IMG/VR virus record: IMGVR_UViG_2711768046_000005 | DNA from: a virus | Taxonomy: Duplodnaviria; Heunggongvirae; Uroviricota; Caudoviricetes | DNA length: 35,930 nt | Direction: 5' to 3' (one strand) | In this document: positions 1 to 35,930 of the stretch, one piece after another | How positions within the stretch are numbered: position 1 is the stretch's first letter | Layout: each line of letters starts with the position of its first letter | Position numbers and translations under genes: made by a program | Notes under the pieces: generated by a model | Database searches by the model: none | Seen by the model: the letters and a program-made list of their open reading frames with translations, nothing else | What the model was told of the DNA's origin: nothing

Positions 1-1362
1 ATGTTTAAACCGGAACTCCTTTCCCCGGCGGGAACGCTGAAAAATATGCGTTACGCTTTCGCTTATGGCGCAGATGCTGTTTATGCGGGCCAGCCGCGTT
101 ACTCCCTGCGTGTGCGCAACAACGAATTCAACCACGAAAATCTTCAGCTCGGCATCAATGAAGCCCACGCGCTGGGGAAAAAGTTTTATGTCGTGGTCAA
201 CATTGCACCGCACAACGCCAAGCTGAAAACCTTTATCCGTGACCTGAAACCGGTGGTGGAAATGGGGCCGGATGCGCTGATTATGTCCGATCCAGGGCTG
301 ATTATGCTGGTGCGTGAGCACTTCCCTGAAATGCCGATCCATCTCTCGGTACAGGCTAACGCCGTGAACTGGGCGACGGTGAAATTCTGGCAGCAAATGG
401 GCCTGACCCGCGTGATCCTCTCTCGCGAGCTGTCGCTGGAAGAGATTGAAGAGATCCGCAATCAGGTGCCGGATATGGAGATCGAGATCTTCGTTCACGG
501 TGCGCTGTGCATGGCCTACTCCGGTCGCTGCCTGCTCTCTGGCTATATCAACAAGCGCGACCCGAACCAGGGTACCTGCACCAACGCCTGCCGCTGGGAG
601 TACAACGTCCAGGAAGGGAAAGAAGATGACGTTGGCAACATCGTACACAAGTACGAGCCAATTCCGGTGCAAAATGTTCAGCCGACGCTGGGTATCGGCG
701 CGCCAACCGACAAAGTGTTTATGATCGAAGAAGCCCAGCGTCCGGGCGAGTATATGACCGCGTTTGAAGATGAGCACGGCACTTACATCATGAACTCGAA
801 AGATCTGCGCGCCATCGCCCATGTTGAACGCCTGACCAAAATGGGCGTGCATTCGCTGAAAATCGAAGGCCGTACCAAATCTTTCTACTATTGCGCACGC
901 ACCGCGCAGGTTTACCGTAAAGCTATCGATGACGCCGCTGCGGGCAAACCGTTCGATACCAGCCTGCTGGAAACGCTGGAAGGTCTGGCGCATCGTGGCT
1001 ATACCGAAGGTTTCCTGCGTCGTCATACCCACGACGATTATCAGAACTACGAATACGGTTATTCGGTTTCTGACCGCCAGCAGTTTGTTGGTGAGTTTAC
1101 CGGTGAGCGCAAGGGGGAGCTCGCGGCGGTAGCGGTGAAAAATAAATTCTCCGTTGGCGACAGCCTTGAGCTAATGACGCCGCAAGGCAACATTAACTTT
1201 ACCCTTGAGCATATGGAAAACGCCAAAGGTGAAGCTATGCCGGTCGCACCAGGCGATGGTTATACTGTGTGGATCCCGGTGCCGCAGGATCTTGAGCTAA
1301 ATTACGCGCTGCTGATGCGTAATTTCTCCGGGGAAACCACGCGTAACCCCCACGGTAAGTGA
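1..1362 (+). CDS. yegQ: U32-family peptidase-like protein YegQ (TrhP, tRNA hydroxylation)
   Basis: Full 453-aa ORF starting at base 1. The sequence (MFKPELLSPAGTLKNMRYAFAYGADAVYAGQPRYSLR...) is recognised as E. coli YegQ. The downstream neighbour is cyaR, as in E. coli K-12. Confidence 0.85.
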   Translation: MFKPELLSPAGTLKNMRYAFAYGADAVYAGQPRYSLRVRNNEFNHENLQLGINEAHALGKKFYVVVNIAPHNAKLKTFIRDLKPVVEMGPDALIMSDPGLIMLVREHFPEMPIHLSVQANAVNWATVKFWQQMGLTRVILSRELSLEEIEEIRNQVPDMEIEIFVHGALCMAYSGRCLLSGYINKRDPNQGTCTNACRWEYNVQEGKEDDVGNIVHKYEPIPVQNVQPTLGIGAPTDKVFMIEEAQRPGEYMTAFEDEHGTYIMNSKDLRAIAHVERLTKMGVHSLKIEGRTKSFYYCARTAQVYRKAIDDAAAGKPFDTSLLETLEGLAHRGYTEGFLRRHTHDDYQNYEYGYSVSDRQQFVGEFTGERKGELAAVAVKNKFSVGDSLELMTPQGNINFTLEHMENAKGEAMPVAPGDGYTVWIPVPQDLELNYALLMRNFSGETTRNPHGK

Positions 1363-1396
1363 TTAATTTCGATTATTTTTCCCGGATGGAAAATTC

Positions 1397-1439
1397 TTAG
1401 AAACCGATCACATACAGCTGCATTTATTAAGGTTATCAT
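1397..1439 (+). promoter_or_regulatory. cyaR promoter: CRP-like site (TTAGA-N6-TCACA, 1397-1412) plus -10 TATCAT (1434-1439)
   Basis: There is a perfect TCACA half-site at 1408-1412 and a 3/5 left half. The site centre lies about 42 bp upstream of the CyaR 5' end at 1447. The -10-like TATCAT lies 7 nt upstream of 1447. CyaR is known to be CRP-cAMP activated. Confidence 0.45.
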
Positions 1440-1446
1440 CCGTTTC

Positions 1447-1533
1447 GCTGAAAAACATAACCCATAAAATGCTAGCTGTACCAGGAACCACCTCCTTAGC
1501 CTGTGTAATCTCCCTTACACGGGCTTATTTTTT
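1447..1533 (+). ncRNA. cyaR: CyaR (RyeE) Hfq-dependent sRNA, 87 nt
   Basis: The sequence gctgaaaaacataacccataaaatgctagctgtaccaggaaccacctccttagcctgtgtaatctcccttacacgggcttatttttt matches remembered CyaR. A terminator hairpin cctgtgtaa/ttacacggg is followed by a U-run. Confidence 0.85.
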
Positions 1534-1534
1534 A
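1507..1534. repeat. Attachment-site core, ogr-side junction (aatctcccttacacgggcttatttttta)
   Basis: The 28-bp sequence is identical to 35416-35443. It contains the reverse complement of the remembered 27-bp P2 core AAAAAATAAGCCCGTGTAAGGGAGATT. It overlaps the CyaR terminator. Confidence 0.9.
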
Positions 1535-1573
1535 CGCGTAATTCAATGAAATAAAAGGATTTATTTCTGGTCA

Positions 1574-1592
1574 CGTCCACACATTGACCACA
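1574..1592. promoter_or_regulatory. Putative Int arm-type binding repeats (cGTCCACA / TGaCCACA, 11-bp spacing), ogr-side arm
   Basis: There are two direct octamers at 1574-1581 and 1585-1592. They resemble the perfect TGTCCACA pair at 35309-35327 on the int-side arm. P2 Int is known to bind direct repeats in both arms. Confidence 0.5.
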
Positions 1593-1597
1593 TCGAC

Positions 1598-1622
1598 AAA
1601 AAAGCCCCTCGACTGAGGGGCT
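1598..1622 (-). terminator. Rho-independent terminator downstream of ogr (usable in both directions)
   Basis: The stem is agcccctc (1603-1610) / gaggggct (1615-1622) with loop gact. It has a 6-nt U-run on the - strand (A-run 1598-1603) and tttctgttt on the + strand. Confidence 0.8.
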
Positions 1623-1634
1623 TTCTGTTTGTAA

Positions 1635-1853
1635 TTACATCCACATAATTTGCTGCCCTGACGGTAACGGGTGCGGCCTTACGGCGTGGACTTCTCCCGG
1701 CTTCACGATGTATCTCTGTACCGACTCATAGGTGATGAACGTGGCGCTGCAATTCACGTTCTGGCACTGGTGATAACGCTCTTTTGTCGTGTCAGTGATA
1801 TAGCGGCTTGTACGCGCATGTGCGGCATGCTGGCATAAAGGACAATGAAACAT
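1635..1853 (-). CDS. ogr: Ogr, zinc-finger late-gene transcription activator (72 aa)
   Basis: MFHCPLCQHAAHARTSRYITDTTKERYHQCQNVNCSATF... is recognised as P2 Ogr. The start was trimmed to Met22 of the 93-aa ORF to give the 72-aa P2 length. Confidence 0.9.
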   Translation of the reverse strand: MFHCPLCQHAAHARTSRYITDTTKERYHQCQNVNCSATFITYESVQRYIVKPGEVHAVRPHPLPSGQQIMWM

Positions 1854-1934
1854 CGCGAGCACCTCTTCCGGTTTTGTTGATGGTGCCATTTTAGTTAATT
1901 TATCCTTATAAAACAAACAGATAAAATAAAAACA

Positions 1935-3098
1935 TCACTCATCATCTTCTGTTTCGTACTCCACATCAGAAAGCCTGACCTCAAGCTCTAAGGACGTCGT
2001 GAAGCCGCTATTATTCAGAAAATGTGTCACCTTAGTGATTGTCCAGTCCTGCTCGTCTATGACGCGCTTAAAGCCTGACACTTTGACCGGTATTTCCGTG
2101 TAAATATCTGCCCGACCGGTAGCCAGGCTGATGGAGAACTCCGCCACGCCCCGTTGCAGCTTATCCCACTTCGCCTGAGCGGCGCGCATGGCCTGCGCTT
2201 TCGTGGCATATACCGTGGTCAGGGCAAAAACGTTGTCAGCCTCACCGGCCATGTATTCACCTTCGCGCGCTTCCGGTACTTTTGGCGCTTTCTTCTGCGT
2301 GACTGGTTTCGCTTTCGGGTGCTCCAGTGCGCGCAGGTGTTTCTCTTTCTTTTTGCGTTTCAGTTTTACCTTCTGCTTTTGCGGCTTCGGGTCTTTGGTG
2401 TGAAGCCACTTTGCCGTTACGCCGGTATAGGCTCCACGGTCAGCAATCGCAAAATGATGACGGTCACCGTCGCTGCGGGTGATGGTGATCTGCGGGATTT
2501 TTTTACCGCTGGCCGTCACCCCATGCCCCGCTTTGAGAAACAGCAGTTTTCCCATTTTTACCGACACCTCACCGCCGTTGCGTTCAGCAAGACGGGTCAG
2601 GAATTTCACATCGAACTCCTGCGACTGGTCGATGTGCGGGATTTTAATTCCGGCCAGTGACGGAGCGACACTGGCTTCCAGCCTGTTACGGGAGGCGATC
2701 GCCTCAACAATCGCACCGAGCGTGGTGTCATGCCAGGAGCCTTCACGGCGGGAATTGAGCGTCCCGCGAAAATCTGCACTCCGGGCGCGGATGGTAACCA
2801 CATCCGGCGCGCCCCGGTGTTCAACCTCATCAACGGTAAATTTCCCTTTGCATACCAGGGCAAAACCTTTCCAGCCGATATACACCGTCAGGACAGCGCC
2901 ACGAACCGGCAGCCCGACCTGCCCGTCGGCATCGTTCAGTTCAATATCAAGCTGGTCAGCCTCAAAGCCCCGGTTATCCGTCAGGGTCATACTCATCAGA
3001 CGGTCGCTGATATTGCCGGTAATATCCCTGCTGTCGAGCATCAGCATGTAATCCGGCGTCAGCGTACTGCCTGCATCAAATGTCAGTGCATCCAGCAT
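1935..3098 (-). CDS. D: Tail protein D (387 aa)
   Basis: The length and synteny are identical to P2 gpD, and the Lys-rich internal segment is typical. The start overlaps the U stop (TAATG). Confidence 0.9.
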   Translation of the reverse strand: MLDALTFDAGSTLTPDYMLMLDSRDITGNISDRLMSMTLTDNRGFEADQLDIELNDADGQVGLPVRGAVLTVYIGWKGFALVCKGKFTVDEVEHRGAPDVVTIRARSADFRGTLNSRREGSWHDTTLGAIVEAIASRNRLEASVAPSLAGIKIPHIDQSQEFDVKFLTRLAERNGGEVSVKMGKLLFLKAGHGVTASGKKIPQITITRSDGDRHHFAIADRGAYTGVTAKWLHTKDPKPQKQKVKLKRKKKEKHLRALEHPKAKPVTQKKAPKVPEAREGEYMAGEADNVFALTTVYATKAQAMRAAQAKWDKLQRGVAEFSISLATGRADIYTEIPVKVSGFKRVIDEQDWTITKVTHFLNNSGFTTSLELEVRLSDVEYETEDDE

Positions 3099-3577
3099 TA
3101 TCCCGCCCCCGTCATATCCGTGAATTTAGTCGCCATACTGCCAGCCTTACCGATGAGCGATTCCGCCTGTTTACCGATATCGCCATAAAGCGCGGCCAGT
3201 GATTCATCAACGCGGGTGAGCGACAGCGTAAAATCAATTTTCCGGGGTGTGCCGTCTGCAAAGAAAATACTCCCTGTTTCACTCACCCTGCTGATGACAT
3301 ACATGCCGTAAATCATGCCAGTGCCATCCAGCAACGGCCACGCCCGGCCTTCCTCTGCCATCAGCCTGAGCGTGGTCATCGTCAGCTTTCCGCCGGTCAG
3401 TTCGGGATAAAGCACACCGGCAAGCGTCATGTTTTCCTCACCCACACCGAGAAACTGATAGGCATCCCGTTTACCAATACGGGAATTTGACGGCCAGCGA
3501 TAATCCGATTCACGTTGCATGGTCTGGTGCGGCAGCGTCTGGCGCATAAAAACAAACATCCCTAACGCGAGCATCAT
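3098..3577 (-). CDS. U: Tail protein U (159 aa)
   Basis: P2 gpU length and position between T and D. Confidence 0.9.
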   Translation of the reverse strand: MMLALGMFVFMRQTLPHQTMQRESDYRWPSNSRIGKRDAYQFLGVGEENMTLAGVLYPELTGGKLTMTTLRLMAEEGRAWPLLDGTGMIYGMYVISRVSETGSIFFADGTPRKIDFTLSLTRVDESLAALYGDIGKQAESLIGKAGSMATKFTDMTGAG

Positions 3578-3591
3578 TTTTCGTCACCTCC

Positions 3592-6039
3592 TTAACCGTC
3601 ATGCATCATGCTGGCACGGGCGCGCGCACGTTTATCCCGCTCGTATTTTTCGAGCGCATCCTGTAACTGGCGGTCGAGCTGTGTTCCCGGTGCATTACCA
3701 CCCGGCAGGCTGATGTGATATTCGTTTTTACTCTGGTCTACATACGAGCGGCCAGCCGGTGCCGTGACCGGCTGGTAAGCCTGATAGCCTGCATAAGAGC
3801 TGGTCGCCGGAATATAACCACCTGTGCCATACGTGGCGGCATGAGTTCTGGCGGCAGTCTGGTCAAGTGCGTCAGACTCTTTGTTGATGACGCCGAGTTT
3901 TTCCAGTACCCAGTCAATACCGCTGCGCAGTTTGTTGAACGCATTAAGCGGCAGCATCAGCGCGTCAGCCAGTGCCTGCCCGAACATGACGCCCGTGTCA
4001 CGGCAACGGTTCAGGGTGTCCTGGGTGGCTTTGACCGGGGCAATCAGGTTTTTAAACCACTGCCACGCGGCCTGTAACTTTTCGCCCAGCCAGTCAAACA
4101 CCGGTTTCAGTGGCGAGAACAGCTCCCCCACCGGCGCAAATGCTGCTTTCAGCCCTTCAACCACACCACCAAAGAATGCGCTGACAGGCTCCCAGTATTT
4201 ACGGATAAGCAACGCCCCGGCGACAATGGCAGCCACCACAGCCACAACCGGCCAGCTAATAGCCCCGATGGCGGTCATAACAGCACTGCCAACCGTCGTG
4301 AAGATTGCCCCCATTGCGCCTGCTGCCGCGATGATGGCATTGATGCCGGTGATAACCGGCCAGGCTACAAGACCAATTGCACCGATGATGCCAATCAGCG
4401 CCAGCGCGCCACCGGCAATGAGGCCAATGGTTGACGCCAGTGATTTGTTTTTCTTGATCCAGCCGTCGAGTTTTAACACATACTTTGTGGCCGTCTGCGT
4501 GAGATTACGCAGTGCGCCTTCCTGCTGGTCAAACAGGTCAGTCCCCACCGCCTCATAAGCAGACTGAAACTCCTTAAAGTCACCGCCGAGGTTATCCTGC
4601 ATGATATTTACCAGCTCGGCGGTCTTCCCGTCTGAGGCTTTAAACGCAGCGGTCAGTTTGTCCAGCTTTCCGGTTGAGGCGGCAGTCATCAGCACGGCGG
4701 CGGCTGAGCTGGCTTCCTCCCCGAAAATGGTTTTCATGTATTCAGCCTGCTGGGCAGTACCGAGCCGGTTTTTCTCAAAACTGGCCTGCATTTCTTTCAG
4801 AATGGTAAATACTGGTCGGGTGTTTCCCTTACTGTCTGAGGTTTTCACGCCAAGCTCTTTGAGTGCATCCCATGCTTTTCCCGTCGGTGCCTGCAGGCGA
4901 CTTAACACGGCACGGCTTCCCGTCCCCGCCATTGAGCCTGTGATTTTTGCATCATGCAGCGCTCCGACCATTGCGGCGGTTTCTTCAATGCTGACACCGG
5001 CATTTTTTGCCACAGGTGCAGCATAGGTCAGCGCATCGCTCATACCGTCAAAATCGGCGGCGGTTTTGTTCATCGTCATGGAGAGAACATCCCCGATATG
5101 AGCGACCTTATCGTTTGAAAGCTGAAAGGCGGATTTCATCCCCATCAGCAGGGCAGCGTTTTCTTCCATCGTGCGACGGTTCGCCAGCGCCATATTCAGC
5201 GTGACCGGCGTTGCCGCCTGAATGGCATCAACATCCCCACCGGCTTTCGCAATAATAATCTGCGCACCGGCTGCATCATCTGCCGAGGCGGCGGTATTGT
5301 CGCCGAGCTGGCGCGCCTGTTTGCGTAGTGCAGCCATTTCGGCGGAGTCTTTTGCCACTCCGAGCACGGCCTGCAATTCTGAGTTTTTCTGCGCAAACTC
5401 ATAACCGGGCATCAGCAGCTTAACTCCGGCCATCGTTCCCGCCGCCGCAATCCCCACACCGGCAGCGCCCACCGAGGCCATATTTCCGGCCAGTTCCTTG
5501 CCTGCCTGATAACGCTGTTTGACTGCGTTAAGTTTTGCCTGTTGCGCACTGACACGCGCCAGCGCGTCGCGCTGACGGTTAAGCTGTGCGGTGGTTTCAC
5601 TGATACGGTTTTTCAGTCCCTGCTCATCATGTGCAAGATTGCGGGTATTAATTCCCACAGCGGCCAGTTCCCGTTGCTGGCGTTTAACGGAATCCGTCAG
5701 GTGGTTACATTTCGCCTGTAAGTCCTCCGCCGCACGCTTTGCGGATTCCAGCACTTTCGCCTGAGCACGGGTCGGACGTTCGGTGTTTTTAAACTGTGTG
5801 GCAAGGGCTTCGGCTTCCTGCCGTGCCTTTTCAAGTGCATGACCAGTCACGGCAAGCTGTGCGCTGGTCTTGCGAAATCCCTCAATACGGGATGCGTGAC
5901 CGTTCAGCTCGCGCAGTGATTTTTGTGTTTCCCGGATATCCCCCGACAGCGACTTACTCGCTGTGCGGATGGATTTAAACGGGCGGGATGCCTGGTCAAC
6001 AGCCCTGAGCAATACCTGTAATTTTACATTGTTACTCAT
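3592..6039 (-). CDS. T: Tail tape-measure protein T (815 aa)
   Basis: P2 gpT length. The N-terminus is coiled-coil rich and there is a central hydrophobic Gly/Ala-rich segment. It lies downstream of E/E'. Confidence 0.9.
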   Translation of the reverse strand: MSNNVKLQVLLRAVDQASRPFKSIRTASKSLSGDIRETQKSLRELNGHASRIEGFRKTSAQLAVTGHALEKARQEAEALATQFKNTERPTRAQAKVLESAKRAAEDLQAKCNHLTDSVKRQQRELAAVGINTRNLAHDEQGLKNRISETTAQLNRQRDALARVSAQQAKLNAVKQRYQAGKELAGNMASVGAAGVGIAAAGTMAGVKLLMPGYEFAQKNSELQAVLGVAKDSAEMAALRKQARQLGDNTAASADDAAGAQIIIAKAGGDVDAIQAATPVTLNMALANRRTMEENAALLMGMKSAFQLSNDKVAHIGDVLSMTMNKTAADFDGMSDALTYAAPVAKNAGVSIEETAAMVGALHDAKITGSMAGTGSRAVLSRLQAPTGKAWDALKELGVKTSDSKGNTRPVFTILKEMQASFEKNRLGTAQQAEYMKTIFGEEASSAAAVLMTAASTGKLDKLTAAFKASDGKTAELVNIMQDNLGGDFKEFQSAYEAVGTDLFDQQEGALRNLTQTATKYVLKLDGWIKKNKSLASTIGLIAGGALALIGIIGAIGLVAWPVITGINAIIAAAGAMGAIFTTVGSAVMTAIGAISWPVVAVVAAIVAGALLIRKYWEPVSAFFGGVVEGLKAAFAPVGELFSPLKPVFDWLGEKLQAAWQWFKNLIAPVKATQDTLNRCRDTGVMFGQALADALMLPLNAFNKLRSGIDWVLEKLGVINKESDALDQTAARTHAATYGTGGYIPATSSYAGYQAYQPVTAPAGRSYVDQSKNEYHISLPGGNAPGTQLDRQLQDALEKYERDKRARARASMMHDG

Positions 6040-6459
6040 TCGTGTTTCCGCTTCGCCGGAGCGCCTTTTCGCGCCATGTGATGAGTTCGGTCAGGCTCAT
6101 GGGATACAGTTCTGATGGCGGCCAGTGAAATATCACTGCCACATCCGCCATCAGGTCATCGACCGAGAGATTTTTCGGAAACGTCACTGCACCGAGTTCG
6201 GCGACAAAAAACCGACCACCTTACCGGCCAGCGCCACAAGGTCAGGCAGTTCCAGCGCAGCGACTTCCTGCTCGGTCAGCATCGGTGCCGTCATGCGCGG
6301 CAGCACCTTAATCAGTGCATCGACTTCGGAGTTCGCGACCGCTGCCAGACTGACACCGCGCAGCGTCCCGGCATTGGGTTTCATCAGCGTGACCTGTTCG
6401 ATAACCTGCTCACCACGTTTGACCGGATTGTCCAGGGTAATGACATTTTCTTTGTTCAT
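6032..6459 (-). CDS. E': Tail assembly chaperone E+E' produced by programmed -1 frameshift (142 aa)
   Basis: Hand translation after a -1 slip on G GTT TTT TG gives ...FVAELGAVTFPKNLSVDDLMADVAVIFHWPPSELYPMSLTELITWREKALRRSGNTNE*. The stop TAA at 6032-6034 overlaps the T start (ATGAGTAA). The 428 nt plus 1 give 143 codons. Confidence 0.8.
6184..6459 (-). CDS. E: Tail assembly chaperone E (91 aa)
   Basis: P2 gpE length and position. The ORF ends ...KVVGFLSPNSVQ. Confidence 0.9.
   Translation of the reverse strand: MNKENVITLDNPVKRGEQVIEQVTLMKPNAGTLRGVSLAAVANSEVDALIKVLPRMTAPMLTEQEVAALELPDLVALAGKVVGFLSPNSVQ
6205..6211 (-). other. Slippery heptamer TTTTTTG for E/E' -1 frameshift
   Basis: The + strand reads caaaaaa at 6205-6211. 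This is the conserved tail-chaperone frameshift signal of P2 and of the lambda G/GT class. Confidence 0.8.
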
Positions 6460-6515
6460 GGTTTTCTCACTTCTGAATCGGGGTTAACCGGTCAGCCAGG
6501 CTGACCGGATGAAAA

Positions 6516-7034
6516 TCACAGGCCGATATTGCGGCGGTGTTGCTCCAGCCGGTCGACGCCGTTCACCTTCTCAATCATGTTGATGGTGTCGATTTCGACC
6601 AGCTCCTTACCGTCCATCGTCAGCCGGAAATAGGTGCAGACCACGGAGATTTTCGACTCGGTGTCTTCTCCCTGTTTGCCCTCGCCGGTGTCGATTTCTT
6701 TCTGACGTCCACGCATGACCACCTCGACGGCCACCGTTTCGCCGGTATCGTCGCGCTGGTAAGAGCCTGCAAAACGAATCGGTACGGCATCCACACCGGT
6801 TGCGGCGTAAAGCTCCCAGATAACCGAATCCGGGAAGCCACCGAGCGACCACTCCATTGACAGCGCATCGTCATCAAGGCCGAGGTCTACCGGTGCGCTG
6901 CCGTTCATCCCCGCACCGCGATAGTTTTCGAGCTTACGGGTCAGTTTTGGTAGCGTGACGGACTTCGCGACGCCCTGATAGCTGTAGCCGTTCAGAAAGA
7001 CGTTCATTAACTTGAGTTTGCGCGGCATTGCCAT
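6516..7034 (-). CDS. FII: Tail tube protein FII (172 aa)
   Basis: P2 FII length and synteny. Confidence 0.9.
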   Translation of the reverse strand: MAMPRKLKLMNVFLNGYSYQGVAKSVTLPKLTRKLENYRGAGMNGSAPVDLGLDDDALSMEWSLGGFPDSVIWELYAATGVDAVPIRFAGSYQRDDTGETVAVEVVMRGRQKEIDTGEGKQGEDTESKISVVCTYFRLTMDGKELVEIDTINMIEKVNGVDRLEQHRRNIGL

Positions 7035-7046
7035 CGGTCAGGCTCC

Positions 7047-8237
7047 TTAATTGCTGTTAACCGAGGTGACCAGATTTGCCAGGTATTTATCGGTAATACG
7101 CTGGCGCAGGGTCAGGTTTTCAAGAGGAGGCACCGGTGTATAGTCGTAGTCGATATACAGTTTTCCGGCCTTGAGGGTTTCCGCATCGTTGGATTCTTCG
7201 CTGAACCAGCAGGTCGCATCCACGATATAGCCGTTTGTTTTCAGCTCACGGAATTTGGCATTGATGCCGTCAACGATGTCGCGAATCAGCGTTGCGGTGA
7301 TGGGCTTGTCCACCGCCCACATGTGCGCCTCAGCCATCGTGTCGGCCATCACCTGCGCGGTGCGGGTGTAGTTTTCAAAGAGGAACAGCGGGTCATCAGA
7401 GCAGGTACGGTTACCCCAGAAGCGGAAACCGTCGCGGCGAATCAGCGTTGTGACGCCTGCCTCGTTCAGCAGGTCAGCATCGGTGCCGGACTCCTGCAAA
7501 TCCCAGAATACAGATGCGCTGATGCCGGTAACACCGTTTACCCCGACGTTGGACAGCGTTTTATGCCAGCCCTGCTCCTGGTCGATTTTAGCACGCAGCC
7601 CCAGCGCACGGGCGGTGGCATACGCGGTGGCGGTAGTGCTGCTGACCGTATCCCATGCGAGGAAATCCGGCCAGATGACCATCAGCTCACGCTGGCTGAA
7701 ATTCTGGCGGTAGGCTTTCACCTCGGAAATGGTTTTACAGCCCCATGCGCTGATATACCCGAAAGCGCGCAGCTTCTGACAGACTGATGCCAGTGCAACA
7801 GCCACCTCTTTGGTGTCCAGTCCCGGCACGCCGAGAATACGCGGTTTAACACCGGTTACCGACTCTGCCGCCAGCAGGGCTTTCAGTCCGGTATACTGAC
7901 CGTTTTCGTCAGTGGTGCCGATGATATTGGAAACGGTCTGCGCGAGTTTCGTTTCTTCGTCGTCGCCGGTGCCGTCTTCAACACGCACGACAACGGTGAC
8001 CGGTTTTGACTGGTCAGCGATGGCCTGCAACGATGCCGCCAGCGTGCCTTTTTTACCGGCCTTTGCAATTGCGCTCTGCACATTGGTAATCAGCACCGGT
8101 TTATTGAGGGGGAAGGTTTCCGCATCCGCATCGCTGGCCGTGCAGACCATGCCGACAATGGCAGTGGATACAGTGGAAATGACGCGGGTGCCGTCGTTAA
8201 TCTCCAGCACCTGCACGCCGTGATGATAGTCACTCAT
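7047..8237 (-). CDS. FI: Tail sheath protein FI (396 aa)
   Basis: P2 FI length and synteny. Confidence 0.9.
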   Translation of the reverse strand: MSDYHHGVQVLEINDGTRVISTVSTAIVGMVCTASDADAETFPLNKPVLITNVQSAIAKAGKKGTLAASLQAIADQSKPVTVVVRVEDGTGDDEETKLAQTVSNIIGTTDENGQYTGLKALLAAESVTGVKPRILGVPGLDTKEVAVALASVCQKLRAFGYISAWGCKTISEVKAYRQNFSQRELMVIWPDFLAWDTVSSTTATAYATARALGLRAKIDQEQGWHKTLSNVGVNGVTGISASVFWDLQESGTDADLLNEAGVTTLIRRDGFRFWGNRTCSDDPLFLFENYTRTAQVMADTMAEAHMWAVDKPITATLIRDIVDGINAKFRELKTNGYIVDATCWFSEESNDAETLKAGKLYIDYDYTPVPPLENLTLRQRITDKYLANLVTSVNSN

Positions 8238-8309
8238 CCGTTTAACTCCGTGGTTAATGGGTGCAACTATTTTCTGTTGGGCAGTGCATGAGACGCTATT
8301 TGACCTGAC

Positions 8310-8327
8310 TGGTCAGTGGATGAAACA
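8310..8327 (-). promoter_or_regulatory. Putative Ogr-responsive dyad of late promoter P_F (TGT-N12-CCA on - strand)
   Basis: This is an imperfect version of the P2 late-promoter dyad TGT-N12-ACA. Its centre at 8318.5 is about 56 bp upstream of a plausible start downstream of a GAAAAT -10-like hexamer (8274-8269). Confidence 0.35.
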
Positions 8328-8334
8328 ACAGATT

Positions 8335-8361
8335 AAAGAAAAGGCGGGCAATTCGCCCGCC
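8335..8361 (-). terminator. Rho-independent terminator (end of upstream late H-G transcription unit / cargo boundary)
   Basis: The stem is ggcgggc (8343-8349) / gcccgcc (8355-8361), followed on the - strand by ttttcttt. Confidence 0.7.
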
Positions 8362-8421
8362 TGTCCTGATTTGAACTCACTCATTTTCCGACTGACAATT
8401 TACATAGCCCAAAAGTTATCA

Positions 8422-8457
8422 AATCTGACAGTCTGCTTTGAGTGAGAAGCAGACATT
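8422..8457. repeat. 36-bp inverted-repeat element, copy A (left border of FRG cargo island)
   Basis: The sequence is aatctgacagtctgctttgagtgagaagcagacatt. Its reverse complement matches 10229-10264 at 11/11 plus 15/16 outer positions, with a divergent 9-nt centre. It can itself fold (gtctgctt/aagcagac). Confidence 0.8.
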
Positions 8458-8751
8458 TACTTAACCGGATAGCAAGAGACTTCATACTACAGCTCATACA
8501 TCATGGTTGATCCCGGAGTTTTCAGCAATGGAAATTGCCCACATGATCGTACCGTAACCACATTAGAAGCAGGTTCACTTTGTGAATTTTGATTGTGTCA
8601 CCCTATCAGTTTTGAATTTTTATAAAAAATATTCGCAAATTTGTGAATTATGAGAGACATACGAGCATGGACAACCAATGTTACTTTCATACACAATGAA
8701 GCAACATGATAAAAATACACTGACTTTAGTAAGTAAATTTAGGAGATTGCG

Positions 8752-10086
8752 ATGTTTAGCTTAATCATGGCCGGAGAACCGGACGTTTTTGACCGCTGGC
8801 CGTGTATGGACCCTGAGCTTAAAGAAGGCAAGGAAAGCTTCTCGATGTCCCGCATGCTGGAAGGCACCCCAAGCAATATTTACAGAAAATTAACACCAAT
8901 AAGACCCGATACCTTAAGAGTACTCGCCAAGCTACCGGTGTTGTTCATGACCGAAATTTATACAAAAGATGATGAATATGATACAAACAAGTACATCAGG
9001 ATCAGGCTTGGGGAAATAAGAAATTTACGTAAAGATGGTGGCGATATTTTATTTTCTTTCAAGATTAATCATGATTTTGGAGAAATAACGAATCCCCAAA
9101 CGACATTATATAAAGAAACCCTAGGACTAGGATCTTTCGGGTTAAGTCGTACACATTGGGCAGTAAAAAATAAGGATTTGAATATTGTTCTGGAATTACT
9201 TGGTTTAAACAAAAAAAATAGCCATCTGAAAGGTACAATCAAATTAAAAAAACAAACATACCCAGTAGTCGAGAATATTATAGATTATCTTAATTTCATT
9301 AAGAAAAACTTTCGTGATGGTCTCATTACCTTCTATCGTGGACACTCTAAAAGCTCATATGAGCTTGTCCCCTCTCTTTACAGAAAAAATCAAAACGGGA
9401 CGTACAGGCATCTTGCTTCAGAATCTGATTTAGTACGTGAAATACTCAGCGCAAGACCAAATGAATTTAAGGAGGATAAATTTACGATTGATAAACTTGT
9501 CCGCATGCAGCATTATGGCTTGCCTACAAGACTCTTAGACATTACATCTAACCCACTGATAGCATTATATTTTGCTTGCTGTTCGAACCCCGATGAAAAC
9601 GGACAGGTGATTGCGTTTTCAACAAACAGAAAGAAAATTAAATATTTCGACTCAGACACAGTGAGCTGTATAGCAAACTTATCACTTTTATCTTACGAAG
9701 AGTTGGAAAAATTGTCTTCCATTGATGCCAGAAAAGGTAGTATGGAGTTACCTGAACTCACTGATAAACTTGCAGACCTTATACAGAATGAAAAATCATA
9801 TTTCAGAAACAGAATAATCCCTGATGACTTAAAGAAAGTTGTTTTCCTTAAGGCAAAAATAAATAATGAACGCATACAATCTCAGGCAGGAGCTTTTCTT
9901 CTGTTCGGACTTGATCCCATTTTACCGGAAACAGATGCTGAGTTTCCTCTTAACAGAGTGGAGATAGCGAACAAAAATAAAATTCTGGAAGAGCTGGCAC
10001 AGCTTAATATATCCGAAAGCACTGTATATCCCAGCATGGAGAAAACGGCAGCAGAAATTACAAAAAAGTTTTTATCGGTATCATAA
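8752..10086 (+). CDS. FRG-domain protein with an uncharacterised N-terminal domain (444 aa), cargo at the P2 Z/fun position
   Basis: SD AGGAG (8741-8745) lies 6 nt before the ATG. Motifs FYRGH...LVPSLYR (aa 194-211), MQHYGLPTRLLDITSNPLIALYFAC (aa 252-276) and NNERIQSQAGAFLLFG (aa 371-386) fit my recollection of the FRG family (PF08867). The gene is AT-rich and on the strand opposite the flanking late genes. Confidence 0.65.
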   Translation: MFSLIMAGEPDVFDRWPCMDPELKEGKESFSMSRMLEGTPSNIYRKLTPIRPDTLRVLAKLPVLFMTEIYTKDDEYDTNKYIRIRLGEIRNLRKDGGDILFSFKINHDFGEITNPQTTLYKETLGLGSFGLSRTHWAVKNKDLNIVLELLGLNKKNSHLKGTIKLKKQTYPVVENIIDYLNFIKKNFRDGLITFYRGHSKSSYELVPSLYRKNQNGTYRHLASESDLVREILSARPNEFKEDKFTIDKLVRMQHYGLPTRLLDITSNPLIALYFACCSNPDENGQVIAFSTNRKKIKYFDSDTVSCIANLSLLSYEELEKLSSIDARKGSMELPELTDKLADLIQNEKSYFRNRIIPDDLKKVVFLKAKINNERIQSQAGAFLLFGLDPILPETDAEFPLNRVEIANKNKILEELAQLNISESTVYPSMEKTAAEITKKFLSVS

Positions 10087-10228
10087 AGGGATAAACTAAA
10101 GGAAACGAAAACTAAGACTGCGCAGTCTTCAGGTGGAAGTACTCATCGGGAACGGTTTCAGGGGCAAAAACTGGAAGCTCCAATGGCCTTGAGCTGCTCC
10201 CTATAAATTAACATATCTCAATGTTATC

Positions 10229-10264
10229 AATGTCTGCTTTTGGCACAGAGCGGACTGTCAGATT
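10229..10264. repeat. 36-bp inverted-repeat element, copy B (right border of FRG cargo island)
   Basis: The sequence aatgtctgcttttggcacagagcggactgtcagatt is the inverted partner of 8422-8457. Confidence 0.8.
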
Positions 10265-10316
10265 AGGCTTTACTCTGTGCCATAGATATGTAAGCTCACA
10301 CCAGAGCTCATGCAAC

Positions 10317-10844
10317 TTATTGCGGCATTTCCGGCCATTCAGGATTTGCAGGATCCACACGGCTGACCAGAACGCTGTAGCGTTCCCATGACTCCAGTCG
10401 TGCGCGCTCCTCATCCGTCGCCATATTCAGCCTGACGGCGCGTTCCAGCGGCTGGATAACTGATTCAGCTTCGGAAAGTAACGCGGCCTTTTGTGATTCG
10501 GCCTGTTGTTGCTGTTCGTCTGCCGTATAAATCCGCTTAATCACGGCACCATCCTTAAACATCCATTTACCTGAGTCATCAGCACGTCGGTTGGAGGTAA
10601 TATCAGGAACCTCGACAACGCTGAAACCTTCAGGGTTAAGCGTTGAAGCATCTCTGGTGATGCCGACAATTATATTATTCTCGTCGTAAACAATCTTTAT
10701 CGTGTCTTCCTGAAAATTACTTACTTCCTCATACCAGTTTTTTCCGTCCTCAGAGTAAAGCCAGATAACTCCGTGTTTCTTTGTTAACTCATACTGTTCC
10801 AGTGTTTTAGCGTTACCCGCTTTTATGTTCTTTAAGTGCATCAT
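10317..10844 (-). CDS. G: Tail fibre assembly chaperone G (175 aa)
   Basis: P2 gpG length. The conserved C-terminus ...[38 protein letters not shown] is recognised. Confidence 0.9.
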
Positions 10845-10845
10845 A

Positions 10846-13020
10846 TTAAACGCTCGCTACATTATACCAGGTGCCATTTATATACTTTTGGACGGCTCTG
10901 TAATAAACACCCGCTATATTATCGGCAGAGTTGGAACCTGTATCCTGAACATTAATACCAGACAATACATGACCTGATGGGCACTGGAAATTCCATGTTT
11001 GCCAGTTGTTCACTCCATAATATTGCTGTGAACCAAGTCGAACATCTTTCACATATCTGGAATCAAAATTGCCATAGTTGCCGGGAATAACTTGCGAACC
11101 ACAAAGCCAGTTACCGTTATTATCCATGTATGCCTGACCATCGGTGCCATTGGCTGTCCTTGAGTTATTAATCATGTAGATGCCAAATTGCTTATTTCCC
11201 AGACCGCCAATCATAAATTTGCGGTCGGCATGGTCCTGACGGAGCAAAGCCTGAGCACCATCAGTGGATACCGCATTACGTCCAAAAATAACATTCTGGT
11301 CACGCATATGAATCCACATGCCTGTGCTGCTGTTAATTGCAAGGCGGTTTGCGTACACCCATGCGTTAGTTGTTATATCTCCTGTAACATCCAGAGCGTG
11401 CCCCATAGTTATGCGACCAGTTCTGAGATTCAACGAAAAGGGGCGTAGTGGCCCGATATCACCATTTTCCCCCTCATTCTCTCGTGTGGGGATAATATGC
11501 AGGCATTCTTCAGAACGGCGAAAAATAGCACCAAAGGATGAATTAAAGATTCTCAGTGCATTGACTGTCGATATTTTTACTTCACTGCTGAAAAGGGCTT
11601 TAACAAGGACAGACAAAGCATCCCATTTAAGATTCATCAGGTCTTTTGTTGTGGTGCCCTGACGGCTTCTCCATTTGAAATATTCATTGCCGTTGTCGCC
11701 TGTTTCAAACCACATGTATGAATCAGTGTCACCATCGGCATCATTTTTAAATCCAATCTTCGCCCAGTCAGTATTTCGAATCCAGGCAAGGATTGAGTCG
11801 TTTTCAAAAGTAAGTCCACCGGACAAGGTATCGCCATTTTTTTGCACGGCGTTCCCGGCTCGGTTTACCGTTTCCTGTAAACCGAGATATTCGATAACGG
11901 CGGCAACGGTCGATTTAGCCAGAATATCCCGCCCGACTTTTGTCAGGGTCGCCAGGCTGGCAACATCATTCCCCGTAAAATACGGAAACCTGTCTGCCGC
12001 AGTAGCAAGCCCCGCCAGCGCCGTCAAAGTGGCATCTTTCGGTTGCTTACCCGCAAGCGCATTAGTCATGGTGGTAGCAAAATTCGGGTCATTGCCCAGC
12101 GCCGCCGCCAGCTCGTTCAGCGTATTCAGTGCGTCAGGCGACGAGTCTACAAGGGCGGCAATCGCGGCCATAACGAAAGCCGTGTTTGCGATCTGAGTAT
12201 TATTCGTTCCCTGTCGCGCAGTTGGCGTCGTTGGCGTTCCGGTCAGTGCAGGGCTGTTTAATGGCGCTTTCTTGTTCGTTTCATCCATTACCGTCTTAAC
12301 GGCTTTTGGTGTTGCGGCGAGCGTTTCAGACATGCTGTTGGTCGCACTACTTAGCTGGACAAGACCTTTTCGCGCTGTGGTAGCGTCCTGTGCGGTATAT
12401 TTCCCGTTAGCAAGGTCATATGCGGCCTTAACCGCTTTCGGCGTTGCGGCCAGTGTTTCAGACGTGCTGTTGGTCGCATTGCTTAACTGAGTAAAACCTT
12501 TTGCGGTCAGCGAGGCGTCCGGGTGACGTCGTGACTGTTCATGCTCTGCAATTTTGCCATCAACGTAATCCTGCGTCGCCATCACCGTTGTGGTGTCAAT
12601 GGTCAGCTCCACTGAGGCCACACTGCTGACGATGATGACCATGCGGCAGGTCTGCGAACGCCCTGAGCCTTCGGCAAGGGTAGGTTTATAACTTTCGGCC
12701 ATGTTCGCCACGGCAATTAACGTTCCCGCATCATCGTACAGGCCAAGCTCTCGCATCCAGAAACCGCCCACCTCCGGCGGAATAACCAGCTCTGCGATAA
12801 TATAATTACTGTTTCGTTTGTCCTGGCTGATTTTGTTCAGCGCATGTCGCCAGACTTCGTGGATAAGCCCGGTCTGTCCGGCATCCGGGACAGGCAATTT
12901 ACCACCGCCATCCCCGACGGCCATCGTGGTAATGTTGACCTTCCGCCCTCCCGGTGCGGTTGCCGCTGCCAGCTTTGCTGCACCGGCAGTGGTGATAACG
13001 GTTTTGAATTTTGTGCTCAT
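10846..13020 (-). CDS. H: Tail fibre protein H (724 aa)
   Basis: The N-terminus [25 protein letters not shown]... is P2 gpH-like. It has internal tail-fibre repeats, and the C-terminal part is AT-richer. Confidence 0.9.
12295..12502 (-). repeat. Two 76-bp imperfect direct repeats (12295-12370 and 12427-12502), period 132 bp, inside H
   Basis: They encode the duplicated motif L(S/V)..[16 protein letters not shown] (phage tail-fibre repeat). The two DNA copies align without gaps. Confidence 0.85.
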
Positions 13021-13030
13021 TATTCCTCAC

Positions 13031-13561
13031 TTATCCGGGGTAAACCGTAATTACATCGCCGTCATAAGCCACACCACCGACGAACAGGTAGCCGGGAATG
13101 TCCCGGGTAATGTTCAGGCCAATAAGGTGGCGGCTTGCAGGTTTGGCATCAGCAATCAGCCGTTCCATTTCCTGATACATTGCCTCTGTGATACCGCTTT
13201 CCAGTACACCAATATCAAGCCGGAAGGTGCCGGGCGGGTCACTGTTTTCCCACCACTCCGTCACGTTGATGAGATAGCCGAGCGGCTCCACCACACGCCG
13301 GATTGCACCTATCGTGCCCTTATGACAGTGGATGAAATAGGCATCGCGGATAACGGCGCGTTTGGTCGCTTCCGGCCACTTTTCATCCCATCTGTCGACC
13401 GAAAACGCCCACGCCAGCCACGGCAGCAGATTTGCCGGGCAGGTGTCCGGGTTCCACAGCTCACGAATACTGACCGGCGTTTTTTCAATTTCCGCACAGG
13501 CTTTTGCAGCGGCGACTTCAAGCGGTGATGAGCCGGTCGGCAGCAGGCGCGAATCACTCAT
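13031..13561 (-). CDS. I: Baseplate protein I (176 aa)
   Basis: P2 gpI length and synteny. There is an 8-nt overlap with J. Confidence 0.9.
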   Translation of the reverse strand: MSDSRLLPTGSSPLEVAAAKACAEIEKTPVSIRELWNPDTCPANLLPWLAWAFSVDRWDEKWPEATKRAVIRDAYFIHCHKGTIGAIRRVVEPLGYLINVTEWWENSDPPGTFRLDIGVLESGITEAMYQEMERLIADAKPASRHLIGLNITRDIPGYLFVGGVAYDGDVITVYPG

Positions 13562-14462
13562 CCGAGCCTCCGGTCACGACGCGGTATTCGGTACAGAAAG
13601 ACGCCTGCGTACTGTTGAGCACGATGTCGGCCAGCGGTGCAGCCAGTTCGACACGCTGCACGCCTTCCACATGCAAAGCGGCATAAATGGCAGATAGTCG
13701 GATGTCGCGCCCCAGCCGGTGCTGTGCCGTGATATACGCTTCCAGTTTTTTCACGGCGGCAGCGCGAATGGGTTCGCTTTCGGGGCCAGGGTAAAGGTAA
13801 AGCGTGGCATTTATCTGGTATTCAACGATGGCGGCAGACTGCACGGTCACACGGTCGGCCACCGGTCTGACGTCCTCGCCATTCAGGGCGTTGCGCACCA
13901 CAGCCAGCAGGTCTTCAGATGCCACACCGTTATTTTCACGTGACAGCACAGAGATGGTGACACAGGCCGGAGACGGACTGGTGACAGAGATATCCGCGAC
14001 ACGCCCGTCGGCACTGCGACCATGATACTGATAGGCACCCACCGACCCGGCAACGCTTAAACCTTCAAACGCCTGCTGAATACGCAGACGATAATCGGTG
14101 TCAGACTCCATCACTGCCGGTGTCGGCGGGATGGTCGAATCATCTGCCGGGGTGATAGTCAGGCGTGTGGTGTTGTAATTGGCACCAATCACATCAAGGT
14201 CATTACCGGCAGCACAGGCCAGCATCACCGCCCGTGCGGCCTCATTCACACGCTGACGCCAGATAAGCTCACGATAAGCATTTTCCTCCAGCAGTTTGAC
14301 GAGAGGTTCGGATTCCAGCGTCAGGGTACGGGCGACCGCCTCCTGCTGGTCTTCCGGGTAAAGGGAAATTAGTGTCGCCTTGCGTTCGGCAAGAATGGTT
14401 TCAAAGTCCAGCTCCTCGACCACATCCGGTGCGGGTAGCTGGTTCAGGTCGATAATCGGCAT
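13554..14462 (-). CDS. J: Baseplate wedge protein J (302 aa)
   Basis: P2 gpJ length and synteny. Confidence 0.9.
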   Translation of the reverse strand: MPIIDLNQLPAPDVVEELDFETILAERKATLISLYPEDQQEAVARTLTLESEPLVKLLEENAYRELIWRQRVNEAARAVMLACAAGNDLDVIGANYNTTRLTITPADDSTIPPTPAVMESDTDYRLRIQQAFEGLSVAGSVGAYQYHGRSADGRVADISVTSPSPACVTISVLSRENNGVASEDLLAVVRNALNGEDVRPVADRVTVQSAAIVEYQINATLYLYPGPESEPIRAAAVKKLEAYITAQHRLGRDIRLSAIYAALHVEGVQRVELAAPLADIVLNSTQASFCTEYRVVTGGSDE

Positions 14463-14466
14463 GGTT

Positions 14467-14814
14467 TCAACTCACAGGGATGGTTAACGAAAGTGGCTGG
14501 CCGGTGTCGTTGTGCTGGCCGGTTAACGTGACCGTCATTCGCCCGTCAAAACCGCGCTCAGTGGTGACGGATGACAGGGTGACGCGGGGTTCCCATTTCA
14601 GCACAGCCATGTAACAGGCGACCTTAATCTGCAACTCAAGCGCCGGGGTCTGCGGCTGGTCAATCATTGATGCCAGCAACGAGCCGTAATCACGACGCAT
14701 CACCCGTGAGCCGACCGGTGTACGCAGGATATCGCCGATACTCTGGCTGATATGCTCAAGGTCAGTGACAGTCAGGCCATCACTGCGATTCATTCCGAGA
14801 TAACGCGCTGTCAT
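14467..14814 (-). CDS. W: Baseplate protein W (115 aa, gp25-like)
   Basis: P2 gpW length and synteny. There is a 4-nt overlap with V. Confidence 0.9.
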   Translation of the reverse strand: MTARYLGMNRSDGLTVTDLEHISQSIGDILRTPVGSRVMRRDYGSLLASMIDQPQTPALELQIKVACYMAVLKWEPRVTLSSVTTERGFDGRMTVTLTGQHNDTGQPLSLTIPVS

Positions 14815-15446
14815 AAAGGACTCCCGGTTGTGCCGCCGCTGTCGCCGGGGTGTTTATGGGTATGCAGTACCTTACCGTTTGATGAGAGTTCACCGCCGGT
14901 ATGTTCAATGTTGCCGCGCATCGTCCCGCCCTTCTGCACTTCCAGCGTGCCGGTAATCAGCCTGTTGGTGCAGACCACCTCCGGTGTGTCCAGGGTGACG
15001 CGGGTTGATGCTTTCACCATGACCACCGGCACCGTGGCAGTAACAGAATCAGAGGCCGTCACGCTGGCCGTTTTAATTCCGCTTACCGTAAGTGCACTGG
15101 TTTCGGGTTCATATTCAATCACCGCCCCGTCAGGGAAACGGATATGCAGGGCATCCGCCGACGCAGACGGCGCGGGGTTATCGCCGGAATAAATCCCCGG
15201 CAGAACGAACGCCGTGTCGAGTTCACCGCCCACGGCCAGAATCAGCACCTGTTCCCCCACGGAAGGTGCCCACCATGTGCGCGAACGCCCGGCGCGATGG
15301 GTCAGCCACTGAAGCCAGTCGGTGCACATGCCGCCGGTCTGCACACGGCAGCGACCGGCGTTAAGGTCGGTTTCGACGACAATGCCGGTGCGTATCATGT
15401 TGCGCAGTGCGCGCGCGAGTTCCTGAATATTTGATAATGTGCTCAT
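14811..15446 (-). CDS. V: Baseplate spike protein V (211 aa)
   Basis: MSTLSNIQELARALRNMIRTGIVVETDLNAGRCRVQTGG... is recognised. The start was trimmed to Met24 of the 234-aa ORF to give the P2 length of 211 aa. Confidence 0.85.
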   Translation of the reverse strand: MSTLSNIQELARALRNMIRTGIVVETDLNAGRCRVQTGGMCTDWLQWLTHRAGRSRTWWAPSVGEQVLILAVGGELDTAFVLPGIYSGDNPAPSASADALHIRFPDGAVIEYEPETSALTVSGIKTASVTASDSVTATVPVVMVKASTRVTLDTPEVVCTNRLITGTLEVQKGGTMRGNIEHTGGELSSNGKVLHTHKHPGDSGGTTGSPL

Positions 15447-15492
15447 ACGGCAATAATGAGAGATATATACTCGATAAACCATTACAACCCGT

Positions 15493-15510
15493 TGTATCAT
15501 TTTTGGCACA
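15493..15510 (-). promoter_or_regulatory. Ogr-responsive dyad of late promoter P_V (perfect TGT-N12-ACA)
   Basis: The sequence tgtatcatttttggcaca is centred at 15501.5, about 55 bp upstream of the V ATG region. A CATTAT -10-like hexamer lies at 15458-15453. P2 late promoters are known to carry TGT-N12-ACA near -55. Confidence 0.55.
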
Positions 15511-15529
15511 ATCAAGAAGGAACTGAAGT

Positions 15530-16273
15530 ATGGATAAATATCAAATCTGGGAAAATCAAAAAGACACCATCGCCCACCAAGAGTATTTAAAAATCTCCGA
15601 CACCAATTTACTTGGACATATGCATATTGCCAATTACGAAGTTGCCCAACATGAATTAAGCAAATTCAACTCCCCTGACATTGTTTCCCGTCATTCATTT
15701 AACAGAGACAAATTTAAAAAAGAACATTTAAACATATCAAGACACCTTTTCAATTATATATCTTCAGCATTATCATTTAGAGATTCAACGCGCAACCTAC
15801 TTAAAACAAAAGCATTAAATATTGCCGACATTAAAATCAAATCAGAGGCATTCATCAATCATGAATTCCGAAATAATCCAGTAATAAAATTAATGGAGGA
15901 CTTAAGAAACATCCTGACGCATCAAAACATGATCGCCCCATCAATATCATCATTCATGCACCTCCAAAGAAATATAAACATGCACGGCTTTTCATTTAAG
16001 ATTGAAAGAATCTTAAACAATGACAGAACCACCAAACAAACAAAAGAATATTTAATCTCACTAAAGCAAAAAAACTTATTCATTTTACCGATAATAGAAG
16101 AATACCAATACACGACTCTTAAGTATCAACACTGGCTTTTAGCAAGTATCTACACTGTTCATCAAGATACTTACCAAGAATACTGGAATGCGAGAAAAAA
16201 CATCATGAACGAATGGGGAGGAGACACTCAGCTAATACCTAAAGAGAGTGAGCTCACTTATTTAACCAGATAA
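15530..16273 (+). CDS. Hypothetical 247-aa protein with two RNxxxH (HEPN-like) motifs, cargo at the P2 orf30 position
   Basis: SD AAGGA (15517-15521) lies 8 nt before the ATG. The gene is very AT-rich and divergent from V. Motifs are LRNILTH (aa 125-131, nt 15902-15922) and QRNINMH (aa 146-152). I recognise no other family. Confidence 0.6.
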   Translation: MDKYQIWENQKDTIAHQEYLKISDTNLLGHMHIANYEVAQHELSKFNSPDIVSRHSFNRDKFKKEHLNISRHLFNYISSALSFRDSTRNLLKTKALNIADIKIKSEAFINHEFRNNPVIKLMEDLRNILTHQNMIAPSISSFMHLQRNINMHGFSFKIERILNNDRTTKQTKEYLISLKQKNLFILPIIEEYQYTTLKYQHWLLASIYTVHQDTYQEYWNARKNIMNEWGGDTQLIPKESELTYLTR

Positions 16274-16296
16274 CAACCTGGTCAGTTCGCAAACGG

Positions 16297-16327
16297 AAAA
16301 AACTGGCCGCGACATTTTATCGCGGCC
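16297..16327 (-). terminator. Rho-independent terminator between the S operon and the orf30-position cargo (stem shared by both strands)
   Basis: The stem is ggccgcga (16305-16312) / tcgcggcc (16320-16327). On the - strand it is followed by ag+tttttt (A-run 16297-16302), and on the + strand by ttaaacatt. Confidence 0.7.
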
Positions 16328-16477
16328 TTAAACATTCAAACGATCACCATTGATGAATCCTTATGCCCCAATCGACTGTATATTTTCAAGTGGCAATTAA
16401 AACTTATCCGACGAAAATACAAAGAGTGTTATACAACAATCAACAACTCAGCAATAAAGCGTAAAAAAATTGCACAA

Positions 16478-16930
16478 CTAACGATCGAGGTGAGCCAGGA
16501 TAATCTCTTCAATCATCTGCACATCCTTACCGGTAAAGCCGAGCAAAGGACGCGCCGGATAATCAATTTTCTTACCGTCTTTCCGGTTTTCTTCCGACAG
16601 ACCAAACTGATGCACACTGGCGATTTTCGGCGACTTCCCGCCGTAAAATTCCATTGATGCCTGCTCCGGGCTGGCACGGATATGCAAAAAACGACTGGTA
16701 ATAAGTTTCGCAAACATTTTTCGCTTAACGCGACCGGTCTTTTTTCTGACGCTCTGCTGCTGGCGTGGCGCGTAGGGTGTGCCGTCCGGGGCTTTCTGAG
16801 CCATCACCCGACGCTGCTGACTCTGCCGCAGACGTTTCGCCAGTTCGGCACTCAGTCGCCGACGCCCTGACGGTGACAGCGACTCAATCAGTCCGGTCAG
16901 CCGGTCTTCAAAACGCTTGAACTCATTCAT
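16478..16930 (-). CDS. S: Tail completion protein S (150 aa)
   Basis: P2 gpS length and synteny. Confidence 0.9.
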   Translation of the reverse strand: MNEFKRFEDRLTGLIESLSPSGRRRLSAELAKRLRQSQQRRVMAQKAPDGTPYAPRQQQSVRKKTGRVKRKMFAKLITSRFLHIRASPEQASMEFYGGKSPKIASVHQFGLSEENRKDGKKIDYPARPLLGFTGKDVQMIEEIILAHLDR

Positions 16931-17390
16931 CCCACTTGCTCACCAGTTCGCCATTGATATAAAGCTCCATCGGGCGGGTGACCGGCTCCGGCGGCGTGGG
17001 TTCCGGGATATTCTTCACATGCAGCGCGCCGTCCACCTCACTGACCAGCGTGCGCTCGGTCAGCATCAGGCTGATGCTGATATCAAAGCTGCTGTCATTG
17101 TTGATGTCTGCATAAAACGTGAAGCCCTTTTTCTGGCCTTCGTCAGTGGTCATGATGTCGGGCTGATTTTCCCGCAGCCACGCCAGCACCGGCACGATGA
17201 GCAGGTCAAAATCACCGGTAAAGTCGGTCACAATGACATTGAGCGTGTAACGCTTTTCGAATGACAGCGACGTCGCCAGTGTGGAGGCAATACTCCCGTT
17301 ATCCACGAATATCCGCAGCATATCGGGGTTAGTTTTCAGTACCGTGACGGCATCAGTCAGCGCCCTGCGCAGGCTGTCGGGTTTGAGCAT
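16923..17390 (-). CDS. R: Tail completion protein R (155 aa)
   Basis: P2 gpR length and synteny. There is an 8-nt overlap with S. Confidence 0.9.
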   Translation of the reverse strand: MLKPDSLRRALTDAVTVLKTNPDMLRIFVDNGSIASTLATSLSFEKRYTLNVIVTDFTGDFDLLIVPVLAWLRENQPDIMTTDEGQKKGFTFYADINNDSSFDISISLMLTERTLVSEVDGALHVKNIPEPTPPEPVTRPMELYINGELVSKWDE

Positions 17391-17643
17391 CGTTTTCGTC
17401 CTGACAGTGTTTAATCATTTTTACCTGGCTGGCACAGCGTGCCAGCGCGTTCTCAAGCTGCCGGATATCGGCACTTAAATCGCCGTTCTTCTGCGGGTCA
17501 CTGCCCGGCATCGGGCAAAGGCTCACTTTCGGGCAGGCGTTGTGGACAATCACTGGCGTCGGTGCAGGCGGGGCGCTGGTGCAACCGGCGCACAGCATCA
17601 GGCAGGTCAGCACCGTACCAGCGGCGAAAATCTTCGTTTTCAT
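17353..17643 (-). CDS. lysC: LysC, outer-membrane lipoprotein spanin (Rz1-like, 96 aa), embedded out of frame in lysB
   Basis: It starts at Met40 of the 135-aa ORF. The signal and lipobox are MKTKIFAAGTVLTCLMLCAGC, followed by a Pro-rich mature part. The 96-aa length matches P2 LysC. Confidence 0.75.
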   Translation of the reverse strand: MKTKIFAAGTVLTCLMLCAGCTSAPPAPTPVIVHNACPKVSLCPMPGSDPQKNGDLSADIRQLENALARCASQVKMIKHCQDENDAQTRQPAQGAD

Positions 17644-17923
17644 TAAGTAACCTCGTGATGGTTTTCTCGCGCTGTGCTTCACGCTTCGCGGCGTTCTCCA
17701 GTTCCTGACGCAGTGCCACCTGCGCCATCTCGTTTTTGTCTGCCCTGGTGAGGGCAACATGAAGCTGATTTTTCAGCATGGTGATGGTCGTCTGCTGTTC
17801 ACTGGCGACGTTGTTCGCCCTGTCCAGCGAGGCGCGCAGGCTGGCATTTTTATGTTTCACCAGAAACAGACCGGCCACCGCCAGCGATAACAACACGAAC
17901 AGCACAGTCATCAGCTTTGACAT
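17498..17923 (-). CDS. lysB: LysB, inner-membrane spanin (Rz-like, 141 aa)
   Basis: There is an N-terminal TM segment (LMTVLFVLLSLAVAGLFLV) and a coiled-coil body. P2 LysB length. Confidence 0.85.
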   Translation of the reverse strand: MSKLMTVLFVLLSLAVAGLFLVKHKNASLRASLDRANNVASEQQTTITMLKNQLHVALTRADKNEMAQVALRQELENAAKREAQREKTITRLLNENEDFRRWYGADLPDAVRRLHQRPACTDASDCPQRLPESEPLPDAGQ

Positions 17924-18336
17924 GGTTCCCGCCCCTCAAAACGCTGACGGCAGGCCGTACGTATCAGCCGGAAGAACAGCGATACCACGAGATAAATCAG
18001 CGCGGTAAAAATCCACCCGGCAGCGACCAGCGAGATAAACGTCGCCACCATCACTACCAGAGCCACCGCCCGTCTGCGCCACGGCACCGGCTGCAAAAAC
18101 AGCGACGTGACAATCTTCACGGCCAGCGATTCCGGCGGCAGCTCTCGCCCGTAGCGTTCCAGTACATACTCTGTGGCATACACGCCGACACCGCCGGCAA
18201 CCACACAGATAACCGTCGCCAGAATCGCCCAGGCGGCGACAAAACTGACGGCCACGCTCTGCGGGTAAATCAGGGACAGTGCCAGCATCAGCGCCAGCGA
18301 CACGTTCAGCATCAGTGAAAGGGATAATTTCTTCAT
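17911..18336 (-). CDS. lysA: LysA, membrane protein affecting lysis timing (141 aa)
   Basis: Multi-TM hydrophobic protein with P2 LysA length and position. Confidence 0.85.
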   Translation of the reverse strand: MKKLSLSLMLNVSLALMLALSLIYPQSVAVSFVAAWAILATVICVVAGGVGVYATEYVLERYGRELPPESLAVKIVTSLFLQPVPWRRRAVALVVMVATFISLVAAGWIFTALIYLVVSLFFRLIRTACRQRFEGREPCQS

Positions 18337-18350
18337 GGTGTTGACTCCGT

Positions 18351-18848
18351 TTAAGCCGGTACGCCGCCAGCGGTACGCCAGACGGTGACCAGTTTTTCCA
18401 GTGAATGCTCACGCTGACCGTAACCGGCACCCGGCAGGGACGCCCAGATATTGCGACAGCGTGAAATGGCGCGCTCAATGCGTCCCGCCCGGATGTCATC
18501 CAGTGCACCGCGTTCGCGGATCAACTGAATGGCGAGCCTGTCCTGTGACAACGGACTGAAATCCGGCAGGGCAAGCTGTTTGCGGTAATGCGGCCAGAAC
18601 AGGTAAAGCTGCTGATAGCGACCGGAGGCCGTGGATTTTTCACCGCGACGGTTAAACACCTTCGCCGGTCGGCCATGCGCGAACGGGTGGTCACTGTAGT
18701 CGGTGAAGATTTCCGGCTTCCCGTCCAGTCCGGTGACTATCACGTCATAGCCACGGTTTTTCGTCAGCGGATGATTCGCCGTCCCTTCGGACACGGCCAG
18801 CATGTCGAGAAAGGCGGCGATATTCTGATGCGTGTTAATTACCGGCAT
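18351..18848 (-). CDS. K: Endolysin K (165 aa, lambda R-like)
   Basis: FLDMLAVSEGT...GYDVIVTG...FTDYSDHP...NIWASLPGAGYGQ resembles the lambda R transglycosylase. P2 gpK length. Confidence 0.9.
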   Translation of the reverse strand: MPVINTHQNIAAFLDMLAVSEGTANHPLTKNRGYDVIVTGLDGKPEIFTDYSDHPFAHGRPAKVFNRRGEKSTASGRYQQLYLFWPHYRKQLALPDFSPLSQDRLAIQLIRERGALDDIRAGRIERAISRCRNIWASLPGAGYGQREHSLEKLVTVWRTAGGVPA

Positions 18849-19129
18849 TACGGTTTCCCCCTGCCCTTAAAACGGCGCTGAATGGCAATCTCAATCACCT
18901 GATAACCGGCGATACCCAGCATGGAGCCGATGCCGCACACCGCAGGCAGTGACAGGTCAGGAAACTGCACCAGAACAACACCGGCAACCATCGAGACAAA
19001 ACCACCGAGCAACATGCGCCCGATAAACAGACGCGGGGTGATGGGTTCACCACCGGCAAGCACCTTGCCGACAACAATCAGCACCCCAATCATGAAAAGC
19101 GACAGGACGCTTTTTTCTTCTGCTGTCAT
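18848..19129 (-). CDS. Y: Holin Y (93 aa)
   Basis: Small multi-TM protein directly upstream of K, with P2 gpY length. Confidence 0.85.
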   Translation of the reverse strand: MTAEEKSVLSLFMIGVLIVVGKVLAGGEPITPRLFIGRMLLGGFVSMVAGVVLVQFPDLSLPAVCGIGSMLGIAGYQVIEIAIQRRFKGRGKP

Positions 19130-19132
19130 GCG

Positions 19133-19336
19133 TTACTCCCACAGATTGACAGTTTCAGCCACGGGCGCGGTCTGAACGTCGGGCAGTTCGACGGCGGTGC
19201 CGTGTGGCAGCACTGCACCCAGTTCAGCCAGTCCCGGATTTGCGACGAGCACGGTCTCAACCACGCCCTCAGTGCGCCCGTAATACCGGACACAAATGGC
19301 GTCGAGCGTGTCGCCCTGTAGCGCAAAGGTCTTCAT
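19133..19336 (-). CDS. X: Tail protein X (67 aa, LysM-like)
   Basis: MKTFALQGDTLDAICVRYYGRTEGVVETVL... is recognised. The start was trimmed to Met24, and the ATGA overlaps the L stop. Confidence 0.85.
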   Translation of the reverse strand: MKTFALQGDTLDAICVRYYGRTEGVVETVLVANPGLAELGAVLPHGTAVELPDVQTAPVAETVNLWE

Positions 19337-19845
19337 CAGATTTGACTCACGATGCAGCGCGGTTTGTCCTGGATACGCGCCACCGCCCAGCGCATATCCC
19401 GCCACAGTTCATCAATGGTGCTGTCAATGCTGTCAGCCTTCTTGTCACCTTTCGCACTGGCATCCACGCCGCGATAACGCTCATAAAGCGACGCGGTCGC
19501 CATCGCAGACACGGCGCGCTCGTAGTAAAAAACTTTGATGCTTTCACCGTCGATGTCGTCCGCCGGGACGTCCGCCAGACGCGTAAAACCGGCGGCAATT
19601 TTCTGTTCGCGGTACTCGTACAGCTCCGCATTCGTCTCCGCCATGCCTGACTTGATGGCCTCACGCAGACGGGCGGGGGCGACGGTCTGCTCAAGGCGCA
19701 TACGTTCCCGGACGCGCTTCGGGTCGATATCGGGAAAAAAGAACGTGTTTTTAATCACCGGCTCGTCGCCTGCCGGTTGCGGGATGACCACCGTACCCTC
19801 ACCGGACACGGGAGCCTCCTTTCGCGGAATAATCAGCGTCATCAT
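19336..19845 (-). CDS. L: Head completion protein L (169 aa)
   Basis: The start was trimmed to Met21 (MMTLIIPRKEAPV...) to give the P2 gpL length. Confidence 0.85.
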   Translation of the reverse strand: MMTLIIPRKEAPVSGEGTVVIPQPAGDEPVIKNTFFFPDIDPKRVRERMRLEQTVAPARLREAIKSGMAETNAELYEYREQKIAAGFTRLADVPADDIDGESIKVFYYERAVSAMATASLYERYRGVDASAKGDKKADSIDSTIDELWRDMRWAVARIQDKPRCIVSQI

Positions 19846-19944
19846 GACTACCTCTGAAAAGTCGGGCGGTGGACGCCGGTGCAGTGTCAGGTAATTCACC
19901 CTCACTGACCGGCGTGCCGCCCTGGCGCGGGGCGCATTCGGTTG

Positions 19945-20688
19945 TTAACTGGCTTTCTTTTTCGGGCGTCCACGTTTTGCCGGTGTCACGCTCCGGGTCT
20001 TACGCGGGGCGCGGGTGGCCGCTTTTGGCTGCGGCTCCGGCTTCGGTTTCAGCTCCCGCTCCAGTCGTTCAATCTCTTTTTTGACGCCTGCCTGACAGTC
20101 GAGCTGTGTCGCACGTTGCAGGTGAGCCAGCGCACCGGCGGCATCACCACCATCACGCAGAAACAGACCGGTGATTTTGTGCAGCTTTGCGCGCACTTCA
20201 TCAGGCATGTCAGCCGTGGCGGTCAGTTCAAGGGTGTCCGTCAGCAGGCGGGTATCCACAGACTCACCGGCAGCGTGAGCACGCATGGCCGCAAGCGCCA
20301 CCTCCTCGGTGAACATGTACGGCGGGGTGCGGCGGTGTTTACCCGGCATGGTCAGACCGTACTTCAGGGCATAACGGGCAATCTCCAGCGCACCGGCAAT
20401 ATCGCCGGTATCCAGACGCCACAGCATGACCGTCATCAGAATGTCATCCTGTGCACCTTTGCCCTGCTCCAGCACGCCGTTCACCCACGGCAACCAGAAC
20501 GGCAGCAGTTCGCGTTTTTTCGCGGCCTTCAGCTCTTTTGAATAAATCGCTTTCAGTGTACGCTGGTCTGCGGCGAGCTTAACCAGCATCTGCTCATAGA
20601 CAGTTGCATGTCGCAGCGGGGCGGCTTCCCGCTGCGCGGTCATCGCTGCCGAGACCCGCATCATGTGGCGCTGTGCGGGACTCGTCAT
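19945..20688 (-). CDS. M: Terminase small (endonuclease) subunit M (247 aa)
   Basis: P2 gpM length and synteny. Confidence 0.9.
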   Translation of the reverse strand: MTSPAQRHMMRVSAAMTAQREAAPLRHATVYEQMLVKLAADQRTLKAIYSKELKAAKKRELLPFWLPWVNGVLEQGKGAQDDILMTVMLWRLDTGDIAGALEIARYALKYGLTMPGKHRRTPPYMFTEEVALAAMRAHAAGESVDTRLLTDTLELTATADMPDEVRAKLHKITGLFLRDGGDAAGALAHLQRATQLDCQAGVKKEIERLERELKPKPEPQPKAATRAPRKTRSVTPAKRGRPKKKAS

Positions 20689-20691
20689 CGG

Positions 20692-21765
20692 TTACGCTCC
20701 CGGCTCTGCGGTCGCCTTAGCCGGTGTGGAGAAATCACCGACCTTGATTTTTTCCACCAGACAACCGGCGGCGTAGTCCTCCACCACGTAATCAATGTTC
20801 ATTGACTCGTAGTTCTCCACGCGGTCGAGTTTCGGGTTTTCCTCAATCACGCGGCGATGGCTGTCATCCATGTAGTAGATGGACAGGTTTTCCAGCTTCG
20901 TGATGAGCATCGCATCCGCCGGGAAGTACGGGACGCGTACCGCCGGCAGGTTACCGATGCGTTTCTGGCTGATGATGACGTCAGCGGCCAGCATTTCGCT
21001 GTTGTCCTGCTCCTTGTTGACGATGGGAAAATACTTGTCCGCCAGTAGCTGACGTCCCACAATCACCACAAGGTCAGGGTCTTCCTGATACCACGGCTCA
21101 ATCAGGTTGTTGGTCGCATCCATCACCAGTGCGTCAAGGCTGGCATAATCACCGCCCTTACCCACGCGGATAACCTCAGAGGTGGTGTGCCCTTCCTCGT
21201 CAGTGACCTTGCTAATCACGCGCGCCGGTGCTTCATTGCGGTATTTCTGCAGCCAGCCGACCGCCACATCCTGTAGCATCGGATTACTGCTGCGGTCAGA
21301 GGTTTCGGCACGCCTCACGCCGTTAAAACCGGCCATGATTAAATCAAGGGACTGGCGTTTGATAATGGCGTTACGGACACGGAGCTGGAAATCCTGATAA
21401 CGCGCCCACAGGTCAAGCGTTTTGTAGCGGATATAAAAATCGAAGTTAATCTGGTCGCATTCGTACTTGTTTGACGCCAGCTTCGAGAAGTCCTTCGGCT
21501 GACGCTCGGTGCCACCGGCGGTGTCGGTGGTGCTGGCGATGGAGCCGGTGACACCAATACCAATTTTTTCCCCTTTCATTTCGCTGACCGGCACAATATT
21601 GATGCGGGTCAGAAAATCAGAGGACTCCTGCATGGTGTTCATCAGGGTCTGGGTGACCGACGGTTCAACGGTGAATTTTTTCGACACATCACCGGCGTCG
21701 ATGCCGTTCAGTTCGGCAACACGGGACAGGTAGGCATTAAATTTAAAGCGGGTTTCCTGGCGCAT
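20692..21765 (-). CDS. N: Major capsid protein N (357 aa)
   Basis: P2 gpN length and synteny. Confidence 0.9.
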   Translation of the reverse strand: MRQETRFKFNAYLSRVAELNGIDAGDVSKKFTVEPSVTQTLMNTMQESSDFLTRINIVPVSEMKGEKIGIGVTGSIASTTDTAGGTERQPKDFSKLASNKYECDQINFDFYIRYKTLDLWARYQDFQLRVRNAIIKRQSLDLIMAGFNGVRRAETSDRSSNPMLQDVAVGWLQKYRNEAPARVISKVTDEEGHTTSEVIRVGKGGDYASLDALVMDATNNLIEPWYQEDPDLVVIVGRQLLADKYFPIVNKEQDNSEMLAADVIISQKRIGNLPAVRVPYFPADAMLITKLENLSIYYMDDSHRRVIEENPKLDRVENYESMNIDYVVEDYAAGCLVEKIKVGDFSTPAKATAEPGA

Positions 21766-21819
21766 AGTTATTCCTGAAATTAAGGGTTAATCGTGAAGGT
21801 TTTCCTGGACTGACGCCGG

Positions 21820-22674
21820 TCAGCAGTTCGTCATCAGGGCGTCACCGCCACCGCCGGTGGCCTTGCTGCGGCGCTGCTGGGTCAGACTTTCGGTGTGGTC
21901 GAGACTGTTTTTCAGGCGGGTGAATGCCTGGCTGGTTTCATCCGCCCTGTCTGTCACCTCCTGCTTAAGTGCGGAAAAGGCGGTTTCCATCTCAGCGAGG
22001 CGCTGCTCAGTGGCGCTCAGTTTTTCCTGCACATGTTCAGCGACAGCGGTCACCGCTTCATGCACGTCATTCAGACGGGCGTCATCGCTCGCCTGTTTGC
22101 GGCCAAAAATGGATTTCACCTTTTCGGTCAGGGCGGTGAACACGGTTTCAGGCAGGTCTTCAAATTCCAGCTCAACGGGCGTTGCCACTGAAATCAGGTT
22201 TTCAGGGCTTAATTTGAAGCGGTTCAGGGGGTTGTGTTTTGCCGTGCGGCAGAATTCCAGGTATTCCGTGCCGAGGCTTGCCGGGTCATCGGTGACGGCC
22301 AGCCCCACCAGATAACATTTGCCGGTGTTGGCAAAGTTCGGCTGAATTTCCATTGAGGTGTAGACCTTCTGCGCGGCCTTGTTCATCGCGATAAGGTCAT
22401 CGGTCGGGGTGATTTTCGCAAACAGCGCCCATTTGCCTTTCAGCGCCGAATCATCGTCAATCTTTTCGGCCTTCAGTTCGGCCACATCACCATAACGTTT
22501 AAAAATACCGTCAGGCAGGATGCCGCGCAGATGTTCCAGGTTAATACGGCAACCATAGACACGCGGGTCAAAGGTTTCGGCCATTTCCTGAATATCCTGC
22601 GCACTGATGACACGCCCGTCACAGGTGTCACCCTCAACGCCGATACGAAAGAATTTTGAGACTTTTTTTGCCAT
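21820..22674 (-). CDS. O: Capsid scaffold / maturation protease O (284 aa)
   Basis: The start was trimmed to Met23 (MAKKVSKFFRIGVEGDTCDGR...) to give the P2 gpO length. Confidence 0.85.
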   Translation of the reverse strand: MAKKVSKFFRIGVEGDTCDGRVISAQDIQEMAETFDPRVYGCRINLEHLRGILPDGIFKRYGDVAELKAEKIDDDSALKGKWALFAKITPTDDLIAMNKAAQKVYTSMEIQPNFANTGKCYLVGLAVTDDPASLGTEYLEFCRTAKHNPLNRFKLSPENLISVATPVELEFEDLPETVFTALTEKVKSIFGRKQASDDARLNDVHEAVTAVAEHVQEKLSATEQRLAEMETAFSALKQEVTDRADETSQAFTRLKNSLDHTESLTQQRRSKATGGGGDALMTNC

Positions 22675-22760
22675 TGTCAGGAGTCCTGAATAGTGATTAG
22701 AGGAGTCACATGTCGGCATCAGTTTCCCGACGATGCGCATCCTCCGCCATCAGTCCCGGA

Positions 22761-22778
22761 TGGCTTATCACTGACACA
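22761..22778. promoter_or_regulatory. Imperfect late-promoter dyad (TGG-N12-ACA) in the divergent O/P control region
   Basis: This is the only near-match to TGT-N12-ACA between the O start (22674) and the P start (22848). Its geometry is compatible with about -55 for either promoter, so the assignment to P_P or P_O is ambiguous. Confidence 0.3.
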
Positions 22779-22847
22779 ACAGCACCTTAGCGAATCGCGG
22801 GGCGCGACTCAGTAGCCTTGCCGTGTATTCATCACGGCGAGGTATTC

Positions 22848-24620
22848 ATGACCATCACCACAGACACCACTCTTTTACACGACCCGCGTCGTCAGGCGGC
22901 GCTGCTGTACTGGCAGGGGTTTTCCGTGCCGCAGATTGCCGCCATGTTGCAGATGAAACGCCCGACGGTGCAGAGCTGGAAACAGCGCGACGGCTGGGAC
23001 AGCGTTGCCCCCATCAGCCGTGTCGAAATGAGTCTGGAAGCGCGACTGACCCAGCTCATCATCAAACCGCAGAAAACCGGTGGTGACTTCAAGGAAATTG
23101 ACCTGCTCGGACGCCAGATTGAACGACTGGCACGGGTAAACCGCTACAGTCAGACCGGCAACGAGGCAGACCTTAATCCGAACGTCGCTAACCGCAACAA
23201 AGGCGGGCGTCGCAAACCGAAAAAGAATTTTTTCAGTGACGAGGCCATCGAAAAGCTGGAGCAGATTTTCTTTGAGCAGTCTTTCGACTATCAGTTGCAC
23301 TGGTATCGCGCCGGGCTTGAGCACCGCATCCGCGATATCCTGAAATCCCGCCAGATTGGCGCGACGTTTTATTTTTCCCGCGAGGCGCTGCTGCGCGCCC
23401 TGAAAACCGGCCATAACCAGATTTTTCTGTCGGCCAGTAAAACGCAGGCGTATGTGTTCCGCGAATACATCATTGCCTTTGCCCGGCTGGTTGACGTTGA
23501 CCTGACCGGTGACCCGATTGTCCTGGGCAATAACAGCGCAAAACTGATTTTTCTCGGCACCAACTCCAACACCGCACAGAGCCATAACGGCGACCTGTAC
23601 GTCGATGAGATTTTCTGGATCCCGAATTTTCAGGTACTGCGTAAGGTGGCATCAGGTATGGCCTCACAGAGTCACCTGCGCTCGACCTATTTCTCCACCC
23701 CGTCCACGCTGGCGCACGACGCCTACCCGTTCTGGTCGGGTGAACTGTTCAACCGGGGACGCGCCAGCGCCGCCGAACGCGTGGAAATCGACATCAGTCA
23801 TAACGCCCTTGCCGGAGGTCTTCTCTGTGCGGACGGCCAGTGGCGGCAGATTGTCACCATTGAGGACGCCCTGAAAGGTGGCTGCACGCTGTTCGACATT
23901 GAGCAGCTCAAACGTGAAAACAGCGCCGACGATTTTAAAAACCTGTTCATGTGTGAATTTGTTGACGATAAGGCGTCGGTGTTCCCGTTCGAGGAGCTGC
24001 AACGCTGCATGGTCGACACGCTGGAAGAATGGGAAGACTATGCGCCGTTTGCCGCCAATCCGTTCGGCTCCCGCCCGGTATGGATTGGTTACGACCCGTC
24101 ACACCGTGGCGACAGCGCCGGATGCGTGGTGCTGGCACCGCCGGTGGTGGCCGGTGGCAAATTCAGAATACTTGAGCGTCACCAGTGGAAAGGCATGGAC
24201 TTTGCCACCCAGGCTGAATCCATCCGCAAACTCACCGAAAAATACAACGTCGAATACATCGGTATTGATGCCACCGGCCTCGGTGTCGGCGTGTTCCAGC
24301 TCGTGCGCTCGTTCTATCCCGCCGCGCGCGACATCCGCTACACGCCGGAAATGAAAACCGCAATGGTGCTCAAGGCAAAAGACGTCATCCGCCGTGGCTG
24401 TCTGGAATATGACGTCAGCGCCACCGACATCACCAGCTCGTTTATGGCTATCCGCAAGACCATGACCAGCAGCGGACGCAGCGCCACCTATGAGGCCAGC
24501 CGCAGCGAGGAAGCCAGCCACGCCGACCTCGCCTGGGCGACCATGCACGCCCTGTTAAATGAGCCACTCACCGCCGGTATCAGCACCCCGCTGACATCCA
24601 CCATTCTGGAGTTTTACTGA
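22848..24620 (+). CDS. P: Terminase large (ATPase) subunit P (590 aa)
   Basis: The ATG at 22848 (MTITTDTTLLHDPRRQAALLYWQGFSVPQIA...) gives the P2 gpP length. A GAGG SD lies upstream. The TTG-extended ORF was rejected. Confidence 0.9.
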   Translation: MTITTDTTLLHDPRRQAALLYWQGFSVPQIAAMLQMKRPTVQSWKQRDGWDSVAPISRVEMSLEARLTQLIIKPQKTGGDFKEIDLLGRQIERLARVNRYSQTGNEADLNPNVANRNKGGRRKPKKNFFSDEAIEKLEQIFFEQSFDYQLHWYRAGLEHRIRDILKSRQIGATFYFSREALLRALKTGHNQIFLSASKTQAYVFREYIIAFARLVDVDLTGDPIVLGNNSAKLIFLGTNSNTAQSHNGDLYVDEIFWIPNFQVLRKVASGMASQSHLRSTYFSTPSTLAHDAYPFWSGELFNRGRASAAERVEIDISHNALAGGLLCADGQWRQIVTIEDALKGGCTLFDIEQLKRENSADDFKNLFMCEFVDDKASVFPFEELQRCMVDTLEEWEDYAPFAANPFGSRPVWIGYDPSHRGDSAGCVVLAPPVVAGGKFRILERHQWKGMDFATQAESIRKLTEKYNVEYIGIDATGLGVGVFQLVRSFYPAARDIRYTPEMKTAMVLKAKDVIRRGCLEYDVSATDITSSFMAIRKTMTSSGRSATYEASRSEEASHADLAWATMHALLNEPLTAGISTPLTSTILEFY

Positions 24621-25654
24621 TGAGCAAGAAAAAAGGGAAAACACCGCAACCTGCGGCAAAAAAAATGACCGCCAGCGCCCCGAAAATGGAGGCATTCACC
24701 TTTGGTGAGCCGGTGCCGGTACTCGACCGCCGTGACATTCTGGATTACGTCGAGTGCATCAGTAACGGCAGATGGTATGAGCCGCCGGTCAGCTTTACCG
24801 GTCTGGCGAAAAGCCTGCGTGCTGCCGTGCATCACAGCTCGCCGATTTACGTCAAACGCAATATTCTGGCCTCGACATTTATCCCGCATCCGTGGCTTTC
24901 CCAGCAGGATTTCAGCCGCTTTGTGCTGGATTTTCTGGTGTTCGGTAATGCGTTTCTGGAAAAGCGTTACAGCACCACCGGTAAGGTCATCAGACTGGAA
25001 ACCTCACCGGCAAAATATACCCGCCGTGGCGTGGAGGAGGATGTTTACTGGTGGGTGCCGTCCTTCAACGAGCCGACAGCCTTCACGCCCGGCTCCGTGT
25101 TTCACCTGCTGGAGCCGGATATTAATCAGGAGCTGTACGGCCTGCCGGAATATCTCAGCGCCCTTAACTCTGCCTGGCTGAATGAGTCGGCCACGCTGTT
25201 CCGCCGCAAGTATTACGAAAATGGCGCACATGCCGGATACATCATGTACGTCACCGATGCCGTGCAGGATCGCAACGATATCGAAATGCTTCGCGAAAAC
25301 ATGGTTAAGTCGAAAGGCCGCAATAACTTTAAAAATCTGTTTCTCTATGCCCCGCAGGGGAAAGCCGACGGCATTAAAATTATCCCCCTCAGTGAAGTGG
25401 CGACGAAGGACGATTTTTTTAATATCAAAAAAGCCAGCGCCGCAGACCTGCTGGACGCGCACCGCATCCCCTTTCAGTTGATGGGCGGCAAGCCGGAGAA
25501 CGTCGGGTCGCTGGGTGATATTGAGAAAGTGGCAAAGGTCTTTGTCCGCAATGAGCTTATCCCGCTACAGGACAGGATCCGCGAGATAAACGGCTGGCTC
25601 GGTCAGGAGGTCATCCGCTTTAAAAACTACTCACTGGACACTGACAACGGCTGA
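24620..25654 (+). CDS. Q: Portal protein Q (344 aa)
   Basis: P2 gpQ length. TGATG overlaps the P stop. Confidence 0.9.
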   Translation: MSKKKGKTPQPAAKKMTASAPKMEAFTFGEPVPVLDRRDILDYVECISNGRWYEPPVSFTGLAKSLRAAVHHSSPIYVKRNILASTFIPHPWLSQQDFSRFVLDFLVFGNAFLEKRYSTTGKVIRLETSPAKYTRRGVEEDVYWWVPSFNEPTAFTPGSVFHLLEPDINQELYGLPEYLSALNSAWLNESATLFRRKYYENGAHAGYIMYVTDAVQDRNDIEMLRENMVKSKGRNNFKNLFLYAPQGKADGIKIIPLSEVATKDDFFNIKKASAADLLDAHRIPFQLMGGKPENVGSLGDIEKVAKVFVRNELIPLQDRIREINGWLGQEVIRFKNYSLDTDNG

Positions 25655-25659
25655 ACATC

Positions 25660-25681
25660 GCCGCCTGCGGGCGGCTTTTTT
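25660..25681 (+). terminator. Rho-independent terminator after Q
   Basis: The stem is gccgcc / ggcggc with loop tgcg, followed by tttttt (25676-25681). Confidence 0.85.
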
Positions 25682-25822
25682 ACATCCCGTCATCACGCCC
25701 TCACACGCTCACCACCGCACAAAACACCCCGCAGACACACAACGCCTCAACGGGCAGACTAAGCGCCGTCACGACGCGCTGAGACGCTAAAAAAATACAA
25801 TCAGCACCACCGTCAGCGCGCA

Positions 25823-25841
25823 GTGCTTTCCCCACCTCGCC
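25823..25841. other. cos cohesive-end sequence (19 nt)
   Basis: The sequence is gtgctttccccacctcgcc. It is the reverse complement of remembered P2 cos GGCGAGGCGGGGAAAGCAC with one substitution. The flanking sequence toward Q also matches the remembered P2 left end. Confidence 0.8.
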
Positions 25842-25884
25842 CGCCCGCTTCATGGGTCGGTTTTAATGCAGTTGTATTTAATGG

Positions 25885-25915
25885 AAAAAGCCCTCCAGGA
25901 CTGGAGGGCTTTTCT
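25885..25915. terminator. Bidirectional rho-independent terminator between cos and the kinase operon
   Basis: A 9-bp stem agccctcca (25889-25897) / tggagggct (25902-25910) with loop ggac is flanked by aaaaa and tttct. It lies 60 nt downstream of the operon's last stop on the - strand. Confidence 0.85.
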
Positions 25916-25969
25916 ATTAGAGTTCGTAAAATGCTCATGCAAATTCACGCGTTATGCTGCAAAAAACAA

Positions 25970-27037
25970 TCATTTCTTAGCTTTCACAACCGGATGCGCG
26001 CGATCATGTCCACCGCCACGATGCTTAGAAAATATAACCTTTTCATTAGTAAAAGGTTTTTGGCCATAGACACTATCATAGTGGAAAAAGACGTTCGGAA
26101 GATGAGGCACACGGATGAATCCATACTTCACTCTAGTATCACCGATGACCCCAAAAACCCTTGTACTTACTGGGTAGCATAGTTCACCACAACGCATCAC
26201 TAATTCATCTGCTGTTGGGCGTTCAGAAGGTTCCAATTTTAAACAATCTTCTATAAGTTTAATTATTTCATTTGCCAATGGCGCATACTGTCTATTTGAA
26301 AATATAAAGTCAGGGTAAGGAACATGCGTGCCAGAAAGTATTTTTGGTATAGCCATATAACCAATACCAAAAGGGTATTTTCCAGTAAGAATCCTGAACA
26401 TCATCGCACCCAATGCCCAAATATCTGTAGGTTTCGAAACCTTACCTTGACTCTGTATGATTTCCGGTGCCATATATGGCAAAGCCCCGATAGCCGTTTG
26501 CGAAGAACTAATTGAATCTTGACCATTTCTTGCAGCCTCATCAATTTCATCTCCGGCCATCTTTGAAATGCCGAAATCCGTAATTTTTATCTCTGTAGCA
26601 TTGATACCACCGCCTACCATTATATTTGAAGGTTTGAGGTCCCGGTGTATGACGTCAACATGATGCGAAGCAGACAGAGCTTTAGCTAAATTATGAAATA
26701 TTTTAGCAGTTAAATATGGATCAACACTTGAATAAGTGTCTAAAATAGCCTTATCCAAGTCAACTCCATCAATAAATTCCTCCGTTAAAAACTCTCTACC
26801 CTCATCATCAATGAAGTAATCTAAGGTTTTAGCCACATTAGGATGATTAACCCTTGATGCTAATATTGCACTTCTATGAAACCTTTTTTCAGCAGATTTA
26901 TTTTTGGGAGTTTTGAGAGCCACATGCCTCGAGAGAATATTATCCATTGCCAAATAAACTTTTTGCATACCGCCTTCACCAATCTCCCTCAATATTGTAT
27001 ATCTGCTAACTTGAATTCCTGGAGTCAGATTTATCAT
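25970..27037 (-). CDS. Hanks-type Ser/Thr protein kinase with C-terminal cold-shock-domain-like module (355 aa)
   Basis: Kinase motifs are IGEGGMQKVY, VALK (K42), HRDLKPSN (D132), DFG (D154), LPYMAPE, DIWALG and ERP. C-terminal aa 291-352 read FGVIGDTRVKYGFIRVPHLPNVFFHYDSV...EKVIFSKH. This resembles CSD RNP1 (K-G-F-G-F-I) and RNP2 (V-F-V-H-F). SD GGAGGTG is present, and the ATGA overlaps the upstream gene. Confidence 0.85.
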   Translation of the reverse strand: MINLTPGIQVSRYTILREIGEGGMQKVYLAMDNILSRHVALKTPKNKSAEKRFHRSAILASRVNHPNVAKTLDYFIDDEGREFLTEEFIDGVDLDKAILDTYSSVDPYLTAKIFHNLAKALSASHHVDVIHRDLKPSNIMVGGGINATEIKITDFGISKMAGDEIDEAARNGQDSISSSQTAIGALPYMAPEIIQSQGKVSKPTDIWALGAMMFRILTGKYPFGIGYMAIPKILSGTHVPYPDFIFSNRQYAPLANEIIKLIEDCLKLEPSERPTADELVMRCGELCYPVSTRVFGVIGDTRVKYGFIRVPHLPNVFFHYDSVYGQKPFTNEKVIFSKHRGGGHDRAHPVVKAKK

Positions 27038-28098
27038 AACACCACCTCCGGATGGGAAAGGTCAAATGTAATGAAGACCCGCTCTTTTCTTGGCCGAGAA
27101 GTCTCTCCCAGAATAATAACACATGAATCAGGCAAAATATTATATTGCTTTGCAGCTATATTATTCACATACACCTCACCACTTAAACTCGATATATAAA
27201 ACTCTGAACCAGAATATTTCACCTCAATAGTCCCGACCCCTGAATTATTAAAAGCCGCAGATTTATTTGTTGAAGAAATGATGACGGGTGGAGTGTTATC
27301 AGAGATTAACAATGCTCTATGAGAGTTGTAGAGAACGAATTTTTTTAGAGTCTGACACACATCAGCCATATCAGGTCTCTCACAAGGATTCGTATCTAAA
27401 CATTGGAAAAGCAATTCTTTTACCTGAGTTGGTAACTGTATATTAGAATTATCAAAAGGATTAGACAATAATTTTTTGGGTAAAACTCTCATTTCCGGTG
27501 GTAGTGGGGTCTTAGCCAAAAACATGGCCGTTACAGCAAAAGCATATGTATCTATGGATTTTGTAAACGCTACTTGATGTAAAAATAATTCAGGTGCAGC
27601 ATATGTTGGGGTTCCTTTAAAACCTATTGTATTAGCTTCATCAACATTTCTAGATAGTCCGAAGTCATAAATCTTCACTACTCCCTCAGAATCAATTTTC
27701 ATGTTCCCAGGCTTGATATCCCTATGAATAATATCATGAGAATGTATCTCAGAAATACCCGAAGATATTTGCCACAAAATTTTAATCAAATCTTCAGAAT
27801 TTAATATGCGATCCTCTACTTCCAATAATGAAGGTCCGTCAACATACTCTTCGACTATAGCAATTCCTTTACCTTGATAATTAATAACATCATAAAGCTC
27901 TACTACATGTTTTGATCTTAATTTCATCAATGCTGATAACTCATCCATCATTCGAGGAGAATCATCAGGATTACTTATGGACTTTATAGCGACAAATCTT
28001 TCGAGGTGAGTATCCAAGCATTTGATCACGCAACCAAATCCTCCCGAAGCCTCTTCTTCAGTCCTCTTATATCTTGCAGGGAGAGTAAAATTAGTCAT
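27034..28098 (-). CDS. Hanks-type Ser/Thr protein kinase with FHA-like C-terminal beta domain (354 aa)
   Basis: Kinase motifs are SGGFGCV, VAIK (K39), HRDIKPGN (D126), DFG (D145), GTPTYAAPE and CERP. The C-terminal roughly 90 aa (...IEVKYSGSEFYISSLSGEVYVNNIAAKQYNILPDSCVIILGE...) have an FHA-like strand pattern. SD AAGGAG is present, and there is an 8-nt overlap (ATGACTAA) with the phosphatase gene. Confidence 0.85.
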   Translation of the reverse strand: MTNFTLPARYKRTEEEASGGFGCVIKCLDTHLERFVAIKSISNPDDSPRMMDELSALMKLRSKHVVELYDVINYQGKGIAIVEEYVDGPSLLEVEDRILNSEDLIKILWQISSGISEIHSHDIIHRDIKPGNMKIDSEGVVKIYDFGLSRNVDEANTIGFKGTPTYAAPELFLHQVAFTKSIDTYAFAVTAMFLAKTPLPPEMRVLPKKLLSNPFDNSNIQLPTQVKELLFQCLDTNPCERPDMADVCQTLKKFVLYNSHRALLISDNTPPVIISSTNKSAAFNNSGVGTIEVKYSGSEFYISSLSGEVYVNNIAAKQYNILPDSCVIILGETSRPRKERVFITFDLSHPEVVL

Positions 28099-29257
28099 CT
28101 TTATCTCCTTTAGTGGAGTTTTTCTCAGAGAATGAAATATCTAACTGTGAAATATTATCTAACTTATCATTATTGTTAGCTTCGATAACATTCCTTCCCT
28201 CATCACTCTTTATATTACTATTTTTTTTCTTTGTACGTGATTTCCTTTTCGATACATTTTTTTTGTTAGAAATTTCATTACTGCATTCTAACTCAGTAAC
28301 TTTTCTATCAATAACATTTTCAACCGTAGCTGAGTTAGGTATATCTAACGGCGCAGGTTGCACGCTAATTACTTTCATCTCACCAAAAGGATCCCATAAA
28401 TTAATTACATCCCCAGATGATACATCCAAAGCACTTAGGATGTTCGAAATCTCAACTACCGCAATCGACGCATTATCAAATCCACCAAACCAACTAGCTA
28501 GATCTATAACTCTTTTAGCGAACACTCCAGTATTATTGGAGTGAGCATATAATTTTCTCAAATTATTACTGTCAATGGTATGAGCACCATCTGAAGTTAA
28601 TGCAACCACCCCAGGTACGAGCCGAATATCGTGAAAATGTATCTCAAGAACACCATCAAGACCTATAAACTGTACTAACTCGCCACCTAACCTAGAATCA
28701 ATAACACCTGAGTCACTACCAAGATGCTCATTATATTTCTTTGCCAATACAGCTAATGTATCATCCTCACTAATTTGTTTTATGTGTTCAGCATTAATGG
28801 AATATATGCGACTATCCCCGACATTTATTGCTGTAATGTTATCGGAGTCATCTACAGCTAAGGCAGATAACGTAGCCCCACCGTTCCCATTATATACTTT
28901 CAAAACCGATTCATTTGCTTTTAAAACGGCGATTTCAAGACATTGTCTAATTGGCAAGCCTGAGTGTTTAATTATCTCGGTAAAAAAAGATGATACGGTC
29001 AATGAAGCAGCATTCGCTCCCCCTTCCATCCCCCCCATACCATCTGCTAAAGCGATGACAATCATGTCCTTATTCTTACTAAAAGGACGAAATTTTAATA
29101 CAGCTACCCGGTCTTGGTTCTCTTTCCTAACTAAACCTATGTCTGTAGCAATAGCTGCAGGTAGCATAGATACTCTTCGTACAGATGAAGAGATATTTTT
29201 TCTATGCAGCCAAGCGTGTATCTGTTCATGAAGGATCTCGTAAGAGTCTCGACTCAC
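28091..29257 (-). CDS. PP2C (PPM)-family Ser/Thr phosphatase with Lys/Asn-rich C-terminal tail (388 aa)
   Basis: A GTG start is preceded by a strong SD GAGGAGG. PPM motifs are RKENQD (D49), ALADGMGG (D72), GGATLSAL, VGDSRIY, LTSDG (D223) and DNASIAVV (D261). The tail at aa 325-388 is low complexity. Confidence 0.85.
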   Translation of the reverse strand: MSRDSYEILHEQIHAWLHRKNISSSVRRVSMLPAAIATDIGLVRKENQDRVAVLKFRPFSKNKDMIVIALADGMGGMEGGANAASLTVSSFFTEIIKHSGLPIRQCLEIAVLKANESVLKVYNGNGGATLSALAVDDSDNITAINVGDSRIYSINAEHIKQISEDDTLAVLAKKYNEHLGSDSGVIDSRLGGELVQFIGLDGVLEIHFHDIRLVPGVVALTSDGAHTIDSNNLRKLYAHSNNTGVFAKRVIDLASWFGGFDNASIAVVEISNILSALDVSSGDVINLWDPFGEMKVISVQPAPLDIPNSATVENVIDRKVTELECSNEISNKKNVSKRKSRTKKKNSNIKSDEGRNVIEANNNDKLDNISQLDISFSEKNSTKGDKDD

Positions 29258-29287
29258 AGCGCCTCCTCAAGCAAGCATTTCTCCGAA

Positions 29288-29315
29288 GCTATAGATTACA
29301 AAACACTAACGGCAA
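29288..29315 (-). promoter_or_regulatory. Putative sigma70 promoter of the phosphatase-kinase operon (TTGCCG-N16-TATAGC)
   Basis: On the - strand the -35 TTGCCG lies at 29315-29310 and the -10 TATAGC at 29293-29288, about 30 nt upstream of the GTG start. This rests on sequence pattern only. Confidence 0.3.
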
Positions 29316-29478
29316 TTCCTAGCATTACCCACTCAATTCCATTAGAAAACTGACGTAGTACAGTTAGTTGAATATTATTGTGATGACGAATGCCAATCCT
29401 CTGATCACGCTGATTACAATATCACAACTCCCCGCTCTCCGATTCACAGTATTCAGTGATACAGAATATCACCTCGTA

Positions 29479-31764
29479 CTATATACATCGTTGATTTATT
29501 GGAAGCCCCGGCCACTCATCAACAACCGGATATGTAAATTTTTTCTCGCCATATGCCACCCTCGCACCTCGTGCTAGTACATCCAGCTCCCACCGTTCCG
29601 GCGTGATGCCATGCTGTGCGAGGTCAAACCGGATACGCGATATCTGGTCGCGCTGCGATTTAGTCAGCCTTGCCGATGGCGCAATTTCATTAGGTTTTAA
29701 CGGGCCTCCGTTTCTCTGCTGACGATTTGGTGTTCTCAGGCCGTGTTTTAATGCGCCCCTGAGCGCCCTCACTACATCCGGGTCATTCCATTCGATAACA
29801 CCTTCATCAACCAGATTAAGTACTGCTGCGGCGTGCTCAGAAGGTGTGGGAGCCGGTAACGAAGTATCACCACCAGTGAGCTTTCCACAGTTATTGACAG
29901 GACTCCGAGGCGCGACGATGCCGCTTTTTAAAGTCAAAGGCTCAACGACCGGAACTTTCGGCACAATGCGCCAGTCCGTCGTTCTGGTGATATGAATATG
30001 ACGCGCGCCGAGATGCGGCGCGTAAATGCCGACCACTCTCTCGACTTCTTCCTCGTACTCGTTAACTTCATCCGACGGGCTACGGGCGACTCTGACAGTC
30101 TGACAATCGCGCGGGACATTTGCCCCACCCTGCGCGCTGATATACAACGCAAAATCACCACTGTCTGCGGCGGCGCGTGCAGCCTCGACGCGCTCGTCAA
30201 ACTCATCAGCAATGCTGACGCCGCGCGGCAATTTGCGTAGTTCACGGTAAGCCCCCATTGTCGGCAGGCCAACCGTTTTAAATTGCGGGATGCGCCACGT
30301 TGACGCCCATGCGGTAACAGCCGCTGCAGTGTCTTTCAGCGGCCTGCCGGTGTCGTTATCGAGCTGACCATCCAGTGCATAGCCGTCGATGTTTTTTGAA
30401 ATGTATTTCGCGATATATCCCGCAGCACCGCCCCGGTTAAGGTGTTTTGCCTGAAAACGGTTTCGCGCGGCTCCTCTTTCGTCGCCATCCTCTTTGAGCG
30501 CATAGCGACGCATGATTTCGATAATCTGGTTACGCTGGCGTGAATTACAAAAAAGCATCATATGCCAGTGCGGCGTTCCGTCGTGGTGTGGCTCGACGAC
30601 ACGCAAACCGTAGACCTGTAAATCATTATCCTTGAATGCCGTGCGCATCAGGCTCCAGATACGGCAGAGATAACGCTGCGCATCCTTTGGATTAAATGCC
30701 TCATCGTTCCAGCCGTGATTAAGCTGCACGGTTTTACTTTCGCCTTTTCCTACCTGACGTGTCGGGTGATACTTTGACGGCGCGGTCAGCGTGATAAACA
30801 TCCCCACATCACCCTCTGCAGCGGCGTAACGCTCAATACCGGCAATGGTGTTCATCAGCTCCATCCGGCGAATTTCAGGATTAGAAATACTGCCCATCAC
30901 CTTACTGATAAGGTCGATGCGCTCGCCGGTTTCCCTGTTTTCAAGGTCACACGATTTAAGAAATTCCAGATTTGCCTGGCGGCGCGCACGCACATCACGA
31001 ATGGCGTGTTTACTGGCATAAGGAGAACGGTCTTTATTGACCTCCCCGACAGCTATCAGTAACGCTTCATGCCAGCGCATACGCTGGCCTTTAAGCTGAT
31101 GAGTCCACCACTCATCGTTAAACAGACGGGCAATGGCAGAATATGCCTGCCTCGTGGTCATCTGTCCTTTACGGTATTTTTTCCAGTAGAGCGGGGAAAT
31201 ATTGAAAGCACGTGCAGCGCCAGCAACATGACCATACAGGTGAGCCTGCGCCTCATCCGTAAACAGCGATTCTTTTTCACCATGCGCATCAACCCATGCA
31301 TCGCAGAGTTCCTCATACATCATGAAAAGCTGCGATGAGATACGGGCGGCAAACTTTTTCAGCTCCTTGTCATTCATTCCCGGCAGGCGCGCATAGTGGT
31401 CACGCTCTGCCAGAAACAGCAACGACGCGTCGGTGTTCATTTCATGGCGCTGATTCACACGCTCAATGCGCGGCCATAAACGACGCTGAAAAGTAGATGT
31501 GAGGAAATAAAACCCGTGCACCGGGCTTTTATTGCGCCGGATGTAGTCATAGCGTGAAGTAAACAGCGAGCGCAAAAAGTAAGGCAGGCGGTTAATCGTG
31601 GATAAAACACCTTGCACCTGACGCATCTCGTCACGTGTAAGAGGTCTTTCGCGCCCGACAGCCTCGCGTGGCGCGTTCCATGCATAAGCACCGGTAAATG
31701 CCTTACCGGTGCCTGCGGTAAATGCTGACGGAGGGACAAAACACCCGGAGGCTTTAACGGCCAT
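29479..31764 (-). CDS. A: Replication initiation (rolling-circle nickase) protein A (761 aa)
   Basis: MAVKASGCFVPPSAF...GAYAWNAPREAVGRERPLTRDEMRQ... is recognised as P2 gpA. The start was set at Met15 of the 775-aa ORF to give the remembered 761 aa. The longer start at 31806 is not excluded. Confidence 0.85.
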   Translation of the reverse strand: MAVKASGCFVPPSAFTAGTGKAFTGAYAWNAPREAVGRERPLTRDEMRQVQGVLSTINRLPYFLRSLFTSRYDYIRRNKSPVHGFYFLTSTFQRRLWPRIERVNQRHEMNTDASLLFLAERDHYARLPGMNDKELKKFAARISSQLFMMYEELCDAWVDAHGEKESLFTDEAQAHLYGHVAGAARAFNISPLYWKKYRKGQMTTRQAYSAIARLFNDEWWTHQLKGQRMRWHEALLIAVGEVNKDRSPYASKHAIRDVRARRQANLEFLKSCDLENRETGERIDLISKVMGSISNPEIRRMELMNTIAGIERYAAAEGDVGMFITLTAPSKYHPTRQVGKGESKTVQLNHGWNDEAFNPKDAQRYLCRIWSLMRTAFKDNDLQVYGLRVVEPHHDGTPHWHMMLFCNSRQRNQIIEIMRRYALKEDGDERGAARNRFQAKHLNRGGAAGYIAKYISKNIDGYALDGQLDNDTGRPLKDTAAAVTAWASTWRIPQFKTVGLPTMGAYRELRKLPRGVSIADEFDERVEAARAAADSGDFALYISAQGGANVPRDCQTVRVARSPSDEVNEYEEEVERVVGIYAPHLGARHIHITRTTDWRIVPKVPVVEPLTLKSGIVAPRSPVNNCGKLTGGDTSLPAPTPSEHAAAVLNLVDEGVIEWNDPDVVRALRGALKHGLRTPNRQQRNGGPLKPNEIAPSARLTKSQRDQISRIRFDLAQHGITPERWELDVLARGARVAYGEKKFTYPVVDEWPGLPINQRCI

Positions 31765-32029
31765 ATGAGCCAAAAGCCTCTGAACAACGCTTGCTGAGTT
31801 GCTCAACCTGCGCGTTTAAATCAGCAAAAGATTTTGCGCTTCCGGTCAGAATATCGTGATGCATCAGGCCGGAAACGAGCTGGCCTAATTTCGGGTAATA
31901 ACCAACCACCGCCAGCCATTCCTGACCGGCGTTTTTACCGCTTTCCGCTCTCTTTTTCTCGTGGAGAATAAACTGAAAGCTGTCACTGGTAACGACATAA
32001 CGTTCGCCAATTTCAATACGAATACTCAT
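31754..32029 (-). CDS. P2 orf83-position early protein (91 aa)
   Basis: Its position immediately upstream of A and its coupling to the neighbouring genes support the call. Function unknown. Confidence 0.7.
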   Translation of the reverse strand: MSIRIEIGERYVVTSDSFQFILHEKKRAESGKNAGQEWLAVVGYYPKLGQLVSGLMHHDILTGSAKSFADLNAQVEQLSKRCSEAFGSYGR

Positions 32030-32250
32030 GCCGTTCTCCGGTAATGTTTGTTTTTTGCTTCAAAGACTGACTGACAGGAAACACAACGCGTGGCTGACGG
32101 ATAAGCCGCACGACGGGCAGCAGGTATTGGCGCGTCACACTCTTCGCAAACCAGCGCAGAAACACCGCAATGTTTTACCCTTGCCGCGTTAATCTGGCGC
32201 TCCAGTAATTCAGCCTGTTGTTCCTGAATAAAATCCACGTTGTCCGGCAT
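32026..32250 (-). CDS. DksA/TraR-type C4 zinc-finger protein (P2 orf82 position, 74 aa)
   Basis: It has a CEECDAPIP...RCVSCQ four-cysteine motif and a 4-nt overlap with the downstream gene. Confidence 0.75.
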   Translation of the reverse strand: MPDNVDFIQEQQAELLERQINAARVKHCGVSALVCEECDAPIPAARRAAYPSATRCVSCQSVFEAKNKHYRRTA

Positions 32251-32555
32251 TACCAGCTCCTTTTGTCGTTCAGCTTCTTAAATTCATCAGCGCAATAACT
32301 GGCGAGTTCTGTCGTTAATTTTGTCAGTTCATCCACTGAGGAAATTTGCTTGTGGAATACAGCGCGTTTAACAAGTAAATTGACCACATCAGACAGGAGG
32401 TTTAATTCACTCTGATAAATCGCGATAACAGATTCAGTTATTTCGCGCTTCTCTTTATCAATACCAAGTTGAATAAGAGACAAATCACCATTTTTCATAA
32501 CGGCGATTTTTAAGGCGTTATTCAGTAATACAACCGAACGAGAACAGGACATCAA
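32250..32555 (-). CDS. P2 orf81-position early protein (101 aa)
   Basis: Synteny and overlapping stop/start with its neighbours. Confidence 0.65.
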
Positions 32556-32776
32556 AGCACCTCCCCGCGAGACAATCCGATATTGTGAAATTTTTCCGAC
32601 TCCTGACTGAGCAGCTCAACTATCTCCACGCGGGATAACTCCGCCTTTGTGATGTGGCGAATCATGGCGTCAAGATGAGAAGAAAAGCGCGTCGCAGCGT
32701 CGGCCTGTGCTTCGGTTCTGGCCTGTTGCAGCAGTAATGCGTATTTACCGCACTGATTTTCAGAAACTGTATGCAT
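32552..32776 (-). CDS. P2 orf80-position early protein (74 aa)
   Basis: Synteny and a 4-nt overlap with the downstream gene. Confidence 0.65.
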
Positions 32777-32839
32777 GACTTTCTCCAGGCAAAAAGAAGC
32801 CCCGCACGATTAAGTGCGTTAAAAACTCTGGTTAATTAC

Positions 32840-33340
32840 TTAATGCAGATATTGCTCTGGTTTTACCGACGTCAGAATTGTCGGTGCATACTCAAACAGG
32901 CTGAATAATTCACGTAATGCACGGAATAAAGCATCACGCCAGTAACATGACTCTTCATTAATTCGCCAGTATGGCTGGTTAAATTCTTTTTCAGTCAATC
33001 CGGCATGCATAAATAAAGTACGACGCTGACTGACTGTTAAAAAACTAATATATGCATACTCACTTGCACCGACCTGACGACGTTTTGAGAATGCCCCACG
33101 CAATTCATCAATTGCACATACCAGTCGTTCACGTTCGACGTCGTTCATTTCTTCAAAACGCATCGTTGCGTGACGCTGTTTTAACTGCGCATGAAAGCAA
33201 ACTGTTAGCCGTTCGCGCTCCATCATCTGATTATAATAATCACATGTATCCTGCCAGCGAGGAACGGCAAGATGCTTACCAATTATCCGGCGCATAGCTG
33301 CTGGCTGTTTTTCAACGAGATTGAGCGTCATCACTGTCAT
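32840..33340 (-). CDS. B: Replication protein B (helicase loader-like, 166 aa)
   Basis: MTVMTLNLVEKQPAAMRRIIGKHLAVPRWQDTCDYYNQMMERE... is recognised as P2 gpB. The ATG at 33340 forms an ATGA overlap with the orf78 stop and has GGAGGG 7 nt upstream. Confidence 0.85.
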   Translation of the reverse strand: MTVMTLNLVEKQPAAMRRIIGKHLAVPRWQDTCDYYNQMMERERLTVCFHAQLKQRHATMRFEEMNDVERERLVCAIDELRGAFSKRRQVGASEYAYISFLTVSQRRTLFMHAGLTEKEFNQPYWRINEESCYWRDALFRALRELFSLFEYAPTILTSVKPEQYLH

Positions 33341-33507
33341 TTCCATACCCTCCGGCTTTTCAGAAAGGTCAGAGCCTTTTTTAACGGACTCTGTTTTTTG
33401 GTGCGGATAATGATTCCCTTACGCCCCTTACCGTGGGTGATGGTGAAGTCAATCGCCCTGGGGCTTTCGTTACGCAGTAACTGAGCAATACAACGAGGCT
33501 CATTCAT
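33337..33507 (-). CDS. P2 orf78-position small early protein (56 aa)
   Basis: The start is at Met9 with SD AAGGAG. It sits between cox and B, as in P2. Confidence 0.65.
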   Translation of the reverse strand: MNEPRCIAQLLRNESPRAIDFTITHGKGRKGIIIRTKKQSPLKKALTFLKSRRVWK

Positions 33508-33517
33508 ACGGTTCTCC

Positions 33518-33793
33518 TTAACGTGGTTCACCGAGACCTAACCACATCAACCAGCCGTCACGAATCTCTTTAGGTCGGCTTTCATAAGCCAGTTTTAGTC
33601 CGTTATTCCATGCCGGAAGGTATACCCAATATTCACCTGCACGACCTGAAGCTGATTGTGGATCGGTCATATCAATTACAGGCAGCTTTCCTTTATCGAT
33701 CATCCGACGAACCGCTCCTGTCGATTTTCCTATTAGTTTTGCGAACTCCTGATAAGGAATCGCATCAGTCATGAGTGTTACTTGCTTGCTCAT
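33518..33793 (-). CDS. cox: Cox: excisionase / repressor of Pc (91 aa)
   Basis: MSKQVTLMTDAIPYQEFAKLIGKSTGAVRRMIDKGKLPVIDM... is recognised as P2 Cox. The length is identical. Confidence 0.9.
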   Translation of the reverse strand: MSKQVTLMTDAIPYQEFAKLIGKSTGAVRRMIDKGKLPVIDMTDPQSASGRAGEYWVYLPAWNNGLKLAYESRPKEIRDGWLMWLGLGEPR

Positions 33794-33830
33794 GTCGTCC
33801 TCTAGCCCTCATGAATTGCGTTTAATGTCT

Positions 33831-33836
33831 TATAAT
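33831..33836 (+). promoter_or_regulatory. Pc (lysogenic promoter) -10 hexamer TATAAT
   Basis: A perfect -10 lies 72 nt upstream of the C start with no good -35. It faces Pe, as in the convergent P2 switch. Confidence 0.5.
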
Positions 33837-33874
33837 GCCTTTTAGTGCCCACATCCAAGCACTAAACAATCTAC

Positions 33875-33914
33875 ATCTAAACTAAATACTATTGAGATCT
33901 AAACACCATGTCAA
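33875..33914 (-). promoter_or_regulatory. Pe (early promoter) with C-repressor operator half-sites O1/O2
   Basis: On the - strand the promoter reads TTGACA (33914-33909), 17 bp, TAGTAT (33891-33886). Two direct ATCTAAAC octamers at 33875-33882 and 33897-33904 (22-bp spacing) flank the -10, matching the known P2 operator geometry. Confidence 0.7.
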
Positions 33915-34207
33915 ACACGATAAGCGAGAAGATAGTCTTAATGCGAAAATCAGAGTATTTGAGCAGACAACAACTTGCTGATTTAACAGGGGTTCCGTAT
34001 GGCACGCTGAGTTACTATGAAAGTGGTCGTTCAACACCTCCAACAGATGTCATGATGAACATCCTGCAGACCCCACAATTCACCAAATACACTTTATGGT
34101 TCATGACCAATCAGATCGCTCCTGAGTCCGGGCAAATTGCGCCCGCTCTCGCACACTTTGGGCAAAACGAAACAACGTCGCCCCACTCCGGTCAAAAGAC
34201 TGGTTAA
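33908..34207 (+). CDS. C: Immunity repressor C (99 aa)
   Basis: MSNTISEKIVLMRKSEYLSRQQLADLTGVPYGTLSYYESGRSTPP... is recognised as P2 C, and an HTH is present. Confidence 0.9.
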   Translation: MSNTISEKIVLMRKSEYLSRQQLADLTGVPYGTLSYYESGRSTPPTDVMMNILQTPQFTKYTLWFMTNQIAPESGQIAPALAHFGQNETTSPHSGQKTG

Positions 34208-34322
34208 CAATTCATCGTGAATATATTCATCACAAGTGCCTACTATTGGTGGCTAAATTTCAGCCACCACGAAAAAAGCGATTAGTAGTCGCAAAAAAAC
34301 ACACCACTCGGAGGGTTTTCTG

Positions 34323-35336
34323 ATGGCAATCAAAAAACTCGATGATGGTCGATATGAAGTGGACATCCGCCCTACTGGACGTAATGGAAAACGCATCCGT
34401 AGGAAGTTTGATAAGAAAAGCGAAGCTGTCGCTTTCGAGAAATACACGTTGTACAACCACCACAATAAAGAATGGCTATCAAAACCAACAGACAAGCGAC
34501 GTCTGTCGGAGCTGACACAGATCTGGTGGGATTTAAAGGGTAAACACGAAGAGCATGGGAAATCTAATCTTGGAAAAATTGAAATCTTCACAAAAATAAC
34601 GAATGACCCATGCGCATTTCAAATTACGAAATCGCTTATCAGCCAGTACTGCGCCACCCGAAGAAGTCAGGGTATTAAACCTTCGAGTATCAATCGTGAT
34701 TTAACATGTATTAGCGGCATGTTTACAGCCCTGATTGAAGCGGAGTTATTCTTTGGTGAGCACCCTATCAGAGGGACAAAAAGGCTTAAGGAGGAAAAAC
34801 CAGACACAGGCTATCTCACGCAGGAAGAAATTGCCTTACTGCTTGCTGCTCTTGACGGCGACAACAAAAAGATTGCGATTCTTTGCCTGAGTACTGGAGC
34901 ACGTTGGGGAGAAGCAGCTCGTTTGAAAGCAGAAAATATCATCCATAACCGCGTCACGTTTGTTAAAACGAAAACAAACAAACCACGCACCGTCCCGATC
35001 TCAGAGGCTGTTGCCAAAATGATCGCGGATAACAAACGAGGTTTTTTATTCCCTGATGCTGATTACCCTCGCTTCAGACGAACAATGAAAGCAATAAAAC
35101 CGGATTTGCCAATGGGGCAAGCCACACATGCACTAAGGCACAGCTTTGCCACTCATTTCATGATTAATGGAGGAAGTATTATCACGCTACAACGGATACT
35201 AGGTCACACGCGGATTGAGCAAACTATGGTTTACGCTCATTTTGCGCCAGAGTACCTTCAGGACGCCATTTCTCTTAATCCGCTAAGAGGTGGTACTGAG
35301 GCCGAGAGTGTCCACACAGTGTCCACAGTAGAGTAA
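34323..35336 (+). CDS. int: Tyrosine integrase (337 aa)
   Basis: P2 Int length and sequence. Catalytic signature: ARWGE (R), HALRHSF (H-x-x-R), GHTRIEQTMVYAH (H...Y). Confidence 0.9.
   Translation: MAIKKLDDGRYEVDIRPTGRNGKRIRRKFDKKSEAVAFEKYTLYNHHNKEWLSKPTDKRRLSELTQIWWDLKGKHEEHGKSNLGKIEIFTKITNDPCAFQITKSLISQYCATRRSQGIKPSSINRDLTCISGMFTALIEAELFFGEHPIRGTKRLKEEKPDTGYLTQEEIALLLAALDGDNKKIAILCLSTGARWGEAARLKAENIIHNRVTFVKTKTNKPRTVPISEAVAKMIADNKRGFLFPDADYPRFRRTMKAIKPDLPMGQATHALRHSFATHFMINGGSIITLQRILGHTRIEQTMVYAHFAPEYLQDAISLNPLRGGTEAESVHTVSTVE
35309..35327. promoter_or_regulatory. Int arm-type binding repeats (2 x TGTCCACA, 11-bp spacing), int-side arm
   Basis: Perfect direct octamers lie at 35309-35316 and 35320-35327 inside the int 3' end. 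They mirror the pair at 1574-1592. Confidence 0.55.
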
Positions 35337-35415
35337 CGTTTAAGGGCTTTCAGTGGTAATTTATGCCGCTCAAACCCGCATTGTACCGTTGAAAGCCCCT
35401 ACTGGTGACACCCTA

Positions 35416-35443
35416 AATCTCCCTTACACGGGCTTATTTTTTA
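35416..35443. repeat. Attachment-site core, int-side junction
   Basis: Identical 28 bp to 1507-1534. Confidence 0.9.
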
Positions 35444-35461
35444 TACATAAACCATAGAGAC

Positions 35462-35514
35462 GGATTGATCCCAGGTCACCGTCTTCCATTGACCACATCG
35501 ATAGAATCTCCCTT
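35462..35514. repeat. Degenerate copy of the ogr-side phage arm plus a 10-nt partial core (fossil P2-like att remnant)
   Basis: 35462-35501 aligns with 1557-1596 at about 80% identity with two 1-nt gaps. The copy keeps TGACCACA but has lost the first octamer. aatctccctt at 35505-35514 repeats the first 10 nt of the core. Confidence 0.6.
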
Positions 35515-35517
35515 CAT

Positions 35518-35550
35518 AGCACGATGCCTTTCACGTAACGGCATCGTGCT
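35518..35550. other. 11-bp-stem hairpin downstream of yegR (no U-tract)
   Basis: The stem is agcacgatgcc (35518-35528) / ggcatcgtgct (35540-35550) with an 11-nt loop. It may be a yegR 3' stabiliser or terminator. Confidence 0.4.
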
Positions 35551-35612
35551 CGCACAGGTTCCGGCTAAGCACAACCAGAACGCGGATGTTTGACGCTTAC
35601 CAAAAAATATTC

Positions 35613-35930
35613 TCACTCTCCACATTTGAATGTCAGACGAGCGACGCCATGTAATCCTGCACCTTCTGTCTTCAGGTCAACTATCTGCATTTTTTTGCCC
35701 TGAGTAACACAGAAATGAACTGCATCATTTTTTACTATATTTTCTGCACCAGATATTCTACCCCTGGCTAAAGAAGCTTCGGCTTCGGTGTAGTATTGGT
35801 TATCGAGTTTACGCTGAATATTACTTTTATATGCAAGACCAAATTTACCGATACTTGTCTCATCATTATGTACAGCACACCCAGACATAAGAAAAACACT
35901 AATTAATGATATAGCAGCTATCTTTTTCAT
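35613..35930 (-). CDS. yegR: Small lipoprotein YegR (105 aa)
   Basis: The signal and lipobox MKKIAAISLISVFLMSGC are present, and the sequence is recognised as E. coli YegR. It neighbours the P2 remnant / cyaR locus in K-12. The ORF starts exactly at the window end. Confidence 0.8.
   Translation of the reverse strand: MKKIAAISLISVFLMSGCAVHNDETSIGKFGLAYKSNIQRKLDNQYYTEAEASLARGRISGAENIVKNDAVHFCVTQGKKMQIVDLKTEGAGLHGVARLTFKCGE

Follow-up and report, generated by a model that had tools for sequence, protein, structure and literature searches.

An att-bounded P2-like prophage of Escherichia coli with unrelated cargo in its three accessory-gene hotspots

The hotspots of P2 phages serve as a reservoir for defence systems (Rousset et al. 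2022, PMC9122126), and those at Z/fun and old/tin were rediscovered in a set of 1008 P2-like phages (Egorov et al. 2024, bioRxiv 10.1101/2024.10.15.618418). Of the P2 elements with complete systems, 10% have systems in more than one hotspot, and cassettes are exchanged rapidly (Moura de Sousa et al. 2026, PMC13586616). One published toxin-antitoxin and defence module, KKP (PfpC/PfkB/PfkA; Guo et al. 2024, PMC11341870), was reported in P2 prophages, where its clusters are drawn beside Phage_GPA and Phage_portal genes. An E. coli KKP gives protection against T4, with Gp59 as the trigger; four such modules, which came from non-filamentous prophages and included one of E. coli origin, conferred protection against T4 and T-odd phages (PMC11341870). 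The FRG domain was predicted by the Aravind group to be an NADase effector of the ART (ADP-ribosyltransferase) superfamily (PMC9503650).

The window analysed here, 35,930 nucleotides long, contains between positions 1507 and 35443 an att-bounded, apparently intact Peduovirus (P2-like) prophage, located in the yegQ/yegR interval of the E. coli S1-ZIM-01-A chromosome. Its backbone is about 97% identical to that of P2 (NC_001895), with collinear blocks at 96-98% in a blastn search of the window, and the lengths of the backbone ORFs agree with those of the P2 genes. Homology to P2 attP begins at 1507, and cos is the meeting point of P2 coordinates 1 and 33593. The ends and the blastn blocks against NC_001895 are the following.

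1507..1534, no strand: attL core, 28-bp direct repeat AATCTCCCTTACACGGGCTTATTTTTTA, with an exact copy at 35416
1507-8453: P2 block, att, ogr, D to FI
10224-10890: weaker P2 block, G, 88%
10224..11596, minus strand: diverged tail-fibre module (blastn blocks), adjoining slot 1
11596-15446: P2 block, H N-terminus to V
16476-25841: P2 block, S to Q, cosL
25823..25841, no strand: cos, 19-nt cohesive-end sequence, where the blast blocks of P2 cosL and cosR overlap
29507-35501: P2 block, A to int, att
35416..35443, no strand: attR core, second copy of the 28-bp AATCTCCCTTACACGGGCTTATTTTTTA, downstream of int

The attL core adjoins yegQ (1-1362 in the source-genome annotation), and the P arm and ogr come next. 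In the tail-fibre module G is 88% identical to its P2 counterpart, the receptor-binding C-terminus of H is almost without a P2 match, and H is 724 aa long compared with 669 aa in P2. Swapping of receptor-binding proteins has been described for the Z/fun hotspot (bioRxiv 10.1101/2024.10.15.618418).

Homology to P2 is interrupted by three gaps, exactly at the positions of the P2 accessory genes according to blastn and the P2 annotation. These slots and their contents are listed below.

8454..10223: slot 1, Z/fun hotspot, FI/G interval, 1770 bp, GC 0.375, in place of fun(Z)
8752..10086, plus strand: FRG-domain protein, 444 aa (Pfam, PADLOC, phrog_4962)
15447..16475: slot 2, orf30 hotspot, V/S interval, 1029 bp, GC 0.347, in place of orf30
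15493..15510, no strand: TGT-N12-ACA box upstream of V, within the swapped segment (pattern search)
15530..16273, plus strand: 247-aa protein of an unannotated family, with the motif R126-N127-x-x-x-H131
16305..16327, minus strand: terminator-like GC-rich hairpin (10 pairs, 7 GC) followed by a T-run (terminator scan)
25871..29506: slot 3, old/tin hotspot, cos/A interval, 3636 bp, GC 0.378
25884..25910, minus strand: intrinsic-terminator-like hairpin AGCCCTCCAG..CTGGAGGGCT, then TTTTT (read from the sequence; the terminator scan detects part of it)
25970..27037, minus strand: PfkA-like Ser/Thr kinase, 355 aa (Pkinase E = 4.7e-45)
27034..28098, minus strand: PfkB-like Ser/Thr kinase, 354 aa (Pkinase E = 1.7e-42)
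28091..29257, minus strand: PfpC-like PP2C Ser/Thr phosphatase, 388 aa, predicted antitoxin (Pfam, NCBIfam)

Slot 3 takes the place of old, tin and orf91 and also of the final 28 nt of A. By blastp, not one of the five cargo proteins matches a P2 accessory protein (best E = 0.28), and a tblastn search of the whole window with fun, orf30, orf91, tin and old as queries returned nothing at E < 0.7. The preliminary description had placed an element between 1507 and 35443, with a backbone of P2 length and sequence in which the three classical loci are replaced by unrelated cargo, and had proposed an alignment to P2 for defining the breakpoints; that alignment, with its three gaps, and the two copies of the att core bear it out, as do the profile matches given below for its calls of an FRG protein and of a phosphatase with two kinases.

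The arrangement shares with published Peduovirus hotspots its backbone, its insertion points (gpA|portal/cos, the tail-gene Z/fun, and S|V downstream of the head and lysis genes), AT-rich cargo, rapid exchange of cassettes and, occasionally, several systems within a single element, and differs from them in the particular trio only. The cargo occupies the same slots as the P2 genes old, tin and fun(Z), which are non-essential morons acting in the exclusion of other phages, a role which is predicted for the genes considered here; it is unrelated to them in sequence and domains, and the KKP-like genes are transcribed in the direction opposite to old and tin. The foreign, AT-rich composition noted earlier is real in that the slots stand apart from a backbone GC of 0.542, but the cargo of P2 itself is equally AT-rich (GC 0.33-0.35), so that the low GC content goes with the slots, not with this prophage in particular.

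The gap at slot 2 stops exactly at the V start codon, and the swapped segment takes in both the pV promoter region and the terminator of the O operon. The hairpin at 16305..16327 follows S, which is the end of the O operon, and the box at 15493..15510 has what we take to be the pattern of the Ogr/delta late-activator site consensus. Matches to sigma-70-like promoters in all three slots were not above shuffled expectation. The strand and regulatory independence that had been attributed to the cargo was thus only partly right, since these matches stay at the shuffled level and the operon in slot 3 is co-directional with A.

On sequence criteria, the PP2C phosphatase and two Ser/Thr kinases of slot 3 match the published KKP module, and this is the only one of the three cargos whose family has been validated in defence by experiment (PMC11341870). 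The pfpC-like gene has a GTG start and a GAGGAGG Shine-Dalgarno sequence, and 221 bp separate it from the stop codon of A on its upstream side; its product matches Pfam PP2C_2 (26.7 bits, cutoff 24) and NCBIfam Stp1_PP2C (E = 1.5e-29) and carries the motifs DGMGG at 72, SDG at 222 and DNAS at 261. The PfkB-like kinase, with HRD at 125 and DFG at 145, has over 1100 full-length homologues, and its C-terminal domain, about 100 aa long, is conserved. The PfkA-like kinase contains GGM at 22, HRD at 131, DFG at 154 and GFI at 306, the last within a cold-shock-like C-terminal stretch of 66 aa whose match to CSD PF00313 (E = 0.002, 18.4 bits) is below the threshold of 27. Like the published module, this one has the order PP2C, kinase, kinase, translational coupling through overlaps (8 nt between the pfpC-like and pfkB-like genes, 4 nt between the two kinase genes), HRD and DFG in both kinases, a last kinase with GGM and a GFI-bearing CSD-like C-terminus, and a location between gpA and the portal gene of a P2 prophage. 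It differs in its sub-threshold CSD match and in its middle kinase, in which no FHA domain was detected by sequence searches, whereas Guo et al. define PfkB by this domain (PMC11341870). The likeness is claimed at the level of the family, to which the tested KKP of strain 15EC039 belongs, and the host target MvaU is that of the Pseudomonas system. On the model of the published family, the phosphatase would restrain two interacting kinases until an infecting phage protein (T4 Gp59 in the published E. coli case) inhibits it, whereupon the freed kinases would hyper-phosphorylate essential host proteins, leading to growth arrest and abortion of the infection. An anti-phage function of this module is probable. 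The terminator-like hairpin at 25884..25910 lies 60 nt past the pfkA-like stop codon. The operon runs with the repressed early operon (gene A), and the 221-bp spacer shows no clear promoter, which makes expression of the module in the lysogen only putative.

The FRG gene of slot 1 is antisense to the late operons on both sides, oriented as fun(Z) is in P2, and has the Shine-Dalgarno sequence AGGAG 7 nt upstream of its ATG. Its product, named 'FRG domain-containing protein' in RefSeq, matches Pfam FRG PF08867 over residues 193-282 (E = 2.8e-22, 79.9 bits, cutoff 25) and the PADLOC PDC-S15 profile over residues 166-440 (E = 6.7e-99), while phrog_4962 covers its full length. It resembles the PDC-S15 FRG effectors (PMC9503650) in its above-threshold domain, its profile match and its nature as a single-gene cassette in a phage hotspot, and differs from them in an extra N-terminal domain of about 165 aa, which is without annotation in Pfam, PADLOC and NCBIfam profile searches. 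PDC-S15 is a computational candidate, and the searched literature contained no experimental validation of the FRG/PDC-S15 system. Computational prediction suggests that the N-terminal 165 aa could sense infection and that the FRG domain would then deplete or modify NAD+; we consider an anti-phage function slightly better supported than its absence.

The 247-aa gene of slot 2 is oriented as orf30 is in P2, and its product belongs to a family of 331 representatives with no Pfam model. The RNxxxH motif is retained without exception by 80 relatives, 14-76% identical to the protein in the window, and two of three distant relatives examined adjoin restriction-modification or toxin-antitoxin genes. 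The Abi2/AbiD/AbiF and AbiU-type families of single-protein HEPN abortive-infection RNases carry the same motif. The HEPN-like call made earlier is a reasonable reading of this invariant motif, but was not confirmed by HEPN-clan Pfam models, which gave no match, or by a fold search, whose matches were not distinct from generic helical bundles. In contrast to these RNases and to HEPN toxins such as SO_3166 (PDB 5yep), the structural model has long helices and a beta-hairpin insert following the motif helix. To judge from the motif, the protein may be a single-gene HEPN-like RNase in which R126 and H131 would cleave RNA upon infection; an anti-phage role is suggested tentatively, at somewhat under even odds.

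Among 5426 complete E. coli genomes, the P/Q backbone occurs in 1763, the P2 old-tin cassette in 17, the FRG cassette in 44, the 247-aa cassette in six (with ten more at about 80%) and the identical KKP cassette in 14, a 71%-identical variant being found in another four. The KKP cassette and the 247-aa gene are absent from a 50,697-record collection of deposited phage genomes. The same KKP cassette lies at the same chromosomal site in strain S40, where the orf30 slot is empty and the Z/fun cargo is different; in FY26, where the short G-FI gap has no annotated gene and the 247-aa gene is present as a variant of 75% identity; and in S22EC, with Shedu and a P2-type orf30 (83% aa identity). Conversely, A3024 shares the late-gene proteins, an identical FRG protein and the 247-aa gene, whose slot DNA is 99.8% identical, and differs in slot 3 and in the A and C genes. 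The 'simultaneous' replacement of the classical loci, an expression that suggests something unusual, is not exceptional, given the rarity of old-tin relative to the backbone and the independent assortment of the hotspots; the hotspot hypothesis offered with it holds, but was already established (PMC9122126, PMC13586616, bioRxiv 10.1101/2024.10.15.618418).

These distributions also bear on whether the trio is a co-selected, layered or synergistic set, whose cassettes travel together and whose combination is better than the summed parts. Three plausible defence genes within one 34-kb element, and the share of P2 elements that hold several complete systems in different hotspots, speak for it. Such a set is nevertheless very improbable, as each cassette occurs with other partners or empty slots in otherwise near-identical prophages, only the source genome has all three at at least 99% identity among the complete-genome matches listed, which cover part of the FRG ones, and the literature gives very weak linkage of defence genes to core genes; a selected or synergistic triple finds no support. 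We assign a still smaller, practically negligible, probability to the cargo being strongly diverged orthologues of fun/Z, orf30, orf91, tin and old. The FRG and 247-aa genes do share position and orientation with fun(Z) and orf30, and the 247-aa protein is close to Orf30 in length (261 aa), but the blastp and tblastn searches described above and the domain content (FRG and PP2C with kinases, against the OLD ATPase-nuclease) refute this at the sequence level, and a true Orf30 orthologue, unlike the 247-aa protein, occupies the same slot in S22EC.

It is unlikely, though less so than either of these, that at least one cassette is not primarily anti-phage and renders another service to prophage or host, KKP as a lysogeny/induction regulator or addiction module, and the FRG or 247-aa protein as a moron serving host fitness or virulence, or in counter-defence. 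P2 hotspots also hold cytolethal distending toxin and partition systems (PMC9122126), and the 247-aa family and the N-terminus of the FRG protein are without annotated function; against this stand the protection conferred by the four KKP modules of non-filamentous prophages, the PADLOC candidacy of FRG, the genes adjoining the 247-aa relatives, and published surveys in which defence genes dominate the hotspots.

Overall, we hold the architecture described here, together with independent assortment of its cassettes, to be correct with a probability of about 80%. The cassettes would have been gained singly, by homologous recombination in conserved flanking phage genes, and the present trio would therefore reflect their independent assortment rather than co-adaptation. 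P2 itself is one arbitrary configuration, differing cargo is normal in this phage family, and the arrangement found here is ordinary.

All window segments tested were 100% identical to the chromosome of E. coli S1-ZIM-01-A (NZ_CP145671.1), in which the prophage is integrated between yegQ and yegR. The element belongs to Peduovirus and shares about 97% identity with P2 across about 80% of its length (megablast against deposited phages). Pairwise blastn against the P2 reference (NC_001895) delineated the collinear blocks listed below, of which four, with 96-98% identity, together comprise about 26 kb.

Blocks of the window collinear with P2
1507-8453, attP core, P arm, ogr, D, U, T, E, FII and FI
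10224-10890, G (88% identity)
11596-15446, N-terminus of H, I, J, W and V
16476-25841, S, R, lysis genes, X, L, M, N, O, P, Q and cosL
25823-25870, cosR
29507-35501, A, orf83 to orf80, B, orf78, cox, C, int and att

The structural, lysis, replication and integration modules show the synteny of Peduovirus, in agreement with the RefSeq annotation, and the prophage looks intact since its ORF lengths correspond to those of P2 throughout. The 28-bp att core is present in two copies, at 1507-1534 and 35416-35443, with ogr adjoining attL and int adjoining attR as in an att-bounded integrated form; the outer coordinates of these copies are exactly the limits (1507-35443) assigned to the element in the preliminary description.

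The host flank past the attR core (35444-35514) contains a second P-arm-like copy, comprising the Int arm-site sequence ATTGACCACATCGA at 35488, a duplicate of the copy at 1583, followed by a partial att core, AATCTCCCTT, at 35505. An earlier P2-like element at yegQ/yegR appears to have left it behind as a scar. The matching flanks of S40, FY26 and S22EC, three E. coli strains carrying sister prophages, align with this flank at 96% or more.

The homology to P2 is interrupted by three gaps, for which the alignment to P2, a check proposed in the preliminary description, gives exact breakpoints.

Gaps in P2 homology, with the accessory genes of P2 in the corresponding position
8454-10223, slot 1, fun(Z), GC content 0.375
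15447-16475, slot 2, orf30, GC content 0.347
25871-29506, slot 3, old, tin and orf91, GC content 0.378

The GC content of the backbone is 0.542, while the three cassettes of P2 itself, at 0.33-0.35, are equally AT-rich. Five cargo proteins are encoded in the gaps, and they could in principle be diverged orthologues of the P2 accessory proteins, an explanation that would have overturned the claim that all three loci hold unrelated AT-rich cargo. The blastp comparison of the five with the P2 accessory proteins revealed no resemblance (best E = 0.28), and tblastn of the P2 fun/Z, orf30, orf91, tin and old products against the whole window returned nothing at E < 0.7. The diverged-orthologue explanation is therefore excluded and the observation of unrelated cargo is correct. 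The broader interpretation proposed with it is only partly supported. It also attributed regulatory independence to the cargo; promoter consensus scans, however, produced matches that did not exceed shuffled controls in any of the three slots, and promoter evidence for such independence is rejected.

Slot 1 contains a single gene, which, like fun(Z) in P2, runs antisense to the late operons on either side.

8752-10086, plus strand, FRG protein of 444 aa

The FRG domain (PF08867) was detected with 79.9 bits, above the gathering threshold of 25, and the protein matches the PADLOC candidate PDC-S15 (PDLC04936, E = 6.7e-99), which bears out its original designation as an FRG protein. It is matched across its full length by phrog_4962, and its 165 N-terminal residues have no annotation. 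The FRG domain has been placed in the ADP-ribosyltransferase superfamily as a predicted antiviral NADase-type effector (PMC9503650), and judging by the domain predictions the protein would act on NAD+; no report of experimental anti-phage or NADase/ART validation of FRG or PDC-S15 was found in the literature searched. A protein with 97.5% amino acid identity is encoded at 4001-5335 of the non-P2 temperate phage Tritos (OV696610), between the replication genes and hokD, and a homologue with 44% identity occupies the gpA-cos hotspot of Peduovirus P22H1 (320-1684). The FRG cassette therefore moves both between phage families and between hotspots. The exact protein was found on at least 1000 public contigs.

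Next to slot 1, the C-terminus of the tail-fibre protein H is largely unalignable to P2, and the protein has 724 aa, versus 669 aa in P2. In the region 11596-13020 only two short matches, of 51 and 76 bp, to other parts of P2 H were observed. The segment 10224-11596 is a host-range (tail-fibre) module swap adjoining the Z/fun hotspot, of the kind published for this position (bioRxiv 10.1101/2024.10.15.618418).

Slot 3, between cos and gene A, is occupied by three genes that are co-directional with A, while old and tin of P2 are oriented oppositely.

28091-29257, minus strand, PP2C phosphatase (PF13672)
27034-28098, minus strand, middle Ser/Thr kinase (PF00069)
25970-27037, minus strand, second and last Ser/Thr kinase (PF00069)

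The genes are translationally coupled: read from 29257 to 25970, they overlap by 8 nt and then by 4 nt. The GTG start codon of the phosphatase has the Shine-Dalgarno sequence GAGGAGG upstream of it, and a strong hairpin and T-run lie beyond the last gene. The phosphatase contains the PP2C metal-binding motifs DGMGG, SDG and DNAS, and the kinases have HRD at positions 131 (last) and 125 (middle) and DFG at 154 and 145, respectively. The phosphatase and two kinases recognised earlier from the sequence are thus borne out by one PF13672 and two PF00069 matches on one strand. A PP2C gene followed by two protein kinase genes on a single strand is the organisation published for the kinase-kinase-phosphatase (KKP) module, in which the phosphatase PfpC is followed by the kinase PfkB, with a C-terminal FHA domain, and the kinase PfkA, whose C-terminus is a cold-shock domain with a GFI or GFA motif (PMC11341870). 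The last kinase of the window carries a GGM motif as well as a GFI motif at residues 306-308, and its 66 C-terminal residues match the cold-shock domain PF00313 only at a sub-threshold level (E = 0.002; 18.4 bits, gathering score 27). The middle kinase possesses a conserved C-terminal domain of about 100 aa, in which Pfam called no FHA even at E <= 10; no precomputed FHA match occurred among 120 homologues, and the profile of this domain retrieved no FHA protein from the PDB sequences. On domain content and gene order, slot 3 can be assigned to KKP with good but not complete confidence.

More than 1200 KKP clusters are known, over 90% of them in temperate phages, including P2 and P4, and their published neighbourhoods include Phage_GPA and Phage_portal (PMC11341870). 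The two kinases are toxic jointly and the phosphatase neutralises both; protection against T4 and T-odd phages is conferred by four modules from non-filamentous prophages, one of which is that of E. coli 15EC039, and the E. coli module is triggered by T4 Gp59, which binds and inhibits the phosphatase (PMC11341870). By analogy with the published family, the module of the window would act as a phosphorylation-based toxin-antitoxin and abortive infection system that fires once a phage protein inhibits the phosphatase. The 221-bp spacer separating it from A contains no obvious promoter, and the module lies downstream of the repressed early operon. None of 50,697 deposited phage genomes matched the cassette DNA, and no match to the tested module of 15EC039 (MCM8848563-65 in the supplement) was found among the clusters listed. 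Strain NDM2 carries the cassette both on the chromosome and on NZ_CP083887.1, a 43-kb record labelled as a plasmid, which may represent either an excised or episomal P2-like phage or an assembly duplicate.

The frequencies of the backbone and the cassettes were determined in 5426 complete E. coli genomes.

Occurrence in complete E. coli genomes
P/Q backbone, 1763 genomes (2076 places)
P2 old-tin cassette, 17 genomes
KKP cassette, 14 genomes, plus 4 with a 71% variant
FRG cassette, 44 genomes
cassette of slot 2, 6 genomes, plus 10 at about 80%

With old-tin in so few of the genomes, P2 itself is just one configuration, and a rare one. Nearly all members of the group could be described as having replacements relative to P2, and the arrangement of the window is not unusual.

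The slots assort independently. The prophages of S40, FY26 and S22EC are integrated at yegQ/yegR and share the KKP cassette with the window, and they have other contents in the remaining slots: in S40 the orf30 slot is empty and the Z/fun cargo is different, FY26 has a short G-FI gap without an annotated gene and a 75% variant of the slot 2 gene, and S22EC has Shedu and a P2-type orf30. Conversely, the sister prophage of A3024 agrees with the window in its late-gene proteins, in an identical FRG protein and in the slot 2 gene (slot DNA 99.8% identical), and differs from it in the slot 3 cargo and in the A and C (immunity) genes. The P2 hotspots are described as reservoirs of antiviral systems (PMC9122126), their cargo is swapped rapidly with weak linkage to core genes, and in 10% of the P2 elements that contain complete systems, several systems are present at different hotspots (PMC13586616); the same hotspots, including the tail-fibre swapping beside Z/fun, were rediscovered automatically in 1008 P2-like phages (bioRxiv 10.1101/2024.10.15.618418). 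The independent assortment seen here agrees with all three studies.

Slot 3 of A3024 (19541-21734) comprises a hypothetical gene, a ComEC/Rec2-family gene of the metallo-beta-lactamase fold and another hypothetical gene. The immunity region 33771-34078, which contains the C repressor gene and the Pe/Pc promoters, is of the P2 type in the window and does not align with the KKP-bearing S40, FY26 and S22EC, which have a different C protein; it is a further exchange point, apart from the three cargo slots.

Slot 2, in the S-V intergenic region, contains one gene in the orientation of P2 orf30. This variable locus is reportedly the subject of a paper by Odegrip from 2006.

15493-15510, TGT-N12-ACA box within the foreign segment, lying 20 nt ahead of the ATG of the cargo gene on the other strand
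15530-16273, plus strand, protein of 247 aa
16305-16327, terminator after S, within the swapped segment

Homology to P2 resumes exactly at the start codon of V (15446), and the pV late-promoter region lies wholly inside the exchange. As the terminator after S is also included, the cassette spans the entire S-V intergenic region, and from the position of the TGT-N12-ACA box and the pV region within the foreign segment, each cassette of the orf30 slot seems to bring its own late-promoter variant.

The 247-aa protein has no Pfam (even at E <= 10), NCBIfam or PADLOC match and no match in the 50,697 deposited phage genomes. It matches the prophage-derived phrog_12680, and the exact protein occurs on 169 public contigs. 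An exhaustive profile search of 1.84 billion representatives (50% clustering) recovered 331 relatives, 80 of which, with 14-76% identity to the window protein, were aligned for motif analysis. Residues N75, R126 and H131 are invariant in this alignment, R88 is nearly so, and N127 is at least 90% conserved, giving the motif R-N-x-x-x-H. This motif is the signature of HEPN RNases, and the spacing of R126 and H131 conforms to the Rx4-6H pattern of HEPN proteins. Only one of the 80 relatives matches PF18736 (HEPN pEK499_p136) with E = 0.0057, and Pfam and PADLOC scans of all 80 and of 10 long fused relatives yielded no consistent family. The family profile retrieved nothing from the PDB sequences and only proteins without Pfam domains from a set of 5.8 billion proteins. 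An AlphaFold model based on the 80-sequence alignment reached pLDDT 95 and pTM 0.90 (pLDDT 55 with a 6-sequence input) and consists mostly of long helices, the motif helix being followed by a beta-hairpin; Foldseek found no significant match to it in PDB or BFVD. The earlier designation of the protein as HEPN-like is plausible but unproven: the RNxxxH motif is invariant, and no HEPN-clan model matches the window protein (Pfam, E <= 10).

Two of the three distant relatives with examined context adjoin either an MmeI-type restriction-modification gene or SocA_Panacea together with an Eco57I-type methyltransferase. In seven long relatives of 600-720 aa (P0028, P0037, P0043, P0065, P0074, P0078 and P0143) the homologous region is N-terminal and is followed by a C-terminal extension, about 450 aa in length, in which Pfam recognises no domain; with these extensions the family contains a second layer of sequence that lacks annotation. 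Domain predictions suggest that the 247-aa protein would be a HEPN-type RNase. The full proposal, to which we assign roughly one chance in three, is that it represents an unnamed, widespread single-gene defence family and aborts infection as a divergent HEPN-type RNase, one whose beta-hairpin insert is unusual.

The arrangement of the window is an ordinary example of something already well documented, and its KKP module belongs to an already characterised family. The hotspots, their defence cargo, its fast independent turnover and the presence of KKP in P2 prophages have all been published, and the case carries little conceptual weight. It is of practical use as a clearly bounded example whose breakpoints are exact and for which natural controls already exist: slot 3 and the early region are different in A3024, and S40, FY26 and S22EC combine the same slot 3 with other contents of slots 1 and 2. 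The FRG and 247-aa proteins are two single-gene candidates common in E. coli. The 247-aa family of the S-V slot, which has no annotation, is the one item with real discovery potential and is cheap to test; if the proposal for it is true, the S-V locus of P2 would be a third productive place for mining new defence systems.

Follow-up and report, generated by a model that had tools for sequence, protein, structure and literature searches.

The window, a 35,930-nucleotide stretch of DNA from a virus of the class Caudoviricetes (IMG/VR record IMGVR_UViG_2711768046_000005), contains a low-GC island next to the stop codon of the tail-fibre assembly gene G of a P2-like phage. The G+C content of the island is 37.4%, compared with 55% and 47% in its flanks, and the only real open reading frame in it (8752–10086) encodes a protein with an FRG domain (Pfam PF08867, E = 2.8e-22). 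As a preliminary description of this DNA had stated, neither a transposase nor a recombinase is encoded inside, and a tblastn search with the IS481 transposase introduced below gave no credible match across the window. The island is bracketed by two 36-mers, 8422–8457 and 10229–10264, which form the top inverted repeat (36 nt, 83% complementary, 1771 nt apart). Direct comparison of the left copy with the reverse complement of the right copy showed 30/36 identical positions. The preliminary description had counted 26 matches among the 27 outer positions, and this is correct, with the single mismatch at position 13; 5/9 of the central positions differ between the copies.

The 36 bp originally assigned to the repeats fall short of their length. 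A profile of the family aligns with 86 nt on each side of the island, and each 36-mer is predicted from this alignment to be the inner third of a terminal inverted repeat of ~86 bp, with the true ends 50 nt further out. The features of the element, named according to the interpretation proposed below, are as follows.

8365–8371, no strand: left relic of a 7-bp target-site duplication, CCTGATT, identical to 10315–10321 at 5/7 positions and fitting NNTNANN.
8372–8457, + strand: left ~86-bp terminal inverted repeat, an "L-type" end (nhmmer E = 2.6e-20).
8390–8400, + strand: first subterminal CTGACA repeat, GACTGACAATT, which corresponds in the alignment to GATCTGACAGTT of canonical ends and of the insertion sequence (IS).
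8422–8457, + strand: left 36-mer, with the second subterminal repeat AATCTGACAGTC (8422–8433) and then a hairpin.
8431–8438 and 8447–8454, + strand: arms of the stem of the left hairpin in the predicted fold, with the loop at 8439–8446.
8458–10228, + strand: exchangeable cargo module, 37% GC, with one gene (8752–10086, + strand) for the 444-residue FRG-domain protein.
10229–10264, − strand: right 36-mer, with a cargo-side arm (10232–10239) and a backbone-side arm (10248–10255).
10229–10314, − strand: right ~86-bp terminal inverted repeat, an "R-type" end (nhmmer E = 1.5e-23), with the outermost bases TGCATGAGCTC.
10315–10321, no strand: right relic of the duplication, ACTTATT, overlapping the stop codon of gene G (10317–10319).

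Both 36-mers had been described as capable of folding into a hairpin. This is true of the left copy, which has a perfect 8-bp stem (z = −2.9), but the right copy folds poorly: its stem is chimeric with a C·A mismatch, and the minimum-energy fold uses another stem (z = −0.2 and −1.3). In the right copy, AATCTGACAGTC lies on the − strand at 10264–10253; the cargo-side arm, AAGCAGACATT, is the same as the arm of the left copy, and the outer arm, GTCCGCT, is common to all G-side copies of P2-like phages.

A genome search for the motif next to other genes, suggested in the preliminary description, located it in several unrelated contexts. Better-preserved copies, which have two ends of ~86 nt starting with TGTATTAGCTCAGA, occur at unrelated sites in Escherichia coli: in a CDI orphan-toxin array, a tRNA-Ser island, a tRNA-Leu island, lambdoid prophages, another myovirus prophage, and the gpA–portal (old/tin-position) hotspot of P2-like phages. 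A profile search of the window's own old/tin-position hotspot (about 25.7–29.5 kb) found no copies of the ends. The canonical ends contain two AATCTGACAG-type subterminal repeats ~32 nt apart, followed by a hairpin; most likely, the transposase binds at the subterminal AATCTGACAG part. All eight canonical pairs are flanked by 7-bp direct duplications, six of them perfect and two matching at 6/7 positions, with six different target sequences. A profile census of 78 full pairs gave eight perfect 7-bp duplications and three at 6/7; the target consensus is NNTNANN, with T at position 3 and A at position 5 in 11/11 duplications. In E. coli M9 the sequence is contiguous at the insertion point of one cassette (L139) and has a single copy of the target; the same search for the 862-bp cassette L138 gave no contiguous match. 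Cargo-less forms of 240 bp are also present. The end has a match in about 30% of complete E. coli genomes; of the 40 matches listed, not one carries a repeat or mobile-element annotation. No transposase or recombinase was found linked to any cassette.

The ends of the cassettes are related to those of a 1,201-bp IS, whose 346-residue transposase, WP_024236841, scores 292.6 bits with the NCBIfam IS481 equivalog model (cutoff 224). The IS ends begin with TGTATTAG, and one of them agrees at 28 of its first 29 nt with the L-end of the cassettes, which corresponds to the IS end adjoining the C-terminus of the transposase. The cassette R-end has TGTATTAG and CTGACAC in common with the other IS end. 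The outer ~29 bp of the canonical cassette ends are those of the IS; the subterminal hairpin is absent from the autonomous IS. Both IS and canonical cassettes have inverted repeats that start with TGT and short duplications, and those of the IS are likewise 7 bp long (CCTGAGC and CCTTAAT). By contrast, the IS encodes a DDE transposase, whereas the element in the window lacks one, carries a single FRG-domain ORF as a passenger, and has decayed terminal bases. Duplications of the IS length are perfect in eight canonical cassettes, but the window copy retains only 5/7 identities. The cassettes may descend from the IS, or the IS from the cassettes.

In P2-like phages the element occupies one fixed site, bounded by the stop codon of G and by the terminator that precedes the PF promoter. 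In nine P2-like phages with eight different cargos the copies lie ~184 nt from the start codon of FI and 53 nt from the stop codon of G, and the similarity extends inwards no further than the foot of each hairpin. The flanks outside the 36-mers, seemingly part of the P2 backbone, are identical to the canonical ends at 30/50 positions on the L side, in the P2 consensus, and at 36/50 on the R side (z = 5.9 and 9.3; 0/2000 shuffles reach the score). The corresponding outer 50 nt of the window are identical to the canonical ends at 27/50 positions in the L-end (z = 3.4) and 35/50 in the R-end (z = 8.5). The outermost bases of the window's ends read TGA, on the L side, and TGC, no longer TGT; P2-type ends begin with TGTAC and TGTATG. 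The pair CCTGATT/ACTTATT recurs at virtually every P2-like Z/fun locus, and both members fit NNTNANN; a 5/7 match is expected by chance in an estimated ~1% of cases, somewhat more in AT-rich DNA. No empty G–FI site was found in any P2-like phage, and a protein-seeded scan of genome contigs with gene G gave at least eight loci, which are distant. It is homology to the canonical cassettes that points to a transposon origin of the P2 copy.

The preliminary description had proposed that the repeats might be termini of a small cassette, an idea that would fall if both copies kept identical backbone positions regardless of cargo. The positions are identical whatever the cargo, yet the same sequences are transposon ends elsewhere, and this confounds the test. 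The cassette idea holds in spirit, but the 36-mers are subterminal, the element is kin to an IS481-family IS and inserts with 7-bp duplications, and the P2 copy is probably a fixed relic in which only the cargo is exchanged and not the whole cassette. To the question of whether the repeats belong to the backbone or to the cargo the answer is divided: positions 1–24 of the motif stay with the backbone and are nearly invariant, and positions 25–36 travel with the cargo and are variable. About 60 distinct junction sequences hold about 46–49 different cargos. In two loci at the same site (L026 and L128), the flanks and ends are 98% identical to about position 75–82 of the terminal inverted repeat, and the cargos are unrelated. 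The FRG module is found in three contexts, the other two being a lambdoid prophage and a chromosomal island, with 94–96.5% identity. The recent similarity starts inside the hairpins, and its breakpoints vary by context, at 8431 or 8435 on the left and at 10255 or beyond on the right. The two arms of the stem, cargo-side and outer, occur in free combination with each other, and compensatory covariation is absent. The FRG protein matches the PADLOC candidate defence family PDC-S15 (E = 6.7e-99), and the cargo of another locus (L098) has PADLOC matches that are PD-T7-1-like and Aga-nuclease-like. However, cargo is not uniformly defensive, as only 2/9 of the commonest cargo clusters match PADLOC.

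It is likely that the 36-mers are the inner, best-conserved parts of the ~86-bp ends of a transposase-less, passenger-carrying relative of the IS481 family; judged by its sequence, such an element is, in insertion-sequence terms, a "mobile insertion cassette". A single ancient insertion of one cassette, at the gene G stop codon in an ancestral P2-like phage, would have become fixed and given rise to the Z/fun hotspot. Because its outermost bases have decayed, the relic in the window probably no longer transposes. The positions of the breakpoints suggest that new cargo would instead have entered at the same site through recombination in the conserved stretches of the ends, the donors being related cassettes located elsewhere in the cell. 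In such an exchange the outer 24 nt would be those of the resident site and the incoming cargo would bring its own arm of the stem, which would account for the perfect left and the mismatched right hairpin in the window.

Two other readings would make the likeness of the repeats independent of a transposon. Each copy is partly palindromic, and this inflates the similarity of the pair as an inverted repeat (13/36 positions match even in direct orientation), so palindromes that arose by chance or convergence, without a common origin, were considered. Flanking sequences that differ between the outer side (AATCTGACA) and the inner side (ATT) nevertheless set the orientation of the copies. By our own calculation, an inverted pair with at least 30/36 identities is expected ~1e-6 times in 2.9 kb, and the pair was found again in about 90 related loci. 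Chance is refuted because the homology spans 86 nt and recurs in more than 130 loci, and its probability is negligible. The preliminary description had also offered paired terminators insulating the cargo. Conserved terminators or insulators of the backbone, alike through shared function only, would suit the fixed backbone positions whatever the cargo and the stem-loop possible in each copy, and a consensus scan calls the left copy terminator-like on the + strand, where its tail is ATTTACTT. However, this tail is marginal, the other tails in the window read ATTGATAA or TGTCAGAT, and both copies lack the U-tract that must immediately follow a G+C-rich stem-loop in an intrinsic (Rho-independent) terminator. 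Among 134 distinct ends, at least five T in the 8 nt after the stem were found in 4% for transcription entering the cassette and 0% for transcription leaving it. Furthermore, the canonical strong terminator of the region lies outside the repeats, at 8342–8362, the annotated V-operon terminator of P2 lies inside the cargo and not at a repeat, the stem shows no compensatory covariation, and the same ~86-nt ends occur at loci without late operons, where 7-bp duplications accompany them and an empty site was identified. The terminator reading is therefore improbable, although the palindrome may reduce transcription through the boundary without being a standard terminator. A structured RNA was rejected in view of the missing covariation between the stem arms. 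A search of Rfam with both strands of 8150–10450 gave nothing near the gathering score (best E = 0.65–4.7, irrelevant families), and a consensus scan found no promoter in the ends.

A rival that is harder to dismiss, but still unlikely, is that the hairpins are crossover sites of a dedicated recombinase that moves the cargo, as in integron attC sites or Xer-dependent pdif sites. The change from invariant to variable sequence is abrupt, at motif position 24/25, the junction of the loop and the inner arm (~60 junctions, and L026 compared with L128); the stems are chimeric and mismatched, as a crossover in the loop predicts; and a hairpin-compatible arm is present on both sides of every cargo module. 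In pdif modules, inverted sites flank the modules, as they do in these cassettes. Against this, the cassettes have no associated recombinase, the cargo-side arm is missing altogether from some ends (L056 and L092), and transposition already accounts for insertion at new sites. The breakpoints of the FRG module shift between contexts, which fits a homology-guided crossover better than cleavage at a fixed position. Integron cassettes are mobilized by an adjacent tyrosine integrase, IntI, with attI, and their attC sites lie in direct orientation at the 3' end of each cassette and have a conserved GTTRRRY core. An integron attC system was rejected: no integrase is encoded in or beside the element, the sites are inverted, and in place of GTTRRRY the inner ends have GACATT or GACGTT, after which the sequence varies. 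To our knowledge, the motif has no resemblance to sites of IHF, to dif/cer, or to invertase sites (hix/gix). Site-specific recombination would be compatible with a transposon origin of the ends.

The genes enclosed by the Z-region repeats have reportedly been treated by Nilsson and colleagues as horizontally acquired lysogenic-conversion genes. Transposase-less IS derivatives are known as mobile insertion cassettes or MITEs, an example being the IS231-derived MIC231 of Bacillus cereus. The present cassettes resemble them in their IS-type ends, duplications of the IS length, passengers in place of the transposase, and presumed mobilization in trans. Unlike them, they have long 86-bp ends with a hairpin that is missing from the IS, and many cargos between near-identical ends at one site, which implies that most of the diversity would come from in-place exchange of cargo and not from transposition. 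The PeSL "mobile regulatory cassettes" of T4-type phages, reportedly described by Arbiol and colleagues in 2010, are said to contain an early promoter and not transposon ends. As in the present case, short conserved stem-loop sequences flank variable genes in hyperplastic regions and are thought to guide recombinational shuffling; by contrast, the present ends are terminal repeats that are flanked by duplications and related to an IS, and no promoter was found in them.

The inverted repeats of the Z region were annotated in 2002–2004 in GenBank entries AJ512677, AJ512680, and AJ512683 (Nilsson, Karlsson, Haggard-Ljungquist), and the window shares with P2-like coliphages the long inverted repeats around the G–FI insert. 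The 91-nt "right inverted repeat" (AJ512683) comprises the L-end and the adjacent TCCTG(ATT), and the 113-nt "left inverted repeat" (AJ512683, AJ512680) stops at the foot of the hairpin of the R-end, which lies within it. The annotated repeats coincide with profile matches (E = 1e-22 to 1e-24) and are homologous to 8372–8457 and 10229–10314 of the window; they are the same sequences at the same locus, and the features state no mechanism. The title of the corresponding article points to site-specific recombination (Nilsson et al., Mol Biol Evol 2004, 21:1-13). The literature searched, outside which the text of that article lay, provisionally contains no mention of a link to IS481, of TGTATTAGCTCAGA termini, or of 7-bp duplications, and, within the same limit, describes neither the repeats nor IS481-derived cassettes nor a connection of these with the hotspots. 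A full-text literature search for the motif sequence returned unrelated primers only. The locus is the second P2 hotspot, containing fun, that was noted by Vassallo et al. 2022 (PMC9519451); its cargo is variable and partly related to defence. Rousset et al. 2022 (PMC9122126) speculated that recombination at cos ends exchanges cargo and left the mechanism open. Both studies define the hotspots by flanking genes, and inverted repeats and terminators are unmentioned in them.

P2-like prophages are one of the principal vehicles of anti-phage genes in E. coli, and Z/fun as a fixed transposon relic would give this hotspot a concrete origin. The finding also implies that a fixed position regardless of cargo cannot distinguish backbone elements from the fossilized ends of a mobile element. 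The profile of the 86-nt end combined with 7-bp duplications is a signature for finding more cargo sites. It is conceivable, albeit doubtful, that one IS481-related, transposase-less family with ~86-bp hairpin-bearing ends underlies many accessory and defence hotspots of E. coli, among them P2 Z/fun, old/tin-position insertions, lambdoid sites near hokD and the lysis genes, tRNA islands, and CDI orphan arrays. The hairpin would then be a dedicated exchange site and the modules would bring their own stem arm, an analogue of integron shuffling set on transposon ends. The mechanism offered for the cassettes is testable: a transposase supplied in trans would mediate insertion, and recombination within the ends would mediate the exchange of cargo.

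The window, a P2-like (Peduovirus) prophage of E. coli, carries its late genes on the minus strand. The FRG island occupies the gap between genes G and FI, the classical Z/fun position of P2, which is a recognised hotspot for horizontally acquired genes. The features of the locus are:

7047–8237, minus strand, tail sheath gene FI
8342–8362, minus strand, strong canonical terminator (GGCGGGC...GCCCGCC, then TTTTCTTT) just outside the left end
8752–10086, gene of an FRG-domain protein of 444 residues (Pfam match), the sole gene in the enclosed DNA
10317–10844, minus strand, tail-fibre assembly gene G
10846–13020, minus strand, tail fibre gene H

The GC content is 37% between the repeats, compared with 55% and 47% in the flanks. 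In PADLOC, the FRG protein hits the defence candidate PDC-S15. Its N-terminal ~170 residues (residues 1–170, window 8752–9260) are covered by no Pfam or NCBIfam model, and the PDC-S15 matches likewise begin at about residue 166.

The repeats that bracket the island are probably transposon ends. As the preliminary description reported, 8422–8457 and 10229–10264 form a genuine inverted pair, with 26 of 27 positions identical outside the central nine. The pair ranks top among the inverted repeats of the region and is identical at 30 of 36 positions overall. The extent of the feature had been described only in part, since the ends run to ~86 nt; a profile search of the whole window detected exactly two, at 8372–8457 and 10229–10314. 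The hairpin ascribed to each copy is clean in the left one, with an 8-bp stem, whereas in the right copy it contains a C·A mismatch and a different fold is preferred. Both inner, cargo-side arms in the window are AAGCAGACATT, which pairs perfectly with the FI-side arm GTCTGCTT and, with the C·A mismatch, with the G-side arm GTCCGCT. The hairpin loop is also complementary to a segment further out, both in the left end (CTCACTCA with TGAGTGAG, 8376–8383 with 8439–8446, 8/8) and in the right end (GGCACAGAG with CTCTGTGCC, 10242–10250 with 10273–10281, 9/9). The right-end pairing is the preferred fold and is kept in P2-like and canonical R-ends.

A scan of IMG/VR seeded with the outer arm alone (AATCTGACAGTCYGCT) retrieved more than 120 loci, about two dozen of which have the complete hairpin without G or FI flanks. 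These other contexts include the gpA–portal (old/tin-position) hotspot of other P2-like phages, a tRNA-Ser integrase island with PD-T7-1-like and Aga-nuclease-like genes, the end of another myovirus prophage, an array of CDI orphan toxin/immunity genes, a tRNA-Leu island, and lambdoid prophages. Conservation in Megablast comparisons between the non-Z/fun loci is restricted to ~85 nt around each motif. Both ends in these contexts are ~86 nt long, start with TGTATTAGCTCAGA, and carry two (A/G)ATCTGACAG repeats ~32 nt apart, the second of which is the start of the 36-mer. All eight canonical pairs, which are better-preserved copies at unrelated E. coli sites, are flanked by 7-bp direct duplications (six perfect, two at 6/7) of six different targets. 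A profile-based census yielded 228 ends at 133 loci, including 78 complete pairs (240–5,570 bp) and eight perfect duplications; in 11 of 11 duplicated targets, position 3 is T and position 5 is A. The cassette in the CDI locus has an empty site in E. coli M9, where the homologous gene is unbroken across the insertion point and the target is present as a single copy.

Of the outermost 29 nt of the cassette end, 28–29 are shared with the end of an insertion sequence of 1,201 bp. The 346-residue transposase of this insertion sequence scores above the NCBIfam IS481 equivalog cutoff (292.6 bits versus 224), both of its ends start with TGTATTAG, a palindromic ATCTGTCAGAT lies ~50 nt inside it, and its insertions are flanked by 7-bp duplications (CCTGAGC, CCTTAAT). 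The hairpin is present in the cassettes only and not in the insertion sequence. The earlier proposal of a small cassette-like element delivering cargo into this locus holds in a modified form, as transposon ends with an IS481-family relative, and not as originally worded. DNA related to the insertion sequence occurs in 3,520 of 5,426 complete E. coli genomes, mostly as partial matches of 90–95% identity, and a near-full copy in only 134.

A canonical cassette with the perfect duplication AATAATT lies between gpA and the portal gene of a P2-like phage (locus L092, 6983–8402), the other P2 hotspot, for which loci L056 and L113 are likewise listed; no such ends are present in the old/tin-position region of the window itself. 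In three phage lineages a cassette lies 0–45 nt past the stop codon of the tail-fibre assembly gene (window 10314–10319; L116, 8328–8353; L138, 8956–9001), which could reflect a target preference or merely a permissive site. A ~600-bp cassette with a small TolA-C-terminal-domain gene lies immediately ahead of the lysis genes in a Qin-like lambdoid prophage (L142, 7001–7609), at a site seemingly common in E. coli genomes (matches H68–H84). Two 240-bp cargo-less forms, with R-type and L-type ends back to back and ~70 nt between them (L031, 2332–2571; L058, 3684–3923), are inside the Z/fun hotspot of P2-like phages; further cargo follows them, which indicates a nested or rearranged arrangement.

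The 50 nt outside each 36-mer, seemingly phage backbone, are homologous to the canonical ends, with 30/50 and 36/50 positions identical in the P2 consensus (z 5.9 and 9.3) and 27/50 and 35/50 in the window (z 3.4 and 8.5). Directly outside the two repeat ends in the window are CCTGATT and ACTTATT, which match at 5/7; practically all P2-like copies have this pair, and its right member overlaps the G stop codon. The window copy is probably no longer mobile, as its outermost bases read TGA and TGC in place of TGT. The element would have inserted once, in an ancient event at the end of gene G, and then become fixed in the P2-like lineage.

Junctions were compared among P2, Wphi, pro147, R18C, 12474III, P24C9, P22H1, and a P2 relative, which carry eight different cargos. 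Both repeat copies are at constant distances from FI and G, except that pro147 has lost the left one, and similarity ends at the cargo-side foot of each hairpin. Some 60 distinct junction sequences from IMG/VR correspond to about 46–49 different cargos; motif positions 1–24 are almost invariant, 25–36 variable, and those past 36 unconserved. Two loci occupying the same site, L026 and L128, are 98% identical in flanks and ends to about end position 75–82, whereas their cargo and cargo-side arms are unrelated. The FRG module of the window recurs at 94–96.5% identity in two other places: a lambdoid prophage, where it adjoins hokD and has diverged ends of its own from the same family, and a chromosomal island close to paoCD. 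Recent similarity to each copy starts within the hairpins (left, window 8431 or 8435; right, as far as 10255). From these breakpoints, the outer arm and AATCTGACAG appear to be part of the resident site, and the inner arm to arrive with the cargo. The cargo would most simply be swapped by recombination in the short stretch over which the ends are conserved; a dedicated site-specific exchange at the hairpin is a less probable alternative. In the paoCD-side island (L148, 2474–4311 and 4336–6433), the FRG module has only the hairpin parts of the ends and is directly followed by an AAA ATPase and HNH endonuclease pair, with which it may form a tandem array of modules.

The repeats had also been interpreted as possible paired terminators insulating the cargo. 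This fails because neither copy is followed by a U-tract, a separate terminator lies outside, and the stem lacks compensatory covariation, the cargo-side base and the outer base being independent across 136 ends. Among 134 distinct ends, the 8 nt following the stem contain at least five T in 4% for transcription entering and 0% for transcription leaving. Transcription between the island and FI is actually stopped by the terminator at 8342–8362, which lies immediately upstream of the PF activator site in the position that P2's annotation gives it. The V-operon terminator annotated in P2 is inside the cargo, ~280 nt from the repeat. An Rfam search of the repeat region gave no match.

Inverted repeats at the Z/fun locus are already on record, and the window adds a member with FRG cargo. 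Related repeats in other enterobacteria have reportedly been noticed, as the title of Nilsson et al. 2004 suggests. The GenBank 'proviral Z-region' entries of P2-EC31, -EC46, and -EC58 (AJ512677, AJ512680, AJ512683) carry two annotated inverted repeats, a 'left' one of 113 nt and a 'right' one of 91 nt, both coinciding with the profile-defined ends. The hotspot papers of 2022–2024 do not mention the repeats, and a literature search, the text of Nilsson et al. 2004 aside, recovered no mention of the IS481 relative or of the duplications. What may be new is the IS481-family link, the 7-bp duplications, and how widely these ends are spread, and together they make the origin and turnover of the hotspot experimentally testable.

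What the first reader, a model, noticed from the sequence alone, without database searches (positions are those of the whole stretch)
8752..10086. Orphan FRG-domain protein occupying the P2 Z/fun exclusion locus: candidate single-gene defence
Seen in sequence: an AT-rich 1.33-kb gene sits between FI and G on the strand opposite the late genes, with a good SD. It carries the hallmark FRG-family motifs: FYRGH, QHYGLPTRLLDITSNPLIALYFA, and a later NxRIxxQxGxF. An N-terminal domain of roughly 150 aa that I cannot assign contains ...FGLSRTHWAVKNKDLNIVLELL. Established knowledge: in P2 this position holds Z/fun, which blocks phage T5. As far as I know, FRG-domain proteins have no established biochemical function. 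Inference: the position, the moron-like architecture and the domain-of-unknown-function content make this a plausible new exclusion or defence gene.
Basis: partly seen in the sequence, partly recalled or inferred. Interest (0 to 1): 0.7.

Follow-up and report, generated by a model that had tools for sequence, protein, structure and literature searches.

The report
Prophage FRG defence-candidate gene, two domains
A foreign, AT-rich gene sitting in a known defence hotspot of a P2-like prophage encodes a protein that joins a predicted nucleic-acid "reader" domain to a predicted NAD-using toxin-like (FRG) domain. It is very probably an anti-phage defence gene, but it is already catalogued as an untested candidate and nobody has shown what it does.

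Summary
ORF 8752-10086 (+, 444 aa, 37% GC against 51% for the rest of the prophage) lies between P2 FI and G. It has a good Shine-Dalgarno sequence, all the quoted motifs and a Pfam FRG hit (E 2.8e-22).

The defence reading has strong circumstantial support but is not new:
- The protein matches PADLOC candidate PDC-S15 (E 7e-99), one of 145 untested candidates.
- The G/FI locus is the published second P2 defence hotspot.
- Aravind's group has predicted that FRG is an ADP-ribosyltransferase (ART)-fold NADase-like immune effector.

Found here:
- This domain is a swappable module, found elsewhere fused to TIR, SEFIR, Abi_C and KAP-NTPase domains.
- Homologues recur in both P2 hotspots, in lambdoid prophages and in integrase islands.
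- The same 1826-bp cassette, encoding the identical protein, sits in Qin-like prophages in 39 complete E. coli genomes and in P2-like prophages in only 2. In both it is bounded by shared hairpins.

Best model: a single-gene, abortive-type defence in which a nucleic-acid sensor gates an NAD+-consuming or ADP-ribosylating effector. The mechanism is inferred, not shown.

The parts
8430..10255 (+). The mobile FRG cassette (1826 bp): promoter region, gene and 3' tail, carried as one unit.
   Evidence: It is 99.8% identical to a Qin-like lambdoid prophage (L002) and 98.4% identical to phage Tritos (L001). P2-backbone homology stops at 8458 and resumes at 10244. GC is 0.377.
8752..10086 (+). FRG-domain protein gene (444 aa, stop included). 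The product is identical to RefSeq WP_001774471.1.
8752..9225 (+). N-terminal domain (aa 1-158). It has a predicted PUA-like (EVE/YTH/ASCH-type) fold and conserved SRxLEgT, LPxLFMxE and RTHWAVK motifs. It is the proposed sensor.
9277..10083 (+). C-terminal FRG module (aa ~176-444; Pfam FRG core aa 193-282 = 9328-9597). It is the predicted ART-fold effector. Candidate active-site residues are R196, T265/S266 and Q378; the loop at 371-379 is flexible.
8741..8745 (+). Shine-Dalgarno AGGAG, 6 nt upstream of the ATG.
8430..8751 (+). Co-transferred 5' region with no credible ORF, presumably holding the gene's own promoter. It includes three TTTGTGAATT-type direct repeats at 8580-8654, spaced 30-31 bp apart.
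   Evidence: About 280 bp of it, including the repeats, is conserved upstream of the 88%-identical Klebsiella homologue.
8431..8454 (.). Left boundary hairpin (GTCTGCTT-N8-AAGCAGAC), shared by P2, this prophage and the Qin-like cassette. The left recombination junction lies within it.
   Evidence: Folding gives dG -13.5 kcal/mol, z -2.7.
10229..10282 (.). Right boundary element. It comprises an inverted copy of the left element (10229-10264) and the hairpin TGGCACAGAG...CTCTGTGCCA (10241-10282). The right recombination junction lies within it.
   Evidence: Folding gives dG -24.2 kcal/mol, z -3.5.
7047..8237 (-). P2 FI tail-sheath gene, the left anchor of the hotspot.
10317..10844 (-). P2 G tail-fibre assembly gene, the right anchor of the hotspot.
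8342..8362 (-). Terminator-like GC hairpin with a T-run on the late-gene strand, in the P2 backbone between the cassette and FI.

Best explanation
The gene is a self-contained anti-phage defence moron carried in the second (G/FI, 'fun') defence hotspot of a P2-like prophage. The protein has two domains that the structure model packs into one body.

The N-terminal ~155 aa form a PUA-like beta-barrel of the EVE/YTH/ASCH kind. I propose it is the sensor and that it recognises an infection-specific nucleic-acid feature, most likely a modified base or nucleotide in phage DNA or RNA.

The C-terminal ~270 aa FRG module has an ADP-ribosyltransferase-like fold. I propose it is the effector, held inactive until the sensor is engaged. 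Once active, it consumes NAD+ (as an NADase) or ADP-ribosylates an essential macromolecule. That stops phage replication at the cost of the infected cell, i.e. an abortive-infection type of outcome.

Shown here: the ORF, its foreign origin and mobility, FRG and PDC-S15 membership, purifying selection, the mobile-element and defence contexts of homologues, and the modular swapping of the N-domain with known defence effector domains.

For: 1. Locus. The G/FI site is a published P2 defence hotspot holding fun and three validated systems. The cassette is a low-GC insertion with its own 5' region.
2. Family. Pfam FRG E 2.8e-22. PADLOC PDC-S15 E 6.7e-99. PDC candidates were derived from genes embedded in BREX/DISARM/type I RM loci.
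3. Context of homologues.
- The 45%- and 59%-identical E. coli paralogues sit in P2 hotspot 1, between portal and gpA. One is next to a retron-like reverse transcriptase.
- The 50%-identical Klebsiella homologue sits at the tail-fibre/tail junction of a P2-like prophage.
- The 88%-identical homologue sits at a lambdoid prophage end beside colicin/immunity genes.
- The Morganellaceae and Sinorhizobium homologues sit in integrase islands with DUF87/HerA, Fic, CAP12-type TIR, MqsA and a methyltransferase.
- The identical cassette sits beside hokD in Qin-like prophages and in phage Tritos.
4. Effector slot. The N-domain family (74 representatives) also occurs fused to CAP12/Pycsar-type TIR, TIR_2/bSEFIR, Abi_C, a KAP NTPase (QatA/PifA-like) and a possible TM segment. 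FRG therefore occupies the position that known NADase or abortive effectors take.
5. Folds. The AF2 model has pLDDT 85.4 and pTM 0.85.
- BFVD gives an RNA-binding protein (prob 0.97) and ASCH (prob 0.75).
6. Literature. FRG is placed in the ART superfamily as a likely NADase immune effector.
7. Selection. dN/dS is 0.15 for FRG and 0.39 for the N-domain. That pattern fits a conserved enzyme coupled to a faster-evolving sensor.
8. No partner ORF is present in the cassette.
Against: - No phenotype exists. No experimental paper on FRG or PDC-S15 was found, and PDC candidates are explicitly untested.
- A canonical catalytic Glu of the ART [QE]xE motif cannot be identified. The invariant residue at the equivalent place appears to be Q378 followed by G380, so the chemistry may differ from that of classical ARTs.
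- The invariant N-domain residues are mostly polar or charged (R34, E37, T39, E68, R133, T134, H135) plus one Trp (W136). This is not an obvious aromatic cage.
- No N-domain fusion to a nuclease was seen, unlike modification-dependent restriction enzymes.
Confidence: 0.5

Rival explanations
1. Direct, non-abortive immunity that follows type IV restriction logic. The PUA-like domain docks on modified phage DNA (for example hmC, glucosyl-hmC or 6mA). The FRG ART-fold domain then ADP-ribosylates that DNA or its transcripts, as DarT, Scabin/pierisin or CmdT do. Replication is blocked without NAD+ depletion or cell death.
Against: The alternative partners of the N-domain are TIR, SEFIR, Abi_C and KAP. 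These are typical abortive or NAD-depleting effectors, not DNA-directed enzymes. No nuclease fusions were found. The similarity to DNA-modifying ARTs is no better than to protein-modifying ones.
Confidence: 0.15
2. It is a defence gene, but the N-domain is not a modified-base reader. It senses a phage protein (as the PUA-like Lon N-domain binds proteins) or a small nucleotide or second messenger, and then switches on FRG.
Against: No cyclase or other signal-generating partner gene is present in the cassette. The best-scoring structural neighbours are nucleic-acid readers, not Lon-N.
Confidence: 0.2
3. It is not an anti-phage gene. It is an accessory or selfish prophage cargo with another role: a lysogenic-conversion ART toxin, an addiction or stress module, or an NAD/ADP-ribose-processing enzyme that serves the prophage itself (for example counter-defence).
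For: Many ART-fold proteins are toxins of eukaryotic or bacterial cells. In Qin-like prophages the cassette sits next to the hokD toxin. In Klebsiella it sits next to colicin/immunity genes. Phage-encoded NAD/ADPr enzymes are often counter-defence.
Against: Pfam found only the FRG domain, so no secretion or translocation domain was detected. No antitoxin partner is present. The family was picked up embedded in BREX/DISARM/RM loci. The N-domain's other partners are recognised defence effectors. The gene recurs in both P2 defence hotspots.
Confidence: 0.12
4. It is a decaying or non-functional hitch-hiker ORF with no current function.
For: Many truncated copies exist in databases. The P2-borne form is rare, in 2 of 5426 complete genomes.
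Against: The 444-aa ORF is intact in 37% GC DNA. There are 57 invariant columns across 87 homologues and dN/dS is 0.22. The identical protein is maintained in two unrelated prophage backbones.
Confidence: 0.03

Closest known systems
PADLOC phage-defence candidate PDC-S15 (FRG-domain single-gene candidate; Payne et al., bioRxiv 10.1101/2024.01.29.577857)
   Same: The FRG module (aa 166-440) matches the best PDC-S15 models nearly end to end (E 6.7e-99). Both are single genes found on mobile or defence loci.
   Different: The best-matching PDC-S15 models are ~300 positions long and cover only the FRG half. The N-terminal PUA-like domain lies outside them. PDC-S15 is itself untested, so membership gives no function.
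Pfam FRG (PF08867), placed by Burroughs & Aravind in the ART superfamily as a predicted NADase-like immune effector
   Same: It has the (F/Y)RG motif and the HYGLPTRLLD core, and scores 79.9 bits. The predicted structure resembles R-S-E ART toxins.
   Different: The assignment is purely computational. No canonical catalytic Glu was identified here. The original paper could not be read; it was seen only through citing papers.
Modification-dependent (type IV) restriction enzymes with PUA-superfamily readers (EVE-HNH VcaM4I, McrB-N/McrBC, PD-T4-3)
   Same: An N-terminal PUA-like fold is fused to a C-terminal effector in a single polypeptide. PD-T4-3, like this gene, comes from the E. coli pangenome.
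ART-fold and NAD+-targeting defence/toxin systems (DarTG, CmdTAC, RES-Xre; TIR/SIR2 NADase effectors of Thoeris, bSEFIR, Pycsar/CBASS)
   Same: The likely chemistry is NAD+ consumption or ADP-ribosylation. The N-domain is exchanged between FRG and TIR/SEFIR effectors.
P2 Z/fun (T5 exclusion) and the other cargo of P2 defence hotspot 2 (Vassallo et al. 2022)
   Same: It occupies the same chromosomal slot between G and FI, bounded by the same hairpin elements.
   Different: There is no sequence similarity to P2's occupant. The gene is on the opposite strand and is larger (1826 bp against ~880 bp of cargo).

Membership tests
Pfam FRG domain (PF08867) | HMM score above the gathering threshold (25 bits). 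| tested here: met
   79.9 bits, E 2.8e-22, aa 193-282 on profile positions 3-92 of 94.
Pfam FRG domain (PF08867) | Conserved N-terminal (F/Y)RG motif. | tested here: met
   FYRG is at aa 194-197. R196 and G197 are invariant in 87 homologues.
PADLOC PDC-S15 | Match to the PDC-S15 HMMs. | tested here: met
   14 PDC-S15 models hit. The best is E 6.7e-99, aa 166-440 on profile positions 17-296 of 300.
PADLOC PDC-S15 | Stand-alone single gene with no obligatory partner. | tested here: met
   No other credible ORF lies in cassette 8430-10255. Neighbours differ in every context.
PADLOC PDC-S15 | Demonstrated anti-phage activity. | not testable with these tools
   The family is one of 145 explicitly untested candidates. 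No experimental report was found.
ADP-ribosyltransferase (ART) superfamily | ART split beta-sheet fold. | tested here: inconclusive
ADP-ribosyltransferase (ART) superfamily | Catalytic triad (R-S-E or H-Y-E), with the Glu in a [QE]xE motif before beta-5. | tested here: inconclusive
   R196 lies at the end of the first strand. T265-S266 follow strand 261-265. Invariant Q378 lies in a flexible loop before strand 381-385. No invariant Glu is at the ExE position: the sequence there is Q378-A-G380.
ADP-ribosyltransferase (ART) superfamily | NAD+ binding and NADase or transferase activity. | not testable with these tools
   This needs biochemistry.
PUA-like superfamily readers (EVE / YTH / ASCH) | PUA-like beta-barrel fold. 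| tested here: met
PUA-like superfamily readers (EVE / YTH / ASCH) | Sequence-profile membership in the EVE, YTH or ASCH Pfam families. | tested here: not met
   None of 37 diverse N-domains hit these families even at E<=10. The N-domain profile has no PDB sequence match. It is therefore a separate, undescribed family with at most a shared fold.
PUA-like superfamily readers (EVE / YTH / ASCH) | Aromatic cage or pocket that binds a flipped modified base. | tested here: inconclusive
   Only W136 is an invariant aromatic residue. The other invariant residues are R34, E37, T39, E68, R133, T134 and H135. Pocket geometry could not be inspected.
   Pfam, NCBIfam and PADLOC find no nuclease domain. 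The C-terminal half is FRG.
P2 Z/fun | Homology to the P2 gene at the G/FI locus. | tested here: not met
   BLASTP gives E 8.1, i.e. no similarity. DNA homology to P2 ends at the boundary hairpins.
Toxin-antitoxin ART systems (DarTG, RES-Xre, CmdTAC) | An adjacent cognate antitoxin or chaperone gene. | tested here: not met
   No conserved neighbouring ORF is present.

The most novel reading that the evidence does not exclude
The N-terminal domain founds an undescribed family of PUA-like (EVE/YTH/ASCH-fold) nucleic-acid modification sensors. These gate interchangeable NAD+-directed or abortive effectors: FRG-ART, TIR, SEFIR, Abi_C and KAP. On this reading the gene would be a 'type IV restriction without a nuclease'. 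It would read a phage-specific base modification and answer by NAD+ depletion or by ADP-ribosylating the modified nucleic acid. That would also give the FRG domain its first biochemical function.
Probability: 0.2. Interest if true: 0.8.

Novelty: new variant of a known kind. Interest (0 to 1): 0.5.

Why it matters
FRG is a widespread domain of unknown function. This subfamily alone has thousands of homologues, and no experiment on it was found in the held library. This gene offers a compact, natively regulated 1.8-kb cassette in E. coli with which to test it.

If the model holds, it would validate a PADLOC candidate family. It would add an ART-fold effector to the list of single-protein defences. 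It would also define a new sensor domain shared with TIR/SEFIR systems, and so tell us what those systems sense as well.

The cassette's recent exchange between P2-like and lambdoid prophages, through short shared hairpin elements, is a concrete example of how defence cargo moves between the hotspots of unrelated phages.

Tried and rejected
- Single-sequence AlphaFold gave pLDDT 33 and was unusable. It was replaced by an 87-sequence run.
- The AFDB libraries were not available.
- NCBIfam gave no hit.
- Full-length and N-domain profiles against PDB sequences gave nothing real; a designed-TPR hit is spurious.
- Pfam at E<=10 on 37 N-domains gave only scattered single noise hits.
- Rfam on 8200-10350 gave nothing.
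- A search for a partner, antitoxin or small ORF in the cassette found nothing credible.
- Sigma-70 promoter and terminator scans were at background level. Only the left hairpin and the backbone terminator were flagged. The hairpin at 10114-10129 is not more stable than shuffled sequence.
- The N-domain profile search of the 5.8-billion-protein database returned only 22 proteins, mostly fragments, so it is no census.
- Two representative-search hits with many repeats (P0134 Calx-beta, P0183 TPR) were discarded as spurious.
- The Burroughs & Aravind papers (PMC4678834, PMC7685563) were not held, so the FRG-as-ART claim is cited second-hand.
- T5-specific exclusion by analogy with Z/fun was considered and rejected, because there is no homology.
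Full report

The window holds a complete P2-like prophage with its late genes on the minus strand. It runs from host peptidase-U32 DNA at the left end to an integrase at 34323-35336.

Between the sheath gene FI (7047-8237, -) and the tail-fibre assembly gene G (10317-10844, -) lies a 444-aa ORF on the plus strand, 8752-10086. AGGAG lies 6 nt upstream of its ATG. Its GC content is 0.372, against 0.513 for the rest of the prophage.

The profile evidence is strong:
- Pfam FRG (PF08867): 79.9 bits, E 2.8e-22, aa 193-282.
- phrog_4962 (function unknown): full length, E 1e-84.
- NCBIfam: no hit.
- RefSeq annotates the identical protein (WP_001774471.1) as 'FRG domain-containing protein'.

The gene is under purifying selection. 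Across 87 homologues of 41-96% identity, 57 columns are invariant. dN/dS against an 88%-identical Klebsiella orthologue is 0.22.

2. WHAT WAS ALREADY KNOWN

The protein matches 14 models of PADLOC candidate family PDC-S15. The best is E 6.7e-99 over aa 166-440. PDC families are 145 untested 'phage defence candidates'. They were derived from genes embedded inside BREX, DISARM and type I RM loci.

Vassallo et al. 2022 already described the fun locus as a second defence-enriched P2 hotspot holding three of their validated systems. Rousset et al. 2022 dealt with the other hotspot, old/tin. Neither paper mentions FRG.

[quoted passage not shown] A 2025 survey of Legionella ARTs repeats this. I found no experimental work on FRG or PDC-S15 in the held library.

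The gene is nevertheless not a new candidate.

3. THE CASSETTE AND ITS MOBILITY

The foreign segment is 8430-10255 (1826 bp). P2-backbone homology ends at 8458 and resumes at 10244.

The same segment, 99.8% identical and encoding the identical protein, sits in Qin-like lambdoid prophages. There it lies between hokD and the replication/DUF977 genes. At 98.4% identity it is in phage Tritos.

Of 5426 complete E. coli genomes, 41 carry the cassette. A junction-spanning query shows that only 2 have it at the P2 G/FI site. IMG/VR adds three P2-borne and three non-P2 copies.

In all contexts the cassette is bounded by the same two short structured elements:
- Left: a hairpin, GTCYGCTT-N8-AAGCRGAC, at 8431-8454.
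- Right: an element at 10229-10282 that holds an inverted copy of the left one (36 nt, 83% complementary) plus the hairpin TGGCACAGAG...CTCTGTGCCA.

Both fold more stably than shuffled sequence (z -2.7 and -3.5). Phage P2 has the same elements around its own ~880-bp cargo. The exchange junctions fall inside these elements. Homologous recombination at short shared boundary sequences is therefore the simplest explanation for the transfer; this is an inference.

About 320 bp of ORF-free 5' sequence travels with the gene. Some 280 bp of it is conserved upstream of the Klebsiella orthologue, including three TTTGTGAATT-type repeats spaced 30-31 bp apart. The consensus promoter scan was at background level.

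4. WHERE HOMOLOGUES LIVE

Full-length homologues with the same two-domain architecture occur across Enterobacterales, Aeromonas and rhizobia. The contexts sampled were:

| Homologue (identity to this protein) | Host | Context |
|---|---|---|
| P0092 (45%) | E. coli | P2 hotspot 1, between portal and gpA, next to a retron-like reverse transcriptase |
| P0047 (59%) | E. coli | P2 hotspot 1, with two unknown genes |
| P0059 (50%) | Klebsiella | P2-like prophage, between gpU and the tail-fibre gene, beside an unknown 439-465-aa gene |
| P0025 (88%) | Klebsiella | End of a lambdoid prophage, beside colicin and immunity-like genes |
| P0066 (48%) | Morganellaceae | Integrase island with Fic and a DUF87/HerA ATPase |
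| P0114 (44%) | Sinorhizobium | Integrase island with radical SAM, MqsA-like, a CAP12-type TIR protein and a DNA methyltransferase |

None of these is a housekeeping context.

5. ANATOMY

An AlphaFold model built from 87 sequences is confident (pLDDT 85.4, pTM 0.85). A poorly predicted linker lies at about aa 150-175, and a flexible loop at aa 371-379.

The best hits are PUA-like nucleic-acid readers:

Foldseek against the PDB found nothing significant. Against BFVD it gave a phage 'RNA-binding protein' (prob 0.97) and an ASCH protein (prob 0.75).

I read aa 1-155 as PUA-like and aa ~176-444 as ART-like. The first call is reasonably supported. The second is weak structurally but agrees with the literature.

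At sequence level the N-domain belongs to no described family. A profile of 37 diverse members hits no PDB sequence and no Pfam model, even at E<=10.

6. THE N-DOMAIN IS A SWAPPABLE MODULE

A search of 1.84 billion representative proteins with aa 1-158 found 74 relatives. They share the motifs SRxLEYT, LPTLFxxE and RTHWAVK. E37, R133 and W136 are invariant.

Besides FRG, the C-terminal partners are:
- CAP12/Pycsar-type TIR (three proteins; PADLOC PDC-S35/TIR effector).
- TIR_2/SEFIR (two proteins; one matches bSEFIR at E 5e-58).
- Abi_C.
- A KAP NTPase resembling QatA/PifA.
- A possible transmembrane segment.

Many shorter members have no recognisable partner.

FRG thus occupies the slot that known NAD+-degrading or abortive effectors take. 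This argues that the N-domain is the sensor and FRG the effector. The N-domain also evolves faster than FRG (dN/dS 0.39 against 0.15), as sensors in conflict systems often do.

7. MECHANISM

I commit to the following model. It is a single-protein defence in which the PUA-like domain recognises an infection-specific nucleic-acid feature, most plausibly a modified base. This releases the FRG domain, which consumes NAD+ or ADP-ribosylates a target and so aborts the infection.

My confidence that this is a defence gene is about 0.7. My confidence in this particular mechanism is about 0.3.

Candidate catalytic residues, taken from motif order and predicted strands, are:
- R196, at the end of the first strand.
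- T265/S266, after strand 261-265; this may be the equivalent of the ART S-T-S motif.
- Q378, in the flexible loop before strand 381-385; this may be the equivalent of the ARTT loop and [QE]xE motif.

No invariant Glu occupies the ExE position, so the chemistry may be atypical.

The rivals are:
- DNA- or RNA-directed ADP-ribosylation with direct immunity.
- A protein or small-nucleotide trigger instead of modified nucleic acid; Lon-N is also a structural neighbour, and the invariant residues are mostly polar.
- A non-defence accessory role.
- A dead gene, which conservation makes very unlikely.

8. COMPARISON AND NOVELTY

The gene is a member of Pfam FRG and of PADLOC PDC-S15, although the best-matching PDC-S15 models cover only the FRG half. 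It is not related to P2 Z/fun. It is not a type IV restriction enzyme, because it has no nuclease domain. It is not a toxin-antitoxin ART system, because it has no partner gene.

New relative to what I could find are:
- The fold assignment of the N-domain.
- Its modular exchange among FRG, TIR, SEFIR, Abi_C and KAP effectors.
- The recent transfer of the cassette between P2-like and lambdoid prophages through shared boundary hairpins.

I rate it a new variant of a known kind, of moderate interest. It is a good experimental handle on an uncharacterised but widespread domain, but not a surprise to specialists.

9. OTHER THINGS IN THE WINDOW

Hotspot 1 of this prophage (25970-29257, minus strand, GC 0.375) carries two tandem Ser/Thr kinases of the PD-T4-6/mad6 type and a PP2C-like protein.

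A 247-aa ORF of 33.5% GC lies on the plus strand at 15530-16273, among the tail and baseplate genes. It matches only a PHROG of unknown function.

Noticed in passing
window 8422-8457 and 10229-10282; also L002 ~5001-5028 / 6800-6870 and L003 ~2693-2720 / 3572-3620: The variable cargo of the G/FI hotspot is bounded by two short structured elements that are inverted copies of one another (36 nt, 83% complementary). Each forms a stable hairpin. The same elements flank P2's own ~880-bp cargo and the FRG cassette in unrelated Qin-like lambdoid prophages. The exchange junctions fall inside them. They look like shared recombination or boundary elements for moron exchange.
   Followed up: partly
L002 5001-6826 (E. 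coli 2014C-4587, Qin-like prophage); L001 6001-7826 (phage Tritos): The identical FRG cassette (same protein, WP_001774471.1) lies between hokD and the DUF977/replication genes of lambdoid prophages. That is its commoner home: 39 complete E. coli genomes against 2 with the P2-borne copy. The P2 copy may therefore be a recent acquisition.
   Followed up: yes
window 25970-29257 (- strand): The other P2 hotspot (portal to gpA, the old/tin position) carries a low-GC (0.375) three-gene set. It comprises two tandem Ser/Thr protein kinases matching PADLOC PD-T4-6/mad6 (E 1e-54 and 2e-52) plus a PP2C-like phosphatase (Pfam E 5e-6). It is likely a second defence system in the same prophage.
   Followed up: partly
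window 15530-16273 (+ strand): A 247-aa ORF of 33.5% GC lies on the strand opposite the late genes, between the baseplate and tail-completion genes. It has no Pfam or PADLOC hit and matches only phrog_12680 (function unknown). It is another moron-like insertion.
   Followed up: partly
window 8580-8654: Three direct repeats of a TTTGTGAATT(T/A)TGA-type 14-mer, spaced 30-31 bp apart, lie in the ORF-free region upstream of the FRG gene. They are conserved upstream of the 88%-identical Klebsiella homologue (L054) but not of more distant ones. They may be operator or promoter elements.
   Followed up: partly
L009-L013 ~8432-9829: In Klebsiella P2-like prophages the FRG homologue is always preceded, on the same strand, by an unannotated 439-465-aa gene with no Pfam hit. 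It could be a second cargo gene or a partner in that lineage.
   Followed up: no
L059-L061 ~9613-10069: P2-like prophages that carry the 59%-identical FRG paralogue in hotspot 1 also encode a small ASCH/DUF3850 (PUA-like) protein directly next to gpA.
   Followed up: no
window 1-1362 and 35613-35930; compare L004-L006: The prophage is flanked by a peptidase-U32 gene on the left. On the right, an ORF at 35613-35930 lies beyond the integrase; it was not scanned. The layout resembles the U32-peptidase / YegR / YegS chromosomal site occupied by the P2-like prophages that carry the 45%-identical FRG paralogue.
   Followed up: no

Follow-up and report, generated by a model that had tools for sequence, protein, structure and literature searches.

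Within the window (the whole stretch of 35,930 nucleotides of viral DNA that was analysed) three overlapping and intact open reading frames occupy positions 25970 to 29257 of the minus strand and encode a PP2C phosphatase and two Ser/Thr kinases. The pfpC-like gene (28091 to 29257; 1167 nt) has a GTG start and specifies a PP2C Ser/Thr phosphatase of 388 aa. It is followed on the same strand by a pfkB-like gene for the first Ser/Thr kinase (kinase 1; 27034 to 28098; 1065 nt, 354 aa) and a pfkA-like gene for the second (kinase 2; 25970 to 27037; 1068 nt, 355 aa). The RefSeq annotation of E. coli S40 contains the same three CDSs with identical ends. The pfpC- and pfkB-like genes overlap by 8 nt (ATGACTAA) and the pfkB- and pfkA-like genes by 4 nt (ATGA), while the ribosome-binding sites GAGGAGG, AAGGAG and GGAGGTG lie 4 to 6 nt 5' of the three starts. 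All of this confirms what an earlier note on this DNA had described for strand, overlaps and Shine-Dalgarno motifs. That note had also proposed that the insert ends in its own terminator, and a hairpin followed by a T run is indeed present at 25885 to 25910 on the minus strand (AGCCCTCCA-GTCC-TGGAGGGCT, then TTTT). This intrinsic-terminator-like structure has a 9-bp GC-rich stem and a 4-nt loop, lies 60 nt 3' of the pfkA-like gene within the variable cargo and was caught in part by the scan (25902-25889). On the upstream side, 220 nt (29258 to 29478, minus strand) separate the stop of gene A from the start of the pfpC-like gene and presumably hold the promoter and regulatory region; no consensus sigma-70 site was called there on the minus strand.

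Genomic context

The operon lies in a variable cargo segment of about 3.63 kb (25875 to 29506) in the P2 cos/Q-A hotspot. The segment is flanked by the portal gene (24620-25654) with a cos-like site, and by replication gene A (29479-31806). By reading the sequence we located the P2-type cos-like element GGCGAGGTGGGGAAAGCAC at 25823 to 25841 on the minus strand, which we take to resemble P2 cos and which serves as landmark for the left boundary of the hotspot. GC content is 0.34-0.41 within the cargo against 0.53-0.59 in the flanks. Other P2-like phages are approximately 95% identical to the window up to 25874 and once more from 29507 onward; for PhiR44_1 and phage 899 the similarity breaks off and resumes at exactly these positions. 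Both the drop in GC content and this comparison bear out the earlier description of an AT-rich insert in the P2 slot. The corresponding slot of other P2-like phages is filled with genes unrelated to these, among them ParaMORC3+Dcm, cdt toxins, Fic/VbhT and an exoribonuclease. The P2-like prophage carrying the module is integrated beside yegQ/yegR.

Gene products

The catalytic motifs, which had been called intact before, could all be located in the phosphatase and in both kinases. Numbered by first residue, those of the phosphatase are RKENQD44, DGMGG72, GDSR147, SDG222 and FDN260; D72, which had been named as a mutation target, is the first residue of DGMGG72. The protein matches the Pfam family PP2C_2 (PF13672) with 26.7 bits (cut-off 24) and the NCBIfam Stp1-type PP2C profile at 1.5e-29, covering positions 2-231 of 232. 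Its PP2C domain spans approximately aa 38-268 and is followed by a basic, low-complexity tail of 120 aa rich in Lys, Asn, Ser and Asp.

Kinase 1 contains VAIK36-39, HRDIKPGN125, DFG145 and APE168, and kinase 2 contains VALK39-42, HRDLKPSN131, DFG154 and APE190; K39 and K42, respectively, are the residues singled out in the earlier note. The Pfam kinase domain (Pkinase, PF00069) is matched at 1.7e-42 by kinase 1 and at 4.7e-45 by kinase 2. Differences between the two become clear when comparing them with the kinases of the filamentous prophage Pf6. Kinase 1 shares 43% identity with PfkB of Pf6 over its full length (E 2e-85), together with the C-terminal ...FITFDLSHPExxL end, and kinase 2 shares 52% with PfkA, again over the full length including the cold-shock domain (CSD) and its GFI motif (E 1e-119). 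The cross-pairs reach just 26-28%, in alignments restricted to the kinase domain.

The C-terminal cold-shock/OB domain of kinase 2 covers approximately aa 286-355, with the GFI motif at 306-308. When searched as a fragment it matches the CSD profile with E 0.0024 and 18.1 bits, below the 27-bit cut-off, and the S1-like profile with E 0.0046; the PfkA_MP reference itself likewise stays under the CSD cut-off (19.5 bits against 27). Among full-length homologues of kinase 2, 39 out of 62 match PF00313 (best 5.2e-08). The AF2 model (overall pLDDT 90) has five strands at 293-353 with pLDDT of at least 94 there, and the domain is 42% identical to the CSD of PfkA_MP. The GFI motif, the profile matches of the domain and its homologues and the five-stranded model together uphold the earlier view that the second kinase carries a CSD-like module.

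For kinase 1 the situation is more mixed. Its C-terminal domain (approximately aa 256-354) is all-beta and corresponds to the domain named FHA in PfkB. The AF2 model (pLDDT 91) contains eight beta strands at 262-347, and this block reaches pLDDT 91-98 except for the last residues. Identity with the 'FHA' construct of PfkB_MP is 39% over about 100 aa, and both end in FITFDLSHPE. Nevertheless, none of 64 members of the kinase 1 family matches Pfam FHA (PF00498) at E<=1, the reference PfkB_MP itself has no Pfam FHA match at E<=10, and a profile search of PDB sequences found no FHA. An hhalign comparison with three PDB FHA cores gave 12.6% probability (P 0.0023) and aligned only the core EIRxDG...NGTxVNN, upstream of which the canonical GR and SxxH motifs are not evident by inspection. 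With Foldseek, matches of the whole kinase 1 model were swamped by kinases. Sequence comparison thus fails to confirm the earlier label 'FHA-like' (PF00498 undetected); what it shows is homology to the all-beta domain named FHA in PfkB. Given the sequence identities to the Pf6 kinases, it is very unlikely that the two C-terminal domains are non-homologous to those of PfkA and PfkB.

Relationship to KKP

A system of this kind, KKP (kinase-kinase-phosphatase; PfpC-PfkB-PfkA), was reported by Guo et al. (bioRxiv 2022; Nat Commun 2024, PMC11341870). It is defined as a PP2C phosphatase with one kinase-FHA and one kinase-CSD protein, and its named carriers include P2 and P4 prophages (PMC11341870). 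The authors searched for adjacent PP2C, kinase and kinase genes on the same strand, each of 900-1300 bp (PMC11341870); the window genes agree with this rule in order, strand, overlaps and size (1167, 1065 and 1068 nt). The authors consider that a C-terminal CSD with a GFI/A motif on the PfkA-type kinase may be a hallmark of KKP (PMC11341870). The catalogue comprises more than 1200 clusters, over 90% of which are located on temperate prophages or other mobile elements (PMC11341870). E. coli S40, which carries the exact proteins of the window, is listed in Supplementary Data 2 of that study (PMC11341870). Its chromosome has a single detected KKP locus, at which the 3.6 kb of the window is found at 100.0% identity (rounded); the IMG prophage coordinates given in the catalogue (1691653-1724332) do not coincide with RefSeq 1857173-1860460. 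A Providencia P2-like prophage and a Pseudoalteromonas integrase island also carry the triad, in identical order and with the same overlaps.

Among the closest known relatives is KKP_EC039 from a P2-type prophage of E. coli 15EC039, which has the same three-gene order and a GTG-start phosphatase likewise beginning with SRDSYE. In a 71%-identical E. coli variant, the ends of the phosphatase gene are an exact match to the gene-specific core of each of the two published pfp_EC039 primers. This EC039-type variant occupies the same slot of a P2-like prophage, flanked by portal and gene A, and its genes overlap by about 11 nt and 4 nt by annotated coordinates (against 8 nt and 4 nt for the window genes). 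Besides the 71% identity at the DNA level, its PfpC, PfkB and PfkA are 66%, 68% and 81% identical to those of the window, respectively, and the PfpC tail 48%. Among 5426 complete E. coli genomes we counted the window allele 14 times and the EC039 type 4 times. The founding member, KKP_MP, resides in Pf6 of P. aeruginosa MPAO1. Both its kinases are full-length orthologues of those in the window (PfkA 52%, PfkB 43%), with the CSD's GFI motif and the SHPE C-terminus of PfkB in common. Its carrier is an inovirus and that of the window a P2-like myovirus.

Given the gene anatomy, the intact motifs, the orthology and the genomic slot shared with a tested module, the module is most probably (at a probability of roughly 0.85) a member of the published KKP family, carried as pfpC-pfkB-pfkA cargo by a P2-like E. 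coli prophage. The presence of other defence cargo in the same slot of sister phages is counted in favour. The earlier note named no catalogued system with exactly a PP2C, STK-FHA-like and STK-CSD architecture and allowed that its novelty would fall if the same triad already had a name; KKP is exactly that triad, so this claim fails. PADLOC 2.0 is without a KKP model and returned only generic kinase-domain matches, none of them for the phosphatase. As it does not recognise KKP, annotation pipelines can be expected to go on flagging such loci as unknown.

Proposed mechanism

Published experiments describe KKP as a toxin-antitoxin system of three components in which both kinases together exert the toxicity and the phosphatase serves as antitoxin, as in KKP_MP (PMC11341870). 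Joint kinase toxicity, catalytic neutralisation by the phosphatase and phage defence were shown for KKP_MP, KKP_SW and KKP_EC039 (PMC11341870). In experiments the last of these acts against T4 and T-odd phages, and its trigger, Gp59, targets PfpC (PMC11341870). The CSD and FHA-like domains are needed for joint toxicity, and co-purification of His-FHA with CSD-Flag is listed in the supplement (PMC11341870). The proposal of an anti-phage phosphosignalling system, whose phosphatase would keep toxic kinases in check after the fashion of a toxin-antitoxin pair, matches these experiments on orthologous modules, including KKP_EC039 (PMC11341870).

What we infer for the window allele as to toxicity, neutralisation, defence spectrum and trigger would run as follows. 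The two Hanks-type kinases would act jointly via their C-terminal FHA-like and cold-shock domains and, if unchecked, would phosphorylate themselves and many essential host proteins (replication, translation, division), leading to growth arrest. PfpC would continuously reverse this phosphorylation as a type VII-like antitoxin. Upon lytic infection a phage replication protein, which for KKP_EC039 is the T4 helicase loader Gp59, would inactivate PfpC. Kinase activity would then go up, growth would stop and phage yield would collapse, an abortive-infection-like outcome that would protect both the lysogen population and the prophage. Such a toxin-antitoxin and abortive-infection reading of the window module, though predicted, is supported by orthology.

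The pfpC-like product is accordingly the predicted phage sensor as well as the predicted antitoxin. Gp59 of T4 binds and inhibits PfpC, with an in-vitro inhibition that the authors call 'modest' (PMC11341870), and RepG4 of Pf4 triggers KKP by causing degradation of PfpC (PMC12328805). Nucleic-acid sensing by the CSD, as envisaged in the earlier note, finds no support in the published work, where the triggers act on the phosphatase (Gp59, PMC11341870; RepG4, PMC12328805). Of the three proteins PfpC has also diverged furthest (66% identity to the EC039 type overall, 48% for the tail), so that trigger and phage range may differ between the two alleles. We tentatively consider, as a rather doubtful possibility, that the window allele represents a KKP variant with a distinct function. 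It could recognise another phage trigger and protect against other phages, and it might couple P2 lysogeny or interference with a P4 satellite to kinase activity.

Alternative explanations

It is improbable, yet worth weighing, that the main role of the module in the prophage is control of lysogeny and induction rather than defence, possibly through a target of the H-NS family or a co-resident P4-like satellite. The P. aeruginosa KKP has such a documented second role: it controls Pf4/Pf6 virion production via phosphorylation of MvaU, a host nucleoid-silencing protein (PMC11341870). The triggering by RepG4 of Pf4 (PMC12328805) points the same way, and KKP-mediated prophage-prophage interactions were proposed by the authors for other hosts, for example P2/P4 pairs (PMC11341870). 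However, this role is shown for filamentous Pf phages only, whereas all four of the non-filamentous modules that were assayed, the P2-type module of E. coli among them, proved active in defence (PMC11341870). The two roles are not mutually exclusive, and the content of the window has no bearing on the lysogeny role. Much less probable still is a function of the kinases in virulence or host interaction, as reported for prpZ-prkY-prkX (t4521-t4519) of Salmonella Typhi. That cluster has the same arrangement of a PP2C phosphatase and two tandem eukaryotic-type kinases, is framed in the literature as a virulence locus, and its PrkX/T4519 is said to aid survival inside macrophages (PMC11984733). The closest Salmonella homologues among the matches seen share 67% identity with kinase 1 and 80% with kinase 2 of the window. 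But the KKP module of S. Typhi CT18, presumably the prpZ cluster, was one of the four modules that Guo et al. assayed, and gave phage defence in E. coli (PMC11341870). No secretion signal or effector feature was found among those tested, and the spread of the module over environmental Gammaproteobacteria, marine Pseudoalteromonas among them, speaks against an ancestral function directed at host cells.

Other kinase families were compared as well. The window kinases match the PADLOC models mad6 (1e-52 to 1e-54) and PD-T4-6 (down to 4.5e-50) and the NCBIfam models PknB/Stk1 and MAD6, but every match is confined to the kinase domain. An ordinary Stk1/Stp1-type pair, or another kinase defence family such as PD-T4-6, MADS MAD6 or BREX PglW, is hence extremely improbable. 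For Stk1/Stp1 the kinases score 113 and 168 bits against an NCBIfam cut-off of 450 and the phosphatase 103 against 230, and PASTA repeats and transmembrane segments are absent from the window kinases. For MAD6 the scores are 112-128 bits against 460 (NCBIfam), and with the three genes filling the 3.6-kb cargo, a methylase or other MADS/BREX partners are absent. The PD-T4-6 alignments reach the end of the kinase domain or slightly beyond it (residue 283 at most) and do not extend into the C-terminal domains, and the locus itself comprises three genes in one operon, for a phosphatase and two different kinases. PD-T4-6 was reportedly described by Vassallo et al. in 2022 as a single-gene Ser/Thr kinase defence system. 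Like the staphylococcal Stk2 it is a Ser/Thr kinase of the Hanks type that, when active in infected cells, halts the production of phage; unlike the window module, both are single-gene and without phosphatase antitoxin, second kinase, CSD or FHA-like modules. TerY-P consists of a TerY (vWA) protein, a kinase and a phosphatase; the cargo segment has no vWA/TerY ORF among its three genes.

Conclusions

Summarizing, membership of the KKP family remains the preferred reading. The KKP architecture, its toxin-antitoxin logic, its anti-phage activity and its location in the P2 hotspot are already published, and a strain with these exact proteins is already in the published catalogue, so that the locus carries little weight as a discovery. 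The two E. coli alleles, 66-81% identical and located in the same slot, form a natural pair for mapping the determinants of trigger specificity in the phosphatase.

Genomic slot and gene organization

The window holds a P2-like prophage that adjoins a host U32 peptidase gene; in Escherichia coli S40, a strain carrying exactly the same proteins, the integrase end abuts yegR/yegS. The triad under study is flanked by the portal gene (24620-25654), with a cos-like site on that side (25823-25841), and by replication gene A (29479-31806). Because other P2-like phages are approximately 95% identical as far as 25874 and then again from 29507, the variable cargo can be delimited to 25875-29506. This segment contains the triad, a 220-nt region 5' of it and a terminator, and nothing else. 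In other P2-like phages the same slot is occupied by unrelated cargo: ParaMORC3+Dcm, cdt toxins, Fic/VbhT, DUF4209 or an exoribonuclease. The placement in the old/tin hotspot, as proposed in an earlier note based on the sequence alone, is thereby borne out.

All three genes are on the - strand and encode a pfpC-like PP2C phosphatase (28091-29257, 388 aa, GTG start), a pfkB-like kinase (kinase 1; 27034-28098, 354 aa) and a pfkA-like kinase (kinase 2; 25970-27037, 355 aa). Read on the reverse strand, the gene junctions overlap by 8 nt (ATGACTAA) and 4 nt (ATGA), and Shine-Dalgarno-like sequences (GAGGAGG, AAGGAG and GGAGGTG) are located 4-6 nt 5' of the three starts. A hairpin with a 9-bp GC-rich stem and a T run (25885-25910), 60 nt beyond the last stop, is the predicted terminator. 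The GC content is 0.34-0.41 in the cargo segment against 0.53-0.59 in the flanks. Catalytic motifs are present in the phosphatase (RKENQD44, DGMGG72, GDSR147, SDG222 and FDN260) and in both kinases (VAIK36-39 in kinase 1, VALK39-42 in kinase 2, and HRDxKPxN, DFG and APE in each). The Pkinase match in Pfam is very strong for both kinases; the phosphatase scores slightly over the cut-off for PP2C_2 and matches the NCBIfam Stp1-type PP2C profile from end to end. The RefSeq annotation of E. coli S40 contains the identical three coding sequences, RG69_RS09520-30. The genes, overlaps, ribosome-binding signals, motifs and AT-rich insert described earlier are confirmed.

A promoter scan of the - strand upstream of pfpC found no sigma-70 consensus. 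We claim no promoter, as the number of promoter-like sites (11) is not above that in shuffled sequences (12.3). The sequence closest to a promoter consensus in this region (28532-28561, - strand; TTGAGA-18-AATAAT, 10/12) falls within pfpC and upstream of the kinase genes; the site frequency just given applies to it too. An internal promoter would be relevant here, since the kinases can reportedly reach higher expression than pfpC (Guo et al., PMC11341870).

A second cargo-type open reading frame (8752-10086, + strand, 444 aa) runs antiparallel to the tail genes at the Z/fun position, the second cargo hotspot of P2, and is flanked by the sheath gene (7047-8237) on one side and by the tail-fibre genes (10317-13020) on the other. 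Given its Pfam FRG domain (2.8e-22) and its match to the PADLOC phage-defence candidate PDC-S15 (6.7e-99), the prophage seems to carry a second defence-type cargo gene.

Identity with the KKP system

The triad is the published kinase-kinase-phosphatase (KKP) system in its published location. The name and description are due to Guo et al. (bioRxiv, September 2022; Nat Commun 2024, PMC11341870): pfpC, encoding a PP2C protein, precedes two kinase genes, of which pfkB encodes a protein ending in an FHA domain and pfkA one ending in a cold-shock domain that bears a GFI/A motif. Their catalogue comprises more than 1200 clusters, and a figure legend names Phage_portal and Phage_GPA among the neighbour genes (PMC11341870). 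The claim that the combination was novel therefore fails, as the same triad already carries a name. KKP, or any phosphatase-kinase triad, is absent from the main text of both Rousset et al. 2022 and the 2026 P2/P4 hotspot survey.

Comparison with the PfkA and PfkB sequences of the Pf6 prophage, taken from the supplement of PMC11341870, resolves the two kinases. Kinase 2 aligns with PfkA along its entire length (52% identity, E 1e-119), with YGFI and the terminal ...GGG..RAHPV of the cold-shock domain included. Kinase 1 and PfkB share 43% identity (E 2e-85), which extends to the C-terminal FITFDLSHPE. The cross-pairs reach 26-28% identity, in the kinase domain only. Consequently the gene order pfpC-pfkB-pfkA is conserved. 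E. coli S40 is listed in Supplementary Data 2 of PMC11341870, and the 3.6-kb cargo segment of the window, at 100.0% identity (rounded), is the sole detectable KKP locus of this strain; the catalogue entry, with IMG gene ids 2720209377-79, is probably this locus.

The same literature describes an experimentally tested E. coli allele, KKP_EC039. The primers published for pfp_EC039 have gene-specific cores without a match in the window; these cores match exactly both ends of the phosphatase gene in a second E. coli allele, which ties the latter to KKP_EC039. This EC039 type occupies the same slot, between portal gene and gene A of a P2-like prophage, but differs from the window at the DNA level (71% identity) and in its proteins (66, 68 and 81% identity for PfpC, PfkB and PfkA). 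PfpC is thus the most diverged of the three, which fits a sensor role although it is not evidence for one. PfpC also has a 120-aa C-terminal tail (residues ~269-388, window 28091-28450) rich in Lys, Asn, Ser and Asp, with a basic patch KKNVSKRKSRTKKKN; between the two alleles the tail is 48% identical with 17 gap columns, against 74% for the PP2C domain.

Assignment of the triad to Stk1/Stp1, MADS, PD-T4-6, BREX or TerY-P fails: scores stay below the curated thresholds and the partner genes are missing. PADLOC contains no KKP model. Its profiles mad6, PD-T4-6, MkoA and PglW match the kinases in the kinase domain only; as the partner genes are absent too, none of them was accepted as a family assignment.

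C-terminal domains of the kinases

The earlier note described one kinase as cold-shock-like and the other as FHA-like at the C-terminus, and the former description holds up better. The isolated C-terminal fragment of kinase 2 matches the cold-shock domain with E 0.0024 and an S1-like domain with E 0.0046, the same level as PfkA_MP, the PfkA of the founding module from P. aeruginosa MPAO1. Among full-length homologues, PF00313 is found in 39 of 62 and an S1-like match in 53 of 62, and in the AlphaFold model (pLDDT 90, pTM 0.89) residues 293-353 form a unit of five strands. A cold-shock domain is thus well supported.

The evidence for FHA is weaker than both the note and the paper suggest. In the model of kinase 1 (pLDDT 91), residues 262-347 are confidently predicted to form an all-beta domain of 8 strands, which is clearly homologous (39% identity) to the 'FHA' construct of PfkB. 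However, PF00498 matches none of kinase 1 and its 63 homologues (0/64), and no FHA match at E<=10 is obtained for the reference PfkB_MP or for both isolated C-terminal fragments. The current Pfam HMM thus does not reproduce the published label 'FHA (PF00498)', whether on PfkB_MP or on any of the 64 relatives. Searching the PDB with a profile of the kinase 1 C-terminal domain yields no FHA, only chance-level matches to ribosomal uS19 (E 0.12). A Foldseek search of the PDB with the full model gives at least 2000 matches; the 50 listed are all kinase-domain structures and so uninformative on the C-terminal fold. Against a small FHA profile built from three PDB chains, which a consensus bait had retrieved, hhalign gives a weak alignment (12.6% probability, P 0.0023) confined to the 'EIRxDG...NGTxVNN' core, and by inspection the canonical GR and SxxH phosphothreonine-binding motifs are not evident upstream of this core in the kinase 1/PfkB family. 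On these grounds we refer to it simply as the C-terminal domain of PfkB, which may be an FHA domain in degenerate form.

Function by orthology

In the orthologous modules either kinase alone is non-toxic, but in combination they phosphorylate themselves as well as many essential proteins, among them PolA, TopA, DnaG, InfB, Tsf, FtsZ, MinCE and RpoD, resulting in growth and division arrest (PMC11341870). Toxicity needs both C-terminal domains and the GFI motif, and its neutralization needs the catalytic motifs of PfpC (PMC11341870). T4 escape mutants map to Gp59, which binds PfpC_EC039 and modestly lowers its activity (PMC11341870), and in Pseudomonas the Pf4 replication protein RepG4 leads to PfpC degradation (PMC12328805).

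Based on 66-81% protein identity, identical architecture and the identical slot, the window allele would work likewise: the kinase pair would be toxic together, PfpC would neutralize it, and a phage trigger acting on PfpC would set off growth arrest. We put the probability of this statement as a whole at about 85%, and hold membership of the KKP family, taken alone, with more confidence than that. The earlier idea of a phosphosignalling defence in which the phosphatase restrains the kinases is largely right by this orthology. Sensing of phage nucleic acid by the cold-shock domain finds no support in the data; the orthologue triggers, Gp59 and RepG4, act on PfpC, and by analogy the predicted sensor is the phosphatase.

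Two other main roles are less likely. The triad may control lysogeny or relations between prophages, a function documented in Pf6 that the authors also suggest for further prophages (PMC11341870), and such a role could coexist with defence. Alternatively the genes could be virulence factors, as the prpZ cluster of S. Typhi is framed in the literature (PMC11984733); nonetheless, phage defence was obtained with a module from S. Typhi CT18, the same strain (PMC11341870), and the environmental spread of the family also argues against a virulence role.

Distribution

Of 5426 complete E. coli genomes, 14 contain the window allele (at least 99% identity) and 4 the EC039 type. The exact window proteins occur on hundreds of contigs. 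In E. coli NDM2 the KKP segment (99.9% identical) is present in the chromosome (NZ_CP083886.1) and at positions 39132-42751 of NZ_CP083887.1, a 43,140-bp record filed as a plasmid; this copy may represent an assembly duplicate or the P2-like prophage in excised, circular form. Triads with the same order and overlaps also reside in a Providencia P2-like prophage with a Toprim-type replication gene and in a Pseudoalteromonas integrase island. Only one of 50,697 deposited phage genomes contains a PfkA homologue, namely the unannotated record of Klebsiella phage Kp4865-2 (OK490418.1, 8633-9664; 45% identity, E 2e-87). Overall, KKP is common in prophages and almost absent from sequenced phage isolates.

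Follow-up and report, generated by a model that had tools for sequence, protein, structure and literature searches.

The closest described counterpart of the locus studied here is the kinase-kinase-phosphatase (KKP) module, an anti-phage toxin-antitoxin module reported by Guo et al. (2024, Nat Commun 15:7244; PMC11341870). Prophages, among them P2 and P4, harbour over 90% of the more than 1200 KKP clusters described, and the search rule used for KKP asks for PP2C, Pkinase and Pkinase in this order in genes of 900-1300 bp (PMC11341870). One of the two kinases, PfkA, is defined by a C-terminal cold-shock domain (CSD) with a GFI/A motif (PMC11341870). PfkA and the second kinase, PfkB, are toxic only jointly and without any phage, whereas the phosphatase PfpC neutralises them by dephosphorylation; the kinase pair phosphorylates many host proteins and arrests growth (PMC11341870). 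Toxicity is lost upon mutation of HRD or DFG in both kinases as well as upon truncation of either C-terminal domain or mutation of GFI (PMC11341870).

Protection against lytic phages has been reported for KKP from Pf6, Shewanella, Vibrio, Salmonella and an E. coli P2-type prophage and depends on the GFI/GFA motif, and KKP of E. coli 15EC039 protects against T4 and T-odd phages (PMC11341870). T4 escape mutants map to Gp59, which binds PfpC and modestly inhibits it, a trigger that was shown for the KKP of the E. coli P2 prophage (PMC11341870). RepG4 of Pf4 also binds PfpC and promotes its degradation (PMC12328805). Reported substrates comprise MvaU, PolA, TopA, DnaG, InfB, Tsf and RpoD and also FtsZ and MinC/E (PMC11341870). 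The DNA-binding antitoxin PfiA is a further reported substrate. The isolated CSD co-purified with the isolated C-terminal ('FHA') domain of PfkB in one pull-down, in which the CSD band was represented by one peptide with a -10lgP of 23.6 in mass spectrometry, and an AlphaFold2 model of the PfkA-PfkB heterodimer was presented (PMC11341870). Binding of nucleic acids by the CSD was mentioned as a possibility (PMC11341870).

The window, a stretch of 35,930 nucleotides of viral DNA (IMG/VR record IMGVR_UViG_2711768046_000005), carries on its minus strand three genes orthologous to those of PfpC, PfkB and PfkA, with which they agree in order and size. These are a PfpC-like PP2C Ser/Thr phosphatase (28091..29257, 388 aa), a PfkB-like Ser/Thr kinase (27034..28098, 354 aa) and a PfkA-like Ser/Thr kinase with a C-terminal CSD (25970..27037, 355 aa). 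With lengths of 1167, 1065 and 1068 bp, the three neighbours agree with the published search rule in domain order and gene size. Stop and start codons overlap throughout: the phosphatase gene and the PfkB-like gene share 8 nt, and the start codon of the kinase-CSD gene overlaps the stop codon of the gene upstream (ATGA). In a P2-like prophage, the cassette is flanked by the portal gene (24620..25654) on one side and by the gene of the replication endonuclease gpA (29479..31806) on the other; the surrounding P2-type genes also comprise those for terminase, capsid, cox and integrase. Its GC content is 0.36-0.39, compared to about 0.55 for the prophage around it. The earlier note on this DNA had described the kinase-CSD protein as a prophage Ser/Thr kinase, which agrees with this gene context and with its Pkinase domain.

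Sequence comparison with the published proteins, taken together with the 'FHA' and 'CSD' construct sequences from the supplement of PMC11341870, assigned the two kinases to their counterparts. The alignment of the kinase-CSD protein with PfkA_MP extends over 343 aa, the CSD included, at 52% identity (E=2e-121); for the second kinase and PfkB_MP the identity amounts to 43% across 351 aa (E=7e-96). The window shares with KKP of Pseudomonas phage Pf6 and with the related modules from P2, P4 and Mu-like prophages not only gene order and sizes but also the individual components, i.e. a PP2C protein, a kinase with a beta-rich C-terminal domain, and a kinase with a CSD that carries the GFI motif. The window carries a different allele, about 50% diverged from the Pf6 proteins. 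Two differences from PfkA_MP concern the CSD itself. The RNP2 position is occupied by His in the window protein and by Asn in PfkA_MP, and the loop before the GFI motif is one residue shorter (GFI at 306-308 compared to 307-309 in PfkA_MP). The accessions of the KKP cluster list and of E. coli 15EC039 (IMG gene IDs, MCM) were not among the cluster members of the window proteins that we examined.

From these data the kinase-CSD protein is very probably a PfkA-type kinase encoded by the last gene of a KKP module, which forms a low-GC accessory cassette in the portal/gpA hotspot, with the CSD being part of the effector. Since a CSD attached to a kinase is the published hallmark of PfkA, the window holds an ordinary member of a known system. 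The fusion had been considered an unusual architecture in the earlier note; this view cannot be maintained, as the combination of kinase and CSD is already known from the large number of published KKP clusters (PMC11341870). Our analysis thus adds little to the inventory of the system, namely one more KKP copy in an E. coli P2-like prophage.

The other two proteins of the cassette fit this assignment in their domain content. The phosphatase matched PF13672 (PP2C_2) at aa 45-167 with 26.7 bits against a cut-off of 24 bits, is annotated in RefSeq as a PP2C family phosphatase, and ends in a K/N/S-rich, low-complexity C-terminal tail. The PfkB-like kinase (Pfam Pkinase, E=1.7e-42) has HRD at aa 125 and DFG at aa 145. 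HRD and DFG are intact in both kinases of the window and GGM is present in the PfkA-like kinase only, being replaced by GGF at position 19 of the PfkB-like kinase. The C-terminal beta-rich domain of the latter (aa 254-354; 27037..27339, minus strand) aligns with the published 'His-FHA' construct. Neither the PfkB-like tail, nor 38 homologues, nor the published 'FHA' construct gave a Pfam match to FHA (PF00498), and a profile of the domain did not find FHA chains in the PDB. An hhalign comparison with four verified FHA domains resulted in a probability of 3.4% and covered the C-terminal half only, where the stretch SGEVxINN...LPGSCVVxLG was placed against SxNGTxVN...LxxGDxIxIG. As judged by these sequence methods, the FHA label of the PfkB C-terminal domain is not reproduced; homology to the published domain is clear.

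Like the kinases of the window, PD-T4-6, mad6 and Stk2 of Staphylococcus are Ser/Thr kinases implicated in anti-phage defence. PD-T4-6 and Stk2 are single-kinase systems that are not known to have a paired second kinase, a PP2C protein or a CSD. For Stk2, this single-kinase organization has been described (PMC11341870). Both window kinases matched the PADLOC models mad6 (E about 1e-54) and PD-T4-6 (E about 1e-50), and no PADLOC match was obtained for the PP2C gene. The matches span the catalytic domain only (aa 7-292 of 355, and positions 47-319 of the 659 positions of mad6), and the mad6 and PD-T4-6 labels were for this reason rejected as identity of the system. The arrangement of three genes corresponds to KKP instead.

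The kinase-CSD protein is composed of a catalytic domain at aa 13-280 (26198..27001, minus strand; Pfam Pkinase, E=4.7e-45), with GGM at aa 22, HRD at aa 131 and DFG at aa 154, and a CSD-type OB barrel at aa 293-353 (25979..26161, minus strand), which is supported by Pfam, profile searches, structure modelling, Foldseek and alignment. A cold-shock-like OB fold had been noted from the sequence at 25982-26167. These coordinates are correct because their minus-strand translation is aa 291-352 (STRVFGVIGDTRVKYGFIRVPHLPNVFFHYDSVYGQKPFTNEKVIFSKHRGGGHDRAHPVVK); the peptide quoted for this range actually covers aa 295-351. The RNP1 region reads K304-Y305-G306-F307-I308, and the residue listed previously as F306 is G306. 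Its core, the GFI motif (aa 306-308; 26114..26122, minus strand), is equivalent to GFI 307-309 of PfkA_MP. The RNP2 equivalent VFFHY (V316, F317, F318, H319, Y320) is encoded at 26078..26092 on the same strand. The model of the full-length protein reached a pLDDT of 89.3 and a pTM of 0.88, and its closest PDB matches are PknB kinase domains. Because of this pTM value, the model suggests that the CSD has a fixed position on the kinase.

Scanned as an isolated sequence, the tail was only weakly related to known families. It matched the Pfam CSD model PF00313 with E=0.003 and 17.8-18.0 bits, under the cut-off of 27 bits, and the S1-like model PF14444 with E=0.006, again sub-threshold, and a single-sequence search of the PDB gave only two weak matches, both of them cold-shock domains. 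The published CSD of PfkA_MP likewise remained under the PF00313 threshold (19.6 bits). The Pfam comparison proposed in the earlier note stayed below the threshold with the single sequence. Of 52 family members scanned singly, 41 matched PF00313 with E-values of 0.01 or lower (2.6e-9 for the best of them) and 45 matched PF14444. A profile built from the 52 tails yielded 44 matches at E<=1 among all PDB sequences. All but two of these were CSD or S1-like, the exceptions both having E>0.3. The best matches were Unr CSD789 (7zhh; 7.9e-9) and variants of Bc-CspB (1.4e-6 to 1.5e-5), and human CSDE1 was found at 6e-6. The same profile, searched against 1.84 billion representative proteins, retrieved its own family, in the form of full-length proteins matched near aa 285-357 and of C-terminal fragments, and the matches outside the family were mostly proteins with multiple CSDs.

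Structure prediction led to the same result. The AlphaFold2 model of the tail has a pLDDT of 89.7 and five strands, at positions 11-19, 23-27, 34-37, 51-57 and 64-70. Its best 50 Foldseek matches in the PDB were CSD-type or closely related S1-like domains with TM scores of 0.62-0.78, including CspA, CspB, YB-1/YBX2, Unr/CSDE1, Lin28, the CSD of RNase II and the S1-like domain of DBC1. The superposition on CspA (1mjc, 2l15), which had been named as a check on the fold, gave TM scores of 0.76-0.81. The profile search, the model and the Foldseek matches bear out the fold read from the sequence and confirm that the last approximately 65 residues of the 355-aa kinase are a genuine CSD-type five-stranded OB barrel, well beyond chance.

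The kinase-CSD family is large. At least 4564 proteins were found at E<=1e-10 among 8000 candidates scored, and the best 120 relatives listed are about 347-364 aa long with 96-100% query coverage. When 52 members were aligned, conservation of the tail equalled that of the kinase domain, and the tail showed the consensus R-x-x-G-x-V-x-x-I-x(4-5)-[WYF]-G-F-I ... D-V-F-F-H-x-D-S-V-Y-G ... G-D-x-V-x-F-S-K-F-x-G-G-G-A-D-R-A-H-P-V-V-K-L. G306 is invariant, and F307 and I308 are at least 90% conserved. We aligned the family to CspA, CspB, CspE and Tm-Csp; this alignment agrees with HMMER alignments to PDB chains. For the roles of individual CspB positions we refer to the CspB-oligonucleotide structures 2es2 and 3pf4.

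The central positions are kept. The equivalent of CspB F15 is W, Y or F in 51 members, that of F17 is F in 50, that of I18 is I in 51, that of F27 (F317) is F in all 52, and that of H29 (H319) is His in 47. The assignment of KYGFI and VFFHY to RNP1 and RNP2, made from the window sequence, was upheld, with the F15, F17, F27 and H29 equivalents being conserved in 47-52 of the 52 members, and the spacing to the later V-x-F strand also fits, KVIFSK aligning with AVSFEI of CspB. Of the seven positions at which CspB stacks on bases, three have disappeared: D, N or S takes the place of W8, F30 varies (the window protein has Y), and the loop with F38 is deleted. The equivalent of R56 is G. Judged from these kept and lost positions, the central RNP1/RNP2 platform is strongly constrained, and its periphery has been lost. 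In addition, Y288, R293, G325, R346 and P349 are invariant in the family and absent from canonical Csps, and these family-specific residues indicate a specialised CSD subfamily.

With CspA and CspB (PF00313) the tail has in common the five-stranded OB barrel (TM 0.7-0.8, rmsd 1.5-2.5 Å), the RNP1 core Y/F-G-F-I and the RNP2 core V-F-x-H, and an equal spacing of the strands. In contrast to these proteins, it is part of a kinase instead of being a separate protein, shares only about 20-28% identity with them, has no equivalents of W8, F30, F38 and R56, and possesses its own invariant motifs SVYG and GGGxxRAxP. Unr/CSDE1 and the S1-like domain (PF14444) of DBC1/CCAR2 provided the best profile and structure matches, among them 7zhh and CSD4 of CSDE1 (2yty). 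They are eukaryotic RNA- or protein-binding repeats without a kinase fusion, and they resemble the tail only as members of the same domain superfamily.

What is known from the orthologues allows a role of the CSD to be proposed. By analogy, the two kinases of the window would together constitute the toxin and the PP2C phosphatase the antitoxin, and a phage replication protein would inactivate the phosphatase and thereby release the kinases. The CSD, and specifically its GFI motif, would be needed for the joint toxicity of the kinases and for defence. We infer that the CSD acts as an assembly and/or targeting module of the PfkA-PfkB pair via its conserved RNP1/RNP2 face, and that it probably is not the primary phage sensor. 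Two points weigh against the assembly part of this proposal. It draws on a single pull-down, in which mass spectrometry supported the CSD band weakly, and on a complex modelled with AlphaFold2, and the strict conservation of the F15, F17, F27 and H29 equivalents fits nucleic-acid binding equally well.

Among the alternatives, a degenerate CSD that does not bind nucleic acids has the best prospects, and we regard it as possible, if somewhat short of an even chance. Such a domain would be purely structural or engaged in protein-protein interactions, contacting the C-terminal domain of PfkB and/or its own kinase lobe. Co-purification of the 'FHA' and CSD constructs and the published heterodimer model are consistent with it, as are the frequent matches of family members to the S1-like model PF14444 (45 out of 52) together with the occurrence of the SIRT1-interacting DBC1 domain (8ez6) among the matches. 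The invariant residues that are foreign to canonical Csps, the loss of the peripheral stacking residues, and the pTM of the full-length model, which suggests a fixed position of the CSD, point in the same direction. However, the evidence from the pull-down is thin, and the residues of the RNP motifs that remained invariant are exactly those that contact nucleic acids in canonical proteins.

This conservation could also reflect a minimal binding site for single-stranded nucleic acids, formed by Y305, F307, F317 and H319, which would place PfkA-PfkB on replication, transcription or translation complexes; we consider this rather unlikely. If true, it would account for the preponderance of nucleic-acid-associated proteins among the substrates, and the CSD might add a second, nucleic-acid-dependent input beside the trigger acting on the phosphatase. 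The explanation that the CSD binds nucleic acids for targeting rather than sensing, and so anchors the two kinases at substrates associated with the nucleoid, the replisome or the ribosome, is plausible but seems unlikely. It is in line with the conserved RNP1/RNP2 core and with substrates that are overwhelmingly associated with nucleic acids (MvaU, PolA, TopA, DnaG, InfB, Tsf, RpoD and PfiA), but FtsZ and MinC/E are substrates as well. Furthermore, the stacking platform is partly lost, which argues for weak nucleic-acid binding at best.

A trigger sensor, as which the CSD had been put forward in the earlier note, would activate the kinase upon binding of phage ssDNA or RNA, such as replication intermediates or transcripts; this is very unlikely, since the target of the known triggers is the phosphatase, with Gp59 inhibiting it and RepG4 promoting its degradation, and because the GFI-dependent toxicity of PfkA plus PfkB needs no phage. 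In uninfected cells the GFI mutant loses this toxicity, and the motif therefore serves effector function rather than specifically sensing. The central ssNA-binding residues of CspB (F15, F17, F27 and H29) are indeed kept, defence of an orthologue is abolished by the GFI mutation, and the T4 trigger Gp59 is a fork- and ssDNA-associated helicase loader, so that replication intermediates are present when the system fires. Against this stand the loss of the stacking positions W8, F30 and F38, the exchange of R56 for G, and the Asn in place of the RNP2 His in PfkA_MP. The aromatic-motif mutants that had been suggested for a defence assay have in effect been made, since mutation of GFI or truncation of the CSD in the orthologue abolishes toxicity and defence (PMC11341870).

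The full-length cassette was found in 14 out of 5426 complete E. coli genomes. The identical kinase-CSD sequence is present on 574 contigs, where it is always annotated just as 'serine/threonine-protein kinase'. Public annotation names neither the CSD nor KKP. The same order of three genes was observed beside integrases in Pseudoalteromonas, Caballeronia and a metagenome contig, with relatives that are 52-56% identical; the first gene of the Caballeronia counterpart has no recorded PP2C match. A full-length profile scan of genome contigs retrieved mainly generic Hanks-type kinases and two full-length relatives only. In a tblastn search of phage genomes, the sole full-length relative was encoded by Klebsiella phage Kp4865-2 (45% identity). 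A promoter scan of the cassette resulted in 11 sites compared to 12.7 in shuffled sequence and thus in no excess. A weak terminator-like hairpin (25902..25889, minus strand) is located downstream of the stop codon of the kinase-CSD gene.

The P2-like prophage is flanked on the left by a host gene for a U32 peptidase, which opens the window (1..1362, plus strand), and on the right by a tyrosine integrase gene close to the end of the window (34323..35336, plus strand). Therefore, the window contains essentially the entire prophage. From 50,697 deposited phage genomes, only that of Klebsiella phage Kp4865-2 encoded a full-length relative of the kinase-CSD protein (OK490418.1, 8633-9664; 45% identity, 96% coverage), whereas the exact protein was found on 574 bacterial contigs. 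Thus, the kinase-kinase-phosphatase (KKP) module has been observed almost exclusively in integrated prophages.

Stop and start codons overlap across all three genes of the cassette. The phosphatase gene and the first kinase gene share 8 nt (28091..28098), and the two kinase genes share the sequence ATGA (27034..27037), a 4-nt overlap that is also present in two distant relatives (L082 and L083). This gene arrangement suggests that toxin and antitoxin are translationally coupled.

In the RNP2 motif of the cold-shock domain, the kinase-CSD protein of the window reads V-F-F-H (aa 316-319), as do 47 of the 52 homologues in the family alignment. In contrast, the characterised Pf6 protein PfkA_MP reads V-F-F-N (PMC11341870, supplement). 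Since the Pf6 protein that was tested carries asparagine at this position, at least one experimentally studied orthologue requires the RNP2 histidine for neither toxicity nor defence.

The C-terminal domain of PfkB was labelled FHA (PF00498) in the description of KKP (PMC11341870). The corresponding domain of the PfkB-like kinase (27037..27339, minus strand), 38 homologues and the published 'His-FHA' construct of PfkB_MP from Pf6 all lacked a match to FHA in Pfam, and profile searching of the PDB gave no FHA chain either. Alignment with genuine FHA domains by hhalign reached a probability of 3.4%, and the canonical GR...SxxH phosphothreonine-binding motif was not found. The PP2C phosphatase ends in a low-complexity tail rich in K, N, S and D (aa 301-388; 28094..28357, minus strand; …NKKNVSKRKSRTKKKNSNIKSDEGRN…KGDKDD) that had no match in Pfam. 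For PfpC it has been reported that the C-terminal region is disordered and that clipping leaves antitoxin activity intact (PMC12328805).

Two further regions of reduced GC content were noted in the prophage. A gene for a 444-aa FRG-domain protein (8752..10086, plus strand; PF08867, E=2.8e-22) lies in a second low-GC island (GC 0.356) within the tail-gene region, and its product was assigned by PADLOC to the candidate defence family PDC-S15 (E=6.7e-99). Hence, the prophage probably carries this gene as another accessory cargo for defence. A 247-aa ORF (15530..16273, plus strand), encoded on the strand opposite to the flanking morphogenesis genes, lies in a stretch whose GC content of 0.456 is lower than that of the surroundings; searches of Pfam and PADLOC gave no match.

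Similar features were noted in Caballeronia sp. KNU42 (L083) at 4741..8077 and 13998..14954. For the first gene of its distant KKP-like cluster, which encodes 398 aa, no PP2C match in Pfam is on record. The neighbourhood also encodes a protein in which a caspase is fused to a helicase, as well as a further FRG-domain protein that echoes the FRG gene of the window prophage.
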